Assembly: GCA_039796075.1 (NCBI GenBank)
Contig: JBDKKN010000134.1
Coordinates: 9,484-73,483 of the forward strand
Source: Planctomycetota bacterium
Lineage (GTDB): Bacteria; Planctomycetota; Phycisphaerae; Phycisphaerales; SM1A02
Length of the DNA: 64,000 nt
Direction of reading: 5' to 3'
Shown: in pieces, positions 1 to 64,000 of the stretch
Layout of the letters: every line of letters begins with the position of its first letter
How positions within the stretch are numbered: position 1 is the first letter of the stretch
Translations under genes and position numbers: made by a program
Notes under the pieces: generated by a model
Database searches by the model: none
Told to the model about the DNA's origin: nothing
Seen by the model: the letters and a program-made list of their open reading frames with translations, nothing else

Positions 1-801
1 GGCGCTGGCCTGGCAGGGTTCGCAGTGGTGCTGGCACTGTCCGGCAATGATTCGTCAACCGTGCAGTCGGCGGGTAGCGCACCAGCGGTGGCGGCGAGCA
101 CCGATGCATCACGCGCGGTGAGTAACGCAACCAGCACCCCAGTCGCCCCGACCGTAAGTGTGACAACCAGCACGGCAAACCCTGCCACGCCCGCGACGAG
201 CGTTGAACCGAAGGCCGCCGCGGAGAAACCACCAGTCGTTCGTGCCGCCGATGCTGTTGACCTTGGCCTTGACCAGAAGATTCACGATGCCAAGGTTGTT
301 CTGGGAAACATCGTGCCAAAGAAGGATGCCAAGACTGGCGAGATGTTGCTCTACGCGGACGGTAAGTATGAAATTCGTGGACTCGGAACTCCTGAGTCCC
401 CCTACCGCGTCAGTTGGGAATGCCTGGCGAGCGCCTCAGAGAGTTACATGCCGCGTCTCCATGAGAACGAGATCCCACAACGGATTGCGCTCCTGCATGG
501 CAAAGTGCTCGAGATTGATGGGTACCAAGCGTTTCCACTGATGGTGAGTGAAACCAAGGAACTGATCGTCATGCTGAATCAATGGGATGGATGCTGCATC
601 GGCGTTCCGCCCACGCCCTACGACGCCGTTGAAGTGAAGTTGCTTGAGCCAGCCAAGCGCGGCGGTCGACATGCCGCGTTTAACTTTGGCGGCGTGCGCG
701 GGACGTTCCGCGTTGACCCATACCTTGTTGAGAATTGGTTGGTTGGCCTCTATATCCTTGACGGCGCCCGGATGGTTGAGGGCGCTAAACCAGAGCTGTA
801 A
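1..801 (+). CDS. DUF3299-like exported/membrane-anchored protein (5' end outside window)
   Basis: Frame 1 is open from base 1 and reads GAGLAGFAVVLAL, a hydrophobic anchor. An Ala/Thr/Pro/Ser-rich linker follows, then a C-terminal domain with NQWDGCCIGVPPTPYD. I recognise this double-Cys signature as DUF3299-type. Stop TAA at 799-801. Confidence 0.55.
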   Translation, partial: GAGLAGFAVVLALSGNDSSTVQSAGSAPAVAASTDASRAVSNATSTPVAPTVSVTTSTANPATPATSVEPKAAAEKPPVVRAADAVDLGLDQKIHDAKVVLGNIVPKKDAKTGEMLLYADGKYEIRGLGTPESPYRVSWECLASASESYMPRLHENEIPQRIALLHGKVLEIDGYQAFPLMVSETKELIVMLNQWDGCCIGVPPTPYDAVEVKLLEPAKRGGRHAAFNFGGVRGTFRVDPYLVENWLVGLYILDGARMVEGAKPEL

Positions 802-867
802 TCCGAACCTCATGACCGATGCGTGCAGAGTCTTGTGCCACGCGATCTGCCTGCCTGCACCCCGTTG

Positions 868-2733
868 ATGGAACCCACCATGATTCATGTATGCCTGACT
901 CTCACGCTTGCGCTTTCGCAGACTCCACCGGTAGCGACCGACCCGACTGCGGTGCCCAATGCAAGTGCGGTGCCTGCCGCGCCTGAGGTGGCGGAGGTAC
1001 CTGTCGCGACTGCAGTGCCCGCCGCGACTGCAGTGCCCGCCGCAACTGCGGCCACAACAACGCTCGCGGAGCGGCGCAACACCGCGTCGCTCACTGCCGC
1101 CATTGAAGGCCTGTGCGCGCGCTATCCAACGAGCATGGTGGTGTCCAGCATCGGCAACAGCGCCGGTCGACGCACCATTCCGCTGCTGACACTTTCTGCC
1201 AATCCATCCACGGCGGGCGATCGGCCCGCCATCCTGATGCTTGCTGGCATGGACGGTCCGCGCTGGTCCGGTACGGAGGCTGCATTGATTGCCGCTGAGG
1301 CGATCGCGCGCGATCACGCGGACATGCTCCGCGCGGTGACGGTGTATGTCATTCCACGCGGTAATCCTGACGCTGCGGAAGGTTTTTCCACCGACCCGCG
1401 CCGCGATTATTCCGGCGACGGCATCGTGCATGACAATGATCGCGATGGCACTCGAGAGGAAGACCGCCCACGTGATCTGAACGGCGACGGACTAATCACG
1501 CAGATCCGCGCATCCGCAAATTCCACGCCATGGACAGCGCCGACACTGATCGCCGACGCAGCGGAACTGCGGCTACTGCGTGCCCCGGACGCCAAGTTGG
1601 GCGAAGTTCCCGTGTACGCCGTTTGGACGGAAGGCATCGACACCGATGGAGACGGCCGCATTGCTGAGGACTGGCTGGGCGGCATTGATCCAGAGCGGAA
1701 CTTTCCGCATCGGTGGCCAGAATTTGAAGACGAAGCAGGCTCGTACCCGTTGATTGCACCGGAAAGTAAGGCGATTGCTGACTTTGTGATGTCGCACCCA
1801 ACGCTCTTTGCTGCGTTTGTATTGGGTCGCCATGACACGGTGATCAATGTCCCAGACGGCAAGGGACGCACGCCGGGCGGAGTGCCGGTGATGCTTGACG
1901 AAGCCGATGTTGCAACGTTTGCAGAACTTGCAAAGTCATGGCGCGAACTCAGCGGACAGAAGCGAGCTGATGCGCGTGATAGCGGCGGAAGCTTTGTTGC
2001 GTGGATGAACGCGCAACGTGGCGTTCCAACATTTGCTTCAACGTTGTGGGGTCGTCCGGATGCTCCGGCGGCGGAAGCGCCCAAGCCCGCAGACGCCCCG
2101 AATGCAGACAAAGCGGCAGACAAGGCAGCGGATAAGAAGGCGGACAGGAAAGACGCCCCCAAGCCAGCCGACGCGGAAGCAGCAGCCTGGCTTGAATACA
2201 GTGACCGCGTGTGCAACGGAGTGGGATTCGTGCCGTGGACTCGTATTGATCACCCGCAATTGCGCAACGTTGAAGTGGGTGGATGGGTCCCTGGTTTCCG
2301 TGAGAACCCGCCGATTGCTCAAGTACCCGCTCTGGGCGAGGCGTGTGCAAAGTTCATCGCAGCCGTTGCGGACGCTCGTCCGAAGATCGCCATTTCCGAG
2401 CCAACCGTACTGGCGGTGGGACCTTCGCTGTGGCGGATTGAAACGCGCCTCACCAACACTGGTCGCTTGCCATCGGTCATGCGCGGAGGTCGCGCCGATC
2501 TGGTGACGCCGGCACATGTCATTCGTCTTGCAGCGCCCATGGATCGGATTCAGGCGGGTAACCGCAACGACATCATCCGTGGAATTGATGCTGGCAGCGA
2601 TCGCGTGTATTCATGGCTGGTCAACGTACCGCCTGGTGAAGAGGTAGCGGTAGAACTGCTCTACAACGGCAAGTCAGCACAGCGTTGGGCGTTTCGTGAC
2701 GGAGAGAAAATCGAAGCGGAGGGCAGCAAGTGA
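868..2733 (+). CDS. M14 carboxypeptidase-like protein, apparently lacking the HxxE zinc motif (pseudo-peptidase candidate)
   Basis: The ORF is open from a GTG at 823. ATG codons at 868 and 880 precede the signal-like MIHVCLTLTLALSQ, so the start is uncertain. It is collinear with the downstream M14 paralog: both share (I/V)P(L/R)xNPD, DND(G/R)DG...D(M/L)(D/N)GDG(H/L)ITQ(M/I) and NRNFP/ERNFP. At the HANE position it reads DGPR. A Lys/Ala/Asp/Pro low-complexity linker (ADKAADKAADKKADRKDAPKPAD) lies before the C-terminal domain. Confidence 0.7.
   Translation: MEPTMIHVCLTLTLALSQTPPVATDPTAVPNASAVPAAPEVAEVPVATAVPAATAVPAATAATTTLAERRNTASLTAAIEGLCARYPTSMVVSSIGNSAGRRTIPLLTLSANPSTAGDRPAILMLAGMDGPRWSGTEAALIAAEAIARDHADMLRAVTVYVIPRGNPDAAEGFSTDPRRDYSGDGIVHDNDRDGTREEDRPRDLNGDGLITQIRASANSTPWTAPTLIADAAELRLLRAPDAKLGEVPVYAVWTEGIDTDGDGRIAEDWLGGIDPERNFPHRWPEFEDEAGSYPLIAPESKAIADFVMSHPTLFAAFVLGRHDTVINVPDGKGRTPGGVPVMLDEADVATFAELAKSWRELSGQKRADARDSGGSFVAWMNAQRGVPTFASTLWGRPDAPAAEAPKPADAPNADKAADKAADKKADRKDAPKPADAEAAAWLEYSDRVCNGVGFVPWTRIDHPQLRNVEVGGWVPGFRENPPIAQVPALGEACAKFIAAVADARPKIAISEPTVLAVGPSLWRIETRLTNTGRLPSVMRGGRADLVTPAHVIRLAAPMDRIQAGNRNDIIRGIDAGSDRVYSWLVNVPPGEEVAVELLYNGKSAQRWAFRDGEKIEAEGSK
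1006..1053 (+). repeat. In-frame 18-bp tandem repeat (gcgactgcagtgcccgcc x2 plus a partial third copy) encoding ATAVPA repeats
   Basis: Direct reading: 1006-1023 and 1024-1041 are identical, and 1042-1053 is a degenerate continuation. It lies in the N-terminal low-complexity region of the M14-like CDS. Confidence 0.8.
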
Positions 2734-4496
2734 ATATTCGCCTTCTTGCATCGGTGTTTGCATGTGGTCTGTGCTTTGCTACGCATGCACAGCAGCAGAT
2801 CAATTCCAAAGTAGAGATTCCCTTCAACCGCTTTAGTGATGTGGAGACGTTGCAGTCCTACATGTTCAAGTTGGCGGAGTCGTATCCATCGCTGTGCCGC
2901 GTGGAGCGCATTGGCACCACTGCCCTGGGACGACCGTTCTTGGCGATGGTCATCAACAATCGCCAGACCGGTGACGAAGGCACCAAGCCCGCCATGTATA
3001 TCGATGGCGCTATTCATGCCAACGAGATCCAAGCCGGCGAGACCGTGCTGTACACGGCGTGGTACTTGCTCTCTGGCTATGGCACCATTCCGAAGGTCAC
3101 CGAACTAGTCGATCGCAGCACTTTCTACCTCATTCCACTGGTGAATCCGGACGGACGCGCTGAGTGGTTTGCCAATGCAAACACTCCAAATTCCGCACGC
3201 ACTGGACAGAAGCCCGTCGACAATGACGGCGATGGCGTTGCCGATGAAGATGGTCCGGACGACATGGATGGCGACGGTCACATCACCCAGATGTGGAGGC
3301 CCGATCCGTTTGGGACACACCGCCGTGATCCGCGAGATGCCAATCGAATGATTCCCGTACCACGCGAACCGAAGGCGGATGGAACGCGCGAGTACGGCGA
3401 CTGGGTGATGGCTGGCCAGGAAGGTATCGACAACGATGGAGATGGCCGCGTCAACGAGGATGGCCCGGGCGGCTATGACATGAATCGGAACTTCCCTTCG
3501 GGATGGGAGCCAGAGAACATTCAGAACGGCGCGGGTGCGTATCCGTTGTGCTGGCCAGAGACCAAGGCCCTTGCGGATTGGGTGCTTTCTAAGCCACAGA
3601 TCGCGGCGGCGCAGGCGTATCACAACGCCGGTGGAATGATCCTTCGCGGACCCGGTTCGGACACGCGCGAAGGCGACTACCCCGCCGCAGACGTGGGCGT
3701 TTACTCACGAATTCAGGCGGTCGGCGCAGAAATGCTGCCGTTCTACCGCTCAATGGTGATCCACAAGGATCTGTACACGGTGCACGGCGGCGTAGTGAAT
3801 TGGTTCGCGGAGGGGCTCGGAATTGTCTCGCTGACCAATGAACTGTGGACCGAGAAGCGCATCATGCAGAACGGTCAAGATCCCACCGACGAACAGGACC
3901 GCAAGTGGAACGAACGCATGCTGTTTGGCCAAACCACTGTTCCGCTGCACGAAGTGAAACATCCGGAGTTCGGCACCGTGCTGGTGGGCGGAGGAACCAA
4001 GTTTTCCTCGCGTATCCCACCGCCGTTCATGATGGAAGAAGAGTTGCACCGCAACTTTGCATTCACCATGTTCCACGCGGATCAGATGCCACTCCTTCGC
4101 TTTGAAAGCGTGGAGACCAAGGAACTTGCACCACAACTGTGGCAAGTCACCGTCACGGTCGCTAACGATCGCCTCATCCCAAGTCGCACCGCGCGAGCGG
4201 CCGACAAGGGCATCGGCCTCGCCGACACGCTGACCCTTACTGGCGCTGAAGTGGTTGCAGCAGGAACACTCGATCGTCGCACGGACCGAACCCTTGATCC
4301 GCAAGGATTTCAGCCAGCCACGCTCCGATTTGAACGAGGCGTTCCCGGGCAGTCAAGCGTTGCAGCACGATTCCTTGTGAAGGGAAGCGCCGGAACCGCG
4401 ATCACGCTTGCTTGGAATGCCGAAAAGGCAAAGCGCATTGAAAGCACCCTGAAACTGGGAGAATCAACCCTTCCCGCGGCGGGCGCAGCGAAGTGA
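2730..4496 (+). CDS. M14 family zinc carboxypeptidase (secreted)
   Basis: Signal peptide MNIRLLASVFACGLCFATHAQQ. Intact HxxE zinc motif (DGAIHANEIQAGE), LIPLVNPDGRAEW, NRNFP and AYHNAGGMILRGPG. The GTG start overlaps the upstream stop (GTGA at 2730-2733). Confidence 0.85.
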   Translation: MNIRLLASVFACGLCFATHAQQQINSKVEIPFNRFSDVETLQSYMFKLAESYPSLCRVERIGTTALGRPFLAMVINNRQTGDEGTKPAMYIDGAIHANEIQAGETVLYTAWYLLSGYGTIPKVTELVDRSTFYLIPLVNPDGRAEWFANANTPNSARTGQKPVDNDGDGVADEDGPDDMDGDGHITQMWRPDPFGTHRRDPRDANRMIPVPREPKADGTREYGDWVMAGQEGIDNDGDGRVNEDGPGGYDMNRNFPSGWEPENIQNGAGAYPLCWPETKALADWVLSKPQIAAAQAYHNAGGMILRGPGSDTREGDYPAADVGVYSRIQAVGAEMLPFYRSMVIHKDLYTVHGGVVNWFAEGLGIVSLTNELWTEKRIMQNGQDPTDEQDRKWNERMLFGQTTVPLHEVKHPEFGTVLVGGGTKFSSRIPPPFMMEEELHRNFAFTMFHADQMPLLRFESVETKELAPQLWQVTVTVANDRLIPSRTARAADKGIGLADTLTLTGAEVVAAGTLDRRTDRTLDPQGFQPATLRFERGVPGQSSVAARFLVKGSAGTAITLAWNAEKAKRIESTLKLGESTLPAAGAAK

Positions 4497-5869
4497 GCCA
4501 AACCGGCTCGGATACGAGCCACCGCGACGTGGCGCACAGCGATCTCGCTCACAGTGATGTCGCGCACTGCGACGTGGCCATCGTCGGTGCCGGTGCGGCT
4601 GGATTGTTTGCATCGATCTGGGCCGCCCGCTCCGCACGGGCTGCTGGTGCACCGCTTCGGGTCGTGGCGTTCGACGGTGCGCGGCGATTGGGAGCGAAGA
4701 TCCTGGTGGCGGGCGGCGGTCGTTGCAATGTCACGCACTGGCGTGTTGATGATGCTGACTACGCTGGCAGTACGCCAAGCGCCATTCGCACCGTGTTGCG
4801 TCGATTCGGCGTGGAACCGACGGTGCAGTTCTTTGCGGAACTCGGCGTTGAGTTGAAGCGCGAAGAAACCGGAAAATTGTTCCCAGTATCTGACGACGCA
4901 CACAGCGTCCTCAATGCACTGCTCGCCGCGGCGCGCGATGCAGGGGTTCGACTTTCGCACCCAAACCGCGTGACCTCCATTGTCGCCACGTCAGCGGGAT
5001 TTCGCCTTACTACCAACGGCAATTCCCCTGGGCATCCTGGGGTCAACGAACACGCGAGTACCTCCGCAGAATTGATCGCTCGCCGAGTGATCCTGTGCAC
5101 GGGTGGCAAGGCGCTTCCCAAGTCTGGGTCAGATGGCGCGGGCTTGGACATGGTGCGTTCCTTGGGCCACTCCGTGACAGAACACCTGATTCCAGCACTG
5201 GTGCCGCTGCGATTACCCGCTGGGCATTGGATCACGGAACTGAGCGGTCTCACTGTTGCAGCACAACTCACTTTGCGGTCCGGAACCGGCAAGAAATTGG
5301 TTGCATTCACCGATAGCACGCTGTGCACGCACTTTGGAATTTCCGGGCCAAGTGTCCTCAATATCAGTCGCTTCTTGTTGATGGAGCAATTCATCGATCC
5401 CGGCGCGCGCCTGGAACTTTCCTGGACACCCGGTGTAGAAGTGGATGCCATTGATCGCGCACTGATCGATGCCAAGGGTCGAGGCGTTGGAACCGTACTT
5501 CGGGCCTACCTGCCGGAGCGACTCATGCGCGCCGTGTGCGCCGCCAGTAGCGTGGACCCCGCAGCGACCGCGCAGCAATTGCCGCGCGAGCAACGACGCG
5601 CGCTGGCGCAATGTGTTGCCGGCACCCCGCTACCGATTTCCGGCGACCGCGGGTTCACCTTTGCAGAAGCCACCGCGGGCGGGGTTCCGCTGGCCGAACT
5701 ACGGCTGCAAACCATGGAAAGCCGAACCGTTCCCGGTTTGTATCTGGCCGGTGAAGTGTGTGATGTTGATGGCCGCATCGGCGGCTTCAACTTTCAGTGG
5801 GCTTGGGCGAGCGGTTACGTTGCCGGGTTGAGCGCGGCTCAATCACTGCTGTCTTCCGCGGCTGGATGA
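4493..5869 (+). CDS. BaiN/HI0933-type (aminoacetone oxidase family) FAD-binding flavoprotein
   Basis: Rossmann motif DVAIVGAGAAGLFAS, followed by ILVAGGGRCNVTH and a C-terminal GLYLAGEVCDVDGRIGGFNFQWAWASG. These are characteristic of the HI0933/YhiN/BaiN family. The GTG start overlaps the upstream stop (4493-4496). Confidence 0.8.
   Translation: MSQTGSDTSHRDVAHSDLAHSDVAHCDVAIVGAGAAGLFASIWAARSARAAGAPLRVVAFDGARRLGAKILVAGGGRCNVTHWRVDDADYAGSTPSAIRTVLRRFGVEPTVQFFAELGVELKREETGKLFPVSDDAHSVLNALLAAARDAGVRLSHPNRVTSIVATSAGFRLTTNGNSPGHPGVNEHASTSAELIARRVILCTGGKALPKSGSDGAGLDMVRSLGHSVTEHLIPALVPLRLPAGHWITELSGLTVAAQLTLRSGTGKKLVAFTDSTLCTHFGISGPSVLNISRFLLMEQFIDPGARLELSWTPGVEVDAIDRALIDAKGRGVGTVLRAYLPERLMRAVCAASSVDPAATAQQLPREQRRALAQCVAGTPLPISGDRGFTFAEATAGGVPLAELRLQTMESRTVPGLYLAGEVCDVDGRIGGFNFQWAWASGYVAGLSAAQSLLSSAAG
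4526..4585 (+). repeat. Imperfect in-frame 15-bp tandem repeat x4 encoding (D[VL]AH[SC]) pentapeptides
   Basis: The units are gacgtggcgcacagc / gatctcgctcacagt / gatgtcgcgcactgc / gacgtggccatcgtc. They encode DVAHS DLAHS DVAHC DVAIV and run directly into the Rossmann GxGxxG. Confidence 0.6.
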
Positions 5870-7025
5870 GGCCCGCGAGCGTTCCTGCTGCTCGCAACAC
5901 AATCGCTCGCAGAGCCGCCAGTCCACTCGGCGGAGGCGGCACCCCGCGCACTTTCTTACGAGTGCGGCGCACTACCGGAATCAACTTTGCAAATGCTTGC
6001 GGCGCGTGCTGACGAATGAACTCAATCTCATTCTCAGTGGTTTCCACCTCGCTGAAAGCGCGCTTGCCATGACCACATGCGCCATGTTGCAAGGCGTGCG
6101 TCAATTCATGAATCAGGACGGCGATCGCCAAGATCCGCGTTTCCAGCTCAATTCCACCGGGCGGCGTTGAGTAACGAGCACGAGCACGACGGTACGTGTG
6201 CCAATACGCGCTTGCTCCTGGAGCAACACGGAGCAGAATGTGCGGGCGATCAAAGCCATGCGCGTGGCGCTGGTAGTAGGCGCTGGCGCCACGGCCTCGA
6301 CGCCAGCGGATCGGCGTGGACGCCAGCGTGGCGCGTTGATCGGAGCTGAGTTGATAGCGGGTTACTACGAATTCAACAGCCGATTCCTGAATGTCTGCAC
6401 GGAGTTTCGCGGTCAGGCGTGGGCCCGACGCAGCGCGTGGTGGCGCCACGGCCCGTGCACTTCGCACGAGGCGCGTGCCGGACGAAGTCGCACCGGGTGG
6501 GTGTGCTGAAAGGATGTCGCGGATGGAACCGACAAAGTCCGCCACCGCCGCCGGATCTGCCGGCGCGTGCTCGCCGCGTTCGACAGCGCGATACCAGTCC
6601 GCAACCTGCCAGGCGCGCGTGGCTTCCACTGCGTCAAACCGAGGAATCAGATGCATGTGTAGATGCGGCGCACCTTGGCCGAATGCGATGGCATAGACAC
6701 GGTCACAGCCGGTCACCTCACGGATGGCGCGAGACACGGTGCGTAATGCGCGCCCAAATTCGTCAGCTTCCGCATCGTGAAAATCTGCCGGGCCCTGCAC
6801 GTGTCGAACGGCGCTGAGGCATGTCCACCCCACCAGCGGCGCCGGTAATGGATGATGACGAACGATCCAATGTGGACCACGGTGGCACTCAAGCGCCGCG
6901 AAATCATTGGCACCGGAAACCGGAGCAAGCGGTGCACTTACAGCGTGTTCATTGACGGTCGCGTCTGCAGCGCTTGCATGAATGCGACAAATATCGCATG
7001 CGCCTGCAGCTGCCGGATTGTTCAC
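5787..7025 (-). CDS. HIT-family nucleotide hydrolase/transferase domain fused to a SprT-like HExxH zinc-metalloprotease domain
   Basis: N-terminal half: CDICR...GAPHLHMHLIPRF, the histidine-triad HxHxHxx motif. C-terminal half: IRWRRGRGASAYY...LIHELTHALQHGACGHGKRAF, an HExxH plus a downstream HG as in SprT/DUF45-type metallopeptidases. The tail is basic and proline-rich. The start ATG overlaps the stop of the upstream MazG-like gene (7022-7025). Confidence 0.65.
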   Translation of the reverse strand: MNNPAAAGACDICRIHASAADATVNEHAVSAPLAPVSGANDFAALECHRGPHWIVRHHPLPAPLVGWTCLSAVRHVQGPADFHDAEADEFGRALRTVSRAIREVTGCDRVYAIAFGQGAPHLHMHLIPRFDAVEATRAWQVADWYRAVERGEHAPADPAAVADFVGSIRDILSAHPPGATSSGTRLVRSARAVAPPRAASGPRLTAKLRADIQESAVEFVVTRYQLSSDQRATLASTPIRWRRGRGASAYYQRHAHGFDRPHILLRVAPGASAYWHTYRRARARYSTPPGGIELETRILAIAVLIHELTHALQHGACGHGKRAFSEVETTENEIEFIRQHAPQAFAKLIPVVRRTRKKVRGVPPPPSGLAALRAIVLRAAGTLAGLIQPRKTAVIEPRSTRQRNRSPKPTES

Positions 7026-7360
7026 TTGGTTCCCTCAGGGCCGCCATCAGCGATGTACTTGGCATGAATGGCCTGCTCCAAGTCCACACCAGCGATGTTC
7101 GCCAGTGTGGTCAGCCACGCCAGGACGTCAGCAAACTCCTCTTCCAAGTTGGCGCGGTCCGGTGTTCCCTTCTCCAATTTGCCAAGCGCGTGAGCCAATT
7201 CACCCACCTCCTCAGCAAACCAAAGAAAGGTCTTTGCGGCGCCACGCGCACTGTCAGTGGCGTAGTACCGCTCATGGATCATCCGCTGAAAATCACGAAT
7301 AGCCATCGGATTGATTGGAGCGGCGGCATTACCAGGGTGTGCGTTCGTTGCGTCAGGCAT
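7022..7360 (-). CDS. MazG-like nucleotide pyrophosphohydrolase (small single-domain type)
   Basis: 112 aa with FQRMIHERYY...TFLWFAEEVGELAHAL...EEEFADVLAWLTTLANIAGVDLEQAI. This is the EExxE...E/D helical signature of the MazG/all-alpha NTP-PPase family. Confidence 0.8.
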   Translation of the reverse strand: MPDATNAHPGNAAAPINPMAIRDFQRMIHERYYATDSARGAAKTFLWFAEEVGELAHALGKLEKGTPDRANLEEEFADVLAWLTTLANIAGVDLEQAIHAKYIADGGPEGTK

Positions 7361-7392
7361 GTGGGATTACGCGCAGCAGCGCGGCAGGAAAG

Positions 7393-7466
7393 CGTCCTCG
7401 GGGGGAGTCGAACCCACAACCTCCGCCTTCGGAGGGCGGCGCTCTATCCAGTTGAGCTACGAGGAC
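7393..7466 (-). tRNA. tRNA-Arg (anticodon CCG)
   Basis: The reverse complement reads GTCCTCG TA GCTC AACTGGATA GAGC G CCGCC CTCCGAA GGCGG AGGTT GTGGG TTCGACT CCCCC CGAGGAC G. The acceptor stem is a perfect 7 bp, and the anticodon loop CT-CCG-AA gives the anticodon. The T-stem has one T.C mismatch. No CCA is encoded. Confidence 0.85.
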
Positions 7467-7548
7467 ATGAACGGACGAACAGATGATCCGCCGGGCAGTG
7501 TAGAGCCCAATCCCGCTGAGAAGCAACCGCGACACTGCGTTACTGAAT

Positions 7549-8574
7549 TCAGTGGAAGATCCAGTCGGCAAGCAGCAGGGCAAGATCGCCGCCAGCGGTG
7601 GTGCCATCAAGATCGATGTCCGCACCGGGCGTACCCCATGATGCCAACAGCAATGCCAAGTCGATACCGGTGACCATGCCGTCACCATCAAAGTCGGCGT
7701 CCATCTGGCCGGCCACCGCAATGAACGCCCCGCCCGCGGTCAATTGGGTAAAGGCACCGCGCGGCGAGAAATTCAAACCGCCTGCAGTCAATCCCCAGGC
7801 AGTCACCCGGCCATCTGATCGAAGCGCCACGCTGAACTGCTCGCCGGCAGCCACTCGCACGTACGGACCAGCGGGTGCAGTGCACTGACCTTGAAAGTTG
7901 CTCCCCCAACAGACAACCGCTGTGTTCGACTTCAGCCCCACGGTGTGCTGCGATCCCGCGTCAATCTGTGTCATGGTTGCGCTTGGTGCTGAGCACTGTC
8001 CATAGGCGTTCCATCCCCAGCACGCTGCGGTTCCATTACTGCGGAGGCCCGCCGTGTGCCAACCTCCGGCAGTGATGGCAGTAAATGGACCAACAGACGC
8101 ATTGCATTGCCCGCTCCCGTTGCTGCCCCAGCACACCGCGTTGCCATCACGAGCCTTGATGGCGGCACTGTGCATACCGCCTGCCGCAATGGCGATGAAT
8201 GATCCACTGGGTACATTGCATTGGCCGCTGGTGTTCTTACCCCAACCGACCAACGATCCACTCGCTATGAGGCCGATGCAGTGATTGTCACCTGCAGCCA
8301 CGGCAGTGAACGATCCCTTCGGTGCGTTGACACAGCCGAATTCGTTACTGCCCCATACGCGGATCGATCTGTCAGTCAGAATCACTGCGGTATGGGCAAT
8401 GCCTGCCGACATTGAAACTGCGTCGACACCGTTTCCCATGGTTCCGGGCAACTGCCCTGAGGCATTCATGCCCCAAGAGGTGATGATGGACTGCGCCCGC
8501 GCGGGTGAGTACACCGCGAGCGAGCATGCGACTGAAAGCCACCCGAGAGTTGATGTGGGTAACAAGCGATTCAT
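7549..8574 (-). CDS. Secreted RCC1-repeat (beta-propeller) protein with twin dockerin-like C-terminal module
   Basis: The chosen start ATG at 8574 gives the signal peptide MNRLLPTSTLGWLSVACSLAVYSPARAQS. The 130 aa upstream of it in the ORF look non-coding. The body has about 7 repeats of the type G..H..(A/G)(L/I)...G....WG.N..GQC. The C-terminus is DADFDGDGMVTGIDLALLLASWG..ADIDLDGTTAGGDLALLLADW. Confidence 0.8.
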   Translation of the reverse strand: MNRLLPTSTLGWLSVACSLAVYSPARAQSIITSWGMNASGQLPGTMGNGVDAVSMSAGIAHTAVILTDRSIRVWGSNEFGCVNAPKGSFTAVAAGDNHCIGLIASGSLVGWGKNTSGQCNVPSGSFIAIAAGGMHSAAIKARDGNAVCWGSNGSGQCNASVGPFTAITAGGWHTAGLRSNGTAACWGWNAYGQCSAPSATMTQIDAGSQHTVGLKSNTAVVCWGSNFQGQCTAPAGPYVRVAAGEQFSVALRSDGRVTAWGLTAGGLNFSPRGAFTQLTAGGAFIAVAGQMDADFDGDGMVTGIDLALLLASWGTPGADIDLDGTTAGGDLALLLADWIFH

Positions 8575-8830
8575 GATGCTTTCTGACGATAAGGAGCGTC
8601 GAAGCAGTCGAGAGAAGGGATTCCGCCATGCAAACTGTATGCGGCAATTGCCAACATGCCAGTTCAATACTGCCGACCGCTGCAACTTCCCTGCTCTATC
8701 CTCCCATTTCGTGCCCGCGATCCCAGCCAACGCCTCCCGAGAGTCCGCGAACCCTGCCATAGCGCAAGGAACAGCGGCTGCCGTGGATTGCGCCGCCACT
8801 GCCGGACCAGCCGCCATCGCTCCGCGTTGG

Positions 8831-9982
8831 GTGGTACTGACGGTCACGTGGGCAAATTCCCTCGGCAGCGGACTGCTCTGGGGCGGCGTTCCGTTTGTGA
8901 TGGAACTGCAGTACGGATTCACCAAAGGTGAGAACCTGCTGCTCGCACTGGCGGAGAGCATCATCTACGTCTTAGTGGCGCTCGGCTCTGGTCCAGTACT
9001 GCGGCGCTATGCAGGTCGCGGACTCACTCCGCGCGCCGCACTCATGTCCATCTTCATCGTGCAACTCGTCGCATCTGTTGTTGCACTCACTGGCATGTGG
9101 GGCGTGGTGGTCGCCTCATGCGTCTTTAGCGCCGTGGGCGCAACGCTTTGGCCGATCATGGAAAGCTATGTTTCGTCCGGACAGCACGGCGGGAACATGC
9201 GGCGCTCGATCGGCATCTTCAATGTGACATGGATGTCTGCCACTGGCGCCGCCCTACTACTCATGGCGCCGGTGATTGCATTCGGACATGCCAGCCACAC
9301 GCTCTTGGTTCTGGCGCCAATTTCAATACTATCGATCGTCCTGCTCCGTTGGTTCCCAGCACGACCGGCCGCACATCCTCCGGAACATGCGCACACGCAT
9401 ATTGCTCCGCAGTACGCGTACCTGCTTCGCGCCACGCGATTTGTCATACCTACGAGCTACATATTCATCTCTGTGATCGGCCCGGTGCTGCCGTTCATCC
9501 TGCGCGACCTGGTGATTGCCGACGAACTGAAGACGCCGATCGCATCGGTGTGGATGTTTGCGCGCATGTTCACGGTGGTCATCTTGGCGCAACTGACCTT
9601 CTGGCACGGCAGGTGGAGCACGCTTGCAGTCGGTATCTCCTTGCTGGCTGGTGGATTTGCCGGCATTGTTCTGGCAACCGATGTTTCCATGCTGATGATT
9701 GGGCTCACCATGTTTGGCGCAGGTCACGGCATTCTCTACTACGCCGGCCTCTACTACGCCATGGCGGTGGGTGGCGCAGACGTTGACGCCGGCGGCCGAT
9801 TTGAAGCGCTGATCGGCGTGGGATATGTGATTGGCCCAGTTGCCGGCATGCTGGCGGGTGGCACGCAAGCACAACTGGTGGGGGCAACATGGGCGGCTGC
9901 CCTGCTCGGCATCGCGCCGGCGATCATGCCCTGGCTGGCGTGGCGCCGTCGCCTCCGCGGAGAACAGAGGGCGCACGCATGA
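8831..9982 (+). CDS. Multi-pass membrane protein, MFS-like transporter (start uncertain: GTG 8831 or ATG 8900)
   Basis: About 10-12 hydrophobic helices run from WANSLGSGLLWGGVPFV onward, with a central Arg/His-rich loop (RWFPARPAAHPPEHAHTH) typical of the MFS 6+6 layout. The first ~180 aa of the 565-aa ORF overlap the RCC1 gene on the opposite strand and are rejected. Confidence 0.45.
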   Translation: MVLTVTWANSLGSGLLWGGVPFVMELQYGFTKGENLLLALAESIIYVLVALGSGPVLRRYAGRGLTPRAALMSIFIVQLVASVVALTGMWGVVVASCVFSAVGATLWPIMESYVSSGQHGGNMRRSIGIFNVTWMSATGAALLLMAPVIAFGHASHTLLVLAPISILSIVLLRWFPARPAAHPPEHAHTHIAPQYAYLLRATRFVIPTSYIFISVIGPVLPFILRDLVIADELKTPIASVWMFARMFTVVILAQLTFWHGRWSTLAVGISLLAGGFAGIVLATDVSMLMIGLTMFGAGHGILYYAGLYYAMAVGGADVDAGGRFEALIGVGYVIGPVAGMLAGGTQAQLVGATWAAALLGIAPAIMPWLAWRRRLRGEQRAHA

Positions 9983-11274
9983 TGGTGACACTGATCATTC
10001 TTGGCGCATTGATTGCATTGCACGCCTTCGTAGCCGCCTGCGAACTGGCCGTCATGACCGCCCGTCCTTCGCGCCTGCAAGCGATGGCCGACCGTGGCAA
10101 CCACGGCGCACGCCGCGCACTGGCCTTGTCACGCGACTCATCGCGATTGCTTTCCACCGTTCACCTGATCATGACGATGACCGCCATCGTGGAAGGCGCA
10201 TACGGCGAACGCGAACTTTCGCACTATTTGGAGATTTGGCTCCGCGAGTACCCAGCGATCGCTCCGCATGCGGAGGTGATTTCATTCATTACGGTGATCA
10301 CCGTGCTTTCGTACCTCTTGCTGGTCGTTGGTGAATTGGTGCCCAAGCAGATCGGCATTGCGTATCCGGAGCGAATCGCTTCCGCCACTGCCACGCCGCT
10401 GTGGTTCATGTCTCGCGTGGCTGGCATTCCGGTGCGCATATTGACCAGTTCAACGGATGGACTGACACGACTGCTCGGAATTCGCAGCCACCGCGAAGAA
10501 GTGAGTGAAGAAGACGTCAAGGCGATGGTTGCGCAGGCTGCCAGTACGGGCGTGTTTGACCCTATGGAGCACCGCATCTTTGAGCGTGCCCTTCGCGTGG
10601 GGGACATGACCGCCAAGAGTTTGATGGTCCCGCGCGGACAAATCACCTGGATCGACGCGGCCATGCCAGCTGACGATCTGCAAGTACTGATCGGCACCGC
10701 GCCGTTCAGCCACTTCCCGGTGTGCGAAGGTTCCATCGATCGCCTCCTTGGCGTTGTGCACATCAAGGATCTGATTTCCTACGGATTGCTGGCAGGCGCA
10801 GGATTCAAAGTCTCCGCGGTGATGCAGGCGCCGCTCTATGTACCGGATTCCATGCCCGCACTGAAGCTGCTCGCACTCTTTCAATCAAACCGCACGCGCA
10901 TTGCGTTTGTCGTCGATGAACATGGTGGACTGGAAGGACTCGTCACTGCGAACGATGTTGTGCAAGCGTTGCTTGGCGATATGAGCCGCGGTACTGAGGG
11001 CGAACAAGCCACCGCCGTCAAGCGCGAAGATGGCTCATGGCTGATGGATGGAATGCTGCCGCTTCCAGATGTGTTGGCAACACTTGGACTCACCAGTGAT
11101 GCCGCGGATGAACTTCCAGAGGTCGCCACTGCGGCCGGATTGGTAACAGCGCTCCTCGGCGAACTACCGAGCACCGGCGACAAAGTGACGTGGATCGGCT
11201 GGCAATTTGAGGTGATCGACCTGGACGGACGCCGTGTCGACAAGTTGCTGGTTACACGTCATCCGAAGCAGTAA
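9979..11274 (+). CDS. CNNM/HlyC/CorC-family transporter (DUF21 + CBS pair + CorC_HlyC domain)
   Basis: The start MMVTLIILGALIALHAFVAACELAV is a DUF21 N-terminus with a conserved E, and it overlaps the upstream stop in ATGA. Further motifs are LLVVGELVPKQIG, a CBS-pair region (MVPRGQITWID...PVCEGSIDRLLGVVHIKD) and a C-terminal WLMDGMLPL...W.FEVIDLDGRRVDKLLV. Confidence 0.85.
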   Translation: MMVTLIILGALIALHAFVAACELAVMTARPSRLQAMADRGNHGARRALALSRDSSRLLSTVHLIMTMTAIVEGAYGERELSHYLEIWLREYPAIAPHAEVISFITVITVLSYLLLVVGELVPKQIGIAYPERIASATATPLWFMSRVAGIPVRILTSSTDGLTRLLGIRSHREEVSEEDVKAMVAQAASTGVFDPMEHRIFERALRVGDMTAKSLMVPRGQITWIDAAMPADDLQVLIGTAPFSHFPVCEGSIDRLLGVVHIKDLISYGLLAGAGFKVSAVMQAPLYVPDSMPALKLLALFQSNRTRIAFVVDEHGGLEGLVTANDVVQALLGDMSRGTEGEQATAVKREDGSWLMDGMLPLPDVLATLGLTSDAADELPEVATAAGLVTALLGELPSTGDKVTWIGWQFEVIDLDGRRVDKLLVTRHPKQ

Positions 11275-12709
11275 CGGACTTCCCGCTCACTGCTGACAAC
11301 GCTTGCAATGCAGCGGCGCGAGCCTTGGCATGATCAACGATCGGGTACGGATACGTTTCGCCAAGAGTGACGCCCGACATCGCCAGCGCAAGCGGCGGGG
11401 CTTCCCACGGCGCATGAATGTATTCGGCGGGCACACCAGCAAGTTCCGGCACCCAACGCTTGACGTATGCACCTTCCGGGTCAAATTTCTTGCCCTGCGT
11501 CATCGGATTGAAGATGCGAAAGTACGGCGCCGCGTCGGCACCGCAACCTCCCGCCCACTGCCAGCCAAGCGTGTTGCTGGCAAGATCGGCGTCGACCAAC
11601 GTATCCCAGAACCAGCGGGCGCCATGCATCCAATCCATACGCAAGTGCTTCACTAAGAAGCTGCCCACCACCATGCGCACGCGGTTGTGCATCCATCCGG
11701 TGTGCAACAGTTGCCGCATTCCAGCATCGACGATCGGATAACCGGTCCGACCGCGCTGCCAGGCACGTAGTTCCACCGCGTTTGTGCGCCATGGAAATTT
11801 CCTGAAGTCAATGCGTAGCGGATCCTCCGCAGTGCGCGGAAAATTAGCCAGGACATGCGCGCCGAACTCACGCCAACCCAACTCAGCGCGGAACTTCTCC
11901 GCATTCGCGGTGAATTCTCCTGCTCGACCGCGGATCGCATGTTGCACTGCGTGCCACGCCTCACGTGGGCTGAGCTCACCAAAGTGCAGGTGCGCGGAAA
12001 GCATGGACGTTCCGTGCACACCAGGAATATCGCGCTGCAGTGAGTAATGACCGATCGGACCAGCAACGAACGCCTGCAGCCGCGCGCGCGCGCTGGCCTC
12101 ACCCGGAGTCCACATCTGTTGCAATCCTGCATCCCACGGAATTTCCGGCAGGAGCTGCAGCGCGTCGACTTTGAGCCCCGCGGGCCATTTCGCGGGCGCA
12201 GGAATCGTTGCCGGCGCTTGGCGCGGAGCATCGGGCGCTGGACGCGTTAAGCACGCTCGCCAGAACGGCGTGAACACCTTGTAGGCGGTGCCAGTCTGCG
12301 TGCGGATCGTAAACGGATCGAAAAGCAGATTGGATCCAATCCGGCACAGTTCAACGCCGACCTTTTGCAGCACTTCTGTAATGCGCTCCTCGTCAGCCAT
12401 GGCCGCTGGCTCGTAACGACGTGAGCACACTACGCGCTTGGCCGCACATGCGCGCGCGATGGACGCCAGTTCCACCGCTGGATCGCCAGCCCGAATCACC
12501 AGCCGAGAGCCGCGCGATTTCAAGTCATCAGCAAGCCGTTGCAGCGAGTGATGCAACCACCAGCGCTGTGCACCACCGATCGGCCATCGACCCTCGGACT
12601 TGGGATACCAAATAAACACCGGCACCACTGCGCCGCGCGCGCACGCATCAAGAAGCGCGTCATGATCAGAAGTACGAAGATCTTGTCGAAACCAAACCAG
12701 CGTGGTCAT
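11252..12709 (-). CDS. phrB: Deoxyribodipyrimidine photolyase (CPD photolyase / cryptochrome family)
   Basis: MTTLVWFRQDLRTSDHDAL (photolyase N-terminal domain), then TSMLSAHLHFGELSPRE, WREF, GYPIVDAGMRQL..TGWMHNRVRM and DADLASNTLGWQWAGGCGADAAPYFRIFNP. The start overlaps the stop of the upstream gene (12706-12709). Confidence 0.9.
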   Translation of the reverse strand: MTTLVWFRQDLRTSDHDALLDACARGAVVPVFIWYPKSEGRWPIGGAQRWWLHHSLQRLADDLKSRGSRLVIRAGDPAVELASIARACAAKRVVCSRRYEPAAMADEERITEVLQKVGVELCRIGSNLLFDPFTIRTQTGTAYKVFTPFWRACLTRPAPDAPRQAPATIPAPAKWPAGLKVDALQLLPEIPWDAGLQQMWTPGEASARARLQAFVAGPIGHYSLQRDIPGVHGTSMLSAHLHFGELSPREAWHAVQHAIRGRAGEFTANAEKFRAELGWREFGAHVLANFPRTAEDPLRIDFRKFPWRTNAVELRAWQRGRTGYPIVDAGMRQLLHTGWMHNRVRMVVGSFLVKHLRMDWMHGARWFWDTLVDADLASNTLGWQWAGGCGADAAPYFRIFNPMTQGKKFDPEGAYVKRWVPELAGVPAEYIHAPWEAPPLALAMSGVTLGETYPYPIVDHAKARAAALQALSAVSGKSVTASDDV

Positions 12710-14082
12710 TCGAATTTCCCAAGTTCAAATCGGAAGGCATCAGTCAGACTCGGAAGCGCCCACTTGAATTGCAGCGCCTGCAGGCGCGTTGGTGCAACGA
12801 ACGCACCTTCAAGGAGCAGCCGCTCACCCATCTCGCCAAACATCACTTTCACGGCCGTTGCAGGAAGTGGCGCCACTGACGGCCTACCAAGCACACTTCC
12901 GAGCGTCTGCCCAAACTCCTTGTTCGAGCACGGCTGCGGCGCTACTGCATTGACGGGTCCGGCTACATCAGCGCTCATCACCAAGCGGAGCACGCCGAGC
13001 AAGTCGTCAAGGTCGATCCAACTCATGCCTTGCTTACCAGAGCCCACTGAGCCGCCCAGACCCATCTTGAATGGTGGCAGCAACTTGGCAAGCGCTCCGC
13101 CACGGGCGCTGATCACTACGCCAATACGTACGTTTACTACGCGAATTCCTGCGTCCCGCGCAGCATCAGTGGCACGCTCCCACTCTTCGCAGATCTCCGG
13201 CAGATAGCCGTCACCGCGTGGGCTTGATTCATCCACTTGATCCGGACCTGGTCGATTTCCGTACCAACCAACCGCACTTGCGCACACCAAGACGCGCGGC
13301 TTGTGTTTGAGGCCAGCAAGCGTGCGCGCCAGTTGCGCAGTTGGATCGACGCGACTGTCGCGGATTTCCTTCTTGCGCGCGGCGCTCCATCGCTGATCGG
13401 CAATCCCCGCCCCGGCAAGGTGCACCACGGCATCAAGACCTTCAAGCCGCGCTGCATCAAACGTTCCTGCACGCTGATCCCATGCCACATCGCCACGCGC
13501 ATGATCGGCTGCGCCCCGCACAATCCGTCGAACATCATGACCGCCCGTCGACAGAAATGCCAGCAACGCACTACCAACCATTCCGTTGGTACCACTCACC
13601 GCAACGCGCAGGTGCTCGCCCGGAAAAGTTGCATGGTGGTGCAGATCGTGACGAGTTCGCGCGTGCCGCCACGTGAACATCCGCTCCAGATCGCCGGCAA
13701 CCGTGGAGCCCCCGAAGGTACGACCGAGGATCCCGCCCGGAAGTTCGTATTCGATCCGGTCTTCCAACATGCTGGAGACATCGCCGTTGGGAAGGAACGA
13801 ATGCCGATGGTTCCACGAACTGAACGGACCAGATTCCTGCGTGTCGCAAAAGGAGATGCCGGGCTTGACGTCGTGATGGCGCGCTACCCACACCAATGGC
13901 ACTCCGAACTTCTTCATCCGAAATCGAGCCACCGCTCCGTCCACCATGGCGGCGGGGCGCTCCAAGATTTCAACATCCTCCCAGGGCGGGATGAGGCGGT
14001 CGATCGCTCCGGACCGAAAGTGCCATGCCGCCAGTTCTGCGGCGGGAGCAGGCATAAGACTTGATCGAACAAACACGGCCAT
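12706..14082 (-). CDS. SRPBCC (cyclase/dehydrase-like) domain fused to a TIGR01777/YfcH-type NAD-dependent epimerase-like domain (DUF1731 C-terminus)
   Basis: The N-terminal ~150 aa is a SRPBCC-like fold (LIPPWEDVEILE...FSSWNHRH). It is followed by VAVSGTNGMVGSALLAFL (Rossmann), YG..R and a C-terminal LLEGAFVAPTRLQALQFKW typical of the YfcH family. Confidence 0.7.
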   Translation of the reverse strand: MAVFVRSSLMPAPAAELAAWHFRSGAIDRLIPPWEDVEILERPAAMVDGAVARFRMKKFGVPLVWVARHHDVKPGISFCDTQESGPFSSWNHRHSFLPNGDVSSMLEDRIEYELPGGILGRTFGGSTVAGDLERMFTWRHARTRHDLHHHATFPGEHLRVAVSGTNGMVGSALLAFLSTGGHDVRRIVRGAADHARGDVAWDQRAGTFDAARLEGLDAVVHLAGAGIADQRWSAARKKEIRDSRVDPTAQLARTLAGLKHKPRVLVCASAVGWYGNRPGPDQVDESSPRGDGYLPEICEEWERATDAARDAGIRVVNVRIGVVISARGGALAKLLPPFKMGLGGSVGSGKQGMSWIDLDDLLGVLRLVMSADVAGPVNAVAPQPCSNKEFGQTLGSVLGRPSVAPLPATAVKVMFGEMGERLLLEGAFVAPTRLQALQFKWALPSLTDAFRFELGKFE

Positions 14083-14183
14083 ATACGTGGTCTACCTTGC
14101 AAAGAGCGGGCGCGCGCAGGACAGTTCCCGCACCTCGTCGCGTATTCGCACACGTGAATTTCTAGATTCGTGGACGGGGGCGA

Positions 14184-15332
14184 ATGTCGCCACACGCGCC
14201 GCCGGATGCATTGACTACGATATTGACAGTGATGAATGAATCAACCACCGTCAAGCCTTCCGGACATCGCATCGGCACCATATTGCTCCGATTGATCGTG
14301 CCCCTTTGGATCCTCCTCGGAGCGGGGGTCAAACTCTGGGAGCGCAACCCGCAGTTGCTGCCAAAGCCAGTAACGGATGTCACGGATTTCATCTTTGTTC
14401 GTGGCCTTGGACTGAACCGCGAGGATTACCTGGGACCCGCCATGCGCTTCATGATCGCTTTCGAGATCATGGCAGCGCTCGTGATGGTGGTCGGCCCGGT
14501 GCAGGCGGCGCGCGGCCTGGCCATCTCACTCATGACGATGTTTTGTGTCATCCTGGGCTTACTGATCGCCTCCGGCGCTGCGAGCTGTGGATGTTTCGGT
14601 GCAAGCGGACCATCGCCGGAGTGGATGCTTGTCGTCGACCTCACGTTGTTGATTGGCCTGTGCGTGCTACGACCGCGCGGTCGTCGCCTGCCGCCCGCGG
14701 AACTGGGACGCAAAGTTGGCTACGTCATGTTTGTCCCCGTGTTGCTTGGCGTCGGAATCGCGTTTGGCGTGCCGGATCGCGCCGCTGTCACGCTTGAAGT
14801 TGTTGATACTGCCACACCAGTGGTCATCACCACCCCCGTGGTCACAACTACCCCGGTGGTCACAACTACCCCGGTGGTCACCGCCACAACGGCCTGGCCG
14901 CCGATGCCTGCAACCGCCAAGCCGTGGTACGCACCAGAGTTTGAATCATGGAAGGGCCAGCGACTAGATGCCCAAGAACTCATGCTCTTGGTGCAGCGAC
15001 CGCTGCCCGCAAACTTGAATGTCGGACGACATCACATCGTCTTCATGCGCGATGACTGCGATCACTGCCACGAGCTCTTGAACAGCTATTTCAGTGGCCC
15101 GTTGACCACACCAACCACCACCATTGCTATCCCGGATGCCACGGGCGAACTGTTGGAAAACCCCTGCGAACAATGCGGTAAAGCAACATTCCCCAAGGGC
15201 ATTAACTACGTACTGAGCACCCCGGTACTCCTCACCGTCGAGGACGGCGTGGTGATCGGCGTCTGTACGAATAGCGAAGACGCCACGTTGGTGCGCGCCG
15301 CGCTGAACGCCAAAGGCAAAGTCAATCCATGA
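14184..15332 (+). CDS. MauE/DoxX-like 4-TM membrane domain (CGCFG motif) + Thr/Pro/Val repeat linker + thioredoxin-like domain with two CxxC motifs
   Basis: The TM helices include ...LLIASGAASCGCFGASGP..., and CxCFG is the signature I associate with MauE/DoxX redox-associated membrane proteins. The linker is TPVVITTPVVTTTPVVTTTPVVTATT. The C-terminal domain reads HHIVFMRDDCDHCHELLNSYFSG...CEQCGK. An alternative start is ATG 14232. Confidence 0.6.
   Translation: MSPHAPPDALTTILTVMNESTTVKPSGHRIGTILLRLIVPLWILLGAGVKLWERNPQLLPKPVTDVTDFIFVRGLGLNREDYLGPAMRFMIAFEIMAALVMVVGPVQAARGLAISLMTMFCVILGLLIASGAASCGCFGASGPSPEWMLVVDLTLLIGLCVLRPRGRRLPPAELGRKVGYVMFVPVLLGVGIAFGVPDRAAVTLEVVDTATPVVITTPVVTTTPVVTTTPVVTATTAWPPMPATAKPWYAPEFESWKGQRLDAQELMLLVQRPLPANLNVGRHHIVFMRDDCDHCHELLNSYFSGPLTTPTTTIAIPDATGELLENPCEQCGKATFPKGINYVLSTPVLLTVEDGVVIGVCTNSEDATLVRAALNAKGKVNP
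14814..14885 (+). repeat. In-frame 18-bp tandem repeat x4 encoding TPVV(I/T)(T/A)
   Basis: The units are acaccagtggtcatcacc / acccccgtggtcacaact / accccggtggtcacaact / accccggtggtcaccgcc. Units 2 and 3 differ at one base. Confidence 0.85.
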
Positions 15333-16255
15333 ATGGACTGCTTCGTCGCATTGCTATCCCCACCCTACTCCTGACCTGCGTTGCTATTGAGTGGTCACGC
15401 GGCGGCGACGCGCTTCCAAATTGGCTCGCGAATCTCTCTGTGAAGACTGGGGCCGGTTCAGACAAGGTGCTGCGCATTCTGATTGCTCTTGAGTTGTGCG
15501 GCGCCATGTTTGCGTTCCTTTCATCTGGATTGTCACGCCGCGTTGCTTGGCTGACCGGTATCGCCTTTGCGTTTAGTGGTCTGGCGGAACTTTCCGCGAT
15601 CATCAATGCGCCCGGTGATGCGGCGGTTCCGGCCAGCATGTGGATCACCCCGCTTGTTGGTCTGGCCATCGGCGCTGGCACGCTGGCACTCCTGATGCGG
15701 CCCAACGCAGCGCCCACCCCACGTGTTCGCATTTCCGCATTGAAGGTCATTGGAGCTGTGGCAGTTGCTGCGTTTGCATTTGGACTCGCCGGGCGCCTTG
15801 ACTTGGCTCCGCGAACCAATTCCCGGTTTAGCAATAGCGGCGCGGAAATGGTGGTACTCAACCCGAGCGAATGGGTTGGAATGACCATGGCCGAGGCTGG
15901 CATCGCTCGACATCTTCCAAGCTTGACGCCTCTGACGCTGGAAGGAACCAAGTGGGTGGTGTTCTATTCCCCCACCTGCGGCCGTTGTCATGAAGTCTTC
16001 CGAACGTACTTTTCCGGCCCGCAAGAGGGCAACGTGATTGCCGTCCTTGTGCCACATGGCCCCGGCGTAACGGTGTTGCCAAGCGATCAGCCCGCCGACG
16101 TGGAATGCACCGGCTGCGAACGGGTTTCGCTGCCGGACACCAAGCAGTGGATCATCACCCCGCCCACCATCGTCAAAGTGGAGAACGGGCGAGTGACCTG
16201 CGCCACCAGCAGTGATTACGACCGCTGCCGAATACCTGCAGACGTCAAACAGTGA
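15329..16255 (+). CDS. Paralogous membrane protein with C-terminal double-CxxC thioredoxin-like domain (no CGCFG motif)
   Basis: The start overlaps the upstream stop (ATGA 15329-15332). It has 4-5 TM helices. The C-terminal domain KWVVFYSPTCGRCHEVFRTYFSG...CTGCER aligns with the upstream gene's HIVFMRDDCDHCHELLNSYFSG...CEQCGK. Confidence 0.6.
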   Translation: MNGLLRRIAIPTLLLTCVAIEWSRGGDALPNWLANLSVKTGAGSDKVLRILIALELCGAMFAFLSSGLSRRVAWLTGIAFAFSGLAELSAIINAPGDAAVPASMWITPLVGLAIGAGTLALLMRPNAAPTPRVRISALKVIGAVAVAAFAFGLAGRLDLAPRTNSRFSNSGAEMVVLNPSEWVGMTMAEAGIARHLPSLTPLTLEGTKWVVFYSPTCGRCHEVFRTYFSGPQEGNVIAVLVPHGPGVTVLPSDQPADVECTGCERVSLPDTKQWIITPPTIVKVENGRVTCATSSDYDRCRIPADVKQ

Positions 16256-17252
16256 CCGGACGCACCCGCACAAGGTGAGCGCACACGGAAAGTTCGTTGC
16301 CGCCACTCATCGGGAATCGGCGCGGCTCGGTTGAATCATCAACGATCGCTTCGGCGGCGGCCCATCGCGTGGCGTCATCCATGCGCTCGTCTGCAAGCAT
16401 CCAGACTGCTGTTGCTGCAAGCGCTTCGGGCGCATTGCGGAACGCACTGCGTGCAATCGAACCGTCCGGACTGCGCATGGCGGATACGTGTGATTCCAGC
16501 AACACATTTCCAAGCCGTGCCAGCTCACCGGTACGCGCAGCACGACGCGTGGCACCAGTCGCCAATGATTCCAGTGCTGGAATCACCACGTGTCGAACGA
16601 TGCCACGCGGAGTGTCACGGCGATCATTACTTGGATCTTCACGCCATTGCACCGCCAGATCGACGCATGCCCCGCGCAATGATTCGCGCGAAATGCGTAA
16701 ACACGGGCGCACCAGCAAGAGGTGCTGCGATCCCGGCGTTTCACACGGAATGGGGCGACGACCAGGCATGCCGCCCATGCCACCAAGACCAGCGCCGCGC
16801 GCCAATGCAATCAGCATGGTTTCCAGTTGATCATCCGCGTGATGCGCGGCAAGAATGCTGGTGGCGCCGCACTCAAGTGCCATCGATGCCAGCGCTTCAT
16901 ACCGGGCAGTCCGCGCCCGGTCAGCCAGGCCGGAACCGGTACTCAGATCAAGACGTCGCGCGAGTACACGTACACCAAGCCGTGCACCGACCATCGCAAC
17001 GCATTGGCAATCAAGTACTGATTCGCTGCGAATACCGTGATCGACCGTGCCTACTGCCAGTTCAATACGCCCATGCGCCGCCAGTCCCGCGCACAACGCC
17101 ATGAGCGCGGTTGAATCTGCACCGCCGCTGGCAGCCACCATGACTCGTGCACCGTCAGGGACACCAGAGCGAGTCAATCCGCGCGCCACGTCAGCCGCCA
17201 ACGGATGGCGACGGCATGCCAAGATGAGCCGCTCGTCAAGCATTGCAGTCAT
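16245..17252 (-). CDS. tilS: tRNA(Ile)-lysidine synthetase
   Basis: PP-loop VMVAASGGADSTALM, then VDHGIR, ILAAHHADDQLET and LVRP. The preferred start ATG at 17252 (MTAMLDE...) overlaps the upstream stop by 4 nt. The extra 37 aa of the ORF overlap the upstream gene. Confidence 0.85.
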   Translation of the reverse strand: MTAMLDERLILACRRHPLAADVARGLTRSGVPDGARVMVAASGGADSTALMALCAGLAAHGRIELAVGTVDHGIRSESVLDCQCVAMVGARLGVRVLARRLDLSTGSGLADRARTARYEALASMALECGATSILAAHHADDQLETMLIALARGAGLGGMGGMPGRRPIPCETPGSQHLLLVRPCLRISRESLRGACVDLAVQWREDPSNDRRDTPRGIVRHVVIPALESLATGATRRAARTGELARLGNVLLESHVSAMRSPDGSIARSAFRNAPEALAATAVWMLADERMDDATRWAAAEAIVDDSTEPRRFPMSGGNELSVCAHLVRVRPVTV

Positions 17253-18844
17253 GGCACGGGGGTGGAAGTAGGTGTAGGCGCAGGTGCCACTGCCGCCGCT
17301 TTCGGCAGCTCCACCACCAATTCGCTTTCGATCACGCCCTCCATCGGCGCGCGCGCACGCCAACGCACGCGCGGCGCTGCCGCGAGGATGTCCGCAGCCA
17401 ATGACACGCCTTGCACGAACGGCTCCGGCGATTCAGGCACAAAGAGCGCGGGCGCAGTGGTCCATGATCGCAAGTGCGCCGCCAATATCGATCCAGAGAT
17501 CGTTCCAAGTTCATGCGCGTCATCTGGATCGGCCATGCGCTCTGCAGCAGCAATCGCGGTTCCGATCTTGTCGAGCAGCGCGGGGTCAGTGGCAATGATT
17601 TGCCATGCGCCGTTCGCGCCACTCTGTGTGGTCCATGCAAGACGGACCGATCGCGCAAATGGGTGATCTGCAAAGATCGACCGCACCGCGGGAGCAATGT
17701 CGACCACGCGCACCGCACCCGTTGCAGATTCGGCGCGAACGACCGGCGGCGTGTTGGCGCGTGTAGAGACGCTTTCCACACATCGCTGCGCCCAACCGTC
17801 CCACTGCTTTTCGGCAAGCACCGGGTCGCGCACCTCAAATGCAATACCAAGCGTGGGGACGCGTACCGATGTTCCATCAAGTGCGGCATCTCCAACCACC
17901 ACAATTTGTCGTGCACCCATATTGGAACGCATCGCATCATCAATGCGCCCCTCGAGCAAGAATGCGTCGACTACTTCCTGTTTATCAAGCGGACCGCGCC
18001 ACGGGTTCATCACCAATGCGGCAAGCCCTGCCCCGTCCAAAGCGCGCAGCAAACCGGCATCAGCAGGCGCACCAGACGCCACATGGATCGGCGCGCGGTC
18101 AAATCGACTGCGGTGACGAACCCGCAACTGACCATCAACCGCACGCGCGGTGAACACCGTCATGCCACCCGTTGGAAGTTCATGCCTCCACACCACTTCA
18201 ACCGGCGCGGTATCCCATCCATTGGCGGCCACAAGATCAGCTGCAACAGCCAGCGAACCATCTACATTCGGCGCATCAATACGCCCCACCACTTCGTCAA
18301 AGAGCGCCGTGCGGTCCGATGGACCAAGAACAAGATGCGGAGGTCGCCACGCTGCAGCAACCTGCTGAACGGGATAGATCGAACGCCCACCCGCAGCGGT
18401 CGCCGGCTTTAACTTCTCCACAAAGAGATCAAGAAGCGGCTGCTCGATGCGCGTCACGATCGCCCACTCCACTTGGCCAGCACGGGTGCGTTCGATGTAC
18501 GTGACATCGGTGCCCAGGAGTAGGTCAACCAAACTGGATGCATCCACGCCAAGCTCCGCCGCGAGCCGATCCCAAGTCTGCACCAAGACGCGCGAGCCAG
18601 CAAGCCGCAGCAGCGCCGCTTGCGCTGGAAGCATGTCTGCGTCAGCACGCAGCCCCTTGGCACCGCGCACTCGAACCACCACTGCTACATCTGCGGGAAC
18701 GACCGTTGCACTTCCAAAGACGCCGTCACCGGGCGGCAGCGCCGAGGTTGCGGACGCCGCGCCAATGGCGCACAGCACAGCGATCGCGTAGAGCACACGG
18801 AGCGCAGAGAGCACACCAAGTGTTCGTGGCAACCTTCGTTTCAT
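17249..18844 (-). CDS. Hypothetical exported protein (531 aa)
   Basis: Signal peptide MKRRLPRTLGVLSALRVLYAIAVLCAIGAASATSA, an Ala/Val/Arg-rich globular body, and a C-terminal Pro/Thr/Ala tail. I recognise no catalytic motif. The coding call rests on length, the signal peptide and translational coupling to tilS. Confidence 0.6.
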   Translation of the reverse strand: MKRRLPRTLGVLSALRVLYAIAVLCAIGAASATSALPPGDGVFGSATVVPADVAVVVRVRGAKGLRADADMLPAQAALLRLAGSRVLVQTWDRLAAELGVDASSLVDLLLGTDVTYIERTRAGQVEWAIVTRIEQPLLDLFVEKLKPATAAGGRSIYPVQQVAAAWRPPHLVLGPSDRTALFDEVVGRIDAPNVDGSLAVAADLVAANGWDTAPVEVVWRHELPTGGMTVFTARAVDGQLRVRHRSRFDRAPIHVASGAPADAGLLRALDGAGLAALVMNPWRGPLDKQEVVDAFLLEGRIDDAMRSNMGARQIVVVGDAALDGTSVRVPTLGIAFEVRDPVLAEKQWDGWAQRCVESVSTRANTPPVVRAESATGAVRVVDIAPAVRSIFADHPFARSVRLAWTTQSGANGAWQIIATDPALLDKIGTAIAAAERMADPDDAHELGTISGSILAAHLRSWTTAPALFVPESPEPFVQGVSLAADILAAAPRVRWRARAPMEGVIESELVVELPKAAAVAPAPTPTSTPVP

Positions 18845-18885
18845 GGTGAACGCGACTCTGATCGCACAGCGCCAGCGGTTCGGAA

Positions 18886-19284
18886 TTAGTAACTACGAAC
18901 GTGTACTGATCCATCCGAAACGGTAGAGGCCGCATCGGGCGCACCCTTGGTTTCCGAAGCCTGTAGAACGCCGCTGTTGGAAACACGCGGCATGCCCAGG
19001 AGGATCGAATCAAGTCGACCAGCACCCTGCACGACCGATCCGCGCAATGCATCGCCGACTGCTGCCTGTGATCGATCGGCGCGGGAAGTTCCCATCCACC
19101 ACGCAGCGCCGAGCGCGCACGCGGCCAAGACCAATGCGCCTTGCGCAATACCCACCACGATGCGGCTGGTGCGCATCGATCGAGCTTGCGCGGGATCGTT
19201 CGCCTGGTTGTAGCCCAAGCGATGCATGACCGAATGAGTTACGTCGGGGGAACTGCTTTGATCGTTACGGTCGTTCGGAATCAT
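18886..19284 (-). CDS. Putative anti-sigma factor (single-pass membrane protein, non-ZAS)
   Basis: Its start overlaps the stop of the ECF sigma gene by 4 nt (19281-19284). It has a short cytoplasmic N-terminus and one TM helix (IVVGIAQGALVLAACALGAAWW). There is no HxxxCxxC zinc motif. The assignment is positional. Confidence 0.45.
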   Translation of the reverse strand: MIPNDRNDQSSSPDVTHSVMHRLGYNQANDPAQARSMRTSRIVVGIAQGALVLAACALGAAWWMGTSRADRSQAAVGDALRGSVVQGAGRLDSILLGMPRVSNSGVLQASETKGAPDAASTVSDGSVHVRSY

Positions 19285-19868
19285 TCCATGACCTCCTCGG
19301 CCTTCCTGGCCAGTTCTTCGTCACTATTGATCACCGCATGCATGCGCTTACGAGCGCGATGTAAATGACTCTTGATGGTGCCTTCTGGCATCGAAAGATG
19401 ACTGCTCACTGCCTCGATCGACCAATCTTGATGATGGAACAGCGTGACAATCTCGCGCTGCAGCGGCGTGAGGCACGCAATGGCAACATCCAAGATGCGG
19501 CTCAGGTGATCACGCTTCTCCGCGGCCACCATCACGTCGTCGGGACGATCGGAATCCGATGCCCAGAACTCCATGGCTTCGCTGTCACTGACGGGACGAT
19601 GCTTCTGCATGTGATTCACATACAGGCGTCGGGCGATGGTGAAGATCCAGGTTGAGAATCGGAAGCGCGTATCAAATCGACCAATGTTCTTGATGACTCG
19701 AACGAACGCCTCTTGCACCATGTCTTCCGCCACGTCCGGACGACCCGACAGGCGGACCATGAATCCGTACAGAGCGCCTTGGTGCTCGCGGATCAGCTCT
19801 TCAATGGCCGCGCCATCGCCGCGCTGGGCGCGTCGAATGAGTCGGTTCTCGTGAGCCTTGCTGAGCAT
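19281..19868 (-). CDS. ECF-type RNA polymerase sigma-70 family factor
   Basis: Region 2 reads ELIREHQGALYGFMVRLSGRPDVAEDMVQEAFVRVIKNIGRFD...FSTWIFTIARR. Region 4 reads LTPLQREIVTLFHHQDWSIEAVSSHLSMPEGTIKSHLHRARKRM. Confidence 0.9.
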   Translation of the reverse strand: MLSKAHENRLIRRAQRGDGAAIEELIREHQGALYGFMVRLSGRPDVAEDMVQEAFVRVIKNIGRFDTRFRFSTWIFTIARRLYVNHMQKHRPVSDSEAMEFWASDSDRPDDVMVAAEKRDHLSRILDVAIACLTPLQREIVTLFHHQDWSIEAVSSHLSMPEGTIKSHLHRARKRMHAVINSDEELARKAEEVME

Positions 19869-19933
19869 GCCGGAAGCCTACCGCTCCGTGCACGTTGGGT
19901 TGCCGCTCCCCCGGCGCTGATTGACCGAGGATT

Positions 19934-19982
19934 GCCAAAAACACACCCGCCCGCCGGTCCGTCGTGGCCGGCGGGCGGGTGT
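19934..19982 (-). terminator. Rho-independent terminator downstream of the B12-binding-like gene
   Basis: A perfect 15-bp inverted repeat, acacccgcccgccgg (19943-19957) / ccggcgggcgggtgt (19968-19982), with a 10-nt loop. On the minus strand it is followed by GTTTTTGG (plus-strand ccaaaaac at 19935-19942). Confidence 0.75.
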
Positions 19983-20034
19983 TGGAGCCCGCGGAGGCGC
20001 CCCGAGGGGCACTTTCCACGAGCGAGGATCTGGT

Positions 20035-20751
20035 TTACGCAGCCTTTGACGAGCGGCGACGGGTGGTGCTGGTAGTCGCGGTGGTACTGGTCCGCCCGAC
20101 GACTGCCGCAGTTTCCTGGGAAGTCAGGACCGCAACCAATGCCGCCGGAGTGGTGGCTGAGACGTCGGCGCCGATCTCTTCGGCCAAGCCGAGCGCGCGG
20201 TTGAACACGCCGCCGCCGCACACGATCCGCAGGTTCGGATGGCCACCGATTTCCTTGATTTGGTCGATCAGCGCGCGAATGGCCGGCGCATCACTGGCTG
20301 CTGATGCCCACAGGACCAGCGTTCCAGCGCGCGTGCTGGCGAGTTCTTCAAGAACCTCGTCGTTTGCGACGCCGGCACCGGCAAAGAAGACTTCATATCC
20401 CGCAGCGTCCAGCAGGTCAACCGCGATCTGCGCTCCCAGTTCCTCGCCCTCGGTTGGGCCACAGAACATGAGGATTCGACCAGCGGAACGCTCAACGCGG
20501 GTGTAGGTACTTGAGCCCTGATGCGCGATCTGGCGGAGTGCCCGGGTGGCATAGTTGTAACTGATGCGGGAGAGCTGGTCCTTCTTGAAGAGCTTGACGA
20601 GCATCTCGTGGATTGGCCAGTAGATGTCGTTGGCAAGGCGCTCGGCAGGAATGTTCTGCGCGGTCAACGTGGCCACGAAAGCGTGGGCGCGACGACGGTC
20701 GCCGGAGACGAGGTGCTGGAAGAGCTGTTCGATGGTGGATTCGAGATGCAT
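20035..20751 (-). CDS. Stand-alone B12-binding-like protein (B12-binding_2 helical bundle + Rossmann-like B12-binding domain), canonical ligand residues absent
   Basis: The C-terminal half, RILMFCGPTEGEELGAQIAVDLLDAAGYEVFFAGAGVANDEVLEEL...LVLWASAASDAPAIRALIDQIKEIGGHPNLRIVCGGGVF, matches the cobalamin-binding Rossmann layout, but GEELG replaces the Dx/ExHxxG motif. The N-terminal 4-helix region is present. There is no DNA-binding domain. Confidence 0.65.
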   Translation of the reverse strand: MHLESTIEQLFQHLVSGDRRRAHAFVATLTAQNIPAERLANDIYWPIHEMLVKLFKKDQLSRISYNYATRALRQIAHQGSSTYTRVERSAGRILMFCGPTEGEELGAQIAVDLLDAAGYEVFFAGAGVANDEVLEELASTRAGTLVLWASAASDAPAIRALIDQIKEIGGHPNLRIVCGGGVFNRALGLAEEIGADVSATTPAALVAVLTSQETAAVVGRTSTTATTSTTRRRSSKAA

Positions 20752-20929
20752 AGTTCTGTGTTCCTTACAAGTGGTGCGCCGCGTTGGTGTCGGCGTGAGA
20801 GTGGCATCGGGCGATCCGGTTTCGACCCGCCACGGCGCGGCAATTTCCTTCGTTATGGAACACTTATTCTTTGTTATCGATCAATTCAGGGTGCTTTCCA
20901 CGTCCGTAGAACCGCCTACCATCGTCCGA

Positions 20930-21745
20930 ATGGTCGAAATCGGACCCATCTGGACCCAGGAAGCGCTGCGTGACAGCCCGCACATTGACGCCGAGAAGGC
21001 GCGCAAGGTGCAAGGCATGTTTGCGGCTATCGCAGGCAGCTACGACCTGAACAACCGTTTGCACTCATTCTTTCAGGATCAACGCTGGCGCCGCGCTGCC
21101 GTTCGAGCCGCCGGCGTGAACGCCACCACCCGCGTTCTTGATGTTGCGTGCGGTACCGGCGATTTGGCGGAGGCGTTCGCGGATGCCGGCGCCGCTGAAG
21201 TGACCGGCGTGGATTTCACCCCGGAAATGCTTGCCATTGCACGAGACAAGGGACTTCGTAACAGCGGCGCGCCACGCGCCGACGCGGCGGGCACTTCAGC
21301 AGGCTCAACAACAGCACGCACCTCGGTGGCATATCACCAAGGCGACGCCATGCAATTGGTATTCCCCGATCAATCCTTTGACGTGGTGTCGATTGCGTTT
21401 GGAATCCGAAACGTTGCTGTACCAGCACGCGCGCTCGCCGAGTTCTTCCGAGTACTGCGCCCGGGCGGCCGGCTGGTGGTCTTGGAATTTGCGGACCCAA
21501 CCAATCCCATCGTTCGTTGGGGCAGCAACCTGTACACCAAGCGCATCATGCCGTGGACGGCCTCCATGGTGGCGCGGGACGCCTCAGGTGCGTACCACTA
21601 TTTACCGCGCTCGGTGAGCACATTCCTGCAACCGCGCGAATTTGCGCAAAAACTCCAAGAAAATGGCTTTGAACAGTGCAGTGCCGCGCCACTCACCATG
21701 GGGATTTGCGTTCTTCATCGGGCTATTCGACCGAAGAACCAGTAA
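20930..21745 (+). CDS. ubiE: Demethylmenaquinone/ubiquinone C-methyltransferase (UbiE/MenG family)
   Basis: VQGMFAAIAGSYDLNNRLHSFFQDQRWRR (UbiE N-terminal signature), the SAM motif VLDVACGTGDL, then FDVVSIAFGIRNV, LRPGGRLVVLEF and AYHYLPRSV. The start is taken at ATG 20930, with 20855 as an alternative. The ORF's first ~100 aa overlap the opposite-strand gene. It contains a ~30-aa Ala/Gly/Ser/Thr insertion. Confidence 0.85.
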   Translation: MVEIGPIWTQEALRDSPHIDAEKARKVQGMFAAIAGSYDLNNRLHSFFQDQRWRRAAVRAAGVNATTRVLDVACGTGDLAEAFADAGAAEVTGVDFTPEMLAIARDKGLRNSGAPRADAAGTSAGSTTARTSVAYHQGDAMQLVFPDQSFDVVSIAFGIRNVAVPARALAEFFRVLRPGGRLVVLEFADPTNPIVRWGSNLYTKRIMPWTASMVARDASGAYHYLPRSVSTFLQPREFAQKLQENGFEQCSAAPLTMGICVLHRAIRPKNQ

Positions 21746-21834
21746 AGCCCGCTACACTTCGCATTGCATGTCACAATCGCGCCCCCACGGATGGGTGCCG
21801 CCGCGGCAGGACGCCGAGAAAGTGAGTCGTTTCA

Positions 21835-22746
21835 ATGATCGTTGACTGCTCTACACGAGTCTTTAATTCGCCTGAACAACTTGGTCGCGAAACTGCTGAA
21901 GCGCTGCGTCGCTTCACCGCGCTTCGTGGCACCCGCCTTGAGTCGACTGCTGCTGCGCTTGAGCGCGCCATCGAGCCGGTAGCGGCCGCGTTGGTGCACG
22001 GATTTCGCTCCAAGCTTCTTGATGCCGGTATCCCCAATGAGTTTGTCGCGGAGGTTGTTCGCTCCAATCCTGGCCGTCTTGCTGGCGTAGCCGGCATTGA
22101 TCCGATGGCAAGCGACGCGGCAACGCAACTTGAACGCGCCGTCGACCTTGGACTGGTGGGCGTGACCATCTCCCCCAGCGCGCAGGGATTTCATCCAACG
22201 CACTCCGATGCCATGCGTCTCTATGCGCGGATCGAAACGTTGGGGCTTCCACTTTTCATCGGTCGACCTGGTCCGCTCGTAGCGAGTGGCTCATTAGAGT
22301 TTGATCGACCCGCTGGCTTTGACGAAGTGGCGCGCGCACATCCGAAACTTCGGATCGTGATTGGCGAACTCGGCTGGCCATGGATTGACGAATGCCTGGC
22401 CATGCTCATGAAGCATCAGAACGTCTACGCCGAAATCAGTGGCGTGTCGGGTCGACCATGGCAACTCTATAACGCGCTCTTGAGCGCGCAGAGTTTGGGC
22501 GTGTTGGAGAAGCTCTTCTTTGGAAGCGGCTTCCCGTATGACTTGCCAGCCAAGGCCATCGAGAATCTTTACTCAGTGAATGCATTTGCACACGGCACGC
22601 AGTTGCCAGCGATTCCACGCATCGCCCTGCGCGCGATCGCTGAGCGTGATCCGTTTGCGATTCTTGGAATTGATTCGCCCGCAGCACGTGCAGTGCAACA
22701 GCGCCCGGCGTCTACGGAAGGTGATCTCTCGCGGGACATGCGATGA
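21835..22746 (+). CDS. Amidohydrolase-2 (TIM-barrel metal-dependent hydrolase) family protein, metal ligands apparently substituted
   Basis: The family layout is present: MIVDCSTRVF at strand 1, GVTISP, IGELGWPWIDE, NVYAEISGV and LFFGSGFPYD at strand 8. The usual HxH reads STR and the usual GSD(F/Y)P reads GSGFP. Confidence 0.6.
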   Translation: MIVDCSTRVFNSPEQLGRETAEALRRFTALRGTRLESTAAALERAIEPVAAALVHGFRSKLLDAGIPNEFVAEVVRSNPGRLAGVAGIDPMASDAATQLERAVDLGLVGVTISPSAQGFHPTHSDAMRLYARIETLGLPLFIGRPGPLVASGSLEFDRPAGFDEVARAHPKLRIVIGELGWPWIDECLAMLMKHQNVYAEISGVSGRPWQLYNALLSAQSLGVLEKLFFGSGFPYDLPAKAIENLYSVNAFAHGTQLPAIPRIALRAIAERDPFAILGIDSPAARAVQQRPASTEGDLSRDMR

Positions 22747-23345
22747 ATCTTGGCCTGGCGCGGATGATTGCCACTGCTGCTACTGCATGGCTCTTAGCGA
22801 GCGCCGGGTGTTCAATTACCCCGGGCGGAGTGGTGGAAATTGTTGGCTCTGGAGATACCGCTGTCCGGCTGACTTCCGAATTCAGCAACGGCACCTACGC
22901 CATTGAGCCAGCACAGACCACGGTGGTCTTCAGTGACATTCCGTATGAAGAGCTGGCGACCGGCACTGCAAAGAACGGTCGGTTCTTGCACATTGAAGTG
23001 CTGTGGCGACCCAAAGCTGGACGTACCCCGGTGGAGCCAAGTTCCACCAACCTCTCCATTCGATTCGTGGTGGTATCCAACGGCGAAGTTGGCGTCTATA
23101 TCGGCGGTGGATTTGCGTGGATCGATGGCGGCAAGCCGGCAGACGAAGCCATCGGATTAGATATCACCGGGGCCAGTGTTTCACTGGTTGACAAGACTCC
23201 CGGATTTGTTGATCTCCTCAGTCCTGCCATACTGGTTGGCGAACTAGGCGCGCTGAAGAATGCAGAGAATGCACGCGCTACGCGGCGCGCGGCAAGCCAG
23301 TTTGTCACCAACCGACTTGGACACGTTCGCTGGGTGAGCCGCTAG
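22743..23345 (+). CDS. Hypothetical lipoprotein
   Basis: Lipobox in MNLGLARMIATAATAWLLASAGCS (L-A-S-A-G-C). The start overlaps the upstream stop (ATGA). 200 aa with no recognised domain. Confidence 0.6.
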   Translation: MNLGLARMIATAATAWLLASAGCSITPGGVVEIVGSGDTAVRLTSEFSNGTYAIEPAQTTVVFSDIPYEELATGTAKNGRFLHIEVLWRPKAGRTPVEPSSTNLSIRFVVVSNGEVGVYIGGGFAWIDGGKPADEAIGLDITGASVSLVDKTPGFVDLLSPAILVGELGALKNAENARATRRAASQFVTNRLGHVRWVSR

Positions 23346-24139
23346 CGCTGCGCTTCCATCGGTTGAGCACCTGCCAACGCGCTGATGATGGAAGGATCGA
23401 CCGGCTCGCGGCGCGGATCAACCGGGAGCCACGCACGCTGCATAGAGCTGTCCACGATCGATGGAAACCACAGCGACGCATGATCGAGGTACATCTGACC
23501 GCGCGTGCCCCCGTACTCCTGGTCACCAACGAGCGGGAATCCCAATGCACCCAGCATGGCGCGAATCTGATGGAAGCGACCGGTGACCAATCGAATGACT
23601 GCATGCCACTCACCGGGCGCTGCGGGCGCGGGCGCGACGGCTTCGATCACCAGCGTTGATGGGTCTCCACCGGAACGCACCACTCGAGCCACGGCACCAT
23701 CCCGACGCAAGTAGGCGTGGTGCTGGCCGACGAGTGCACGAGCATCTGTTTGTGTGCCAGTAGCAGCAATCCGCGCCAGGTAATGCTTGGTCCACTGCCC
23801 TGCCCGAATCGCCTCGTTGTGTGCTGCAACGGCGGCGCTTTCGCGTGCGACCACCACAAATCCACGGGTTGGGCGATCAATCCGGTGCGGCAGTTGCGCC
23901 TCGGGCCAACCAAGAAGTGCACGTGCCTGCACCAGCAATGTGGCGGGACCCTTTCCATTGGTTGCCGGTGCCTCGCTGGAAAGTCCTACAGGCTTCAGTA
24001 GCACTGCGTCGCGCTCACTACGCAAGACAATGTCCGCCGCCGTCACTGACGGACCGCTGGGCGGATCATCACTTCGTCCACGGTTAGCGCGCGCGTACAC
24101 GGCGTTCCGCCTCCACAATGGGCAGCATTTGCACTGCAA
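23342..24139 (-). CDS. RluA-family pseudouridine synthase
   Basis: LLKPVGL, the catalytic HRIDRPTRGFVVVA (HRLD..TSG type), Y.A and TGRFHQIRAMLGALGFPLVGDQEYG. The 5' end is uncertain because the ORF overlaps the upstream Nudix gene by 56 nt. Confidence 0.85.
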   Translation of the reverse strand: MQCKCCPLWRRNAVYARANRGRSDDPPSGPSVTAADIVLRSERDAVLLKPVGLSSEAPATNGKGPATLLVQARALLGWPEAQLPHRIDRPTRGFVVVARESAAVAAHNEAIRAGQWTKHYLARIAATGTQTDARALVGQHHAYLRRDGAVARVVRSGGDPSTLVIEAVAPAPAAPGEWHAVIRLVTGRFHQIRAMLGALGFPLVGDQEYGGTRGQMYLDHASLWFPSIVDSSMQRAWLPVDPRREPVDPSIISALAGAQPMEAQR

Positions 24140-24812
24140 CGGGCGCCAGTGGCTCGGGCCACTCGCCGGGATTCACAGTACGCAGCTCACTGCACTCCCA
24201 CGTCTCCAACGGGACGGCGGGCGGTAGCACATCAATCACGTAGAGCACTTCCCAACTGCGCACCACCGGATCAAAGGCGAGCGCTCGTGCCACGGGTGGA
24301 GCAATGGCTGTCCAACCGGTCTCTTCATGAAGTTCGCGCAGGATCATGTCGGCGGGCGAAACACCCGGCTCCAGCGTGCCCGCAGGTGCAAACTCCCACA
24401 TGCCGGCGTAATTGAGCGTCTCTTGACCGCGACGGGCCATCAGTATCTGCCCCTCGGGCGTGAAACACACCGCCTTCACGCCGATGGGCCGAACGCCGGT
24501 ATCAAGTCCTTCTCGGGCCACGGCGTGAAATCGGTAACTGGTGGGAACGCAATGAATAGTCACGCCACCGTGACCGTTTCGACTGGTGCCTAAGACATGG
24601 AGCATGGGACCGTCGTGAGCTCGCGGAACGCGCGCGCACAGTGCTTCCCACGCAGTGTTGACGGCATCAAGCGTCATACCTGCAGTGCTTTCCGGCACAA
24701 ATCGCCCTTCCACCACCGAGAGTATTGGCGGCCGGCGCAACGGAATCAGCCGCTTGGGCAGCGGTTGCACGCCGCGTGGCAGCGCTGGGGAGTTGGGCGG
24801 CTGAGGCTCCAT
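24084..24812 (-). CDS. NUDIX hydrolase
   Basis: Nudix box GTLEPGVSPADMILRELHEETGW (Gx5Ex7REUxEExGU). Confidence 0.8.
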   Translation of the reverse strand: MEPQPPNSPALPRGVQPLPKRLIPLRRPPILSVVEGRFVPESTAGMTLDAVNTAWEALCARVPRAHDGPMLHVLGTSRNGHGGVTIHCVPTSYRFHAVAREGLDTGVRPIGVKAVCFTPEGQILMARRGQETLNYAGMWEFAPAGTLEPGVSPADMILRELHEETGWTAIAPPVARALAFDPVVRSWEVLYVIDVLPPAVPLETWECSELRTVNPGEWPEPLAPVAVQMLPIVEAERRVRAR

Positions 24813-24841
24813 GGCAACTCAATCTATACACTTCTCGGCTC

Positions 24842-26476
24842 ATGAGCACCGCCCAATATCTCACGGCCCCGGTTCCATCAAGCGAACTACCCAAGGGAAT
24901 CCCCTACATCGTTGGAAATGAGGCTGCGGAACGCTTCTCTTTCTATGGGATGAAGACGATCTTGGTGGTCTTTATGTCGCAGTACCTGATGAGCTCGCAG
25001 GCAGCTCCGGCGTACATGACGGAAACCCAATCGCGCGAATGGATGCACTGGTTTGTTGCAAGCGCCTATTTCACTCCCATCTTTGGAGCGATTCTCGCCG
25101 ACGCCATCCTGGGTAAGTACCGCACCATTCTTCTCCTTTCACTGGTGTATTGCTCCGGCCACTTGGCACTCGCCTGCATTGATCTTCCACCCGCCGCACT
25201 GCAAGCGACCTTTGAACCGCGCACGTGGCTACTCACTGGCTTGTTCTTGGTGGCAGTGGGCTCGGGCGGCATCAAACCGTGCGTGTCTGCCCATGTGGGC
25301 GATCAGTTTGGCGCAAGCAACAAGCATTTGCTCACGCGCGTGTTTGGATGGTTCTACTTTGCGATCAATTTTGGATCATTCTTCTCCACCCTGCTCACCC
25401 CGTGGCTCCTGCACAACTACGGCCCGGGTTGGGCATTCGGAGTTCCGGGTGTTCTGATGGGGCTTGCCACCATCGTCTTCTGGATGGGTCGACACAAGTT
25501 TGTACATATTCCAGCACGCGGGTTTGGATTCGTCACCGAGGCACTCTCCGGCGGCGGATTGCGGGTGCTTGCCAAGTTGGCATCGGTGTACGTGTTTGTA
25601 GCGGTGTTCTGGTCGCTCTATGACCAAACTGGCGGCGCTTGGGTGCTGCAAGCCGCGCAGATGAACTGCAATTTCATGGGCATCCGTTGGTTGGAATCAC
25701 AGGTTCAGGCGATCAATCCGCTGCTGATTCTGGTGTTCATTCCAACGTTTTCGTACCTGATTTATCCATTCCTTGGCCGATTTGTCACGCTCACTCCAAT
25801 CCGCAAGATCACCGCTGGGTTCTTTCTGACCATTGCCGCATTTGCGATCAGTGCCGGAGCACAGGCGAAAATCGACACCGCGGAAGCAGCATTCCGCGCC
25901 ACCGTGGTACCGATGGTTTCTAGTAACCGCGTTGACATCACCGCTACCGCTGCTGCACTCCGAACTGAGGAGCGCAATGCCACCGCTGTGAAAATTGAAG
26001 AACTCACCAAGGCTTCGGCGCCGGATGATGCCAAGTGGAGCGCTTCGATGTCACAGGCATTGGCTGCCGGCGGCATCGTGATTCAAGTGGATGGTTCGCG
26101 CTCCGAAGCAGACTGGCCATCGATTGCGTGGCAGTTGCTGGCATACGTGGTCATTACCGCTGCAGAAGTATTGGTATCCATCACCTGCTTGGAATTTAGT
26201 TACACGCAAGCTCCGCCTGCCATGAAGAGCTTCGTCATGAGTCTCTATCTCTTGAGCGTTGCAGCGGGCAACACACTCACCGCGCTGGTTAACCGATTCA
26301 CCATGGATGCCGACGGCAACTCCACACTGGTGGGTGCGGACTACTACTGGTTCTTCACCAAATTGATGGCAGTGGCATCGGTGGCGTTCTTGATTGTTGG
26401 ATACCTCTACAAACCACGTGACTACATGCAGGAAGAAACTGCCAAGTGGCCTTCATCACCCGGGCAGGAACCATAG
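24842..26476 (+). CDS. POT/PTR2-family proton-dependent oligopeptide transporter
   Basis: GNEAAERFSFYGMKTILVVFM (ExxERFxYY-type motif) and FLVAVGSGGIKPCVSAHVGDQF (PTR2 signature), with 12-14 TM helices and a ~100-aa soluble insertion between late helices. The start is taken at ATG 24842 (MSTAQYL...). Confidence 0.85.
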   Translation: MSTAQYLTAPVPSSELPKGIPYIVGNEAAERFSFYGMKTILVVFMSQYLMSSQAAPAYMTETQSREWMHWFVASAYFTPIFGAILADAILGKYRTILLLSLVYCSGHLALACIDLPPAALQATFEPRTWLLTGLFLVAVGSGGIKPCVSAHVGDQFGASNKHLLTRVFGWFYFAINFGSFFSTLLTPWLLHNYGPGWAFGVPGVLMGLATIVFWMGRHKFVHIPARGFGFVTEALSGGGLRVLAKLASVYVFVAVFWSLYDQTGGAWVLQAAQMNCNFMGIRWLESQVQAINPLLILVFIPTFSYLIYPFLGRFVTLTPIRKITAGFFLTIAAFAISAGAQAKIDTAEAAFRATVVPMVSSNRVDITATAAALRTEERNATAVKIEELTKASAPDDAKWSASMSQALAAGGIVIQVDGSRSEADWPSIAWQLLAYVVITAAEVLVSITCLEFSYTQAPPAMKSFVMSLYLLSVAAGNTLTALVNRFTMDADGNSTLVGADYYWFFTKLMAVASVAFLIVGYLYKPRDYMQEETAKWPSSPGQEP

Positions 26477-26484
26477 GAATCATC

Positions 26485-27726
26485 ATGAAATTTGCACCGT
26501 ATCTCATCCTTTCATTGTCTGGAATGATGCTGCTTGCGGGGCTTGCGCCGCTACCCGCTGCACGTCATGAAGACGCGCGAACGGCGCCAGCGGTGGCAGT
26601 GCCAGTGGCATCGGGGGTTCAGTACGAACTCATCGGCCGCTATGACGTTGACCAGCTCAATCAGATTTTGACCAAGGCCACGCCCGCATTCACCGGGTTC
26701 CCAGTCACCTACACGCCCGCGCGCAACGCGGTGAAGATGTACCGGGTGACTTACCCATCCGTCATCCCAGAGCGCAACAACCGCCCCACCATTGCATCGG
26801 GACTGATTGCTATTCCGGAGACCGCAGACAAGTCCATGCCGATGGTTTCCTACCAGCACGGCACAGTGATGGAGAAACACGCGGTGCCATCGTTCCCGGA
26901 GGAATCGCAGGAAACGCAATTGATGATCGCGCAGTTTGCTGGTCAGGGATATGTAGTCATCGGTGCCGACTATTTCGGAATGGGAACGTCCACGGAGAAG
27001 GACGGCTACATGGTGATCGGTAGCCAGCAGCAGGCATGTGTGGACATGTACCGATCCTCGCTGGCAGTGCTTGCCAAGGAAGGGATTTCAGCCAAGGAGC
27101 TGTTCCTGACTGGCTGGTCGCAAGGGGGCGTGGTGACTATGTGCTTCCTTGAAGTCCTTGAGAAGAATAACGTGGCAGTTGCGGCGGTCGGCACTGCCGC
27201 CGCGCAATGCGATGGATATGTGATGCTCAGCGGCTTCCTCAATCATCCGCGTTCGATCGACGCACCATGGGTGTCCGCCATGTTCATCCTCACCGCGTTC
27301 TCCTATGAGGAGTACTACGGCGTCCCGGGTCTTGCCAAAGCGCTCTTCACGGACGAGCAATATGAGCTGGCGCGGAAGATCTACATGAAGGAGCCGTACA
27401 CGGAACCATGGCCCGGCGATCTGCACAAACTGATTCGCAAGGAGTATTTCGATCCGAACTACTTTGCAAGCACAATGTACTGCACGCTCATTCAGAAGCT
27501 GCACGCCTACCGCTGGCAGGTGAAGACCAACGTTCGTATGTACTACGGCGATATCGATGAATGCCTGACTATTGGTCTCGCACAGCTTCCCTCCATGTAT
27601 CAGCGGGCGTTAGGCAGCAATACCGTCGAGGCCATCAGCGCTGGACCGGATGCCAATCACCGTGGCACCTATGGGCGCGCAGCTGCGGAGTGGAAGAAGT
27701 GGTTCGATTCCTTGCGAGCGAAGTGA
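26485..27726 (+). CDS. Secreted alpha/beta-hydrolase (lipase/esterase-like)
   Basis: Signal peptide MKFAPYLILSLSGMMLLAGLAPLPAA and a nucleophile elbow LTGWSQGG (GxSxG). The start is taken at ATG 26485. Confidence 0.6.
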   Translation: MKFAPYLILSLSGMMLLAGLAPLPAARHEDARTAPAVAVPVASGVQYELIGRYDVDQLNQILTKATPAFTGFPVTYTPARNAVKMYRVTYPSVIPERNNRPTIASGLIAIPETADKSMPMVSYQHGTVMEKHAVPSFPEESQETQLMIAQFAGQGYVVIGADYFGMGTSTEKDGYMVIGSQQQACVDMYRSSLAVLAKEGISAKELFLTGWSQGGVVTMCFLEVLEKNNVAVAAVGTAAAQCDGYVMLSGFLNHPRSIDAPWVSAMFILTAFSYEEYYGVPGLAKALFTDEQYELARKIYMKEPYTEPWPGDLHKLIRKEYFDPNYFASTMYCTLIQKLHAYRWQVKTNVRMYYGDIDECLTIGLAQLPSMYQRALGSNTVEAISAGPDANHRGTYGRAAAEWKKWFDSLRAK

Positions 27727-27820
27727 TGGGGAGCTGCGCTAGCAAGTAGCGGATCGCGTCGGCAAACAACGTTCAGCGCTCGAACAAGGCGCGCCGCGCC
27801 TGGCATTGCGCACTCGCCGG

Positions 27821-28336
27821 TCAATCCTTAACGAAAGCCATTCGCTCGTAGTCCTTGCGGACGCCCGGAAATGCCAGCACGCGGTTATGCATGGAGGCAT
27901 ACACACCGGCCGGCAGAATCTGCACTGCACAGAGTGCTTCAGTCAAGTTCTGCACTGAATCCGTGCGCCGGAGTTCATACGGGCGCATGGCACCGGTGAG
28001 CACCACCGCCTTGCTGCATCCATCGGTTGCTTGCATACGCGCATGAATGCGTTCGCCAGTGACTGTCAGGCGATCGGTGCCGTGCACAATCACCACACCG
28101 TCATGGTCAGCGCAGAGTGCCAACGTTCGATCGGCAATCAGCGCATGGTCAGCCTCATTCATATCCAGGCTGTCCTTATTCATGAGCGGAACGCGGGTGA
28201 TCTCCAGGCCATCCAATTCAAGGGACGCGAGAATGGCATCCAAGACACTCAATCGATTGTGCAATACGCCGTGCAGTTCGTCGTAGGTCTTCTCGATAGT
28301 GCCGCCGGTGGAAATGAGTGCTACTTTGAATGACAT
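27821..28336 (-). CDS. Stand-alone L-asparaginase N-terminal-domain protein
   Basis: MSFKVALISTGGTIEK (TGGTI nucleophile motif), VVIVHGTDRL (HGTD) and VVLTGAMRP. Only ~171 aa long, so it has no C-terminal asparaginase domain. Confidence 0.65.
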   Translation of the reverse strand: MSFKVALISTGGTIEKTYDELHGVLHNRLSVLDAILASLELDGLEITRVPLMNKDSLDMNEADHALIADRTLALCADHDGVVIVHGTDRLTVTGERIHARMQATDGCSKAVVLTGAMRPYELRRTDSVQNLTEALCAVQILPAGVYASMHNRVLAFPGVRKDYERMAFVKD

Positions 28337-28405
28337 GTGTGTGTTCGCGCTGCGCTCAGAGTGGGAAACCAGAAGTCTAACCATTCACCATACGCCACTC
28401 ACCAT

Positions 28406-30409
28406 TCATCGTTGCAGATCGCTGCCTGCATCGCGGAATGCGATCGCTACCCGTCGTGCTGCCAGCACCGTCGCGCTGGCCGCCACGGGCTGTTCGTGAA
28501 GCGCCGGCGCGATGGCTGCAATCGCGCGTTGGGCGCGAACCAGCATCGGAGCATCGCGTTCGGCAGTGGCGAGGACGGCCATGGCGCGAAGAATGCTGGA
28601 CGTTCCGCTGGGCACCGCGCCGTCGTCAACGCTGCGCACGCGAGTGAAGAGGTCCGGCGCGGCAGCAGGAGAGTCAAACCATGCGCCGCTAACCGGATCC
28701 AGGAATCGAACCTCGGCAGCCGCAATGAGCGCGCGCGCCTCAGTGCGCCAGCGCCAATCACCGCTTGCATGCGCCAGTGCCAGGCACGCGTTCGCCATGT
28801 GCGCGTAGTCCTCCAGGAACCCATCCACCGATGCAGTACCGCCACGCCAGGTGCGCAGCAAACCGCCATCAGCGGAACGCATGTTCTCCAGTACGAAACG
28901 AATGCCGCGCCCCGCCGCCTCCGCAAAGTGCCGATCGCCCAACGCGTCGGCTACGTCAGCAAGACCCTCGGCCATCAACCCTGACCATGCAGCGATGGTC
29001 TTGTCATCGGTCATCGGTTGCGGACGGAGCATGCGTGCCGCCAAGAGGACAGCATCAACACGCGCGCGGCGTGTTCGAAACTCCGAGTCCGTGATGCCCA
29101 TGGAACGCGCGAGTTGATCAGGGCGCTCCGACAATCGCAACACGTGAACAGCCGGCGCATCCGGATGATGCGGGTCCTTGAAATTAGCAGGGCTATCAAG
29201 CCCGTACATACGAAACGCGAACGCAACATCATCTGCACAGCCGGCGCTCTCCAGATCCGCGCGTGCTTCCGCGGGCGTCCATACGTAATTGGCGCCTTCG
29301 CGCGCGGCGACCTCTGCATCTTGCGCACTCAGAAATCTTCCATCTTCGCCGACCATTTCGCGAATCACATATTCGCAGGTACGCCGAGCGGTTTCTGCAT
29401 GCAACGAATCACCCCAGCGCCGGAACGCGTCGGCATACAGCGAAGCCAACTGACCGTTGTCGTAGAGCATCTTCTCAAAGTGTGGAACCGTCCACGTGGC
29501 ATCAACCGCGTAGCGATGAAATCCGCCACCCACTTGATCAAATATTCCACCAATCGCCATAGCGTCCAGGGTGTGGCGAAGCACTTGATCCACAGATCCT
29601 GAGCCGGTTTCCAATAGAAATCGCGGATACGGCGGCGTCGGGAACTTTGGTGCTCCCCCAAAGCCTCCGTTGGTGGGATCCGACATGCGCATCAAGGCGG
29701 AAGACACTTGCCCAATAGTTTCTTCGCTGCCAAGCGCAGTGGCATCGGCGGCATCGCCTGCCGTTGGCAATGCCATCTGCCGCCGCACGACGTCCGCAAT
29801 GCGCCGCGCCTGCTGCGCCATTCCGGCGCGGTCCGATTGCCACGCGCCAGTCACTGCGCGCAAGAGTTCAACAAATGACGGTCTGCCAAACGCAGTTTGC
29901 GGCGGGAAGTACGTACCGCAGAAGAATGGTTCAAGCGAGTCGGGATCAAGAAACACATTGAGTGGCCAACCACCGCTGGACCGACCCTCGGTGAGCTGCG
30001 TGAACACCTGACACGCGGTCATCATCAGTTCGTCAACATCCGGGCGCTGCTCACGGTCAACTTTCACTGGAACGAATCCAGCATTCAAGTGCCCCGCCAC
30101 CACCACGCTCTCAAAGCTTTCGCGCTCCATGACATGGCACCAGTAGCACGTGCTGTATCCGATCGAGACAAAGAGCGGCACTCCGCGCCGGCGCGCTTCT
30201 GCGATGGCCTCCGGACCCCAAGGCGACCATGCCACGGGGTTATGCGCGTGCTGCAAGAGGTACGGGCTCTGCGAACCGGCAAGGCCGTTTGCTGGGTGCC
30301 CGGACGCCCCAGCAGTACCGGGGGCGAGATGTTCGTGCGCGGAGGAAGCGTCTTTCACAGGCGACAGGCTAGGCGAGCCGATAGTGCCTTGACACCGCAC
30401 CGCGCGCAA
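28406..30409 (-). CDS. Thioredoxin-domain protein of the DUF255/YyaL (SPATA20-like) family
   Basis: [52 protein letters not shown] is the family's hallmark N-terminus. The remainder is a long alpha/alpha-toroid-like region. The exact start is uncertain. Confidence 0.85.
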
Positions 30410-30417
30410 GGGACACC

Positions 30418-31437
30418 ATGATCACCGATCTGCTACCGATTTCTACGCCCGAAATGCTCGCCATGACTGACCTGGCACCCACCGCCAAGGGCGTCCTGGT
30501 TGGCACCATGGTGGGCGCCACGCTGCTACTCCTCTTTGGAGCGCAGTTGCTGCGACCGGCGGTGGTCTTGGCCGCCATGCTGGTGGGGTTCCTGGGATCA
30601 GTGGTCGTTGCGCGCGCGCTCCTGCCGGGCGTACCGCTGTGGGCCGCAGCCGCGTTCGGTGCAGTTGCCGGACTCCTTGCCGGTGCCCTGCTCTATCGAC
30701 CAACCGTTGGATTGATGGCTGGCGTAGTGGGCGCTGCAGTCGGAGCGCTGATCGCATTTGCCATCATTGCTGGCGGCACGCTGGACACCGCACCCCGCGA
30801 CCTGAACCACGCGCTGGTAGTAAACCCGCGCGAGACAATGCACCCCGGCGAGGGGAAACGTGCAGGTAAACATCTCTTAGAAATTCTGGTTGGTCCACGC
30901 GGCGTTGCGGAATCCAACGCCAACCGTACCGCCACGGATGCAGCACTGAGTGATGCTGCCGATAGTGCGCTACCCGCTGGTGATCGGATGCTGCAATCAA
31001 CGGTGGATGTTGCGCACCGAGCGGGCAACCGCGTTGAGCTTGCATTTCAAGAAACCGCACCCGCGTATCGAACACTGCTCACCGCGTCCATTGCCGCAGG
31101 TGCAGTTGCTGGATTTCTGATGGGGCTACTGGCAACCACGCTGGTGGCGCGAATTCTGACCAGTCTGGCGGGCGCGTGGCTGTTGGTCGTTGGCGCACTT
31201 CCGCTTCTGGCCATGCACGGGTACGAACCCATGCCAACCGGCGCACGCGGATGGTTGATCGTGCTGGCAAGCATTGCAATTCTTGGAACACTGGCACAAA
31301 GTCTGCTTGGGAGCGGCAAGGCAAACAAGCGTTCCAGTGCGGGCCCAAGCACCCGTGCGCCTGCAGCAAAGCAGTCGCCCAAGTCGAAGTCACCCGCTGC
31401 ACCGAGGGCGGTCGCACTGGCATCCGCGGCTGATTAA
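30418..31437 (+). CDS. Hypothetical multi-pass membrane protein
   Basis: Gly/Ala/Leu-rich TM helices lie at both ends, around a ~90-aa soluble central loop. The C-terminal tail is Lys/Ala/Pro/Ser-rich. No motif recognised. Confidence 0.5.
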
Positions 31438-31473
31438 CGCAGTCAGGGGCGCACCTCATACACTGCGCCGCCC

Positions 31474-32760
31474 ATGGACTTCTTCAACTACTCCGACGGA
31501 TCGTTGCACTGCGAAAGCGTTCCCGCTCAGGACATCGCCAGCGCTGTTGGCACGCCCTGCTACGTGTACAGCCGAGCCACGCTGGTTGAACATCATCGGC
31601 GCATCGCTGCAGCCTTTGCTGAAGTGAATCCATTGATCTGTTACTCCGTGAAGAGTTGTGGAAATCTATCGGTATGCCGCACGTTGGTGGAATGCGGAGC
31701 CGGTATGGACGTAGTCTCTGGTGGCGAACTCTTCCGCGCACGTGCAGCCGGTGCACCGCCGTCGACGATCGTCTACGCCGGCGTTGGCAAGCGCGATGAC
31801 GAAATTGCAGCTGCCCTTGATGCGCACATCTACCTGTTCAACGTTGAGAGCGAAGATGAATTTGTGAACATTGCGCGCATCGCCAAGGAGCGCAATGCCA
31901 TCTGCGAATGCGCGCTCCGTATCAATCCCGATGTTGATCCGCACACGCATCGATTTACCACCACCGGCACCAAGGAAACAAAGTTCGGCGTTGATATCGA
32001 ACGCGCCCGCGCGTTCTTCCGGACCTATGGACGCGACCCACACGCGCGTTTGGTTGGATTGCACCTCCATATTGGTTCGCCGGTGTACACAACAGAACCA
32101 TATGTTGAGGCAGTGCGCAAGGCATTGGCATTGCGCGATGAACTGATCGCTGAAGGATTTACAGTGAGCGTCCTTGATGTCGGCGGTGGTTTCGCCGCTG
32201 ATTATGAAACTGGCAAGAGCCCTGCTGCTCTTGATTACGCACAGGCCATCGTTCCACTGTTGCTGCCAGCCGTGCGCGCGGGATTGCGCATCGTCCTTGA
32301 GCCGGGGCGATCAATCGCTGCAAACGCAGGCATCCTGCTGACCCGCGTGCAATATGTGAAACGATCCGGCGATAAGACGTTCGCCATCTGCGATGCAGGC
32401 ATGAACGCTCTCCTTCGACCCAGTCACTACGACGCATTCCACTTCATCTGGCCAACTGACACGTCCGCGGCGTTCATTCCAACGCGGCGCGAGGAGAAGC
32501 CAGCGATGACCGGCCTGGTGAATGTCGATGTGGTTGGCCCATTGTGCGAGACCGGTGACTACTTGGCACTCGACCGCGCCATGCCACCCGTGGCGCGCGG
32601 TGACTTGCTGGCTATTTTCACTGCGGGTGCGTACGGAATGTCCATGGCAAGCCGCTACAACAGTTCGCCACTGCCTGCAGAGGTGTTGGTGGACGGCCTG
32701 CAATTCACCACGGTTCGTCGCCGTGAGACCTATGAAGATTTAGTGGCACACGAACGTTGA
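31474..32760 (+). CDS. lysA: Diaminopimelate decarboxylase
   Basis: Group IV PLP decarboxylase layout: ICYSVKSC (PLP Lys), HLHIGS, DVGGGF, EPGRSIAANAG, CDAGMN and VVGPLCETGD. Confidence 0.9.
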   Translation: MDFFNYSDGSLHCESVPAQDIASAVGTPCYVYSRATLVEHHRRIAAAFAEVNPLICYSVKSCGNLSVCRTLVECGAGMDVVSGGELFRARAAGAPPSTIVYAGVGKRDDEIAAALDAHIYLFNVESEDEFVNIARIAKERNAICECALRINPDVDPHTHRFTTTGTKETKFGVDIERARAFFRTYGRDPHARLVGLHLHIGSPVYTTEPYVEAVRKALALRDELIAEGFTVSVLDVGGGFAADYETGKSPAALDYAQAIVPLLLPAVRAGLRIVLEPGRSIAANAGILLTRVQYVKRSGDKTFAICDAGMNALLRPSHYDAFHFIWPTDTSAAFIPTRREEKPAMTGLVNVDVVGPLCETGDYLALDRAMPPVARGDLLAIFTAGAYGMSMASRYNSSPLPAEVLVDGLQFTTVRRRETYEDLVAHER

Positions 32761-32815
32761 ACGCCTGACGTCGCCCGGTCCAAGCAGTACTTGCAACTTA
32801 CTCAAAGGTCATTCA

Positions 32816-33922
32816 ATGCAGCACTTCGCCAACCCCATCGTGACACTTGCGGCATCATGGTGGTTCGCCCCGCTTTGCGTGTCGGCGTTTGCCGGTGACC
32901 CAGTCGCCACCACTCGCCCGCTCACCACGGTGCGCGGCGCCATCACCGCCGATGAGATTCGGAGCGATGTCACAGCACTTGCAAGTGATGAAATGGGCGG
33001 GCGCTTCTTTCGCAGCCCGTTTGCAGAGAAGGCAGCTGTTTGGATTACTGGAAAGTTCACGTCCATCGGTTTGAAGCCTGGCGTGACCAGTGATTCATTT
33101 CGGCAACCGATCGACAAGAATCCGGAGACTGGCCCGAATCTGGTGGCCGTGTTTCCCGGTCCGGTTGCCAATGGAAGTGCGGTAGCGGGCGCAGGTACGG
33201 GCTACATCATCGTCAGCGCGCACTACGACCACATGCGCCCGCGTCGCAGTGGTGATGACAAGATCTATAACGGCGCCGATGACAACGCGTCGGGTATTGC
33301 GGGCATGTTGGCCGTAGCGCGCGCTATGAAGGCGTGCAGCGCGGCGGGTCAAGGTCCCGAATGCACGGTGATCTTCATTGCCTTCAACGGTGAAGAGGCC
33401 GGACTCTTGGGATCCACGGCTTACGCAAAGTCGCCCACGGTGCCACTGGCGGAGATTCGCGGCATGTTCAACATGGACATGATTAGTCGCGGTCCGGCGC
33501 GACAGATCTATATTGATGGTGGTGAAATTGGTGCACCGGTGACTGCAGCGCTGCGTTCGGCCAATGAAGCAATCGGACTGAAACTGCGCACTGATGAACA
33601 TCCGGACTGGCTCGCTCGCAGTGATCAAGGTCCATTTCTTGCTAAGAAAGTGCCCGCCGTGCTCTTCTCGGTGGAAGACCATGAGGACTATCACCAAGTC
33701 ACTGATGAAGTAGCGAAGATTGATGCAAGTCTGGCCGCCGAAGTGGCACAGCTCGTGGCGTTGGCGGCGATCGATATGTCGCGGCAAGCGTTCGTTCCGC
33801 GGGTTGCAGTCCCGGCTGCGAATCCCGGTTCAGTGCCGACACCAGCAAACACAGCGCCTGTGCCGTCCACAACACCGACACCATCTTCACCATCGGCATC
33901 ACCGGCACCTCACGCGCCGTAA
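32816..33922 (+). CDS. M28-family aminopeptidase (secreted)
   Basis: Signal peptide, then IIVSAHYDH, YNGADDNASGIAGMLAVARA, FIAFNGEEAGLLGS and MFNMDMI. Pro/Thr/Ser-rich C-terminal tail. Confidence 0.85.
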   Translation: MQHFANPIVTLAASWWFAPLCVSAFAGDPVATTRPLTTVRGAITADEIRSDVTALASDEMGGRFFRSPFAEKAAVWITGKFTSIGLKPGVTSDSFRQPIDKNPETGPNLVAVFPGPVANGSAVAGAGTGYIIVSAHYDHMRPRRSGDDKIYNGADDNASGIAGMLAVARAMKACSAAGQGPECTVIFIAFNGEEAGLLGSTAYAKSPTVPLAEIRGMFNMDMISRGPARQIYIDGGEIGAPVTAALRSANEAIGLKLRTDEHPDWLARSDQGPFLAKKVPAVLFSVEDHEDYHQVTDEVAKIDASLAAEVAQLVALAAIDMSRQAFVPRVAVPAANPGSVPTPANTAPVPSTTPTPSSPSASPAPHAP

Positions 33923-33927
33923 GTGAC

Positions 33928-34521
33928 TCAACGTGCGAGCGGGCCAACCACGTGCATGACAATGCACGCGTAGACACCGGCCAACACGTCATCGAGCAAC
34001 ACGCCCCAACCGCCACCAATGCGCTCAAGCGCCTTGCACGGCGGCGGCTTCAGTACGTCAAAGAATCGAAACAGCAGAAACGCCATGCCGACGCCAAGGA
34101 CACCGGACCATGCCCACGACCATGAGCCCGCCTCTGCCATCGAGCGCAGCGGCCAATGCAGGCCAAGCAGAGCGATCGACATTCCGGCAATTTCATCAAG
34201 CACAATGCATGATGGGTCCTTGATGCCCAGCCTCTCCTCGGCGGCTGCGGTCCAACGCACACAGCCGAGTGCCGCCCAGACCAGAAGCGCCACCAGCACG
34301 GCATCGATCACCCAGCCAAGGTCGGCTGGCAAGAGCACCACCAATCCGAGTACTGCGATGCATGGCGGTAACGAACCCCACGTTCCCGAAGCAAACGGCG
34401 CGAACCCCAATCCGCCCACAGTCAATGAGAACCGCGGAAACCAGGGCATTCCTGCCATGCGCTCCCGCGCTACCGCTGGGTCCATCTTTGGTTCACCGAG
34501 AGAACGCTTCGCCGTATTCAT
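33928..34521 (-). CDS. pgpA: Phosphatidylglycerophosphatase A
   Basis: GGLGFAPFASGTWGSLP (the PgpA GTxGS motif), VLDEIAGM and FRFFDVLKPPP. It lies 19 bp downstream of pgsA. Confidence 0.8.
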   Translation of the reverse strand: MNTAKRSLGEPKMDPAVARERMAGMPWFPRFSLTVGGLGFAPFASGTWGSLPPCIAVLGLVVLLPADLGWVIDAVLVALLVWAALGCVRWTAAAEERLGIKDPSCIVLDEIAGMSIALLGLHWPLRSMAEAGSWSWAWSGVLGVGMAFLLFRFFDVLKPPPCKALERIGGGWGVLLDDVLAGVYACIVMHVVGPLAR

Positions 34522-34540
34522 GCTGCGTTCATCGGCGCGT

Positions 34541-35218
34541 TCAGCGCGCGTCCTTCGAAATCGACCGCAGTAACGCGATGCCGCGAATGGAATACGGCAC
34601 AGCGCTCCATACGGTGATCGCCGTCATGGTCCACACCGAAAGCATCTGCGCCATGCGATAGTTTGGGCTTGCCAAACAGCCAGGATTGACAGCAATGAAT
34701 AGCGCGGTCGGAATGGCCGCACTCTGCGCAAACATCTTGACCTTGCCGGACCAGTCTGCTGCAAACGCAATACCGCGCGCTTCAAGCACGCCGCGCAAAC
34801 TGGTCACCAGCAATTCGCGCGCAAGCACGGCAACCACCATCCAGCTTGCTACGCCCGTTGCGCAATTGATGGCGCCGGGTTCCGGTTCAATGCCGAAGGC
34901 CCGGCTCCACTCTGGCTCCGCAAACTTGGGGCTTGCCAAATACACAAACGCGCCGAGCACCAGCACCTTGTCAACAAACGGATCCATCACCCGGCCAAAA
35001 TCCGTCACCACACCCCATTTGCGAGCGAGGTACCCGTCAAGAATGTCACTGAGTGCTGCCGCGATAAAGAGGATGAACGCCGCGTTTCCCCACCACTGCC
35101 GACCCTCAGCTGATGTTGGCGAAAGTGCCAGGGCGATGATCGCAAAGAATCCTGCCGCCATCACCAGGCGAACCACGGTGATCAGATTGGGCAGGATGCG
35201 GCGCACCTCATCAGACAT
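34541..35218 (-). CDS. pgsA: CDP-diacylglycerol--glycerol-3-phosphate 3-phosphatidyltransferase
   Basis: The start at ATG 35218 gives MSDEVRRILPNLITVVRL. The CDP-alcohol phosphotransferase motif is DILDGYLARKWGVVTDFGRVMDPFVDK. The upstream 94 aa of the ORF are Arg/Gly-rich and rejected. Confidence 0.85.
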   Translation of the reverse strand: MSDEVRRILPNLITVVRLVMAAGFFAIIALALSPTSAEGRQWWGNAAFILFIAAALSDILDGYLARKWGVVTDFGRVMDPFVDKVLVLGAFVYLASPKFAEPEWSRAFGIEPEPGAINCATGVASWMVVAVLARELLVTSLRGVLEARGIAFAADWSGKVKMFAQSAAIPTALFIAVNPGCLASPNYRMAQMLSVWTMTAITVWSAVPYSIRGIALLRSISKDAR

Positions 35219-35418
35219 GTCGCGAGGGTAGCGGAGGAGCGCGGGCGGTGATGCGGGCGACACCCCCCACCCCCTGCGCCGGGGTACGGGCAATCCCTTG
35301 GCCCCAGTTCCCCCATTTCCCTGCTTATCTCGGTTGCGAACCGCCGCGTCCCCTTCTATTATCCGCCCTCCCCGCCCGGATTCCCGTGCGGGCTGCCCGG
35401 AGATTGAGGCCACCATCC

Positions 35419-36432
35419 ATGAACGCGAACCTCTTCTACGCCGCCGCCGCCCTGGGTGCCGTCGTCCTGTATCTGATGATGGAGCCGCGCCCCGCGGCAT
35501 TCCGAGCCGCCCTGACCGTCTGCGGACTTGCCGCGGTCGCGCTAATCATCAGCGCCGTCGCACGCAACGCGCCGGTGCCCGAATCTGCTGGAGCTGACCC
35601 ATCATTCTGGGTGCATGTCATGGTGGCGTTGGTTGCCGTCGCTGGCGCAGCGCGCATGGTGACGCATCCGCGCCCGGTCTACGCAGCGCTGTATTTCGTA
35701 CTGGTGATCTTGGCAGTGTCCGTGAATTTCTTACTATTACAGGCTGAATTCATGGCATTTGCGCTCCTCATTGTCTACGCAGGCGCCATTCTTATCACCT
35801 ACCTCTTTGTACTCATGCTGGCGCAACAGTCCGGCGATCAGTCCATGCGCGGCGAAGAGTCTGCGTGGTACGACCGCACCCCACGCGAACCAATCGCCGC
35901 ACTGATCTTGGCGTTCATCATGCTCTCTGCAACGGGCGACGCGCTGTTCCGACGCGACAACTCAGTGCCGTGGCTTGCCTCACCTGCTGTGGTCGCGCGC
36001 GCCAACATCCGTGCCTGGGAGCGCATGGAAGACATGCCGGAACTCCTCCTGCGCGAGTCCGCTGCGATCGCTGAAACAGCCGGCATTTCTGACATAGCCA
36101 AACTGGAGCGCGGCGCTGACGGGCGCCTCATTTCCGTGGATCCTTCCGGAACCACCGCAAGCCTCACACTTCTCAGCACGAACGGCGATCGCCACCCCAT
36201 CACCCTGGATGGCACCGCCGCGCCAGCCAACTCCACTGCACTCGGCCACGCGTTGGTAGCACAGTTTCCAGTCAGCCTGGAACTTGCAGGCGTGATTCTC
36301 CTCATGGCACTGTTCGGCGCCGTGGTCTTGGCGCGCCGGCAGATGGCTATGGCAGAAGACGAACGCCGTGCAGCCGCCGGACTTCCCCGCATTGATGACG
36401 GCGGCTCACTCAGCCGCGGAGGTGCAGCATGA
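35419..36432 (+). CDS. nuoJ: NADH-quinone oxidoreductase subunit J, with a large internal insertion
   Basis: MNANLFYAAAALGAVVLYLM..., then AALYFVLVILAVSVNFLLLQAEFMAFALLIVYAGAILITYLFVLML (the NuoJ core) and a C-terminal helix ELAGVILLMALFGAVVLARR. A ~145-aa non-canonical segment lies between them. Confidence 0.8.
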   Translation: MNANLFYAAAALGAVVLYLMMEPRPAAFRAALTVCGLAAVALIISAVARNAPVPESAGADPSFWVHVMVALVAVAGAARMVTHPRPVYAALYFVLVILAVSVNFLLLQAEFMAFALLIVYAGAILITYLFVLMLAQQSGDQSMRGEESAWYDRTPREPIAALILAFIMLSATGDALFRRDNSVPWLASPAVVARANIRAWERMEDMPELLLRESAAIAETAGISDIAKLERGADGRLISVDPSGTTASLTLLSTNGDRHPITLDGTAAPANSTALGHALVAQFPVSLELAGVILLMALFGAVVLARRQMAMAEDERRAAAGLPRIDDGGSLSRGGAA

Positions 36433-36782
36433 TCACTCTCGCTTCGATTGGTTCCGTGGCACCCATGACCCCTGCCATGCCCGCCAACATCCAAGTGACG
36501 TTGGCATTGGCCATCATCCTCTTTGCGATCGGCTTGGTTGGGTTCCTCACACGTCGCAACATGATCCTGATGTTCTTGTCCACCGAGCTGATGTTCCAAG
36601 CGGCGGCGCTTGCGTTCGTTGCATTCGGCCGCATGTGGATGGATCTCTCTGGACAGTTGATGGTGATCTTCATCCTCACCGTCGCCGCCGCCGAGGCTGC
36701 ACTTGCGCTCGGCCTAGTGGTGCTCCTGTATCGCCGCAAAGAAACACTCAGCAGCGAAGCATGGGCAGAACTCAAGGAATGA
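36429..36782 (+). CDS. nuoK: NADH-quinone oxidoreductase subunit K
   Basis: LALAIILFAIGLVGFLTRRNMILMFLSTELMFQAAALAFVAF...VIFILTVAAAEAALALGLVVLLYR is the classic NuoK. The start overlaps the nuoJ stop. Confidence 0.9.
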   Translation: MITLASIGSVAPMTPAMPANIQVTLALAIILFAIGLVGFLTRRNMILMFLSTELMFQAAALAFVAFGRMWMDLSGQLMVIFILTVAAAEAALALGLVVLLYRRKETLSSEAWAELKE

Positions 36783-39172
36783 GCACCGTCGCGATTATTG
36801 CGCTCGCATCCGCTTTCGTCAGTCACGCCACGGCACACACACCAACGGCTTCCATGGAACCAGCACTCTTCACCACCCTCGCGCTCGCCCTCGGCGACGG
36901 CGCAATCGCAGCAGCCGATGGCCATGCCGTCGACGCCGCGCACGCCGTCCACGCAACGAGCGGTTACGCCGATGTCGGCCCGCTCCACTTCGTCAAGGCC
37001 GTCGCCAACCCTGATTTTGCGTGGCTCAAGTGGATGCTTCTTGCACCACTCGTTTCCGTGATTTTGTGTGGCGCCCTTGCAATGTTCAAAGTCAAGGGAC
37101 GCTTGCCAGCGCTCTTCACCGTGGCTGCCTTTGCGCTGTCCACTGCGATGGCTATCGCGCTGTACTTCCAGTTTGGACCAACACTCTTTGCAACGCACGC
37201 GCCGCTCACGGTGCCGTTCATGGACTGGCTCTCGCTGACCTGGGGCCCCGGGCCGTTCCAATCGTTCACTGCCAACCTCGGCTTCTACATCGACGGCATC
37301 AGCATGTTGTGGATGCTGTTCGTCACAGTGCTCGCCACGCTCATTGCGCTGTACGCCAGTGAATACATGGAGTCCGACCTCAAGGCCGGCTACGCGCGCT
37401 TCTTCTTTGCAGTCAGCCTGTTTGTGACAAGCATGCTCATCCTGGTGATGAGCGACAACTTGGTCGGCCTGTACCTCGGTTGGGAAGGCGTCGGCCTGTG
37501 CTCGTACATGCTGATCGGTTACTACGCCACGCAGCCCGGCGCCACTGCCGCTGCCAAGAAGGCGTTCATCATGAACCGGATCGGTGACCTTGGCCTGGCA
37601 TTGGCGATCTTCCTGATCTGGACTAACTACGGAACTGTGCAGTACGACAGCCTGTTCCAGGCGATTGCCGGCTCCACATCCGAAGCCGTGCAAGGCGGTT
37701 GGTCAAAGGCCGCGATCCCGTTCCTCTTGCTCCTTGCCGTGTGCGGTAAGAGCGCGCAGGGACCACTCTTCACGTGGCTCCCGGACGCCATGTGGGGCCC
37801 CACCCCGGTATCCGCACTCATTCACGCAGCCACCATGGTGACCGCGGGCATCTACCTGCTCGCGCGCATGGCGCCGTTCTACACCGTGCAAGCCATCGGC
37901 CCAGAGTGGGCAGAGACAGCACTTCTGACCGTCGGCTGGATCGGCTGCTTCACCGCGTTCATTGGCGCAACCATTGCATGCGGGCAGTTTGATTACAAGC
38001 GCGTGTTCGCTTACTCAACGATCAGTTCGCTTGGATACATGGTGATGGGGCTTGGAGTTGGCACTGCATTCGGCGGCGTGTACTACGTGTTCACGCATGC
38101 GTGGTTCAAGGCACTCTTGTTCCTGACCGCCGGCGCAGTGATGCACGGCATGGCCGGACAAGTTGACTTCCGTAAGTTGGGCGGCCTTCTCCGGGTGCCC
38201 GGCTTCCGACTCACCATGATCTGCATGTTGCTCGGCTGCCTCTGGCTTGCCACGGCACCGTTCAGCGCAGCGGCTGAATCAAAGGACATCATTCTGCTGA
38301 CGGCGCTCACCAGCCACGTGCAGCAGGTGCAGTGGATGGGTTGGATTGGCGTACTCACCGCAGGAATTACTGCGTACTACGCCTTCCGCGTGTGGTTCCG
38401 ATTGGCACTTGGTCCAGTGAAGATTGAACCGGGCGCAGATCAGCACGCTGATCATGGTCACGACGATCATGCTGGTCATGCCGATCACGCGCACGGATCC
38501 AACGCACACAGCGGCGCCGACGCGCATGCCGGACACGGTGCCGCACACGGCGGCGGCTTCCACCCGCACGCTCCAGGATTCCGCATCTCGTTGGTCCTCA
38601 CACTGCTCGCCATCGGCTCGGTCTTGGCAGGACTTCCCAGTTACCTGGCACACTCCCAAGGCTTCAACTGGATCCAACGCTTCGTGCAGAACTCCAGCGC
38701 TTGGATGCGCGCCGGCAACAGTGAGGAACACGGACAGATCCTCGGCCGCGACGCGCACAGCACACTCTTCATCATCGCTACCAGCGTGGTGGTTGCAGGC
38801 TTCCTGCTTGCGTGGATCTTGCATGCCAAGAACCGCGCGCTCGGCGACCGGCTCCGTGCGTCCATGCTTAATACCACCGGCCTCAAGTGGATTCCACTGG
38901 GCAGCGAACACGGCTGGTACGTGGATCAGTTCTACAACGCCATCATCGGCATCCCCGCGTGGCTAGGCGCACAGCTCTTGGCCTTCACTGATCGATTCGT
39001 CATCGACGGCGTGATCGTTGCCGCCATCGGTCGATTCCCCGGCTTTGTTGCTCGGGTGTTCCAGCCGCTCTACACCGGCACGGTGCAGAGCTACGCGCTC
39101 ACCATGGCGGGCGGAATCGGGCTGATCGTTGCATGGGTTGTTTGGGTCTGGCTCTCGGGAGGTGCCTCGTGA
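36779..39172 (+). CDS. nuoL: NADH-quinone oxidoreductase subunit L (extended, with His-rich insertion)
   Basis: The start ATG 36779 overlaps the nuoK stop (ATGA). Core motifs are YLGWEGVGLCSYMLIGYY, AFIMNRIGDLG, GKSAQGPLFTWLPDAMWGPTPVSALIHAATMVTAGIYL and HAWFKALLFL. At 797 aa it is longer than the ~610-660 that is typical. The first 137 aa of the ORF-track entry are rejected. Confidence 0.9.
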   Translation: MSTVAIIALASAFVSHATAHTPTASMEPALFTTLALALGDGAIAAADGHAVDAAHAVHATSGYADVGPLHFVKAVANPDFAWLKWMLLAPLVSVILCGALAMFKVKGRLPALFTVAAFALSTAMAIALYFQFGPTLFATHAPLTVPFMDWLSLTWGPGPFQSFTANLGFYIDGISMLWMLFVTVLATLIALYASEYMESDLKAGYARFFFAVSLFVTSMLILVMSDNLVGLYLGWEGVGLCSYMLIGYYATQPGATAAAKKAFIMNRIGDLGLALAIFLIWTNYGTVQYDSLFQAIAGSTSEAVQGGWSKAAIPFLLLLAVCGKSAQGPLFTWLPDAMWGPTPVSALIHAATMVTAGIYLLARMAPFYTVQAIGPEWAETALLTVGWIGCFTAFIGATIACGQFDYKRVFAYSTISSLGYMVMGLGVGTAFGGVYYVFTHAWFKALLFLTAGAVMHGMAGQVDFRKLGGLLRVPGFRLTMICMLLGCLWLATAPFSAAAESKDIILLTALTSHVQQVQWMGWIGVLTAGITAYYAFRVWFRLALGPVKIEPGADQHADHGHDDHAGHADHAHGSNAHSGADAHAGHGAAHGGGFHPHAPGFRISLVLTLLAIGSVLAGLPSYLAHSQGFNWIQRFVQNSSAWMRAGNSEEHGQILGRDAHSTLFIIATSVVVAGFLLAWILHAKNRALGDRLRASMLNTTGLKWIPLGSEHGWYVDQFYNAIIGIPAWLGAQLLAFTDRFVIDGVIVAAIGRFPGFVARVFQPLYTGTVQSYALTMAGGIGLIVAWVVWVWLSGGAS

Positions 39173-40854
39173 CACTCGCCGTCCTTCTGATCGTCCTGCC
39201 GCTCATCGGCGCCGTCACCTGCCTCGGCGTGAGCGAACGCGCCGCCAAGACCGTCGGCCTCATTGCCAGCCTGGTGGTATTGGCCGCAGCAACGCTGCTT
39301 GCATTCGAGTTCCCAGCGTGGACCACCGGCGCCTTCTGGCCAAACGAAGAGGGTTGGAAACTCTTCACCGCCTTCGGTGTTGAATTCCGTCTCGGCACTG
39401 ACGCCGTTGGCATGTTGCTGATCCTCCTCACCGCGGTGTTGATTCCGTGCAGCATGCTGGTGAGCTTCTCCGCCATCACCCAGCGGCAGCGCGGCTTCTA
39501 CGCGCAGTTCCTATTCATGGAATCGGCCGTCATGCTCGCCTTCCTGGCGCGCGACGTGATCCTCTTCTATATCGGTTACGAATTCACGCTGGTCCCGCTC
39601 TTCCTCATCGTTGCTATCTGGGGCGGCCAAGACCGTCGTCCGGCAGCAATCAAGTTGTGGGTCTACAGCTTTGTTGGATCGGTGATCTCGCTGGTTGGAT
39701 TCATCTACCTGGCCGCTGGTCACGCCACCGATACCGGCACAACCATTAACTTCAGCGTGCAGACCTTGGTGGAGTACGGCCAGACGCTGCCCGCAAGCAC
39801 GCAATGGTGGGTGTTCCTTGCCATCATGGGCGGATTTGCGGTCAAGGTGCCGTTTGTACCGGTGCATTCCTGGCTGCCATTGGCACACGGCGAAGCTCCC
39901 ACGGCTGGATCCGTGGTGCTTGCTGGCGTTGTCATCAAGATCGGTCAGTACGGCGCGCTGCGCTTTGCGTTCCCGATGGCACCCGAAGGCGCATTGGCGC
40001 TCGCACCCTTCTTTGCCGCGCTCGCCTTGATCGGCATCCTGGGCATGAGCTTGGTGTGCTGGGTGCAGAACGACGTGAAGCGATTGGTTGCTTACAGCTC
40101 CATCGCGCACATGGGTCTGGCGCTGCTGGCCATGTTTGCCTTCAACGTGGTGGGCATGGAAGGCGGAATCTTGTACATGGTCAACCACGGTCTCTCCACG
40201 GCCGGCATGTTTATGTGCATCGGCATCATGTATGAGCGCTACCACACCAAGGACATGGAAGTGGTGGGCGGACTCATGCAACGCATGCCGGTATGGAGCG
40301 TGTTCATGGTGTTCTTCGCCATGGCATCGCTCGCCCTGCCGGGTCTCAATGGATTCGTCAGTGAGTTCCTGTGCTTGATGGGTATTTACACCGCCGATGC
40401 CGGCATGAAGACCGGGTTCCCAGGAATCCTTGGTCCGACCTACGCCTTCTTAGCCGCACTGGCCTTGGTACTGGGCGCGCTCTACGTGTTGCGCATGCTG
40501 CAGAAGTTTGTGTTTGGACCGCTCCGCGAGCCAGGTCATGGACATGCAGGACACGCCCACGGTGGACATGATTCGCACAGCGCGCACGGTGACGGCAATC
40601 ACGCCGCGCACACCATTCAGGACGTGAACTTCCGCGAGATCTTGGCCATGGCTCCACTCGCCATCGCCTGCATCGTGATCGGCGTATGGCCAAAGCCGAT
40701 CTTGAATGTCATCGAACCGTGTGCTGCCAACGCGGTTGCCCCCTACGTCAAGCTCATCGAGCGCGACCTTGCCAATCCCCCACGCGCCACCGCGGATGAA
40801 AGCGCCACCAAGACCACCGCCGCGCCTGCCGCCGACAAGGGAGCCATCCAGTGA
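39169..40854 (+). CDS. nuoM: NADH-quinone oxidoreductase subunit M (with His-rich insertion)
   Basis: The GTG 39169 start overlaps the nuoL stop (GTGA). Core motifs are FYIGYEFTLVPLFLIV, KVPFVPVHSWLPLAHGEAPTAGSVVLAGV, LVAYSSIAHMG and YMVNHGLSTAGMF. Confidence 0.9.
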   Translation: MTLAVLLIVLPLIGAVTCLGVSERAAKTVGLIASLVVLAAATLLAFEFPAWTTGAFWPNEEGWKLFTAFGVEFRLGTDAVGMLLILLTAVLIPCSMLVSFSAITQRQRGFYAQFLFMESAVMLAFLARDVILFYIGYEFTLVPLFLIVAIWGGQDRRPAAIKLWVYSFVGSVISLVGFIYLAAGHATDTGTTINFSVQTLVEYGQTLPASTQWWVFLAIMGGFAVKVPFVPVHSWLPLAHGEAPTAGSVVLAGVVIKIGQYGALRFAFPMAPEGALALAPFFAALALIGILGMSLVCWVQNDVKRLVAYSSIAHMGLALLAMFAFNVVGMEGGILYMVNHGLSTAGMFMCIGIMYERYHTKDMEVVGGLMQRMPVWSVFMVFFAMASLALPGLNGFVSEFLCLMGIYTADAGMKTGFPGILGPTYAFLAALALVLGALYVLRMLQKFVFGPLREPGHGHAGHAHGGHDSHSAHGDGNHAAHTIQDVNFREILAMAPLAIACIVIGVWPKPILNVIEPCAANAVAPYVKLIERDLANPPRATADESATKTTAAPAADKGAIQ

Positions 40855-42440
40855 ACACCATGACCCCCGCCATTCTGGCCGCATCTACCAATCTCGGCCC
40901 CAAGTTCATGCTGATCGCACCGGAGGCGGTGCTCTTTGCGGGCGCTGTTCTGTGCGCCGTCATGGGGCTTTCGCATGCCCGAGCCTTCCGTGCCATGGTT
41001 CCATGGATTGCAGTGGTGGCATTGATTGCAACGTTCGTCACCATGCTGAAGGTGTGGACCCCCGAAGCCGCCACGGCCGCGCAGTTACCGATGCCGATGC
41101 TCGGCAAATACATCATCGCGCTGTTGTGCGTGGTGGGCGTTGGTCACGTGCTCGCTTCGATCGGTAGCGTTGATCGCGCCGTAGAGCGTCAAGTTGCCTC
41201 CGGCACCGGCGCGTTTGACCCCGTGCGCGTGATTCAAGGCGAGTTCTACGCATTCATCTTGCTGTCCCTGTGCGGCGGCATGTTGCTCTGCCACGCCACT
41301 GACTTGGTGTGGCTGTTCCTGGCATTTGAACTGTGCTCACTGCCCACGTACGTCTTGGTAGCAATCGGTCGCGGTGCGGACCGCAGTATGGAAGCGGCCA
41401 TCAAGTACTTCTTCTTGGGCGCGATGAGTACTGCCACCCTGCTACTCGGCTTTGCGTTCCTGTATGGAGCCACTGGCACGCTTGAACTCAGCGCCATGCG
41501 CGAGTCGTTCCAGATGCAGGCTCAGACTGGCGGCATTGGCAGCGTGGCGATCGTTGGCATGCTGCTGGCCGTGATCGGTATCTGCTTCAAGTTGGCCGCG
41601 GTTCCCATGCACTTCTACGCGCCCGATGTCTATGAAGGCGCTTCCAGCCCGGTGGCTGCGTTCATCAGTTTCGTGCCGAAAGTGCAAGGGTTTGTCACGC
41701 TCATCGTCCTGCTTGGCACGGTTGGCTGGAGCGCCAACGGCGACAGCAGCATTCCGCCGGTCATCGCCGCGGTGCTGTGGATGATTGCGGTCCTCACCAT
41801 GACGCTTGGCAACATCGGCGCGCTCTTGCAGCGGTCGGCCAAGCGCATGCTGGCGTACAGCTCTATCGCCAATTCCGGCTACATGCTGGTTGGCATTCTG
41901 GCTGGACCAACCATCGGCATCGATGCCACGCTTCTCTATCTCTTGACCTACGGCGTGGCCAATCTGGCAACCTTCGGTTCGTTGGCTGCCATCGAACGCA
42001 ATGGGCATGAAGTGGATTCCATTGATGACCTCGCGGGTCTGCGCGTGCGTGCCCCGATGGTTGCAGCGGCGCTTGCTATCGGCGCGCTGAGCCTGACCGG
42101 CATCCCGCCCCTCCTTGGGTTCTGGGGAAAGCTGGACCTCTTTGTGGCCAGCGCCGAAAGTCATCAGCGCACGTTGCTAGTGATCATGGCGCTCAACAGC
42201 GGCGTGGCTGCGTTCTACTACCTGCGCTTGGTGGCGATGCCGTTCGTGCAAGAGCCAACGCCACGAACGCAAGGCGTCTCACCGGTTCCATCCGTGTGGC
42301 CGCGGCTCAGCGCGCTGATCTTTGCGGCTGGGTGCATTGCCCTACCGTTCTTTGCCAATGAACTGAAGGGCGAGGCCGCCGCCGCGGCGCGCACGGACCT
42401 TGACAAGCAGGCGACCGTGGCACAATCGGTCAAGAAGTAA
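40851..42440 (+). CDS. nuoN: NADH-quinone oxidoreductase subunit N
   Basis: FLAFELCSLPTYVLV, IKYFFLGAMSTA, KLAAVPMHFYAPDVYEGASSPVAAF and MLAYSSIANSGYML. The start overlaps the nuoM stop. Confidence 0.9.
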   Translation: MNTMTPAILAASTNLGPKFMLIAPEAVLFAGAVLCAVMGLSHARAFRAMVPWIAVVALIATFVTMLKVWTPEAATAAQLPMPMLGKYIIALLCVVGVGHVLASIGSVDRAVERQVASGTGAFDPVRVIQGEFYAFILLSLCGGMLLCHATDLVWLFLAFELCSLPTYVLVAIGRGADRSMEAAIKYFFLGAMSTATLLLGFAFLYGATGTLELSAMRESFQMQAQTGGIGSVAIVGMLLAVIGICFKLAAVPMHFYAPDVYEGASSPVAAFISFVPKVQGFVTLIVLLGTVGWSANGDSSIPPVIAAVLWMIAVLTMTLGNIGALLQRSAKRMLAYSSIANSGYMLVGILAGPTIGIDATLLYLLTYGVANLATFGSLAAIERNGHEVDSIDDLAGLRVRAPMVAAALAIGALSLTGIPPLLGFWGKLDLFVASAESHQRTLLVIMALNSGVAAFYYLRLVAMPFVQEPTPRTQGVSPVPSVWPRLSALIFAAGCIALPFFANELKGEAAAAARTDLDKQATVAQSVKK

Positions 42441-42515
42441 GCACCGATTCAGCACCCCCAGGAACGGTAATTTCGCTATCATCTCCCCTCCTCCTGCAGC
42501 AATGCAGACGGACAC

Positions 42516-42589
42516 GCGACCGTAGCTCAATTGGATAGAGCATCGGTCTACGAAACCGAAGGTTGGAGGTTCGAGCCCTCCCGGTCGCG
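42516..42589 (+). tRNA. tRNA-Arg (anticodon ACG)
   Basis: GCGACCG TA GCTC AATTGGATA GAGC A TCGGT CTACGAA ACCGA AGGTT GGAGG TTCGAGC CCTCC CGGTCGC G. All four stems pair perfectly. The anticodon loop is CT-ACG-AA. Confidence 0.95.
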
Positions 42590-42592
42590 CTT

Positions 42593-42632
42593 GAAACGCC
42601 CTTGGCATAACGCCAGGGGCGTTTCTCATTTC
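42593..42632 (+). terminator. Rho-independent terminator after tRNA-Arg(ACG), possibly bidirectional
   Basis: gaaacgcccttggc (42593-42606) pairs with gccaggggcgtttc (42612-42625), 14 bp including one G.U, with loop ataac. A T-rich tail tcatttc follows. It sits between the tRNA and the convergent DUF3817 gene. Confidence 0.65.
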
Positions 42633-42676
42633 ACGGTCCTGGGTTGGAATCGCACGGGGTGACCGGCACGTGCGAA

Positions 42677-42967
42677 CTAGCCCCGCTTAATGACCCAACG
42701 CTCAAAGAGCCAGGTTGTAAATGGTGGCACCGATGCCAGAAGTGCAAGCGCTGTCACCGCCAAGCTCCAGCGTGCCTCGCGCGCGAGGCGCAGTGCGGCA
42801 ATGCAATAGATCACAAAGAGAACACCATGGACTGGGCCCATGACCTGTACGCCGATCGGGTTGTTCATCGCCCCATACTTGCAGTACATGCCAACCAAGA
42901 GACCAGCCCAGGACAATGCTTCCAACAGCGCGGCAATTCGAAACTGCGTGCGAATACTGGTCATCAA
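42677..42967 (-). CDS. DUF3817-family small integral membrane protein
   Basis: 96 aa with 3 TM helices. FRIAALLEALSWAGLLVGMYCKY...PVHGVLFVIYCIAAL...LLASVPPFTTWLFERW matches the DUF3817 pattern I know. Confidence 0.7.
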   Translation of the reverse strand: MMTSIRTQFRIAALLEALSWAGLLVGMYCKYGAMNNPIGVQVMGPVHGVLFVIYCIAALRLAREARWSLAVTALALLASVPPFTTWLFERWVIKRG

Positions 42968-44751
42968 TGAGGCTCCTGTAAATCGATTGCTGCCACCGCA
43001 CTCTCACGCTGCCAAGCCGCTACCACCAGCGGAACAAGCGTGACACCAAGTAACGCCGCGCGCACGCCGTTCAGCCAGCCGAACTGAAACCCGAGCGCAT
43101 CAACGAACGCCGGCTCCATCGGCACAAGTATCACCAACGCACCGAGTAACCCCATGAATGCCACGGGCCGTACATCCGGACTACGATGACCGACCGGCCC
43201 CACCAGCCTCCCGGCGATGACCGACGCGCCGGTCGCCAGTGCAAGGGTAACCACTGGGACCACAAAGAGAAATGACGCCGCCGGCGCCAGCACCGCCGCT
43301 GTGCCCGCCAACGCCCACCATGGAACCCACGCTCCCAGCAGCGCACTCCACGGGTCGATGCGGCGCCGCGCTAACCACGCGCCCACGCCGATTGCCACGG
43401 CCATCGCTGCCACCAACAGCAGCGCGTTCAACACCTGTAACCGTGGCCCGGCGGTTGCCATGGTTAGTCCCGCCGACTGCGCGGCCAATTGGAAACCCCA
43501 GCCGATCCCAGCCACCACGCAGAGTTGCACGAACACCGCCAGCAACACCTGTGCCGCACCTTTGCCGGGCGCGCGCGAACGTTTCACGGCTCCCGGCTCT
43601 GAACGCCGCATCGCAATGGAACGCACGGCATTCCATGCAGCAACCACCGCCACCGTCAGCGCGCTGGCGATCACCATCACTAGCGTCCACTGCTCTGGCC
43701 ATCGAACGATGAACTGCCCAAGCACATCGCCAAAGACTGCTCGTGCCGTGGGGATCTCACCCGCTGGCAATCGCTCATCAAGCGCGCGCACCAATGCAAG
43801 CCCGGTGCGCCCCATGTGGTCGCGCGAATACTTCGACTGACGCTCTACCGTATCAAGCGGTGTGTGGTACGCGGCAACATCACCAATGAATGCGATGTTG
43901 AATCCCGTCATGCCCGCTTGCAAGAACACTGTGAAGTCGGTGCCGTTGGGCATGGCGCCGTAGACAACACCCATGAGTGAATTGGTGCGCGGCGCATTCA
44001 CACGCTCCGCCATCATGTCCGCAAGCCACGCCGTCTGCGGACCCGTCTCAAAGATAAATGCCGGCCCTGCCGCTCCGCGCGCGTCCATATTGACGACCGC
44101 TCGAAGCGAACTAGTCAGCGGTGATTGCGTCATGTTCGCGGCGAACGCCTGCGCGCCCAAGAGCCCGCGCTCTTCACCGTCAGTCAGCAAGATCAGCACA
44201 TCATGTTGCGGCGGGTCCACAAGCAGCGCGCGCGCGATACCCAACGCAGCCGCTACGCCCGCGCCGTCATCCGACGCACCGGGTGCGCCGGGTGCACTGT
44301 CGGTGTGCGCAACCACCAGCACTTGCGCGGGTCCCGGAGTCCTGCCCGGCACCCGCACCAGAAGATTTTCCAGGTCCACCCCCCCTGCCCGGCGCTCAAT
44401 GCGCATGGGCTGACGATCCACAGAAAGGCCGGCCGTAGTGAGCAGCTCAACCACCCGGTCCCGCCCCGCTGCAGCCTCTGGGGTACCCGCCACGCGAGGC
44501 TCTCCAGGACCCATAAATGCCTGCAAATCCAGCGCTGCACGCTCAGAATCAAACTCAGAATCCAACGTGGAATCGGAAAATCCGCGGCTCAGCAGCCCCG
44601 GCCAGCACTGCATGCCCCACCCCAGAATGCTGCAGAGAAACACGGAAACAATCCCCGCGACCATCCAGCGGTGGCCCGCCTGAACCCAAAAATAACGTCC
44701 GAGTAACCGCATGTTTAGTGAACCATCCATTTGATGTGTGCGTTTTTGCAC
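42964..44751 (-). CDS. Membrane-anchored M28-family metallopeptidase with C-terminal polytopic domain
   Basis: N-terminal TM helix, then the M28 core LVVAHTDSAPGAPGASDDGAGVAAALGIARAL, LILLTDGEERGLLGA and VVNMDARG. About 6 C-terminal TM helices follow, an ERMP1-like arrangement. Confidence 0.8.
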   Translation of the reverse strand: MQKRTHQMDGSLNMRLLGRYFWVQAGHRWMVAGIVSVFLCSILGWGMQCWPGLLSRGFSDSTLDSEFDSERAALDLQAFMGPGEPRVAGTPEAAAGRDRVVELLTTAGLSVDRQPMRIERRAGGVDLENLLVRVPGRTPGPAQVLVVAHTDSAPGAPGASDDGAGVAAALGIARALLVDPPQHDVLILLTDGEERGLLGAQAFAANMTQSPLTSSLRAVVNMDARGAAGPAFIFETGPQTAWLADMMAERVNAPRTNSLMGVVYGAMPNGTDFTVFLQAGMTGFNIAFIGDVAAYHTPLDTVERQSKYSRDHMGRTGLALVRALDERLPAGEIPTARAVFGDVLGQFIVRWPEQWTLVMVIASALTVAVVAAWNAVRSIAMRRSEPGAVKRSRAPGKGAAQVLLAVFVQLCVVAGIGWGFQLAAQSAGLTMATAGPRLQVLNALLLVAAMAVAIGVGAWLARRRIDPWSALLGAWVPWWALAGTAAVLAPAASFLFVVPVVTLALATGASVIAGRLVGPVGHRSPDVRPVAFMGLLGALVILVPMEPAFVDALGFQFGWLNGVRAALLGVTLVPLVVAAWQRESAVAAIDLQEPH

Positions 44752-44839
44752 TGTCGAGTTAGACTCGTTGTCAGCCTCGCTCTGTACACGGCAGGCACTC
44801 GACGTTAGTTATTAGAAGCCATACCAGGAGATTATCACG

Positions 44840-46630
44840 ATGCGATTCATCACGACGATGGGCACCGCCGCCCTCAGCATGACGGCTGCCACCCTTGCTC
44901 AGTCAACAACGATTAACGAGATTCGCACTGGAGCTGGTAACGCTGAATACATCGAAATCAAGGGTGCTCCCGGCGCTTCACTCGCCGGCCTCACCATCGT
45001 CGTCCTTGGCGACGGCACCAGTGACAACCCTACCTCCGTCCCTCCCGTCATCGGCACGAAGACCGGCGTCGTCGAGTGGCTCTATCGCTTTGCAGCGACT
45101 GATGTGATTGGATCGAACGGCTATCTGGTTCTGCACAACTCTGGAGCCAATCCAAACTACGCCACGAACGCTGTGCCTCCCGTTCCAGGTCCAGATCCAG
45201 CCACCGGCGCATTCCCGTTCACCATCGACCCAGCTGCAACGAATCTCCCGTGGGGCTACCAGACTCCAACCGGCAGCGCAGGCGACACGCAGCTCGAGTC
45301 ACCCGACAACATGACGTTCCTGCTTGTCTCTGACTTCACCGGCACCGACACCTTCCAGACGCGCGCACCGAACAGCGGCTCTGGCGGACAAGATCTTGAC
45401 ACCAACGATGACGGCGTCCTTGACATCACTCCATGGTCCGCCATCTTGGACAGCGTTGCGTTTAAGGAAACCAACGGCGCCGTTCCACTGGCTGGCCAGG
45501 ACTGGTGGTACAGCCCCACCACCTGCGGGCCGTACATTACGCGCAACGTCGTCACCGCCACCAGCGGCACCGTGATTGCAGGTTGGGACTACCAGACGAC
45601 TACCAATACCAACGGTGGCACGGCTGTTCTTGCGGCGCCCGCAACACCAAAGACATTCAAGTCAAATGCCGGTGTCGGCACCATGTACTTGGATGGGACG
45701 AACGGATCCAGTGACTGGCTACCTACGGAACTCACTGGCTTTGGCGGCACGGGCATCAATGCCACGGGAACCGCAGCGGGTGGCAACGGTCTCGATCCAG
45801 TTGCAACTGGAATCACCTCGCTGGCACTGGTGAACAACACGGCGAATGGCAAGGCGGGGACTTTCAAGTTCTCCATGACAGGGTTACAAGGTGTGACGCT
45901 CAGTTACGCCACTCGTGGGACATCATCAGGCTTTACAACTCAGCAGTGGGCTTGGAGCAATGACGCCACCACTTGGACCGACATCGAGGCCGTCGGATCG
46001 ATCACAACGAACTTTGCACTGAAATCACTTGCGTCGCTCACCGCGCTTGATGGTGCAACAGAGGCGTATCTTCGCGTTACGTTCTCTGGCTCAACTGGGT
46101 CCTCGGGTAACAACCGCTTGGACAACGTGCTGCTTCTGTCCAATCCCGTGAACACGGACACCATCGTCACCAGCTACGCCGGCCCAGTCATGGGTATCAA
46201 GCAAGCAAACGGCACCTGGTTCATCGGTGTTGCTTCCACCACCGTCGGCCAACAGGACACACCGGGATCGCTGAACTACGCAGCACCCACTTACACCTGC
46301 GGCGACCCAACTGCTGGCGACTGCGCTGTTGCTCACGGTAACGCCTTCTGTGCTGACGCCTGCTGCTGCGCCTACGTTGGTGGCCTCGATCCCTACTGCG
46401 TCACGGTGCGGTGGGACGCCATCTGCGTGACGGCAGCCGCTGGATGCGCTGCCAACTGCTCGGGTGCTCCTTGCCCGGCTGACTTGAACGGCGACACCAT
46501 CGTCAACGGTGCCGACTTGGGGATCATGCTCGGCGACTGGGGCGGCTCCGAACGCGACCTCAACGGTGATGCCATCGTGAATGGCGCCGACTTGGGTCTC
46601 CTCCTCGGCGCTTGGGGCAACTGCCCCTGA
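44840..46630 (+). CDS. Secreted protein: lamin-tail-domain-like N-terminus, Thr/Gly-rich beta-rich middle, Cys-rich module, twin dockerin-like C-terminus
   Basis: Signal peptide MRFITTMGTAALSMTAATLAQS. INEIRTGAGNAEYIEIKGAPGASLAGLTIVVLGDG is LTD-like. The Cys-rich stretch is CGDPTAGDCAVAHGNAFCADACCCAYVGGLDPYCVTVRWDAICVTAAAGCAANCSGAPC. The C-terminus is DLNGDTIVNGADLGIMLGDWGG..RDLNGDAIVNGADLGLLLGAWGNCP. Confidence 0.75.
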   Translation: MRFITTMGTAALSMTAATLAQSTTINEIRTGAGNAEYIEIKGAPGASLAGLTIVVLGDGTSDNPTSVPPVIGTKTGVVEWLYRFAATDVIGSNGYLVLHNSGANPNYATNAVPPVPGPDPATGAFPFTIDPAATNLPWGYQTPTGSAGDTQLESPDNMTFLLVSDFTGTDTFQTRAPNSGSGGQDLDTNDDGVLDITPWSAILDSVAFKETNGAVPLAGQDWWYSPTTCGPYITRNVVTATSGTVIAGWDYQTTTNTNGGTAVLAAPATPKTFKSNAGVGTMYLDGTNGSSDWLPTELTGFGGTGINATGTAAGGNGLDPVATGITSLALVNNTANGKAGTFKFSMTGLQGVTLSYATRGTSSGFTTQQWAWSNDATTWTDIEAVGSITTNFALKSLASLTALDGATEAYLRVTFSGSTGSSGNNRLDNVLLLSNPVNTDTIVTSYAGPVMGIKQANGTWFIGVASTTVGQQDTPGSLNYAAPTYTCGDPTAGDCAVAHGNAFCADACCCAYVGGLDPYCVTVRWDAICVTAAAGCAANCSGAPCPADLNGDTIVNGADLGIMLGDWGGSERDLNGDAIVNGADLGLLLGAWGNCP

Positions 46631-46674
46631 CCGATGAACGCAGCCAACTGACGCTGCGCTGATTCCAACACTTC

Positions 46675-46713
46675 CCGCGGGCCTGGCCGAAATGCCAGGC
46701 CCGCGGTGTTTTT
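46675..46713 (+). terminator. Rho-independent terminator
   Basis: A perfect 13-bp stem, ccgcgggcctggc (46675-46687) / gccaggcccgcgg (46694-46706), with loop cgaaat, followed by tgttttt (46707-46713). Confidence 0.85.
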
Positions 46714-46803
46714 GCGGCGACCGTCCCCCGCATACCCGTCCGTACCTGCTGCAGTACCGCCCCACTACATACCGACATGCCCGCGCATCCCTAAACTCCG
46801 CGG

Positions 46804-47637
46804 ATGCCGATCGCTGCGTTCGCCCCCGTCTCCGCGCTTGGATCTCGCGTTCACGACGCGATTGGACGGTTCGGGTTGTTCGTGCGCTTCTCCGGGCAAG
46901 CACTCGGCGCCCTGATTCGATCACCGCGCGCCACGCTGCGCTGGCGAGAACTGGCTCCGCTACTCCTGGAAGTTGGCACCGCTTCGATACCTGTGGTGGC
47001 ACTCACGGGACTCATGGTGGGACTGATCCTTTCCATTGAGGGCTACACGCAGTTTGCAGCGATCGGCGCCGAGCGACGCATGGGCGGCATCATCAACGCG
47101 AATGTGGTGAAGCAGATTGGGCCCGTGCTGGCCGCCGTGATGGTGGCGGGTCGAGTCGGCGGCGCCATTGCCGCCGAGATCGGCGCAATGCGCATCTCCG
47201 AGCAACTTGATGCCATGCGCGCAGCCGGAGCAAATCCGGTGGCGCGACTCGTTGGACCACGCGTGGTGGCATGCATGGTGATGACGCCCATCCTCACCGT
47301 GTACAGCGACGCCTTGGGCGCGTTCGGCGCGTGGGCGGTGTTGACACAGGTCTACGGCGTACCTAGCACTGAATACTGGCACTACACATCCCTGTTCTTA
47401 GTGACGCTTGATCCATTGAACGGACTGCTGAAGGCGGCGTGCTTCGGCGGAGCGATCGGGCTGATCTCCTGCTACAAGGGTTTTTCGTGTGCCCCGGGGG
47501 CCGCAGGTGTGGGGCGCGCAGCCACCAGCGCGTTTGTGGCAAGTTTCGTAGCGATTGTGGCAATCAACCTCCTGCTGGTGGAATTTATGAACGCGCTGAC
47601 GGTGTGGATCTATGGTGGTCTGCCGCGCGTGTTGTAA
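46804..47637 (+). CDS. mlaE: MlaE-family ABC transporter permease
   Basis: IPVVALTGLMVGLILSIEGYTQF..., VVKQIGPVLAAVMVAGRVGGAIAAEIGAMRISEQLDAMRAAGANPV and TPILTVYSDALGAFGAW. This is the typical MlaE/Ttg2B signature (EIGxMxxxEQIDAL type). Confidence 0.85.
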   Translation: MPIAAFAPVSALGSRVHDAIGRFGLFVRFSGQALGALIRSPRATLRWRELAPLLLEVGTASIPVVALTGLMVGLILSIEGYTQFAAIGAERRMGGIINANVVKQIGPVLAAVMVAGRVGGAIAAEIGAMRISEQLDAMRAAGANPVARLVGPRVVACMVMTPILTVYSDALGAFGAWAVLTQVYGVPSTEYWHYTSLFLVTLDPLNGLLKAACFGGAIGLISCYKGFSCAPGAAGVGRAATSAFVASFVAIVAINLLLVEFMNALTVWIYGGLPRVL

Positions 47638-47700
47638 GAGTTGCCATCGATTGGGAAGTTGTTGGCGTTTGGTTGTAAGCGCGGCGCGTATCGTGATCAC

Positions 47701-48936
47701 ATGCTCATCGGTGCCGCCATTGCCGCTCTGCTGATCGCGCCGCCCGCGAAGGCACCAGCCAGTACCACTGCGCCGGCAACGGCACCGGCCGCAGCACCGC
47801 CAACGCCTCCAGCTGCGCCGCCCGCGCAACCCAGCGCCGCGACGTTCACCACCATTTCTGGTCGTCCGCCCGAGCTGCCACTCAAGCGCGTCGACCCGCG
47901 CATATGGGAAGCACGGTTCGATGCAAGCTTGTGGGCACCCAGCCTGCGCAAGGGCGACACCGTCACCCTGCAACTGAGCAACATCATGGTGTGGCTGCCG
48001 GTGGTGTTGCAATCCACATGGAGCCAAGTGGACCCCACCAGCATCAAGACAGAAATCTGGGTGCAAGGCGCCAAGCACAAGGCAGCCGCGGAACGCACAT
48101 CATTTCGGCAAGGGCTGGCACAAGGGATGGCCGCCGTGGGAATTTCCATTCCGGACACGCAGGGCCAGAGCCTGAAGTGGAATGTCACCTGGATCGAGCA
48201 GTGCTGGTCGTCGGTGGTGGATGAGCAAGCAGCCGCACGTATCACTTGGCCTGCGGAGTGGCCCGCCGAAGTGCAAGAGAGTTTGAAGCCGCAACCGGGG
48301 ATCGAAAGCGGTCACGAGGACTTCAAGAAGTTTGTGGACAAGGTCACCGGCGGCAACCTGCGCAGCGTGACTCCGTGGATCGCTGCCAAGGAACTGGTGC
48401 GTGCCACCATGCAGGCATACACGGCAGTGGATGCGGACGGAATGCGCATTGAGAATGGGTTCCCGCGCGGACTGATTGTTGATGGCGCGTGGGCCTCGAT
48501 GAAGTCCGGCACCGGTAGTTCCCATGATGTGGCGGCCGCCTGCGTGGCCGTGCTGCGCACCGCTGGGATTCCGGCGCGCGTGGTGCTGGGTATGACGGAA
48601 CTGCAGAGCTCCAGCGGCGGCGCGGCGCGATCGCGCTTGGTGACCTGGTGCGAGTTCTTCCTGCCCGGCGCGGGCTGGGTTCCGTTTAACCCCAACGATC
48701 TGCGTGGCGGGATCCGTGGCGGCCTCTCGGTCGAGCGCCCGTGGCCGTCATTTGGCACCTGGGACGAGCTGAACGAGTTCCTGCCCATCTGCTACGGCTT
48801 TTCGGCACCGATCCCCGGAGCGAGCAGCATGCCCTACCCGGCTGGCTACGTGTGGACGGCGCACGGGACGATCGACATGAGTACGGCGAGCGATACGGTG
48901 ACGCTGCAGATCCTCGGCCGGGGGCGGCCGAAGTAA
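47701..48936 (+). CDS. Exported transglutaminase-like-fold protein, catalytic Cys/His apparently substituted
   Basis: Start ATG 47701 gives MLIGAAIAALLIAPPAKA followed by an Ala/Pro-rich linker. The C-terminal core is GTGSSHDVAAACVAVLRTAGIPARVVLG...LVTWCEFFLPGAGWVPFNPND. It parallels the transglutaminase core G.C.DFA..fVALLRA.GIPAR.V.GY...HAW.EVYLPG.GW..FDPT, with Ser in place of Cys and Val in place of His. Confidence 0.55.
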   Translation: MLIGAAIAALLIAPPAKAPASTTAPATAPAAAPPTPPAAPPAQPSAATFTTISGRPPELPLKRVDPRIWEARFDASLWAPSLRKGDTVTLQLSNIMVWLPVVLQSTWSQVDPTSIKTEIWVQGAKHKAAAERTSFRQGLAQGMAAVGISIPDTQGQSLKWNVTWIEQCWSSVVDEQAAARITWPAEWPAEVQESLKPQPGIESGHEDFKKFVDKVTGGNLRSVTPWIAAKELVRATMQAYTAVDADGMRIENGFPRGLIVDGAWASMKSGTGSSHDVAAACVAVLRTAGIPARVVLGMTELQSSSGGAARSRLVTWCEFFLPGAGWVPFNPNDLRGGIRGGLSVERPWPSFGTWDELNEFLPICYGFSAPIPGASSMPYPAGYVWTAHGTIDMSTASDTVTLQILGRGRPK

Positions 48937-48968
48937 CGACGGGGGTTGTTGTATCGCGCCAGTATTGA

Positions 48969-51900
48969 CTAGTTCGGGACCTTCACGAAACTCACGATGC
49001 GGGGTTGCTCGCCGGGGCGGTCGACGGATGAACGGTCGATGGTCATCATGTAACGGGAGTCATCCACAATCGACTCTGGGTCGGTGCCGTTCCATTGACC
49101 GGTGAGCGTGTCCTGCTTGATGGTGCGAATCCGCAGCCAAATGGTGAAGACATCGCTGCGCGTGGTGACGATGTTGGAAATACCGCGCAGCATCTGGTTC
49201 TGCTCAACGGCATCGCCTGAGGTCATGTCGTAGTGATAGGCCTTGCTTTCGACGAACTGTGTGCCCAACGAGTCGTTGGAAGGGTCATTGATTTCATTGG
49301 CGATCGTGTTTCGATCATCCGTGGCGGTTACCAACAAGTGCTTGTCGATGGCGGTTCGACCAGTGAGGGGATAGACCTGCGCTTGGCCCGCGGTGAGCGT
49401 TTGCGGAATGCCCTCGGTGCGGTACGCCAATGCTGTACCGCCGACCGATTGCGGACCGGAGCCAACGGATGAACCGCGGCCGGCGCCCCAGGATGGATCG
49501 TCCCACTTGGTTCGGTACGGATCAGTACCCGCGAAGCGGATCGACCAGCCTTCGGCTTGGTTCCAACTTGAACCAACCAACGCTGCAGCGTCAGCACTGT
49601 CTGCCACGTTGTTGCGGTTCACGTCGGCAACCTTGCCCTTGGCGATGTCTTGCACGTCGGGCGTACCGTTGCCGTCGGCATCGCTTGCGGCCGTAGGCGC
49701 AAACTCCGCGCCCTTGGTCAGCACTGCCAACTCACCGATACTGTCAAAGCCACGCTCGCTGCGCGTACCCGGCGCCCACTCGCGGTGGTTGGACGCATCC
49801 GGGAAATCAAGACCGCGGCTGTAGTAGCTCGGCATGTTCTGGAACAAGTTGTTGCTCAAGTCCGGAAGCACATTGCCCTTGTTGCGCCACAGTTCCATTG
49901 CCTCCGCCACGCGAACGCGCGGGGCTGCCACGCCGTAATCAAAGAGAATGGAATTCGGATTGCCCGGGCCAGGGTTCCCGCCGCCCATGTCGTACGGGGC
50001 GGCTTGCCACGCCAGTGGATCGCGTACTAAGCGACGCTTACTCAGTGCAGAACTGGCTGCATTGAGCGTGGCAGGATCGGAATCGGCAGTCTTCGTGATT
50101 GGGAAGTCATCGTCATAGACCAGGCGCATCATCTGCGGCATGGCGTGCAACACCTCAATGGGTGCGGTATTGATATTGATGAGTCCAGGCGTGAGCTTGC
50201 CTTCAAAGTTGCGAGCCAACCGCAGGCGTCGGTTCTCGGCGGTGGCGCGCTCATTGAAATCGATCACATTATCGGGGGCAGTAGTTGCAGTCCACGCGTC
50301 AAACGGTGCCGCACCACGATCATCAACAACGAATGCGTCCAGCAACGCTGCACCACCCGGCAGACGAGCGTTGAAGCCGATGCCGTTCTGTTGCGGAGGG
50401 GTCGTCGCGGTAATCGCACCCTCAATCGTCGGCGGCATAGTCTGAATGCCACTCAAGAGCGTTGGTCGACCGCCCGTTGGTGCAACGGTGTCGTATTGCG
50501 CCGGCTCAAGTTGCAGGCGGTTGTAGTGCTCCTGGTCCGAACCGTAACTAAGAACGCCGGTTGAAGTTGCAGGCTTGGGGAACTTGGGGAAGTACAGGTC
50601 AGCGGTCGAGTCCTGCGGCTGCGCAAGAATCTCCGCCAGCGTGGCGTAAGCACGGCCACTACCGGTGCGCTGCACCAGCGTGCCCCACAATGGAACATCC
50701 AAGATTTCCGCCGCCTGATCAAAGTCCGCATCCTTCTGGAAGAGACGGTAAGGCGCAGTGAAATTGCTGGGGTCGGCACCGTTGACGAACTTGCGATCAG
50801 AGACGCCCTTCTCGCCGTAGTTAAGTGTCATACCCGTTGGCGGCGTGGCGTTTGCCAGGAGCCACGCGGGGTACTTGTAGGTGCGCGTTTGGGTGCTTTC
50901 GGGAATGCGGGTCGGGAAGAAGGTCGGCTTGCCGCGCTTCAGTTCGCCCCAAATGTTGTGGTAGAGCGAAGAGATCCACAGGCTCTGCGGAGAGCCGGTC
51001 GCATCACCGTCGGGCAAGCTGGTGGCATTGGCAATGATCTCGCCCTTGCGGCCAACGCCCTCTTGCGTGCCACCAACATAGGTCTCACGACCCACGGACC
51101 CGCCATTGGGTGAACTGGATGCCATGACGCCGGTGGTACGCGCAAACGCGTAGCGCGGCGTGCGTTCATCCATGGTGATGACCCCAACACCGGGAGGTGC
51201 AGGCGTAATGCCGGCCTGTGTATCAAACAACCACTGCCGCGAGCCACGCGCCCAAGTGGTGAAGAAATCGCCAGTCTGCATGCGAATGCCGTCAATCGCC
51301 AGACTGCCCGAGCGACACACGATGGCTGGTGGCGGCGGGAGCGAGCCTCCAGAACCATCGATGTAGAGGCGATTGATCAAGTCCGTGACGCGCTGACCAG
51401 TCTGGCCATCAAGCGTTGGATCCAACTCATTCTCAAAGCGATCGACCACCGTCCAACTTGGCGTACCGCCGTTTGACGGATAGATGGCGCGGCGCAACTC
51501 AATGTAGGAATTTGTTGGCGGAGCACCACCCACTGAAGGTGATGGCTTCCAACGGTTCATGTCGCCACTGACATCAAGTCCAGCGAACACCGTAGGGGCG
51601 GTGGTTCGAGTGGCGTCAAAGTACAGCGTTCCGCCACGACGGTTGGCGTCGAAGTACTGCGTGCCGGTAGCGGATGATCCGCCCCACGCTGGCGAGAAGA
51701 TGGCGTTGATGTCCGGCTTGAAGAATTGACCAGGCTTGATATCGTTGGATGGATCGGCCTCGGTGGTGGTGATCGTTCCATCGCCGTCGGTGTCGATCGA
51801 CGCGCCGATATCGAGGAAGTCGAGCCATGCATCGCGCGGGAACGCGTCGCCGTTTGGGAACTTTTCTGGAAGGCTGAACACCAGCGCCGTACGCGGCTCC

Positions 51901-54900
51901 TCTGGCGTGCAGGGTCCAAGTTCCACATCCGGGCCGTAGGTGTTGCCACTACGACTTCCAGTCGGACCCGGAAGTCCGAAGAAGAATCGCTGCGGTGAGC
52001 CCGAAGCAGGATTGATGCGCAGCTCAAAATCCGCCAAGTTCACTGGCTCGTTGAACGGATTAGCAATCTGCGCAACAAACACCACTGCTGGCCAGGTGGC
52101 CGGATTGGCGGGGTCATACACCACGAAGTGCTCCCCGGCGCCGTTTGCAGTGCAACTTGGCAGCGCGAACGGATCGCTTGCATTCAGTGAGCAATTGTCA
52201 GGATCGGGGCAGCCCGGCAACGGATTGCCACCCGGAGGCCCCAGCACGGCATCAAGTTCAGCTTGGGTGACCTTGGACTTTGGATAGACGAAGGCGAGGA
52301 AGACTTCCTGAATGAAGGGCTGCTTCTCAACGCCAATGAAACCTCCATCGGTGATTCCGCTGGTGCCGAGCGCATCGGTTGGAACTGCAATCGCCTCAGT
52401 CGGATGCAACGGCTGATCGAGGTACATGGTGTTGGTGATACGACGCTTGCCGTCGCGATAGCACAACACGTTCGCCGAGAAGCTGGCGATCATCATCTTG
52501 GTGGCGGCCAACGACGCATTGGCATCAGTAGAGTTCTGACCAGGTCGACCGAGGTAACTCTGGCGAGTGCCTTCATCAATGAGCGCGCGGCGCATGACGC
52601 GTTGAAGGTCGAAATCAAACTTGCGATCCGCCTGCGTGATCTGCGTTGGAGTAGCGGCGACGCCCACGGTCGGCACGTCATTCGGGCGGCGTAAGTCAAT
52701 CTTGCGATTGTCCGTCAGGAAGCGCTGGCGCCCGCGTTCGAAGTCCTCAACATCCGCAACGCCGTCACCGTTGGCATCACGAATGGCAATCCCAAAGCCA
52801 CTGGAGGCAGCGGGAATCAACCCGGCTGCTGGGAACATGATGTTTGGGTGGTACGGCGCCAAGTCATCGGCCGTGGTCACTGCGCCGTCGCCGGTGACGT
52901 CGTCGGGGTTACCGTCCAAGTCAAAGTCCACGCCACGCTTCAGATAGGCAGGACGAACGCGCAAGGAATTACCAACAAAGTTCGTGTCAGGCGTACCAGC
53001 TGCCTGCAGGCTGTGGTCAACCACCGTCCACAGTCGCGGCGGCAACATCTCGTTGCGTGCACCGGAAATGGTAGTCATCATGCGCCGGTGGTCAAGCAAC
53101 AACTCTGCCCCACCGCGCGGCGCGAACGCGGCGCCCGTGCTCCATGCCGCCCGCGCGCGCCAGTCTTGAACGCGAACATCGTCCGGGTCAAAGAACCGCG
53201 CTGACTCCTCACGCGAACGCGTAGAGCGGAGGAATTCGCCAAACAGAATGTCGGTGGAGTACATCGATGCCGAACTATTCAAGGCATTCTCAATGCGGCT
53301 GACCGTCTGCGGACTGTTTTGCCCACTTGCGGCGCGCAACTCAATTTCATCGTCCGAGCCAAACGGGCTCAGGGTGACCAAGCGAGTAGCGGTGACCGGG
53401 TCAACCAGTTCGCCGCCGTTGGCCATGGCCTTGAAGTAACTCAGACGATCGGCCGCGCGCGAAAGGACGAAGGAGTCGCCGTACACCGCCGACGATCCAG
53501 TCAGACCAAAGTCCGCGGATGGATCAAAGAACGGAACCACGCTGTTGACGTTGCCAGCGGTGCCTTCTTGGGTCATACCGATGTCCCGCAGGAAACCGGT
53601 CTGGTAGGGATCGGCGGTGTTGCCACCCGCCGCTGCCAACTGCGTGCGCCGACCTTCCCAACGTTCCGGTGCCCAACCAACATCCACGCCGCCGGTTGGG
53701 CCAGCGGCATTGCTGGCTACGGCGTAGACCAGTTTGGCAGCGGTCTGCGAAGGCTGCGCCGCTGGCGCTGGAAGCAGCGTCTTGAAACTAAAGTTCACCC
53801 GGTATTCCGGGTCATTCTCCCGTGCATTGAAGAATCCAACGATGGGGTCACGGAAGCCCGCCGTGTTTCCGACTGTGCTTGTTTCGTCGTACGAATCACG
53901 GCGCGTGACCAGTGCCACGTCAGACGGCGTCAACCCATTGGTGCTCGCACGGTCCGACCGTGTGGCTGTGTTGACGTTGATGAGCGCGCTGTTATCCATG
54001 ATGCGCACCGCAATCAGCTGTCGAGTGCTGCGATCACTGGAACTGGGCGCTACAAACCAGAATGAATCCGTCCAGCCATCGCCGTCGGCGTCGGCAAGCG
54101 TGCGTCCAATCAGGTTGCGTGATGTTGGCACGTACGCCGTGCCGGAAAGAATCTGCTTGAACTCGTCTGATGGATCGCCAAACGCGCCAAGTTGCAGGAA
54201 GTTGGGGAGTGCGTCGAGACGGCGAATGGGCGTACTCACACCCGTGCCGTTCACCCCTTTGATCATCTGCGCGTGCGGTGGAACCGTGTTGAAATTAGTG
54301 ATGCCGACGTTGAACCATTGGCTGACGCGGTTCTGCCAGTCGGTGCTGTCAAGCACCAAGTATCCGCGTGCATCCTTGCCGGTGACCAACGGCTCGCGCG
54401 GCGCCACATACGGCAGCCACTGCTCATAGGGCGTACCCAGATTGAGTTCCCCTGCCGCCCAACGGTCGGCGGCAGCGGGAGTTGCGGCGGGAACCATGTG
54501 ATCCCAGTTCGATTCAACGTTGGAGATATTCCAGCACAAACGGAAACCGTTCTCTGCCGTTGGAATCCAACTCATGTGCGGCCAGTGACTGAAGCCCAAT
54601 CCTTCCGGCGAGAGAATCGGCGCGCCGTTGGAGAGCGCCAAGTTGCCCCAGTTGGCGTTGAACGGCAGCGGAACCTGTGTGTTCGGCGGCGCGGGCGCCA
54701 CGGGATTCTGCAACTGCGTGAGGAGCATGGCGCGCACCGGCTCCGTGCTTGCCAACCAACGCGTATCGCCAAAGCCGGGGTTCCCGATCGGATTACCTTC
54801 ACCGGTAATGTCGCCGTACCGCGCGGGCCAGTTGGTGAATGGGTTCACAGAGAACGGCGCAAAGTTGTAGCCGTCCAGGTAACCGTCACCACCGGCCACT

Positions 54901-55304
54901 GAGGTGAAATCCAGATTTGAAACCGAGTCAAAGTAGTCAACGCCGTAACGAATGGCGAGCGGTTCCGCGGGAAGACGCGGGAAGTCACTGCGCGCCATGA
55001 ACTCACCGAAGGCCGGCTGACCCGTCAGACCAGTGGCCTGGTTGGCAGCGATCTGTCCGGCAGCGGCAGTCATGCTCGAACTATCAATCCGCTTCACAAA
55101 GAGCGCATTCGCTACTTCTTGGGCAACGTCTGCGGCTACCGATTCAACACGTGCCTCTCGGCCTGTGGCCTTCTGCTGCGCGGCAGCCTGCGCGCGCCCA
55201 CTTTGCGCTCGCACCAAGAATGCGGTGGCAATGATGACCAGCAGCACCAAGATGGCGGTGACTAAGACAAGCGTGTTTCCGCGGGTCGTGGTGGTGGAGT
55301 TCAT
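48969..55304 (-). CDS. Giant (2111 aa) GspK-like minor pseudopilin / pseudopilus-tip protein
   Basis: The N-terminus MNSTTTTRGNTLVLVTAILVLLVIIATAFL is the GspK-type (RG.(A/T)L..VL hydrophobic helix, with no Glu at +5). GLININTAPIEVLHAMPQM at about residue 1706 (DNA ~50131-50187) is the GspK I-N-(I/V)-N-T-A helix-hairpin-helix-like signature. It is the last gene of the pseudopilin row. Multiple DxDxDG-type acidic loops occur: DADGDGWTD, DANGDGVADVED, DLDGNPDDVTGDG, DTDGDGTITTTE and SDADGNGTPDVQD. Confidence 0.7.
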   Translation of the reverse strand: MNSTTTTRGNTLVLVTAILVLLVIIATAFLVRAQSGRAQAAAQQKATGREARVESVAADVAQEVANALFVKRIDSSSMTAAAGQIAANQATGLTGQPAFGEFMARSDFPRLPAEPLAIRYGVDYFDSVSNLDFTSVAGGDGYLDGYNFAPFSVNPFTNWPARYGDITGEGNPIGNPGFGDTRWLASTEPVRAMLLTQLQNPVAPAPPNTQVPLPFNANWGNLALSNGAPILSPEGLGFSHWPHMSWIPTAENGFRLCWNISNVESNWDHMVPAATPAAADRWAAGELNLGTPYEQWLPYVAPREPLVTGKDARGYLVLDSTDWQNRVSQWFNVGITNFNTVPPHAQMIKGVNGTGVSTPIRRLDALPNFLQLGAFGDPSDEFKQILSGTAYVPTSRNLIGRTLADADGDGWTDSFWFVAPSSSDRSTRQLIAVRIMDNSALINVNTATRSDRASTNGLTPSDVALVTRRDSYDETSTVGNTAGFRDPIVGFFNARENDPEYRVNFSFKTLLPAPAAQPSQTAAKLVYAVASNAAGPTGGVDVGWAPERWEGRRTQLAAAGGNTADPYQTGFLRDIGMTQEGTAGNVNSVVPFFDPSADFGLTGSSAVYGDSFVLSRAADRLSYFKAMANGGELVDPVTATRLVTLSPFGSDDEIELRAASGQNSPQTVSRIENALNSSASMYSTDILFGEFLRSTRSREESARFFDPDDVRVQDWRARAAWSTGAAFAPRGGAELLLDHRRMMTTISGARNEMLPPRLWTVVDHSLQAAGTPDTNFVGNSLRVRPAYLKRGVDFDLDGNPDDVTGDGAVTTADDLAPYHPNIMFPAAGLIPAASSGFGIAIRDANGDGVADVEDFERGRQRFLTDNRKIDLRRPNDVPTVGVAATPTQITQADRKFDFDLQRVMRRALIDEGTRQSYLGRPGQNSTDANASLAATKMMIASFSANVLCYRDGKRRITNTMYLDQPLHPTEAIAVPTDALGTSGITDGGFIGVEKQPFIQEVFLAFVYPKSKVTQAELDAVLGPPGGNPLPGCPDPDNCSLNASDPFALPSCTANGAGEHFVVYDPANPATWPAVVFVAQIANPFNEPVNLADFELRINPASGSPQRFFFGLPGPTGSRSGNTYGPDVELGPCTPEEPRTALVFSLPEKFPNGDAFPRDAWLDFLDIGASIDTDGDGTITTTEADPSNDIKPGQFFKPDINAIFSPAWGGSSATGTQYFDANRRGGTLYFDATRTTAPTVFAGLDVSGDMNRWKPSPSVGGAPPTNSYIELRRAIYPSNGGTPSWTVVDRFENELDPTLDGQTGQRVTDLINRLYIDGSGGSLPPPPAIVCRSGSLAIDGIRMQTGDFFTTWARGSRQWLFDTQAGITPAPPGVGVITMDERTPRYAFARTTGVMASSSPNGGSVGRETYVGGTQEGVGRKGEIIANATSLPDGDATGSPQSLWISSLYHNIWGELKRGKPTFFPTRIPESTQTRTYKYPAWLLANATPPTGMTLNYGEKGVSDRKFVNGADPSNFTAPYRLFQKDADFDQAAEILDVPLWGTLVQRTGSGRAYATLAEILAQPQDSTADLYFPKFPKPATSTGVLSYGSDQEHYNRLQLEPAQYDTVAPTGGRPTLLSGIQTMPPTIEGAITATTPPQQNGIGFNARLPGGAALLDAFVVDDRGAAPFDAWTATTAPDNVIDFNERATAENRRLRLARNFEGKLTPGLININTAPIEVLHAMPQMMRLVYDDDFPITKTADSDPATLNAASSALSKRRLVRDPLAWQAAPYDMGGGNPGPGNPNSILFDYGVAAPRVRVAEAMELWRNKGNVLPDLSNNLFQNMPSYYSRGLDFPDASNHREWAPGTRSERGFDSIGELAVLTKGAEFAPTAASDADGNGTPDVQDIAKGKVADVNRNNVADSADAAALVGSSWNQAEGWSIRFAGTDPYRTKWDDPSWGAGRGSSVGSGPQSVGGTALAYRTEGIPQTLTAGQAQVYPLTGRTAIDKHLLVTATDDRNTIANEINDPSNDSLGTQFVESKAYHYDMTSGDAVEQNQMLRGISNIVTTRSDVFTIWLRIRTIKQDTLTGQWNGTDPESIVDDSRYMMTIDRSSVDRPGEQPRIVSFVKVPN

Positions 55305-55336
55305 GGGGTACTTTCGCGGAATGCGATCAGCAACAC

Positions 55337-57328
55337 TCAGTCCTTGCGACGCTTCGGAACATCAAGCACAAATTGAAACTCACGACCGCGGTCCAAGACC
55401 AGGCGCGGGTCATGGATAGTGGCGGTGACACGAATCTGTGTTGGCCACGGGGTGTAATCCTCGCGCGCAACAATGAATCCGTCCGGAGTCACGGTGTAAG
55501 CCTCGTCTTGGTTGAAACCAAACACGGCCGTGTAGACCCGGACGGGCACGCCTGCCCCGAACGGCGCCTGAATGGCAGCGGGCGAATTCGCCGCTGCGCC
55601 AGCGGTGCCTTCGATCGCCTGCGCAACGGCGCGCATGTGGAAATTGGTGCGAACCGTGGTGGTGGTGGATCCACCGTTCGGAACGTCGGGCATCACGGAA
55701 GTGTCCTGTGCGAGCGCTACGCCGAGTTGTTGCGACGCGGGAATGACTACCGTGCCATCGCCAGAATCCGGGAAGCCAAACCACGGCTGCTGACGCACGC
55801 GCTGGGTCGGGTCTTCGGCGTTTGCTGGCCATGTATCGGCAAACGGCTCATAGCCGCGCAGGAGGGTCGTGATAGTTGGCGTGACCGCATAGGTGGGCGC
55901 AGCATCAATCGAAAGCCGCACGGTAACTGGCAATACCGCGCCTGACGAGTCCGTCTGCCGGCCGGTCAGTGGCTCCCACGTCCAATCCACTTGGAAGGTG
56001 CTGCAATTAGTCACCAGTGTTGGCGAGGTGAGCATCTCGCTCTTGCGATCGGTGTTGCCGATTGATTTCTCCGAGCGTGGCCAGCCGAGGAGACCAAAGG
56101 TGTTACTGATGTTTGTTGTGGCGGGAATACCAAAGGTGCCGCGCATGATCCGATCTCGCTGCGTGGAGAAACCATTGATCGCACCCGGGTCCATGTTGTT
56201 GCCCACGGCGACAATCGCGCTACCACTCGGCCATGCCGGAGCCCCGGCGCCCACCGGCCATGAAATCGGTGCAATGCCGTTGCCAGGAGTGTTAAAGGGC
56301 ACGGACATCGAAGACAGCGTCACTGCGCCGCCTCCAACTGGAAGCGGCGTCTGCAGCCGAAGCGTGGGTGAAATTTCTCGGCGGACCTTGCCAAAGTCAC
56401 TGGCCGCAACATCAACCCACCCAGACTGCATGACTGGACTTGGAATGAGGTTGGTACTCAGGGAAATGCGATTGCGGTCGCGCATCTCTTGAAAGTACGA
56501 AGGGTCCGAACCAGCTGCGCCCGTGTACGAACGATCGCCAAAGATGGACGGCGCAGAACTTGGTCCTTGCGTTCCGGCCACGGTGAGATTGCTTGGTTCC
56601 GGGTAGTAGATGGGCCGACCGCCGTCATCGGAGAGGAGCACTGATTTACGCGCCAGCACCCACTGTCGCGCCTCAGGCTGGTTGGCAAGCACGCGCGGAC
56701 CCGCCGTCTGCGTGGTGGTTCCGAACTGCCAGCCAAGTTGGTAGGTCAGCGGGTCAAACCACGTCCACGGAACCACCTGCTTCACACCGCTCGGAGCGGG
56801 ACTGACGCCGGTGATGATCGGCTTGATGACCGAGTTCGGGTTTGATCCGGGTGGATTACTGGTTGGATCATTCGGCAGCGATGGAAACTGCACGCCGTGT
56901 CCGTAGTACACGCGCGCGCCGCGCGACTGCTGACCACCGCCGCCAGACACCAAGTCGCCGGGACCGGCCCAGCGCGCCGATGTTTCCGTACCCGCGGTGA
57001 AGAACACAATCTGATCGCAGCGCAAGATGGCATTGGCATCCAACTGCGGATTCAAGAGCGGTGCGTTGGCCGATGGGGAGATCACCTGATTGACATCATT
57101 GCGGACTGCCACGCACTGAATGGCCATGTAGCCGTCTCGGCACAGGCGCTCCAAATCGCGGCGCATCTGCTCTTCGATCACGGTGCCCTGCTGCAGCACA
57201 TCCGCGTTGGCTTCGCCGGTACTGGAGACCTTGCTCGCCGTATTAAAGATCTTGCTAGTGGCAATGATCACCGCCAGCATGACCACCACGGCGATCAGAA
57301 GTTCAACGACTGTAAATGCGCGACGCAT
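55337..57328 (-). CDS. Prepilin-type N-terminal methylation-domain protein, GspJ position (663 aa)
   Basis: MRRAFTVVELLIAVVVMLAVIIATS is a class III signal ((G/A)|FT..E with Glu+5). It lies between the I-position and K-like genes. The GspJ assignment is positional only. Confidence 0.6.
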   Translation of the reverse strand: MRRAFTVVELLIAVVVMLAVIIATSKIFNTASKVSSTGEANADVLQQGTVIEEQMRRDLERLCRDGYMAIQCVAVRNDVNQVISPSANAPLLNPQLDANAILRCDQIVFFTAGTETSARWAGPGDLVSGGGGQQSRGARVYYGHGVQFPSLPNDPTSNPPGSNPNSVIKPIITGVSPAPSGVKQVVPWTWFDPLTYQLGWQFGTTTQTAGPRVLANQPEARQWVLARKSVLLSDDGGRPIYYPEPSNLTVAGTQGPSSAPSIFGDRSYTGAAGSDPSYFQEMRDRNRISLSTNLIPSPVMQSGWVDVAASDFGKVRREISPTLRLQTPLPVGGGAVTLSSMSVPFNTPGNGIAPISWPVGAGAPAWPSGSAIVAVGNNMDPGAINGFSTQRDRIMRGTFGIPATTNISNTFGLLGWPRSEKSIGNTDRKSEMLTSPTLVTNCSTFQVDWTWEPLTGRQTDSSGAVLPVTVRLSIDAAPTYAVTPTITTLLRGYEPFADTWPANAEDPTQRVRQQPWFGFPDSGDGTVVIPASQQLGVALAQDTSVMPDVPNGGSTTTTVRTNFHMRAVAQAIEGTAGAAANSPAAIQAPFGAGVPVRVYTAVFGFNQDEAYTVTPDGFIVAREDYTPWPTQIRVTATIHDPRLVLDRGREFQFVLDVPKRRKD

Positions 57329-58563
57329 CAGAGCTCCCTCACCGTGGCATAGACCGGAACCAATTGCGTTCCATTGGCGTCAATGATGGCTGGGACGTAG
57401 TGCATGGTGCGAACGCCCATTGGGACATTGTCGGTGGTGCCACTGGCCGGCAGCTCGTAGTCGTCGTACACCTGCGCATTCGGAACGCGCGGGACCGGCG
57501 CGCTGAAACGGACTTGCAGCGGATCAATGGAATTACGCCGGCCCTGTGCCACACGGTGCACGTTGCTGTTGTTGTCAATGATCCACTGCCCCGGCAACTG
57601 CCATTGTTCGCTCACTTGCGGAATCGCAGCGGCGGCGAAATCTGTAGCGGCAATTCCTTGATTCGCGCCGAAGAATCCAGTGGTGAACGGTGCTTGGCCA
57701 GTCAGCGAAAGTGTTGGTGGCTGCTCCCACCCGGTGCGCACCTGCAGTCCAATCGGTGCACCTGTTGTTCCAGGCGCGCCCCCAATACCTGACTTGGGAA
57801 CGCGCCGGTACGGAACCGGCGGAAGACTGGGGTAACTCGCACCGGCGACCACCGTCGGCAGGCTCGGCGCACCGTTCGAAGGCGATGAGTAACTCCGCAC
57901 CGCACCGCCGACGCCGATGACGCGGTACACAAAGATGGCCACCTGAATGCGCCCGCCCATGCGGCGGAACATGCAGTCCCATGAGTACGTGGGCGGAGTG
58001 AACGTGGTGGCGCCTTCCGGTACGGATGGCCACCAACGCTCGCGTTGAGTGACGACGATCGGCGGCGCCAGGCTGGTGCGTGAGGAGTTGTACGGCGCAC
58101 CCCACAGTTTCAGATTGCCCCCACCCGTGCGGGTGACGCCTTGATTGGGAAACTCACAGAACTCTTGCGCGCTGGAGCCCGCGTTCTGAGCGAGCGTCGA
58201 GAAGATATCGATGGCACCCACGTCATCAATGGTGGTACCGCCTTGGTTGCTGCGGATCACGCCGGGGCGGATCCAACTCCAATCGCCAGCGCTGGGCCGG
58301 GATACGTAGCTGCCATTGGAGATGGACTGCGCCAAGAGGTTGGTGACGCCAAACTCTTCAAAGGTGCCAAAGTCCTCTGACTTCACACGACTGCGCAGCA
58401 GCCCCAGCGCCTGCTCCGCCACCACGGGTCCAAGCTGATCATCCGCGGTCTGTTGCTGCTGAGCAATGCCCGCAGGAAAGAGCGCCGACACGGAAATGAT
58501 TCCGATCGCCAGAATGAAGACGGATAGCAACAACTCGATGAGCGAGAATGCACGGCGCATCAC
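57328..58563 (-). CDS. Prepilin-type N-terminal methylation-domain protein, GspI position (411 aa)
   Basis: MMRRAFSLIELLLSVFILAIGIISVSALF. The A|FSLIE plus LLSVFILAIG pattern resembles the GspI/PilV type. The stop overlaps the next start (TGATG). Confidence 0.6.
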   Translation of the reverse strand: MMRRAFSLIELLLSVFILAIGIISVSALFPAGIAQQQQTADDQLGPVVAEQALGLLRSRVKSEDFGTFEEFGVTNLLAQSISNGSYVSRPSAGDWSWIRPGVIRSNQGGTTIDDVGAIDIFSTLAQNAGSSAQEFCEFPNQGVTRTGGGNLKLWGAPYNSSRTSLAPPIVVTQRERWWPSVPEGATTFTPPTYSWDCMFRRMGGRIQVAIFVYRVIGVGGAVRSYSSPSNGAPSLPTVVAGASYPSLPPVPYRRVPKSGIGGAPGTTGAPIGLQVRTGWEQPPTLSLTGQAPFTTGFFGANQGIAATDFAAAAIPQVSEQWQLPGQWIIDNNSNVHRVAQGRRNSIDPLQVRFSAPVPRVPNAQVYDDYELPASGTTDNVPMGVRTMHYVPAIIDANGTQLVPVYATVREL

Positions 58564-59597
58564 TTGGTGCCGATCCCGGGAACGCCCGTATATCGATTAA
58601 AGGTGATGCGGTCAGACTGCTCTTCAATGAACAGTGATTGATCACGAATGCGCGGCGGTGGGCTGCCGTTACCACCGATGGCTGTGCCCTTCCACGTGCT
58701 GGAGTTGAAACGATCACGCGCCTCGGCATCGTTAAAGACGGCCAGATACGGAACGTAATCGACTAGCGGCTCATCCAACGGTTCGTCGTAGATGAAATAG
58801 TCAACGTTGACCCCCGCGCCGCCATAGGCGCTCGTGGTGCCACGCTCCGGGAATCCATTGCCGTCGTAGTCAACAAACGACTTCACGTAGGCGTTCTGGT
58901 TACCGCCTGCGGCAGTCACCACTTCAAGCACCTGTTGCGGATTGCGCGAGAGCACGCGTCCGTCCGGACCAAACAACACACCGATGGCCCAGCCGAGTTC
59001 GGTGCGTGCCAAGTCCGGCGTGAATGTTGGTGGCGTCACCGCCATATTGGTAGTGCCTGCAAAGCGCGGCTGCGTGCGCCACTGACGATCGTTCTGACCG
59101 ACCGCTGTGTCAGTGACAAATCCGAAGGCCGGACCGGCAATCAAGACACCGGCTGGCAAGTCCCGTGTTGGAACACCTGGAACGGGAACGAATCGATCGG
59201 CGAACACATCGTCCACCATGAGCTCGGCACCGTAGGTGTTGGGTGTGGGAAGCGGCGTGCTAGCGGTGACCACCTCGCCGGTCCAACGAGCAGTGACAAT
59301 CTGTACCACTTGCGGCTCACGCGGCAATGCGCGGGACTGCCGACTTGGCGCCACGCGGAAGGTGACCATGACGTACGCGTTGTCTCGGATAGCGATGGCG
59401 CGCGCTGAGCCAAGGGATGCCACCACACCATTGGTGGCATTCGCCAACTTGGCATCGCGGGTGACCTTGCCGACGCTGATGGCCGTCAGCACTGCCAAGA
59501 TCATCATGATGCCCATGACCACCAACAGCTCCAGGAGCGTGAAGGCGGGCGCTCGGGTGAGCCGTCGCACGGAGGATGAATTGCGGGCGCTGGACAT
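58560..59597 (-). CDS. Prepilin-type N-terminal methylation-domain protein, GspH/FimT-like (345 aa)
   Basis: Start ATG 59597 gives MSSARNSSSVRRLTRAPAFTLLELLVVMGIMMILAVLTAISVG. It is followed by LANATNGVVASLGSARAIAIRDNAYVMVTF, resembling the GspH/FimT L...ARSEAI.R...V.L segment. The upstream 45 aa of the ORF are rejected. Confidence 0.6.
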   Translation of the reverse strand: MSSARNSSSVRRLTRAPAFTLLELLVVMGIMMILAVLTAISVGKVTRDAKLANATNGVVASLGSARAIAIRDNAYVMVTFRVAPSRQSRALPREPQVVQIVTARWTGEVVTASTPLPTPNTYGAELMVDDVFADRFVPVPGVPTRDLPAGVLIAGPAFGFVTDTAVGQNDRQWRTQPRFAGTTNMAVTPPTFTPDLARTELGWAIGVLFGPDGRVLSRNPQQVLEVVTAAGGNQNAYVKSFVDYDGNGFPERGTTSAYGGAGVNVDYFIYDEPLDEPLVDYVPYLAVFNDAEARDRFNSSTWKGTAIGGNGSPPPRIRDQSLFIEEQSDRITFNRYTGVPGIGTK

Positions 59598-59602
59598 GGG
59601 CG

Positions 59603-60448
59603 TCAGTTTGGGGGATCCAATTCGTACAGGTAGATGTTGTCGGCAGCGGCGGTGTTCTGGATAGTGGTGGAATCCGGGGTGGATTCGCCGGGCACTCCAA
59701 AGAGACCGTCGGGACCAGCGGACACCAGACATATACGGCGATTGGTGCAGACTCCAAGGAGATTCTCAGCAGGAGTTCGCACAGTTCCGTCAGAATCGGG
59801 AAGCGATGAAGTCGGTTCCGCCCCGTAACGCCACGCCCGACCGGGGAACACGAACGCAATGCGTCCGCCCCACGTATCCACCAGCTCCGATCGGGTCGAA
59901 TCCTTGGTGTTGGCGGTGGACTTGGCCGAGGGCGCGTACAAGACCGACGGCGTGCCGGACAAGATGTTGGTGGCGGGATAACTGGAGGTATTCGCCTCCG
60001 CGCGCAACATGCTCGGCGGGATACCCGCCAGCATCGGACGAATCGATTCCAGTTGCGCGAGCAGATTGACGGTGAATACTCCCGCGCCGCGTGCGCGCGT
60101 GTAAATCAACTTGTTGCCGGAATTATTAGGTGCTGCCGGCGTTCCTGGCTCACGAACATCAAAGACCTCAAGCGTGGCTCCGGATGGAAAGATCTCCGTG
60201 GTCGGCGCCGTCAGCGAGTTGAACGCCCCGTTGTACGTCACTGGTCGACCGGTCTGCCCTTCCCATTCGGTGAACGCGCTCTCCATGATGGTCATGGCGC
60301 TCTCCACCTGCGAACGCTCCGCGCGCCGCAACAGCGCGGAACCAACGCCCAACACCAAGGACGCCAGCACCAAGATGATGCTGATCACCACCATGATCTC
60401 AATCAGGGTGAATGCGCGTCCCGCATGGCGTGAGCGACGGCGACTCAT
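59603..60448 (-). CDS. GspG-like pseudopilin, second copy (281 aa)
   Basis: GRAFTLIEIMVVISIILVLASLVLG is the GspG-type N-terminus. The C-terminal LVSAGPDGLFGVPG...AADNIY resembles the GspG S.G.DG..G....DI tail. Confidence 0.65.
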   Translation of the reverse strand: MSRRRSRHAGRAFTLIEIMVVISIILVLASLVLGVGSALLRRAERSQVESAMTIMESAFTEWEGQTGRPVTYNGAFNSLTAPTTEIFPSGATLEVFDVREPGTPAAPNNSGNKLIYTRARGAGVFTVNLLAQLESIRPMLAGIPPSMLRAEANTSSYPATNILSGTPSVLYAPSAKSTANTKDSTRSELVDTWGGRIAFVFPGRAWRYGAEPTSSLPDSDGTVRTPAENLLGVCTNRRICLVSAGPDGLFGVPGESTPDSTTIQNTAAADNIYLYELDPPN

Positions 60449-61563
60449 GGGCCAAACCTCACAATGTTGTCCTCGTTGTATCCCTCGGTATCAGCGCGGA
60501 TCGTTGGATTCCAACGTTGGTCCGGGCCAAAGGAGAGCAGCGCAAACTCCGATGCCATGGCAGCGCGGCTTGCACCGGAGTCATTATTTGCATCCGGCAT
60601 GGCGTCAACATCTTCGCCTGGGCTGAACCGCTGCGGACGCAGTGCAACAATGTCCGCCAACGACCAGGTGCGATCAGTGGAGCGCGGGTCGCCGTTCAGG
60701 TAGCCGCGTCGATAGAAGAGGACTGGCTTGCCAAAGAAGTCCAAGAGGCACTTGGGTGCCAGATCAAAGTTGTTGATCTCGCCCGGCTTGGCAACAATCG
60801 GCGTGCCATCCGTCTGAAATCCGGTGATGCCGCCAATCTCGCTGTCTGCCTTCACTTCCAAGTACGGTCCAAGCGACTTGCCGCGCAGAAACGCACTGGT
60901 TGAATCTGCGTTGCCGGTGGCAGGCGCGGTCGAAGCCAAGTTGCGCGAACCAAAGACGCCCTTCCCCTGTGTTCCAGTACGTGGATTGAGGAGCGAGCCC
61001 CATCCACCATCGGAGCCAGGGTTGCGAATTCCAAGAGCGGGTTGCTCGCGGTAGCCAGGAGTGTTGGTATTGGTAGGAAGCGCGCCGGTCCCTTCCATGA
61101 TGACTCCATAGCCATCCTGTGAGCGATCGCCAAGCCCCAGTAAGTACTCGGGAATGGTGGTCCCCGAGCACCACTTCTGCAGGTTCTGCCGCTGCGTGGT
61201 GGACCACGTTCCGTACGCGGGACCACCGTTCTGCGTTCCGGCAAGCGATGGCGGATCCAACATGTCGCGGCACCAACCAAGCTGTCCAAACGCCGTACCA
61301 GAGACGCCGGAACCCACTTGCGAAGGCACGCCAAGAATAGGAGGCATGTATCCGGTTTCAGCACGGAAGCGAGTCAGCCCCGCCACGATGGAGTTCATCA
61401 GGAACTCCGTGTTCGCAATGCGAGCACGCCGCGCGCCGTAACCAAGGCCCACAATCAGCGTGGAGATCACGCCGATCACAATGCCAAGCACCACCAAGAT
61501 CTCCACCACGGTAAAGCCGCGGCGGATGACGGAACGCTGCAACGGACGGGCGAACTCCATCAC
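60445..61563 (-). CDS. GspG-like major pseudopilin, extended (372 aa)
   Basis: RRGFTVVEILVVLGIVIGVISTLIVGL (G|FT..E), followed by ARIANTEFLMNSIVAGLTRFRAETGYMPP, which is like GspG A...I..L..AL..Y....G.YP. The C-terminus LLSFGPDQ...NEDNIV is GspG-like. It lies directly after gspF with a 4-nt overlap. Confidence 0.7.
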   Translation of the reverse strand: MMEFARPLQRSVIRRGFTVVEILVVLGIVIGVISTLIVGLGYGARRARIANTEFLMNSIVAGLTRFRAETGYMPPILGVPSQVGSGVSGTAFGQLGWCRDMLDPPSLAGTQNGGPAYGTWSTTQRQNLQKWCSGTTIPEYLLGLGDRSQDGYGVIMEGTGALPTNTNTPGYREQPALGIRNPGSDGGWGSLLNPRTGTQGKGVFGSRNLASTAPATGNADSTSAFLRGKSLGPYLEVKADSEIGGITGFQTDGTPIVAKPGEINNFDLAPKCLLDFFGKPVLFYRRGYLNGDPRSTDRTWSLADIVALRPQRFSPGEDVDAMPDANNDSGASRAAMASEFALLSFGPDQRWNPTIRADTEGYNEDNIVRFGP

Positions 61564-62861
61564 TTGCCGCCCTTCTGGCCGGAGACGCTTTCAATCATGC
61601 TGACCAGCGGAAGGAACAGCGCCAGAACGATCGTTCCGACGATACCACCCAGGATCACCACCATGAACGGCTCCAACAGACTCAGCAGACTCGCCACGGC
61701 CACGTCCACTTCTTCGTCGTAGTTGTCGGCGATCTTCATGAGCATCACGTCCAGGTCTCCGGTCTCTTCACCAACGTCGATCATGTTGACCACGATGGCG
61801 TCGCAGACCTTGGCCTTGCGCAACGGACCGGCGAATGTTTCGCCTTCCTTGATGCTGTCATGGACGCTGCCGAGCGCCTTCTCAAATACCCAGTTTCCAG
61901 AGGTTTCCTTGGTAATGGTGATCGCTTCCAGGATGGGAACACCGGCGGCAACCAGCGTTCCAAGTGTTCTGGTGAAGCGCGCCACGGTGGTCTTCTCCAC
62001 CAGCGTTCCAATGACGGGGATCTTCAAAATGATCCAGTCAAAGGCCGCTCGCCCAAACTCGGTTTTTCTGATCACCTTGAGCAAGAAGAACAACAAGAAT
62101 GGCGACACAATGATCCACGCCACCCCGGGCACTCGCTGGTCGGGGCTGGCGGTACCGGCGATCCACTTACTGGCAGCAACAAGCCACAGCGTCAGCGCTG
62201 GAAGCTTGACGTTGAAGTCGTTGAAGATCTCCTGGAACTTCGGGATCACGAAATACATGATGCCGGTGACGATCGCCACGGCAATACCAATGACCACCAC
62301 TGGATAGATCAGTGCGCCCTTAATACGACGGCGCAAGCGCTGGCCCTTTTCCATGAAGTCGGCCAGACGCTGCAAGATGACATCCAACACGCCTCCGATC
62401 TCACCAGCCTTCACCATCTTGGTGTAGAGGCGATCGAATGCCTTGGGATGACGGGCAAAGGCATCGCTCAGCGTGTTACCACCCTGAACGTCTTCGCACA
62501 CGGTCTCCAGAATGCTCTTCAGCTTGCCGGCCTTCTGCTGGCTCTCCAAGATCTGCAAGGAGCGAAGCAGCGGAAGACCTGCGTCCTGCAGCGTGGAAAG
62601 TTGGCGAGTGAACAAGCACATGCGCTTCAGCGGAACGCCACCGAAGGACAGGTTCAGGCCGCCGCCCTTCTTCTTCTTTTTCTTGGTAGCGGCAGCGACG
62701 TTCGGCTTGGCCGCACTGCCACCCTTCTGCTCGCGCACGTCGGTGGGGTACAGCCCATCGCCACGGAGCTTCTGGATCGCATCATCGCTACTGGACGCGT
62801 CGATGGTGCCCTTCTGAGATTTTCCAGAGGCGTTCATCGCCTCATATGCGTAGGTGGCCAT
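61560..62861 (-). CDS. gspF: Type II secretion / type IV pilus platform protein GspF/PilC family
   Basis: Two GspF repeats are present: FTRQLSTLQDAGLPLLRSLQIL...L..A...HPKAFD.LY..MV.AGE.GG.L and FTRTLGTLVAAGVPILEAI....ETSGN. There are three TM helices, and the C-terminus is GTIVLALFLPLVSMI. Confidence 0.9.
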   Translation of the reverse strand: MATYAYEAMNASGKSQKGTIDASSSDDAIQKLRGDGLYPTDVREQKGGSAAKPNVAAATKKKKKKGGGLNLSFGGVPLKRMCLFTRQLSTLQDAGLPLLRSLQILESQQKAGKLKSILETVCEDVQGGNTLSDAFARHPKAFDRLYTKMVKAGEIGGVLDVILQRLADFMEKGQRLRRRIKGALIYPVVVIGIAVAIVTGIMYFVIPKFQEIFNDFNVKLPALTLWLVAASKWIAGTASPDQRVPGVAWIIVSPFLLFFLLKVIRKTEFGRAAFDWIILKIPVIGTLVEKTTVARFTRTLGTLVAAGVPILEAITITKETSGNWVFEKALGSVHDSIKEGETFAGPLRKAKVCDAIVVNMIDVGEETGDLDVMLMKIADNYDEEVDVAVASLLSLLEPFMVVILGGIVGTIVLALFLPLVSMIESVSGQKGGK

Positions 62862-62868
62862 GGCTCAG

Positions 62869-64000
62869 TTATTCCTCGCTCAGCGTTTCGCGGACAACCT
62901 CATCAATGGTTGTCTGACCGTCGTAGATAGAAAGAAGGCCGCACTCGCGCAGGGTGCGCATTCCGTGGCGGCGGCATTCGTGCCCAAGCACCGATGTGCT
63001 GGCCTGGCTCATGATCAATTCGCGCAGCGGATCGGTCATCACCATGATTTCAAAGAGCGCCAGACGTCCCTTGTAGCCACTCTTGTTGCAGCGCTCGCAG
63101 CCGCGGCCGCGGAAGAAGGTTCGACCGCCCACATCTTGCGGACGCATGGCAAGTTCCATGAGTTGCTCTTCGCTGGGGATGAACTCTTCCTTGCAGTTGG
63201 TGCAGATGCGACGCGCGAGACGCTGCGCGACAATCGCCTCCAAGGTTGCGGTGAGCAGGAAGCTCTCCACGCCAAGGTCAAGGAGACGGGCGATACTGGA
63301 CGGCGCGTCATTGGTGTGCAGCGTGGTGAACACCAAGTGACCGGTGAGCGCTGCCTGGATGGAGATCTGCGCCGTCTCCAAGTCACGCACTTCGCCCACC
63401 AGAATGATGTCCGGATCTTGACGAAGGAAGCTGCGCAAGAGCCGCGCGAAGGTGAGTTCCTGATCCACATTCACCTGGCACTGAATCAGACCTTCAATGT
63501 CATATTCCACCGGATCTTCGGCGGTGAGAATCTTGGTCTCAATGTCATTCAACTCATTGAGCGCGGCGTACAGCGAGGTGGTCTTGCCGGAACCCGTGGG
63601 GCCGGTGACGATGACAATTCCGTTGGGCTTGTTGATCAGCGTACGCAACTTCTCTAGGTCGTCATCGCGCAGGCCGATGCGGTCCAGGGAAAGCTGCACG
63701 TTGGAGCGGTCCAGTACACGCAACACCACGCTCTCACCGAACATGGTTGGAAGCACAGCGACGCGCAAGTCAACGGGGCCGGAATCAAGGCTCATTTCCA
63801 CGCGACCGTCCTGCGGCAAGCGGCGTTCCGAAATGTTCAGCTTGGCCAAGACCTTCACGCGGCTCACCAATGGCATCGCCAGTGGCTTGGGCACCGGAAG
63901 CATTTCATAGAGCACGCCGTCAATGCGGTAGCGCACCTTGAACTCGGACTCAAAGGGCTCCATATGAATGTCACTGGCCTTGTCGGCGATGGCCTGCATG
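62869..64000 (-). CDS. gspE: Type II secretion / type IV pilus ATPase GspE/PilB family (N-terminus outside window)
   Basis: ASDIHMEP, RYRIDGVL, LPQDGR, Walker A VTGPTGSGKTTSLYA, the Asp box TAEDPVEY, Walker B DPDIILVGEVRD, the His box TGHLVFTTLHTND, and the tetracysteine CTNC...CERC. The reading frame is still open at the window edge. Confidence 0.95.
   Translation of the reverse strand, partial: MQAIADKASDIHMEPFESEFKVRYRIDGVLYEMLPVPKPLAMPLVSRVKVLAKLNISERRLPQDGRVEMSLDSGPVDLRVAVLPTMFGESVVLRVLDRSNVQLSLDRIGLRDDDLEKLRTLINKPNGIVIVTGPTGSGKTTSLYAALNELNDIETKILTAEDPVEYDIEGLIQCQVNVDQELTFARLLRSFLRQDPDIILVGEVRDLETAQISIQAALTGHLVFTTLHTNDAPSSIARLLDLGVESFLLTATLEAIVAQRLARRICTNCKEEFIPSEEQLMELAMRPQDVGGRTFFRGRGCERCNKSGYKGRLALFEIMVMTDPLRELIMSQASTSVLGHECRRHGMRTLRECGLLSIYDGQTTIDEVVRETLSEE

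Follow-up and report, generated by a model that had tools for sequence, protein, structure and literature searches.

A putative type IVa-like retractile filament of Phycisphaerae with oversized subunits and a giant presumed tip protein

The cluster at the end of the window, a 64,000-nucleotide stretch of planctomycete DNA, probably specifies a retractile, type IVa-like member of the type IV filaments in Phycisphaerae, built from oversized subunits and bearing a giant tip protein encoded in cis. Eight co-directional minus-strand genes had been described here in an initial annotation as a tight series, and the ORF coordinates agreed with this description, including the junctions, at which neighbouring genes overlap by 1-4 nt or are separated by 5, 7, or 32 nt. 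The mechanical ORF of P3 extends to 59732 (390 aa), and the independent gene call of an identical contig uses the 345-aa start. We read the eight genes in the window as the distal part of an operon of ten, pilB1-pilT-pilB2(E)-pilC(F)-P1-P2-P3-P4-P5-P6. PilB1, PilT, and the N-terminal part of E fall beyond the window and were taken from the loci of relatives, not from this contig. The genes 3' of P6 run convergently and encode unrelated proteins, one transglutaminase-like and the other MlaE; as noted previously, P6 is followed by a convergent gene without C, D, L, or M, which was true both here and in the relatives examined. The genes after P6 were also unrelated in the two distant loci with flanks that were read.

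Table 1 Genes of the cluster and features of P6, in coordinates of the window.
Feature	Position	Strand	Description
E	62869 to beyond 64000	minus	C-terminal 376 aa inside the window, cut by the window end
F	61560-62861	minus	433 aa
P1	60445-61563	minus	372 aa (GTG start) or 371 aa (next ATG)
P2	59603-60448	minus	281 aa
P3	58560-59597	minus	345 aa
P4	57328-58563	minus	411 aa (GTG) or 410 aa (ATG)
P5	55337-57328	minus	663 aa
P6	48969-55304	minus	2111 aa
P6, pilin-like N-terminal helix	55104..55277	minus	aa 10-67, after RG/NTLVLV, without Glu5
P6, DxDGDGxTD loop	54063..54092	minus	DADGDGWTDS, aa 405-414, candidate Ca2+ site
P6, first xNxNTA motif	53964..53987	minus	ALINVNTA, aa 439-446
P6, second xNxNTA motif	50160..50183	minus	LININTAP, aa 1708-1715
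P6, C-terminal module	48972..49229	minus	last 86 aa, best-conserved part of the family

E matched Pfam T2SSE (E 2.5e-132) as a PilB/GspE-type assembly ATPase, and F matched T2SSF in two repeats (E 2.7e-61) as a PilC/GspF-type inner-membrane platform. Full-length E in relatives has 589 aa with an MshEN N-domain. The E gene was 95% identical between the window and the related locus L002, whose orthologue scored 595 bits with TIGR02538 (PilB) versus 565 bits with TIGR02533 (GspE), and F gave 398 bits for GspF and 385 bits for PilC in NCBIfam; all these scores were below the cut-offs. In the 95%-identical relatives, a PilT-family retraction ATPase (TIGR01420, 453 bits versus a cut-off of 319) was located directly 5' of E, followed farther up by a second PilB-like ATPase. 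PilT was directly upstream of E in all related loci with a flank reaching that far. The segment from PilT through E and F to P6 is kept in about 20 loci, and the complete series PilB1-PilT-PilB2-PilC-P1 to P6 was present in L002 and L003 as well as in the distant loci L058 and L059. PilT is characteristic of type IVa pili (T4aP) and MSH pili and was lost in type II secretion systems (T2SS) (PMC6668835).

These genes led us to abandon the T2SS label of the initial annotation, considering PilT and the second PilB-like ATPase upstream of E and the slightly better match of E to PilB than to GspE, while its broader assignment to a type IV filament-superfamily machine was supported. The examination beyond coordinate 64000 that it had proposed, carried out in the relatives, yielded two more ATPase genes, one of them PilT, and no gspD, gspC/L/M, or prepilin peptidase. 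Neither a secretin nor GspC/L/M, PilMNOP, or a prepilin peptidase was found in the locus, here or in related loci down to about 25% identity, and a PilY1-type gene was also absent from the locus. The secretin, PilMNOP, and prepilin peptidase must be encoded elsewhere in the genome, if they exist.

The five prepilin signals reported earlier were found at exactly the claimed genes: RRGFTVVE in P1, GRAFTLIE in P2, APAFTLLE in P3, RRAFSLIE in P4, and RRAFTVVE in P5. When the entire window was translated in six frames, [GA]F[TS]xxE with two hydrophobic residues directly after it occurred exactly five times, always at P1-P5, versus 0.017 occurrences expected from composition. Residue -1 was Ala in four of the five signals, which we counted against the retractile pilus. 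P6 starts with MNSTTTTRG/NTLVLVTAIL (the slash separates residues -1 and +1), having Gly at -1, Asn at +1, and Leu at +5, in agreement with the earlier claim that the last protein lacks Glu5.

Mature P1 (356 aa; signal RRG/FTVVE at 61501-61518) was aligned with E. coli GspG by hhalign with 96% probability over aa 3-72, and its family-conserved C-terminal motifs DxWGxPIxYYRR ... SxGPD ... NxDNIVE were co-linear with the GspG motifs DPWGNDY ... SAGPDG ... DDITNW. Mature P2 (269 aa) exceeded the cut-offs of Pfam N_methyl (25.3 versus 21.2 bits) and TIGR02532, matched GspG in its N-terminal part only (E 4.6e-6), and carried the C-terminal motifs DTWGGRIAFV ... SAGPDG ... ADNIY. Both proteins are GspG-like at both ends, and their scores with the GspG model were 18-27 bits, far below the cut-off of 88.85. 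P1 is a large GspG-type pilin and a candidate major subunit, and P2 is a second GspG-type pilin, a candidate for a major or abundant subunit.

P3 matched TIGR02596, 'Verru_Chthon cassette protein D' (E 4.5e-11, 43 bits versus a cut-off of 70), and GspH (E 7e-5 in NCBIfam; hhalign versus E. coli GspH, 93% over 68 aa), and one of its NCBI homologues is named 'pilus assembly FimT family protein'; these best matches, through the N-terminus only, suggest a minor pilin at the GspH/FimU position. P4 may be the minor pilin at the PilV/GspI position, as weakly indicated by TIGR02523 PilV (E 6.5e-5, N-terminal only, below the cut-off) and Pfam N_methyl (20.3 bits). A similarly weak assignment of P5 to the PilW/GspJ position derives from N-terminal matches to Verru_Chthon C (E 0.021) and GspJ (E 0.075 and 0.16) and an alignment with E. 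coli GspJ (hhalign, 79.5% over 37 aa); the P5 family profile had no match in the PDB past the pilin helix. The best matches of P3, P4, and P5 were therefore to H/FimU-, PilV-, and J-type families in the canonical order. For the I/J/K homology previously proposed for P4-P6, the order stood, and the homology itself is weakly suggested by N-terminal helices and short motifs. The possibility that these proteins are DUF1559/SBP_bac_10-type proteins had also been raised, and no such Pfam match was obtained at E<=1.

GspG, GspH, GspI, GspJ, and GspK of E. coli K-12 have 145, 169, 125, 195, and 327 aa, versus 372 and 281 (P1 and P2), 345, 411, 663, and 2111 aa here; the fibre subunits exceed the usual size 2- to 6-fold, and the minor pilins are 2-3.4 times as large as canonical ones. 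The G-G'-H-I-J-K-like order and the size expansion proved real and conserved when synteny was checked in related loci. Re-evaluation of the start codons split none of the large ORFs, since P6 homologues of 1650-2520 aa number more than 230 and about 20 related loci, the most distant at about 25% identity, repeat the six pilin-series ORFs in the same order and at similar sizes. The cluster is conserved class-wide, across an uncultured aquatic group of planctomycetes (Phycisphaerae). The operon had not been characterised already: its members bear generic names only ('hypothetical protein', 'prepilin-type N-terminal cleavage/methylation domain-containing protein', 'PulG', and one 'FimT family'). 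We give almost no credence to the explanation that the large sizes are artefacts of annotation or assembly, with ORFs fused or start codons misassigned in a MAG. The mechanical ORF of P3 is indeed longer than the likely gene, and the P6 region of L058, a low-coverage long-read contig, was called as several genes (557, 544, and 832+ aa), but dozens of independent assemblies, made in different projects, contain uninterrupted ORFs of the same size, the conservation of P6 spans its whole length, and the AF2 models of both P6 halves are confident, by which this explanation is effectively refuted already.

At 50% identity, the P6 family comprises at least 411 clusters with full-length members of 1400-2880 aa; among the matches listed, the members with names all belonged to Planctomycetota or Phycisphaerae and had generic annotation only. 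An alignment of 23 sequences contained invariant columns from aa 19 to aa 2103. The N-terminal family consensus, RRGNTLVLVTAILVLLVIIATAF, can be compared with the start of E. coli GspK, QRG/VALLIVLMLL, and aa 10-67 formed one continuous helix of 58 residues in the AF2 model. Residues D405, D407, G408, D409, G410, T412, and D413 of the DxDGDGxTD loop were invariant across the 23 sequences, four further DxDxDG-type loops were found at aa 793, 843, 1171, and 1875, and a few family members gave weak EF-hand, dockerin, or TSP3 matches, suggesting that the loops may bind Ca2+. Around the first xNxNTA motif, N438, N443, N445, and A447 were invariant or nearly so, and FNLNAL (aa 103-109) of E. coli GspK was judged by eye to be its analogue. 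At the second motif (L1708, N1710, N1712, T1713, and A1714 conserved), a weak match to Pfam T2SSK (PF03934) began in 9 of the 23 members (best E 0.049). All matches of the P6 family in the 50%-identity library aligned through their own extreme C-terminus, and in the AF2 model of P6 this part forms three terminal beta-strands (aa 2052-2062, 2079-2090, and 2102-2109). Positions 1195-1253 of the 1296 of TIGR02600 matched the C-terminal module co-linearly in 16 members (best E 2.4e-5), and GspK gave a weak co-linear match in two.

With no P6 match reaching the cut-offs of Pfam and NCBIfam, and every score there far below them, it is conceivable, if quite improbable, that P6 is a giant surface or periplasmic protein with a signal anchor that is merely co-transcribed, the true tip consisting of P3-P5 only. 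A substrate or partner of the pilus machine would be an example of such a role. The N-terminus without Glu5 and with Asn at +1 would suit this explanation, as would the lack of any significant resemblance to GspK or PilX: no match was obtained when the P6 profile and its C-terminal profile were aligned with E. coli GspK by hhalign, profile searches of the PDB gave none, and the two AF2 halves (pLDDT 79, pTM 0.83; pLDDT 73, pTM 0.66) retrieved nothing from the PDB by Foldseek at E<=0.001, GspK included. Against it, the RRG motif and the following helix are kept in a GspK-like manner, the gene is always the last of the pilin series, the best-conserved part is the extreme C-terminus, as expected of a strand completing the pilin sheet, and P6 is weakly related to Verru_Chthon cassette protein A, whose partners B, C, and D we take from the TIGRFAMs descriptions to be prepilins. 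P6 is presumed to be a tip subunit and adhesin at the GspK/PilX position, tied weakly by sequence to GspK and to 'Verru_Chthon cassette protein A'. Because pilin-type motifs are located at both ends of P1, P2, and P6, the extra sequence in these proteins seems to be inserted within the pilin fold rather than appended.

The Verru_Chthon cassette A-D (TIGR02600, TIGR02598, TIGR02599, and TIGR02596) also resembles the locus in the match of P3 to D and the weak matches of P4 and P5 to B and C, and its protein A is large, since the TIGR02600 model covers 1296 positions. The scores were far below the cut-offs, with about 18 versus 332 for A, and the present family was found in Phycisphaerae. The cassette itself is regarded as uncharacterised, since the literature search found no mention of it. 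P6 shares an N-helix, bulky middle, and conserved C-terminal strand, as well as operon position, with Tad CpaL/TadG and MSHA MshQ. CpaL, a tip-complex protein of about 600 aa, begins with a pilin-like domain, places a bulky middle part atop the tip, and completes the sheet with its returning extreme C-terminus; in the MSHA operon, MshQ (about 1200 aa) is encoded after the PilIJK homologues (bioRxiv 10.64898/2026.02.14.705861). In contrast to these proteins, P6 is 2 to 3.5 times larger and belongs to a PilB/PilT/PilC-type, not a Tad, system; sequence similarity of P6 to CpaL/TadG or MshQ was not detected. The conserved C-terminus and three terminal strands of P6 fit the rule that the terminal beta-strand is supplied in cis, described for GspK and CpaL (bioRxiv 10.64898/2026.02.14.705861). 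Modular pilins are likewise enlarged by extra sequence, which the filament presumably displays (Raynaud et al. 2021, PMC8179133). They consist of recognisable domains (vWA, lectin) grafted onto a small pilin, with an extreme of 860 aa cited (PMC8179133), whereas here every filament subunit is enlarged, the extra sequence has no known domain or fold, and pilin-type motifs occur at both ends of P1, P2, and P6.

T4aP of Pseudomonas, Myxococcus, and Neisseria (FimU-PilV-PilW-PilX plus PilY1) have in common with the locus PilB- and PilT-type ATPases encoded together with PilC, four pilin-like proteins in H/I/J/K-equivalent order with the last lacking Glu5, and a very large protein with DxDxDG-type loops that ends the minor-pilin series. 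Presumably, the loops of P6 resemble the Ca2+ site of PilY1. The locus differs in that P6 itself occupies the PilX/GspK position, with neither a separate PilY1 nor its Pfam beta-propeller signature, that pilMNOPQ are absent from it, that all minor pilins are enlarged, and that the candidate major pilins are GspG-type with 269-356 aa; solved T4aP pilins have 111-161 aa, and that of M. xanthus, with 208 aa, was termed 'unusually large' (PMC11046646).

The E-F-G-H-I-J-K order, with G-H-I-J-K right after E-F, and the GspG-type motifs of P1 and P2 are shared with the T2SS of E. coli K-12, as is a K-type subunit without Glu5, with its own C-terminal strands and an internal insertion (the alpha-domain of GspK; PMC8179133) and no PilY1. 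The GspE and GspF models, moreover, score almost as high as those of PilB and PilC. The enlarged pseudopilins might accordingly build a short pseudopilus in the periplasm, by which substrates are pushed through a secretin encoded at another locus. We consider this unlikely, as the PilT-family ATPase is kept within the cluster with a second PilB, all lineages examined lack GspC, D, L, and M at the locus (where GspO is also missing), the far larger proteins do not reach the family models, with E and F below the GspE and GspF cut-offs and P1 and P2 far below that of GspG, and a tip of about 3200 residues would be hard to fit with a piston in the secretin vestibule. Because the retraction motor adjoins, we favor a retractable pilus over a secretion piston, although a 2111-aa tip would have to cross an outer-membrane secretin. 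No fibre has been seen, because the carriers of the operon are all uncultured.

In the retractile pilus, a prepilin peptidase encoded elsewhere would cleave the signals (G or A before F(T/S)xxE), and P3, P4, and P5, as counterparts of GspH/FimU, GspI/PilV, and GspJ/PilW, would join P6, which corresponds to GspK/PilX, in a priming complex on the PilC platform. P6 would be anchored in this complex by its Glu5-less N-terminal helix and extreme C-terminal beta-strands, in the topology described for CpaL/TadG and GspK, and would replace PilX plus PilY1. The PilB-type ATPase(s) would polymerise P1 and/or P2 below the tip, and PilT would depolymerise them. Because of the 269-356-aa mature subunits, the fibre would be thicker than usual, at about 8-9 nm by our own estimate, assuming a diameter proportional to the square root of subunit mass. 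Atop this fibre, the middle of P6, about 1900 residues, would act as a built-in adhesin, giving these planctomycetes a retractile pilus that may serve in adhesion or capture.

The pilus-type cluster of the window consists of eight tightly packed minus-strand genes (48969-64000), in which neighbours either overlap by 1-4 nt or stand 5-32 nt apart. By Pfam, the PilB/GspE-type assembly ATPase E matched T2SSE and the PilC/GspF-type platform protein F matched T2SSF, and six pilin-like proteins, P1 to P6, follow F. The class III signals quoted in the initial annotation all lay in P1-P5, and a six-frame translation of the full 64 kb contained five instances of [GA]F[TS]xxE with two hydrophobic residues after it, always at P1-P5, against 0.017 occurrences expected from composition. 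P6 starts as MNSTTTTRG/NTLVLVTAIL, with Gly at -1 and Leu instead of Glu at +5. For P3, the longest ORF was 390 aa, and an independent call of this gene, made on a contig of identical sequence, uses the 345-aa start. The eight-gene operon, its signals, and the sizes of its products, as first described, were confirmed.

Coordinates of the pilus operon and of other genes in the window
Feature	Coordinates	Strand	Remark
E (ATPase)	62869 to beyond 64000	-	gene cut by window end; 376 aa visible
F (platform)	61560-62861	-	433 aa
P1	60445-61563	-	372 aa
P2	59603-60448	-	281 aa
P3	58560-59597	-	345 aa
P4	57328-58563	-	411 aa
P5	55337-57328	-	663 aa
P6	48969-55304	-	2111 aa
Pfam-less ORF	44840-46630	+	about 2.3 kb downstream of the pilus operon
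Pfam-less ORF	17249-18844	-	
Pfam-less ORF	5787-7025	-	
Pfam-less ORF	15329-16255	+	
Pfam-less ORF	30418-31437	+	
Proton_antipo_M proteins (three)	36368-42440	+	934, 573, and 529 aa
Peptidase gene(s), M14 or M28	823-4496	+	
Peptidase gene(s), M14 or M28	32816-33922	+	
Peptidase gene(s), M14 or M28	42964-44751	-	
POT-family peptide transporter	24725-26476		
RCC1-repeat protein	7549-8964	-	471 aa

Pfam N_methyl reached or narrowly passed its cut-off in P2 and P3 but stayed under it in P1, P4, and P5, the other Pfam matches of P1-P5 being at chance level (E > 0.1); no match to DUF1559, SBP_bac_10, T2SSG, T2SSI, or T2SSJ was found in these five proteins. The alternative that P1-P6 are prepilin-like DUF1559/SBP_bac_10 proteins of Planctomycetes, which the initial annotation had named, was rejected, as no such domain was detected by Pfam at E ≤ 1 in any of the six. 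On the 3' side of P6, the convergent genes encode an unrelated transglutaminase-like protein and MlaE, a promoter and terminator scan of this end of the operon found nothing, and the remaining 48 kb of the window contained no pilus or secretion gene.

Among the other genes, three consecutive Proton_antipo_M proteins look like an Mrp-antiporter or complex-I-like module, and in the first of them Proton_antipo_N is preceded by about 290 aa, an N-terminal extension of unusual length. The window is also rich in peptidases (two adjacent M14 carboxypeptidases and two M28 aminopeptidases), which, together with a POT-family peptide transporter, fits a peptide-scavenging lifestyle. Another protein has six RCC1 repeats (Pfam RCC1_2, E 4e-45), and five ORFs of 308-596 aa with no Pfam match at E ≤ 0.001 are putative genes.

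The F protein sequence was found in identical form on other contigs, and two related loci (L002 and L003) were 95% identical to the window over E. Their order 5' of F is a 593-aa PilB-like ATPase (B1), a 383-aa PilT-family ATPase, and E (589 aa), with a divergent coaBC gene upstream of B1; PilT and B1 were thus seen in close relatives and not on the window's own contig. The PilT-family protein scored 453 bits with TIGR01420 (cut-off 319), and its gene lies directly upstream of E in these relatives and, according to tblastn, wherever the fetched flank extends far enough. The full-length E orthologue scored higher with the PilB model TIGR02538 (595.1 bits) than with the GspE model TIGR02533 (564.6 bits; cut-off 630.25), both scores being below the respective cut-offs. 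For ATPase and platform protein alike, the PilB and PilC models were the best or near-best, at scores under the equivalog cut-offs, and the T2SSE and T2SSF domain thresholds were reached. PilB, PilT, and PilC, whose joint presence marks type IVa pili (T4aP), occur together, with PilT above its cut-off and with PilT and B1 taken from the relatives.

PilT separates T4aP and MSH-type pili from the type II secretion system (T2SS), which lost it (PMC6668835). The T2SS label of the initial annotation was not borne out: the PilT gene upstream of E is conserved, E stays below the GspE cut-off, and GspC, GspL, GspM, and the secretin GspD were absent from the 64-kb window and from the flanks of related loci, the last result agreeing with the earlier statement that no gspC/D/L/M genes follow the K-like gene. 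PilMNOP, the secretin PilQ, and the prepilin peptidase PilD were likewise absent from the window and the related loci; in T4aP, the PilMNOP, secretin, and peptidase genes often lie at separate loci (PMC6668835). We consider a type IVa-like retractile filament system, rather than a T2SS, the best reading of the cluster. Pfam and NCBIfam searches of the six pilin-like proteins gave no match to a PilY1/PilC tip adhesin with a C-terminal beta-propeller.

The N-domain of E is MshEN, and both PilB-like ATPases open with tandem MshEN-type motifs, RRFGRVLTKMGKATRDDVQLGLTAQ and KKLGVIMIELGKVSALDVEVGLAGQ in E and QKLGEILIGLGVVTLAQVDEAF and MRLGEILVETNACKEEDIAKALAQQ in B1, Pfam MshEN being recorded for both (L002:1385-6335, a region just past window coordinate 64000 in the 95%-identical relatives). 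We take these motifs to resemble the c-di-GMP-binding motif of MshE, a likeness that would suggest c-di-GMP control of pilus assembly.

Next to the machine genes, P1 and P2 appear similar, at their two ends, to GspG, the major pseudopilin of the T2SS. The P1 family aligned with E. coli GspG over aa 3-72 (hhalign probability 96%), and the C-terminal motifs of P1 (DxWGxPIxYYRR ... SxGPD ... NxDNIVE, family consensus) and P2 (DTWGGRIAFV ... SAGPDG ... ADNIY) are co-linear with DPWGNDYVLV ... SAGPDGEMG ... DDITNW of GspG. The extra 130-220 residues sit between these N-terminal and C-terminal elements, and the scores with the GspG model TIGR01710 (18 and 27 bits) were far below its cut-off of 88.85. 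Solved T4aP pilins have 111-161 aa, and PilA of M. xanthus, with 208 aa, has been termed 'unusually large' (PMC11046646); P1 or P2, if the major subunit, would be larger than all of these.

The family matches of P3-P5 span only the first 40-85 residues and fall in the canonical H-I-J order. P3 matched Verru_Chthon cassette protein D (E 4.5e-11) and GspH (E 7e-5; hhalign 93%), P4 matched PilV (E 6.5e-5), and P5 gave weak matches to Verru_Chthon C and GspJ. With respect to the T4aP minor pilins FimU, PilV, PilW, and PilX, these matches are N-terminal only and below the cut-offs, though in canonical order. With single E. coli K-12 GspJ and GspI sequences, hhalign aligned the N-terminal helix only, and the P4-family and P5-family profiles found nothing in the PDB except pilin N-terminal helices; the putative I, J, and K assignments of P4-P6 are weak. 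A WD40 domain in P3, for which the P3 profile gave E values down to 1.8e-12 against the PDB, was rejected. These values came from one hairpin motif of the P3 family ('GVLFGPDGxxxxRN' or 'GVxFxPDG', about aa 225-245), whose many sub-threshold matches to repeat proteins had been summed.

The closest curated families to the cluster are Verru_Chthon cassette proteins A-D (TIGR02600, TIGR02598, TIGR02599, and TIGR02596), all of which scored well under their cut-offs: 43.2 against 70 bits for D, 14 against 256.5 for C, 13.2 against 51.4 for B, and about 16-19 against 332.3 for A. None of these subfamily cut-offs was reached. The A match was found in 16 of 23 P6-family members (best E 2.4e-5), always between the last ~60 residues and positions 1195-1253 of the 1296-position model. 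The cassette families are themselves uncharacterised, and no paper on them or their TIGR accessions was found in the literature searched.

P6, at the GspK/PilX position, gave no HMMER family match by itself. Within its family of 23 members, nine had a weak match to T2SSK (PF03934), located at the LININTAP motif (aa 1708-1715; best E 0.049), and two to GspK NF037980 (best E 0.011). Much as in P6, E. coli GspK has two motifs of this kind (xNLNxL) and a start lacking Glu5 (QRG/VALLI). P6 shows the class III signal with Gly at -1, the missing Glu5 (RG/NTLVL), and the long N-terminal helix of GspK/PilX proteins, with a conserved family consensus; significant similarity to GspK models or structures was not found. 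The hhalign comparison of the P6 and P6 C-terminal profiles with a single E. coli GspK gave no match, the P6-family and C-terminal-module profiles found nothing in the PDB beyond pilin N-terminal helices, and a homologue search with the C-terminal profile, as a bridge to Verru_Chthon A and GspK, returned only short fragments of the P6 family. A plasmid collection was considered as the source of a diverse GspK alignment, which was abandoned because 421 of its 437 matches were from E. coli. The weak T2SSK, GspK, and Verru_Chthon A matches and the motif likeness may serve as leads, not as proof.

P6 was modelled with AlphaFold2 as two halves from a 67-sequence alignment, both with confident results, so that the presumed parts of the pilin domain lie in different halves (aa 1-1150, pLDDT 73 and pTM 0.66; aa 1000-2111, pLDDT 79 and pTM 0.83). 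In the models, aa 10-67 form one 58-residue helix, as in pilins, and the C-terminus forms three long beta-strands (aa 2052-2062, 2079-2090, and 2102-2109) at the place where the family is best conserved. Foldseek comparison of both halves with 350,542 PDB chains gave nothing at E ≤ 0.001, GspK included; the sole trace was a weak lamin-tail-like Ig domain around aa 1000-1145. The invariant loop DADGDGWTDS (aa 405-414) and four more DxDxDG-type loops suggest candidate Ca2+ sites. Because pilin-type motifs stand at both ends of P1, P2, and P6, their sequences suggest that the extra residues were inserted within the pilin fold.

More than 230 homologues of P6 (1650-2520 aa) were found, none with a Pfam domain, and all those with names are 'hypothetical protein' from Planctomycetota or Phycisphaerae metagenome-assembled genomes (MAGs). 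With the final 472 aa of P6 as query, an exhaustive HMMER search yielded 411 clusters at 50% identity, with full-length members of 1400-2880 aa; the named members are Planctomycetota or Phycisphaerales hypothetical proteins. Among the listed family members with less than ~60% identity to the query, the best match was their own extreme C-terminus. The names of P3 homologues are generic ('prepilin-type N-terminal cleavage/methylation domain-containing protein', 'PulG', and one 'pilus assembly FimT family protein'). When one genome per GTDB species was scanned, 53 loci emerged; they all came from MAGs, mostly labelled Phycisphaerae or Planctomycetota, and none from a cultured organism.

The order T-E-F-P1-P2-P3-P4-P5-P6 was kept in about 20 loci with enough flank, down to 25-30% identity, where P1 to P6 measured 326-463, 228-289, 291-360, 350-504, 481-731, and 1470-2879 aa, respectively. 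The ten-gene layout recurs with unrelated flanks in L058 and L059, whose P3 proteins are 24% and 38% identical, and the genes that follow P6 were unrelated in the window as well as in both distant loci with flanks available for reading. In two more distant Phycisphaerales lineages (L055:4063-14359 and L056:3385-13629), four prepilin-signal proteins of about 300, 390, 390-410, and 550-580 aa accompany a giant protein of 1755-1768 aa, and tblastn picks up only P4 or P5 and part of P6. The reading of the large sizes as an artefact of fused ORFs was rejected on account of the P6 homologues, their conservation, and the same ORFs in related loci. Given the conserved order, sizes, and homologues across lineages, the size expansion is an ancient, selected trait and no artefact of assembly, and is so far uncharacterised; literature searches on Phycisphaerae pili brought up nothing specific.

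The expansion varies by lineage: in two marine MAGs (L053:9950-18589 and L042:9890-17935), P6 reaches 2879 and 2681 aa, and in two lake MAGs (L031 and L030), P1 reaches 463 aa, with insertions of tens of residues in the P1 alignment. On a low-coverage long-read contig (L058:14486-20393), the P6 position was called as three or more genes (557, 544, and 832+ aa), which is either a frameshift error or a truly split giant protein.

All subunits of the cluster are oversized. Enlarged 'modular' pilins are known, in which recognisable domains are grafted on single minor pilins, the extreme case cited having 860 aa (PMC8179133); here, in contrast, all six subunits are enlarged and the added sequence has no recognisable domain. 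Tip complexes are licensed by a terminal beta-strand completing a PilK-type sheet, supplied in trans by PilY1 and in cis by GspK or by CpaL, a protein of ~600 aa with a middle part of ~470 residues placed on the tip (bioRxiv 10.64898/2026.02.14.705861). In its layout, P6 takes the in-cis topology of CpaL and GspK to an extreme, with a pilin-like helix, a bulk of ~1900 residues, and a highly conserved strand module at the extreme C-terminus. P6 may have taken over the role of PilY1 in T4aP, of MshQ in MSHA, or of the middle part of CpaL in Tad. The function, which we only infer, would be adhesion to or capture of particles or polymers, possibly Ca2+-dependent and coupled to PilT-driven retraction.

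Planctopirus and Gemmata have 12-nm dextran-binding pili-like fibres, the genes for which were not identified in that study (PMC5394234). These genera belong to a class different from Phycisphaerae, and the parallel is a tempting one to a cluster known from its genes alone; our own rough scaling would put the fibre of this cluster at a width of about 8-9 nm. In its boldest form, which we consider improbable, the proposal is that the operon makes an unusually thick retractable 'fishing' fibre of P1/P2 subunits with a ~340 kDa P4-P6 tip, a new structural class of type IV filament with which planktonic Phycisphaerae capture and reel in macromolecules or particles. This fibre would be the molecular counterpart of the 12-nm planctomycete fibres (PMC5394234), and P6 would be the largest pilin-type subunit known, with folds absent from the PDB.

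In the prevailing view, type IV filaments consist of small pilins and gain their function from a single adhesin (PilY1) or a single grafted module. Here, an entire class of abundant aquatic bacteria retains a system with every subunit enlarged, in which the priming subunit, now 1400-2880 residues long and of unrecognised folds, keeps only the pilin-like N-terminal helix and the conserved C-terminal strand module. If this is true, the size limits of what a PilB/PilC/PilT machine assembles and retracts would be wider, the model of tip licensing by a terminal beta-strand in cis would have a natural extreme test, and one would have to ask how a tip of this kind passes through the planctomycetal envelope. 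Furthermore, the cluster would provide the first functional context for the Verru_Chthon cassette families and candidate genes for Phycisphaerae surface fibres.

What the first reader, a model, noticed from the sequence alone, without database searches (positions are those of the whole stretch)
48969..55304. 2111-aa GspK-like protein: ~1650 aa inserted between the pseudopilin helix and the GspK INxNTA signature
Seen in sequence:
- A single uninterrupted 6.3-kb ORF.
- A GspK-type N-terminal helix without Glu5.
- The motif GLININTAPIEVLHAMPQM at about residue 1706.
- About 390 further residues after that motif.
The intervening region contains at least five DxDxDG-like acidic loops, a calcium-binding or thrombospondin/dockerin-like flavour: DADGDGWTD, DANGDGVADVED, DLDGNPDDVTGDG, DTDGDGTITTTE and SDADGNGTPDVQD. 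It also has many Gly/Pro/Thr/Asn-rich stretches consistent with beta-rich extracellular domains.
Established knowledge: canonical GspK is about 325 aa. It caps the pseudopilus and carries a calcium site and an alpha-domain insertion.
Inference: the insertion point of the normal alpha-domain may have been expanded into a multi-domain extracellular module. That would make this the distal, substrate- or surface-contacting element of the fibre.
Basis: partly seen in the sequence, partly recalled or inferred. Interest (0 to 1): 0.65.

Follow-up and report, generated by a model that had tools for sequence, protein, structure and literature searches.

The report
Giant GspK-like pilus tip protein
This 2111-residue protein from a freshwater Phycisphaerales (Planctomycetota) bacterium is a seven-fold enlarged relative of GspK, the small protein that caps type II secretion and type IV pilus fibres, so it probably puts about 1700 residues of unknown domains on the tip of a retractile pilus.

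Summary
The ORF is real: minus strand, 48969-55304, 2111 aa, 227 kDa. It is conserved end to end in more than 200 homologues of 1650-2500 aa.

It is the last gene of a PilB-PilT-PilB-PilC operon that also holds five pilin-like genes. It is the only pilin-like gene there without Glu5.

Direct Pfam and PDB searches do not call it GspK (T2SSK E = 0.04-0.11). Profile-profile comparison does:
- Four core pieces align end to end with the GspK family: aa 1-66, 396-470, 1694-1779 and 2024-2111 (probability 95%, P = 3e-8).
- An unbiased scan places the GspK parts in the same order.
- A syntenic family of about 850 aa in Sedimentisphaerales bridges the two (99% to the giant, 96% to GspK).

The motif at 1707 is the second one, a ComEA-like helix-hairpin-helix.

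The extra mass is not one insert. It is many expansions spread along the GspK scaffold. They fold confidently in the model but match nothing solved, except one lamin-tail-like Ig domain.

Only one of the five acidic loops is conserved across the family.

Verdict: a new, extreme variant of a known kind, a modular GspK-class tip pilin. Its ligand is unknown.

The parts
48969..55304 (-). Whole gene: a 2111-aa GspK-class giant minor pilin (stop codon 48969-48971).
   Evidence: Full-length homologues.
55107..55304 (-). aa 1-66: a 9-residue leader (MNSTTTTRG), a putative prepilin-peptidase site G|N, and a hydrophobic alpha1 helix without Glu5.
   Evidence: Sequence. AF2 predicts a helix at 10-66. 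hhalign to the GspK N-terminus gives P = 9e-6 and 2.9e-5.
54120..55106 (-). aa 67-395: a family-specific expansion between alpha1 and beta1. GspK has about 25 aa here. Conserved motifs are TNWP, NPxGNPGFGDxRWLxSTEP, FSHWPHxSW and PYEQWLP.
   Evidence: Conservation. No family or fold match.
53955..54119 (-). aa 396-450: the pilin core. It holds the invariant acidic loop DADGDG(W/F)TDS, strands beta1 (414-418) and beta2 (427-437), and the first GspK signature DNSALINVNTA.
   Evidence: invariant D405, D407, G408, D409, G410, T412, D413, W416. AF2 pLDDT is about 90. hhalign places it at GspK 75-109. Match to the 850-aa family: P = 2.5e-14.
52758..53954 (-). aa 451-849: expansion 2. AF2 confidence is mostly low. 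It contains the conserved PFGxxDExELR block (aa 639-674), shared with the 850-aa orthologues, and the semi-conserved dockerin/EF-hand-like loop at 843.
   Evidence: P = 8.4e-7 for 639-674. Dockerin_1 or EF-hand hits appear in some members.
52275..52757 (-). aa 850-1010: three long helices plus the AS..AN....RD / G.EKQPFI.E motifs. This is a tentative remnant of the first SAM-like (T2SSK_1st) domain.
   Evidence: AF2 helices at 852-865, 886-908 and 925-950. The link is weak but colinear: giant 936-1006 to intermediates 397-445, P = 0.005; intermediates 379-484 to GspK 124-222, P = 0.001. There is no direct match to GspK.
51765..52187 (-). aa 1040-1180: a beta-sandwich, probably a lamin-tail-like Ig domain.
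   Evidence: Foldseek's best hits for the middle model are lamin Ig domains (E = 0.1, probability 0.94, rmsd 1.7 over 68 columns). Pfam LTD gives weak hits at the colinear position in 850-1390-aa relatives. Colinear anchor. The placement inside the model is inferred, not read from coordinates.
50226..51764 (-). aa 1181-1693: a beta-rich region with a confident model (pLDDT mostly 80-95) and no sequence or fold match. It is the largest giant-specific part.
50025..50225 (-). aa 1694-1760: the second GspK signature TPGLININTAPxEVLxAMPxM, which starts a ComEA-like helix-hairpin-helix (second SAM-like, PF03934) domain. The rest of that domain appears split off to about 1794-1812 and 1848-1862.
   Evidence: Pfam T2SSK E = 0.04-0.11 at 1709-1723, aligned to profile positions 1-15. 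hhalign to GspK 212-232: P = 4.2e-6 and 2.1e-4. To the intermediates' HHH_3 region: P = 4.2e-7.
49236..50024 (-). aa 1761-2023: expansion 3. It is variable and partly low in confidence, and it holds the clade-specific loop at 1875.
48972..49235 (-). aa 2024-2111: the C-terminal pilin core. It has a helix (2032-2043) and strands at 2052-2064, 2079-2090 and 2102-2109. The last strand is supplied in cis, as in GspK. Motif: TTRSDVFT...DDSRYxMxVDRSxVxxPG.
   Evidence: AF2 pLDDT 88-91. hhalign to GspK 274-324. Match to the 850-aa family: P = 4.5e-17.
55337..57328 (-). 663-aa pilin-like protein with Glu5 (MRRAFTVVELL...). It lies immediately upstream and is a candidate GspJ/PilW-position partner.
   Evidence: weak hits: Verru_Chthon cassette C E = 0.021, GspJ E = 0.08-0.16. 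Its orthologue carries N_methyl.
57328..58563 (-). 411-aa pilin-like protein with Glu5 and a PilV-like N-terminus.
58560..59597 (-). 345-aa pilin-like protein with Glu5 (the ORF list extends it to 59732). It is GspH / Verru_Chthon cassette D-like.
   Evidence: TIGR02596 E = 4.5e-11. One search gives the JGI gene call.
59603..60448 (-). 281-aa prepilin with N_methyl and Glu5.
60445..61563 (-). 372-aa pilin-like protein with Glu5.
61560..62861 (-). PilC/GspF platform protein.
62869..63999 (-). PilB/GspE assembly ATPase, cut by the window end. On related contigs a PilT-family ATPase and a second PilB lie further upstream.

Best explanation
The gene encodes the apical (GspK/PilK-class) minor pilin of a type IV pilus-like, probably retractile, filament system of a Phycisphaerales bacterium.

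Shown:
- It is homologous to GspK through a split core. The core consists of the N-terminal Glu5-less helix, the beta1-beta2 hairpin with its acidic loop and first NxN motif, the second helix-hairpin-helix motif, and the three C-terminal strands.
- It occupies the last position of a PilB-PilT-PilB-PilC operon that also holds five Glu5 pilin genes.
- Its orthologues in Sedimentisphaerales are about 850 aa and sit in the same operon slot.

Inferred:
- The protein enters the inner membrane by its N-terminal helix and is processed by a prepilin peptidase after Gly9.
- Because it lacks Glu5, it is the first subunit of the tip initiation complex, formed with the upstream minor pilins.
- It completes its own pilin sheet with its C-terminal strands, in cis as in GspK. 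This fits the absence of a PilY1/PilC gene in the window.
- It stays at the distal end when the filament grows.
- The roughly 1700 extra residues are many expansions of the loops and of the alpha-domain of the GspK scaffold. They form a large, mostly beta, acidic head with at least one conserved calcium-type loop, a lamin-tail-like Ig domain and a ComEA-like helix-hairpin-helix domain.
- This head is what the pilus presents to the outside, that is, the ligand-binding or adhesive end. PilT then pulls it back.
- The ligand is unknown.
For: Reality of the gene:
- ORF and conservation.

Context:
- Window genes.
- The same operon in a 31 %-identical homologue.
- The upstream extension with PilB, PilT and PilB.
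- PilT family at 453 bits against a cut-off of 319.

GspK homology:
- Mini-core against a 36-sequence GspK profile: probability 95.2 %, P = 2.7e-8, 250 columns, end to end.
- Without the N-terminal helix the score is 39.8 (P = 3.7e-5). The null distribution has mean 14.3, sd 2.4 and maximum 19.9 over 150 draws.
- In an unbiased scan the GspK parts land at 5-37, 429-448, 1706-1726 and 2042-2060, in order.
- PF03934 is the commonest weak Pfam hit, in 9 of 24 members.

Bridge:
- Relatives of 820-1170 aa carry HHH_3 (E = 2e-9) and T2SSK (E = 2e-4), and GspK NF037980 at E = 2e-4 to 7e-4.
- 17 of the 120 listed proteins have PF03934 on record.
- These relatives match GspK with probability 96.1 %, P = 3.6e-9.
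- They match the giant with 98.8 % and 98.3 %, P = 4.5e-17 and 2.5e-14.
- With a permissive alignment setting (low mact) they also align end to end with the giant (99.8 %), though not every aligned block is reliable.
- They occupy the same operon position.

Structure:
- The chimera aa 1-500 + 1640-2111 gives pTM 0.74. It shows a 57-residue N-terminal helix, and the five core strands have pLDDT about 90.
- Foldseek rank 1 is GspK 3CI0_K and rank 3 is the XcpX chain of the pseudopilus model.

Literature:
- PilK/GspK homologues invariably lack Glu5 and are apical.
- GspK supplies its C-terminal strand in cis.
- Systems without PilY1 have K-type pilins with their own extra strand.
- CpaL tolerates a 470-aa middle region between the pilin domain and the C-terminal strand (PMC13533445).
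Against: - No curated model calls the protein GspK. Pfam T2SSK gives E = 0.04-0.11 over 15 residues only. T2SSK_1st gives nothing. NCBIfam GspK gives E = 0.048 on the mini-core.
- PDB sequence searches are empty.
- The Foldseek matches to GspK are not significant (E = 0.98).
- I chose the mini-core segments by eye before scoring. The null control and the unbiased scan mitigate this but do not remove it.
- I could not see model coordinates or PAE, so packing of the N and C parts into one sheet is inferred from confidence values only.
- No secretin, PilMNOP or prepilin peptidase gene lies in the window or in the related loci examined.
- It is unclear how a head of about 200 kDa would cross an outer-membrane secretin.
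- Nothing identifies a ligand.
Confidence: 0.65

Rival explanations
1. The architecture is the same, but the function is DNA capture. The filament would be a competence-type pilus, and the tip protein would bind extracellular DNA through its ComEA-like helix-hairpin-helix domain, as proposed for ComZ of Thermus. PilT retraction would then bring the DNA in.
For: - HHH_3 is significant in the 850-aa orthologues (E = 2e-9), and ComEA models hit them (TIGR01259 E = 4.6e-6; TIGR00426 E = 1.6e-6).
- The orthologue profile matches the solved ComEA structure 8dss at E = 3.3e-4.
- IMG names some of them 'DNA uptake protein ComE-like'.
- PilT is present.
Against: - Ordinary T2SS GspK proteins also carry PF12836 hits, so the fold is a family trait and not evidence of DNA binding.
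- In the giant the domain is split by loops and scores below every threshold.
- The GIG-type hairpin is not evident.
- The protein is acidic (pI 4.9).
- No ComEC or ComEA neighbours are in the window.
Confidence: 0.12
2. The protein caps a short periplasmic pseudopilus, T2SS-like, rather than a surface pilus. The large head would work inside the enlarged planctomycetal periplasm as a piston face or substrate adaptor and would never cross the outer membrane.
For: - The closest characterised relative, GspK, works this way.
- The ATPase and platform proteins score almost as well with the GspE and GspF models as with PilB and PilC.
- No secretin lies nearby.
- A head of about 200 kDa looks too big for a secretin channel (inference).
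Against: - A PilT-family retraction ATPase scoring above cut-off sits in the operon. T2SS lack it.
- There are two PilB paralogues.
- No GspC, GspL, GspM or GspD is in the window or the related loci examined.
Confidence: 0.12
3. The protein is not a filament subunit. It would be a signal-anchored, inner-membrane-tethered giant surface or periplasmic protein that merely shares motifs with GspK (hydrophobic N-terminus, helix-hairpin-helix, acidic loops).
For: No curated family hit. Foldseek is not significant.
Against: - Colinear four-part profile match with controls.
- A transitive bridge.
- A fixed position after five pilin genes in operons conserved from 31 % to 100 % identity.
- Gly at -1 and absence of Glu5 are conserved.
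Confidence: 0.06
4. The ORF is an assembly or frameshift artefact that fuses several genes.
For: None found.
Against: - Proteins of the same length occur in many independent assemblies and sources. The 90 %-identity cluster of the window's own protein holds 68 member sequences.
- Orthologues of 1650-2500 aa align over the full length.
- 88 further representatives of 1406-3219 aa were found.
- Conserved motifs are spread along the whole length.
Confidence: 0.01

Closest known systems
GspK / XcpX, the T2SS minor pseudopilin (PF21687 + PF03934; PDB 3CI0, XcpVWX)
   Same: - A Glu5-less N-terminal helix with Gly at -1.
- A beta1-beta2 hairpin ending in a D-x-x-x-x-(F/I)-N-(L/V)-N motif.
- A second xINxN(T) motif that starts a helix-hairpin-helix or SAM-like domain.
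- C-terminal strands supplied in cis.
- Acidic, calcium-type sites. GspK has two canonical calcium sites and XcpX a third, formed by D65, D78 and E82 (PMC6211770). The invariant loop here aligns to roughly that part of GspK.
- Last gene of the pilin cluster.
   Different: - 2111 aa against about 325 aa.
- The first SAM-like domain is not detectable directly.
- Large expansions also lie before beta1 and after the second motif.
- The partner machine has PilT and no GspC, L, M or D nearby.
- Curated models do not reach threshold.
850-aa 'helix-hairpin-helix domain-containing' proteins of Sedimentisphaerales and other Phycisphaerae (uncharacterised; for example P0367, P0431)
   Same: - The same operon slot.
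- The same anchor motifs along the whole length: RGSALIL N-terminus, ADADGDGxxDSxW, DNGxMLNVNT, PFDxSDELELR, GRININTAP, VTVRSDVFT.
   Different: - 2.5 times smaller.
- The giant adds roughly 330 aa after the helix, about 400 aa at 1290-1700, and many smaller expansions.
- The helix-hairpin-helix domain is intact and significant in the small form.
Modular and insertion-bearing minor pilins: ComZ (Thermus), CpaL (Caulobacter Tad), CofB/TcpB, PilB/PilC of S. sanguinis
   Same: - A pilin module carries extra modules for display at the filament tip.
- In ComZ the extra domain is inserted into the pilin sheet.
- In CpaL it lies between the pilin domain and the C-terminal strand (PMC6561018, PMC13533445, PMC8179133).
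   Different: - No sequence or fold similarity of the extra parts was detected.
- Those proteins are about 500-600 aa. The largest modular pilin in the InterPro survey was 860 aa (PMC8179133).
- Here the additions are dispersed rather than one grafted module.
Verru_Chthon cassette proteins A-D (TIGR02600, 02598, 02599, 02596) of Verrucomicrobia
   Same: - A cassette of one very large protein (a 1296-position model) plus pilin-like proteins, in another PVC phylum.
- Weak hits: the giant's C-terminal core to the end of protein A (E = 0.012), the 663-aa protein to C (E = 0.021), and the 345-aa protein to D (E = 4.5e-11).
   Different: - All hits are far below the curated cut-offs.
- No paper in the searched library mentions the cassette.
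- That proteins B, C and D are pilin-like is from my memory of the TIGRFAMs description, apart from the D and C hits seen here.
PilY1 / PilC tip adhesins
   Same: A large calcium-binding tip-associated protein of type IV pili. Functionally it is the nearest analogue.
   Different: - PilY1 is not a pilin. It has a beta-propeller and donates only a C-terminal strand to PilK/PilX.
- No PilY1 family hit and no propeller fold match were found here.

Membership tests
GspK / T2SSK minor pseudopilin | A prepilin-type N-terminus with Gly at -1, a hydrophobic alpha1 helix and no Glu at +5. | tested here: met
   RG|NTLVLVTAILV is conserved in the family. hhalign to the GspK N-terminus gives P = 9e-6.
GspK / T2SSK minor pseudopilin | A match to Pfam PF03934 (T2SSK, second SAM-like domain) at the gathering score. 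| tested here: not met
   13-15 bits against a cut-off of 24.2 (E = 0.04-0.11), covering only aa 1709-1723. 9 of 24 members hit weakly. Profile-profile comparison at the same place gives P = 4.2e-6.
GspK / T2SSK minor pseudopilin | A match to Pfam PF21687 (T2SSK_1st, first SAM-like domain). | tested here: not met
   No hit. hhalign with the SAM1 part gives P = 0.3. Only a weak transitive trace exists through the 850-aa family.
GspK / T2SSK minor pseudopilin | NCBIfam NF037980 T2SS_GspK at its cut-off. | tested here: not met
   13.2 bits against 130 on the mini-core. No hit on the full protein.
GspK / T2SSK minor pseudopilin | Colinear homology of the whole pilin core to the family profile. | tested here: met
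   Probability 95.2 %, P = 2.7e-8, aligned 3-312 to 1-324 of 327. Null control. Unbiased scan. Bridge at 96.1 % and 98.8 %.
GspK / T2SSK minor pseudopilin | The three-dimensional fold: alpha1 plus an antiparallel sheet interrupted after beta2, with the last strand in cis. | tested here: inconclusive
   The AF2 secondary structure and pLDDT fit. Foldseek rank 1 is 3CI0_K, but at E = 0.98 over 81 columns. No coordinates or PAE were available.
GspK / T2SSK minor pseudopilin | Part of a T2SS, with GspC, D, L, M and no retraction ATPase. | tested here: not met
   PilT family at 453 bits against 319. No GspC, D, L or M is in the window or the related loci.
GspK / T2SSK minor pseudopilin | Calcium bound in the pseudopilin domain. 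| not testable with these tools
   The invariant DxDGDGxTD loop at 405-413 is suggestive only.
PilK / PilX-class apical minor pilin of type IV pili (the GspK homologues in the sense of PMC13533445) | The only pilin of the cluster without Glu5, encoded with I/J/H-type minor pilins next to PilB and PilC. | tested here: met
   The five upstream pilin-like proteins all have Glu5 and the giant does not. Operon.
PilK / PilX-class apical minor pilin of type IV pili | A small pilin that needs the C-terminal strand of a separate PilC/PilY1 protein. | tested here: not met
   It has its own C-terminal strands. No PilY1-like gene was found among the ORFs scanned in the window.
Modular pilins (a concept, PMC8179133) | A pilin module plus extra, non-pilin modules in one polypeptide. 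| tested here: met
   The core covers about 315 aa. About 1800 aa are additional and fold with pLDDT 80-95 over aa 755-1615.
Verru_Chthon cassette protein A (TIGR02600) | A match at the curated cut-off (332 bits). | tested here: not met
   13.5 bits, E = 0.012, C-terminal 40 residues only.
PilY1 / PilC adhesin | A C-terminal beta-propeller domain (IPR008707). | tested here: not met
   No Pfam hit in 24 members. No propeller among the Foldseek matches.

The most novel reading that the evidence does not exclude
This operon, in which every pilin is oversized (281-663 aa) and the cap is 227 kDa, may encode an unusually thick planctomycetal fibre. Such fibres, about 12 nm and dextran-binding, have been seen on other Planctomycetes, and their genes are unknown (PMC5394234). 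On this reading the giant GspK-like head is the macromolecule-catching end. PilT would reel it in, through an outer-membrane conduit other than a classical secretin, to feed polymers into the periplasm.
Probability: 0.1. Interest if true: 0.8.

Novelty: new variant of a known kind. Interest (0 to 1): 0.55.

Why it matters
GspK-class proteins prime and cap every type IV filament. How much cargo such a cap can carry, and where it can be inserted, is a current question (CpaL, ComZ, the GspK alpha-domain; PMC13533445).

This family shows that the scaffold tolerates a roughly seven-fold enlargement here, and about ten-fold at the extreme. Complete-looking members are 1406-3219 aa. In all, 1459 representatives match at E <= 1e-3.

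A graded natural series exists: about 325 aa in GspK, about 850 aa in Sedimentisphaerales, and 1650-3200 aa in Phycisphaerales. This series could be used to map which loops accept insertions.

It also flags a widespread, unannotated pilus system in abundant freshwater and marine Phycisphaerae. All database entries read 'hypothetical protein'.

About 500-900 residues are confidently modelled yet match no solved structure.

It poses a concrete mechanistic puzzle: how does a 200-kDa tip leave the cell?

Tried and rejected
- Direct family searches on the whole protein, on its halves and on 24 homologues (Pfam, NCBIfam) gave nothing at threshold.
- PDB sequence searches with the full-length profile and with the mini-core profile returned only chance hits.
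- A tblastn search of the C-terminal 471 aa against plasmids found nothing.
- Internal repeats: a permissive blastp of the protein against itself found none. The size is therefore not due to tandem domain repeats.
- Foldseek of both models against the PDB, and of the middle model against viral structures, gave no significant match.
I used the window's own mini-core as a single query instead.
- A literature search for the Verru_Chthon cassette returned no papers.
- No terminator-like site lies between the convergent gene ends at 48936 and 48969.
- I considered a PilY1 fusion and rejected it: there is no propeller.
- I considered thrombospondin or dockerin repeats as the main building block and rejected that. 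Only isolated loops occur, four of the five are not family-wide, and Dockerin_1 hits only 4 of 24 members.

Full report
1. THE OBSERVATION

The ORF exists exactly at 48969-55304, but on the minus strand. It has an ATG start and encodes 2111 codons plus a stop. The plus strand of the same interval is full of stops.

The protein is 227 kDa with pI 4.9. It has a single strongly hydrophobic segment, at residues 13-31.

The motif GLININTAPIEVLHAMPQM starts at residue 1707, and 386 residues follow it. The five DxDxDG-type loops are at 405, 793, 843, 1171 and 1875. GC and GC3 match the neighbouring genes.

A homology search found 232 proteins at E <= 1e-5:
- The 120 best listed are 1647-2528 aa.
- Most align over the full length, at 96 % down to about 30 % identity.
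- They come from JGI, ENA, NCBI and Logan assemblies.
- Where named, they come from Phycisphaerales, Phycisphaerae or Planctomycetota MAGs.
- Every one is called 'hypothetical' and none has a Pfam domain on record.

Conservation runs along the whole length, with four hot spots:
- the N-terminal helix;
- aa 401-450 (RTLxDxDGDGxTDSxWF...DNSxxxNxNxATRS);
- aa 1702-1728 (TPGLxNxNTAxxEVxxAxPxM);
- aa 2044-2100 (TTRSDVFT...DDSRYxMxVDRSxVxxPG).

The ORF is therefore a real, single, conserved gene. It is not a fusion artefact.

2. GENOMIC CONTEXT

The genes upstream on the same strand, often with overlapping stops and starts, are:
- PilB/GspE (62869-63999, cut by the window end);
- PilC/GspF (61560-62861);
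- five pilin-like proteins of 372, 281, 345-390, 411 and 663 aa.

All five pilin-like proteins have the (G/A)F(T/S)hhE prepilin motif with Glu5. The giant protein is the last gene and the only one without Glu5: after RG comes N-T-L-V-L.

The next gene downstream is convergent and encodes a transglutaminase-like protein.

A contig that encodes an identical PilC shows what lies beyond the window end: a further PilB-like ATPase (593 aa) and a 383-aa ATPase. The 383-aa ATPase scores 453 bits on NCBIfam's PilT/PilU model, whose cut-off is 319.

The same gene order occurs around a 31 %-identical homologue of 1832 aa: PilB, PilT, PilB, PilC, five pilin-like genes, then the giant.

No secretin, PilMNOP, GspC/L/M, PilY1 or prepilin peptidase is in the window or in these loci. 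The machine is therefore type IV pilus-like, with a retraction ATPase. It is not a classical T2SS.

3. IS IT GspK-LIKE?

Direct searches say no.
- Pfam and NCBIfam give nothing at E <= 0.01.
- The C-terminal piece alone gives PF03934 (T2SSK) at E = 0.04, over 15 residues only.
- In 24 family members PF03934 is the commonest weak hit (9 of 24) but is never significant.
- HMM searches of the PDB are empty.

The E. coli K-12 reference. I took E. coli K-12 GspK from an annotated genome. It has two xNxN motifs:
- DAQHCFNLNAL at 96-109. This ends beta2 and starts PF21687.
- ELSINLNML at 213-221. This starts PF03934.

The giant has both in the same order. DNSALINVNTA lies at 437-447, directly after an invariant DADGDG(W/F)TDSFWF loop and strand. 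ININTA lies at 1709-1714.

Profile-profile tests. I built a 36-sequence GspK alignment and compared profiles with hhalign.
- The four conserved pieces of the giant family (aa 1-66, 396-470, 1694-1779, 2024-2111; 315 columns) align end to end with GspK. Columns 3-312 align to 1-324 of 327. Probability is 95.2 % and P = 2.7e-8.
- Without the generic hydrophobic helix the score is 39.8 (P = 3.7e-5). 150 random colinear triples of equally long segments from the rest of the same protein score 14.3 +/- 2.4, with a maximum of 19.9.
- I had chosen the pieces by eye, so I also scanned the separate GspK parts over the whole 2111-column profile. Their best hits fall in the right order:
  - 5-37 (P = 3e-5);
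  - 429-448 (P = 0.049);
  - 1706-1726 (P = 2e-4);
  - 2042-2060 (P = 0.039).
- The first SAM-like domain finds nothing (P = 0.3).

4. A BRIDGING FAMILY

A scan of GTDB species genomes with the two most conserved peptides found the family mostly in Phycisphaerales. The closest genomes are MAGs whose isolate names point to lake samples (for example 'ME...' bins and Baikal-deep) and UBA966. Weaker relatives occur in Sedimentisphaerales and in MAGs labelled Pirellulales or Isosphaeraceae.

These weaker relatives are 820-1170 aa.
- They start with RGSALILAVVLTSLLA, which is very GspK-like.
- They contain ADADGDGVxDSxW, DNGxMLNVNT, GRININTAP and VTVRSDVFT.
- They carry a significant HHH_3 domain (E = 2e-9).
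- They carry near-threshold T2SSK (E = 2e-4, 22 bits) and GspK NF037980 (E = 2e-4 to 7e-4).
- They have weak lamin-tail-domain hits in the middle.

More than 1000 clusters of this 850-aa family exist, and 17 of the 120 listed have PF03934 on record.

A 51-sequence profile of this family gives:
- against GspK: probability 96.1 %, P = 3.6e-9, over 160 columns (SAM2 plus the C-terminal strands), with colinear secondary hits;
- against the giant: 98.8 % (P = 4.5e-17) at the C-terminus and 98.3 % (P = 2.5e-14) at the loop/beta1-beta2/NxN block.

With a permissive alignment setting the two families align end to end (99.8 %). Block-wise top hits give nine colinear anchors.

The 845-aa protein sits in the same operon slot: PilB, PilT, PilB, PilC, six pilin-like genes, then the 845-aa protein.

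The giant is therefore the Phycisphaerales orthologue of an 850-aa GspK-like pilin, which in turn is a homologue of GspK.

5. STRUCTURE MODELS

The chimera. A chimera of aa 1-500 + 1640-2111, modelled with a 54-row alignment, gave pTM 0.74 and mean pLDDT 68. It shows:
- a 57-residue N-terminal helix;
- strands at 414-418 and 427-437;
- after a helix at 2032-2043, strands at 2052-2064, 2079-2090 and 2102-2109.

All of these have pLDDT about 90. This is the secondary-structure order of a GspK pilin domain whose sheet is interrupted after beta2.

Foldseek against 350,542 PDB chains ranks GspK (3CI0_K) first and the XcpX chain of the pseudopilus model third. The E-value is 0.98, so this is only suggestive. 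I had no access to coordinates or PAE.

The middle. The model of aa 486-1680 gave pTM 0.76 and mean pLDDT 77. Residues about 755-1615 are at 80-95.
- Three long helices lie at 852-950.
- After them the model is mostly beta structure.
- The only structural resemblance is a lamin-tail Ig-like domain (E = 0.1, probability 0.94, rmsd 1.7 A over 68 columns).
- Nothing turned up in the viral library.

6. ANATOMY (native residues)

- 1-9: leader.
- 10-66: alpha1.
- 67-395: expansion 1. GspK has about 25 aa here.
- 396-450: acidic loop, beta1-beta2 and the first signature.
- 451-849: expansion 2, with the shared PFGxxDExELR block.
- 850-1010: helical, a possible remnant of the first SAM-like domain. 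The evidence is weak.
- About 1040-1180: a lamin-tail-like sandwich.
- 1181-1693: a beta-rich part with no match anywhere. It is the most giant-specific part.
- 1694-1760: the second signature. It starts a ComEA-like helix-hairpin-helix whose later helices seem displaced to about 1794-1812 and 1848-1862.
- 1761-2023: expansion 3.
- 2024-2111: the C-terminal helix and three strands.

The enlargement is thus distributed over many loops, not one insert. There are no internal repeats.

Of the five acidic loops:
- only 405-413 is invariant;
- 843 is semi-conserved and accounts for the Dockerin_1 and EF-hand hits in some members;
- 793, 1171 and 1875 occur only in the closest clade.

7. SIZE RANGE

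A phmmer search of 1.84 billion representatives with the mini-core found 1459 proteins at E <= 1e-3, 349 at <= 1e-10 and 129 at <= 1e-30.
- Among the 150 listed, nearly all hits that match all four core pieces are 1406-3219 aa.
- The one exception is a 3-piece hit of 1264 aa that looks complete.
- Hits with 1-2 pieces are short and look like fragments from contig ends.

8. MECHANISM

Shown: the homology, the operon position and the absence of Glu5.

From the literature:
- PilK/GspK homologues invariably lack Glu5 and are the most apical subunit.
- GspK supplies in cis the C-terminal strand that PilC/PilY1 supplies in trans.
- Systems without PilY1 have K-type pilins with their own strand.
- CpaL carries 470 dispensable residues between its pilin domain and that strand (PMC13533445).
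- Modular pilins are thought to be tip-exposed adhesins (PMC8179133).
- ComZ has a domain inserted into the pilin sheet (PMC6561018).

Inferred:
- The giant protein nucleates the tip complex with the upstream minor pilins.
- It stays at the distal end.
- It presents about 1700 residues of acidic, partly calcium-stabilised, mostly beta domains as the contact surface.
- PilT retracts the fibre.

Rivals:
- a DNA-receptor role through the ComEA-like domain; note that ordinary GspKs also hit HHH_3;
- a periplasmic pseudopilus cap;
- a non-filament anchored protein;
- an artefact.

The open problem is export. No secretin lies nearby, and the head looks too large for one.

9. NOVELTY

The kind is known: a GspK-class apical minor pilin, a modular pilin. 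This variant is not.
- No curated model or paper describes it.
- All database entries are 'hypothetical' or, for the 850-aa form, 'helix-hairpin-helix domain-containing'.
- Its size exceeds the largest modular pilin reported in the InterPro survey (860 aa; PMC8179133) by 2.5 to 3.7 times.

The nearest curated analogue is the unstudied Verru_Chthon cassette of Verrucomicrobia. The giant, the 663-aa protein and the 345-aa protein give sub-threshold hits to its proteins A, C and D. No literature on the cassette was found.

Noticed in passing
window 55337-61563 (minus strand): All five Glu5 pilin-like genes upstream of the giant are unusually large for pilins: 281, 345-390, 372, 411 and 663 aa, against about 130-200 aa in T2SS or T4aP. 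Several have overlapping stop and start codons (57328; 58560-58563; 60445-60448; 61560-61563), which suggests translational coupling. Which of them is the major subunit, if any, is unknown.
   Followed up: partly
window 58560-59732 (minus strand): The mechanical ORF gives 390 aa. The prepilin motif starts at residue 63, and the JGI gene call on the same sequence starts 45 codons later (345 aa, window 58560-59597). The longer N-terminus is probably not translated.
   Followed up: partly
L004:1385-6335 and L001:1-3113 (beyond the window end at 64000): The operon continues upstream with a second PilB-like ATPase and a PilT-family ATPase (453 bits against a cut-off of 319). Two assembly ATPases plus one retraction ATPase in a single operon is unusual. 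The arrangement is conserved in Phycisphaerales and Sedimentisphaerales (L085).
   Followed up: partly
window 55337-57328, 58560-59597, 48972-49235: Sub-threshold similarity to Verru_Chthon cassette proteins C (E = 0.021), D (E = 4.5e-11) and A (E = 0.012). This hints that the verrucomicrobial cassettes, uncharacterised as far as I could find, are a related pilus-tip system of the PVC superphylum.
   Followed up: partly
window 47641-48936 (+): A transglutaminase-core protein (431 aa) converges on the giant gene, with only 32 nt between the two stop codons. No terminator-like hairpin was found there.
   Followed up: partly
window 49300-55450 (+ strand): Many long antisense ORFs (up to 248 aa, for example 53319-54065) overlap the giant gene. 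I take them to be the usual by-product of 60 % GC with GC3 of 69 %, not genes.
   Followed up: no
window 7549-8964 (-): A 471-aa protein with six RCC1 repeats (RCC1_2, E = 4e-45).
   Followed up: no
window 823-4496 (+): Two adjacent M14 zinc-carboxypeptidase genes in tandem. Two M28 peptidases lie elsewhere in the window (32816-33922 on the + strand; 42964-44751 on the - strand).
   Followed up: no
window 35248-42440 (+): A run of complex I / Mrp-type membrane subunits: an Oxidored_q3 protein, then three Proton_antipo_M proteins, the first of them 934 aa. This is ordinary housekeeping context and shows the region is chromosomal.
   Followed up: no
L068:9482-10873: One relative on a 1.6-Mb Planctomycetota contig has an open frame of only 464 aa. 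It has the same RGSALILAVVL N-terminus and the DGDG block but no Pfam hit. It could be a minimal form or a truncated gene.
   Followed up: no
L009, L016, L021, L024, L034: Some genome records that carry close relatives are labelled Chitinophaga, Singulisphaera, Bacteroidia or Armatimonadia. On the sequence evidence these short contigs look like Phycisphaerae DNA, so mis-binning or mislabelling in the MAGs is likely.
   Followed up: no
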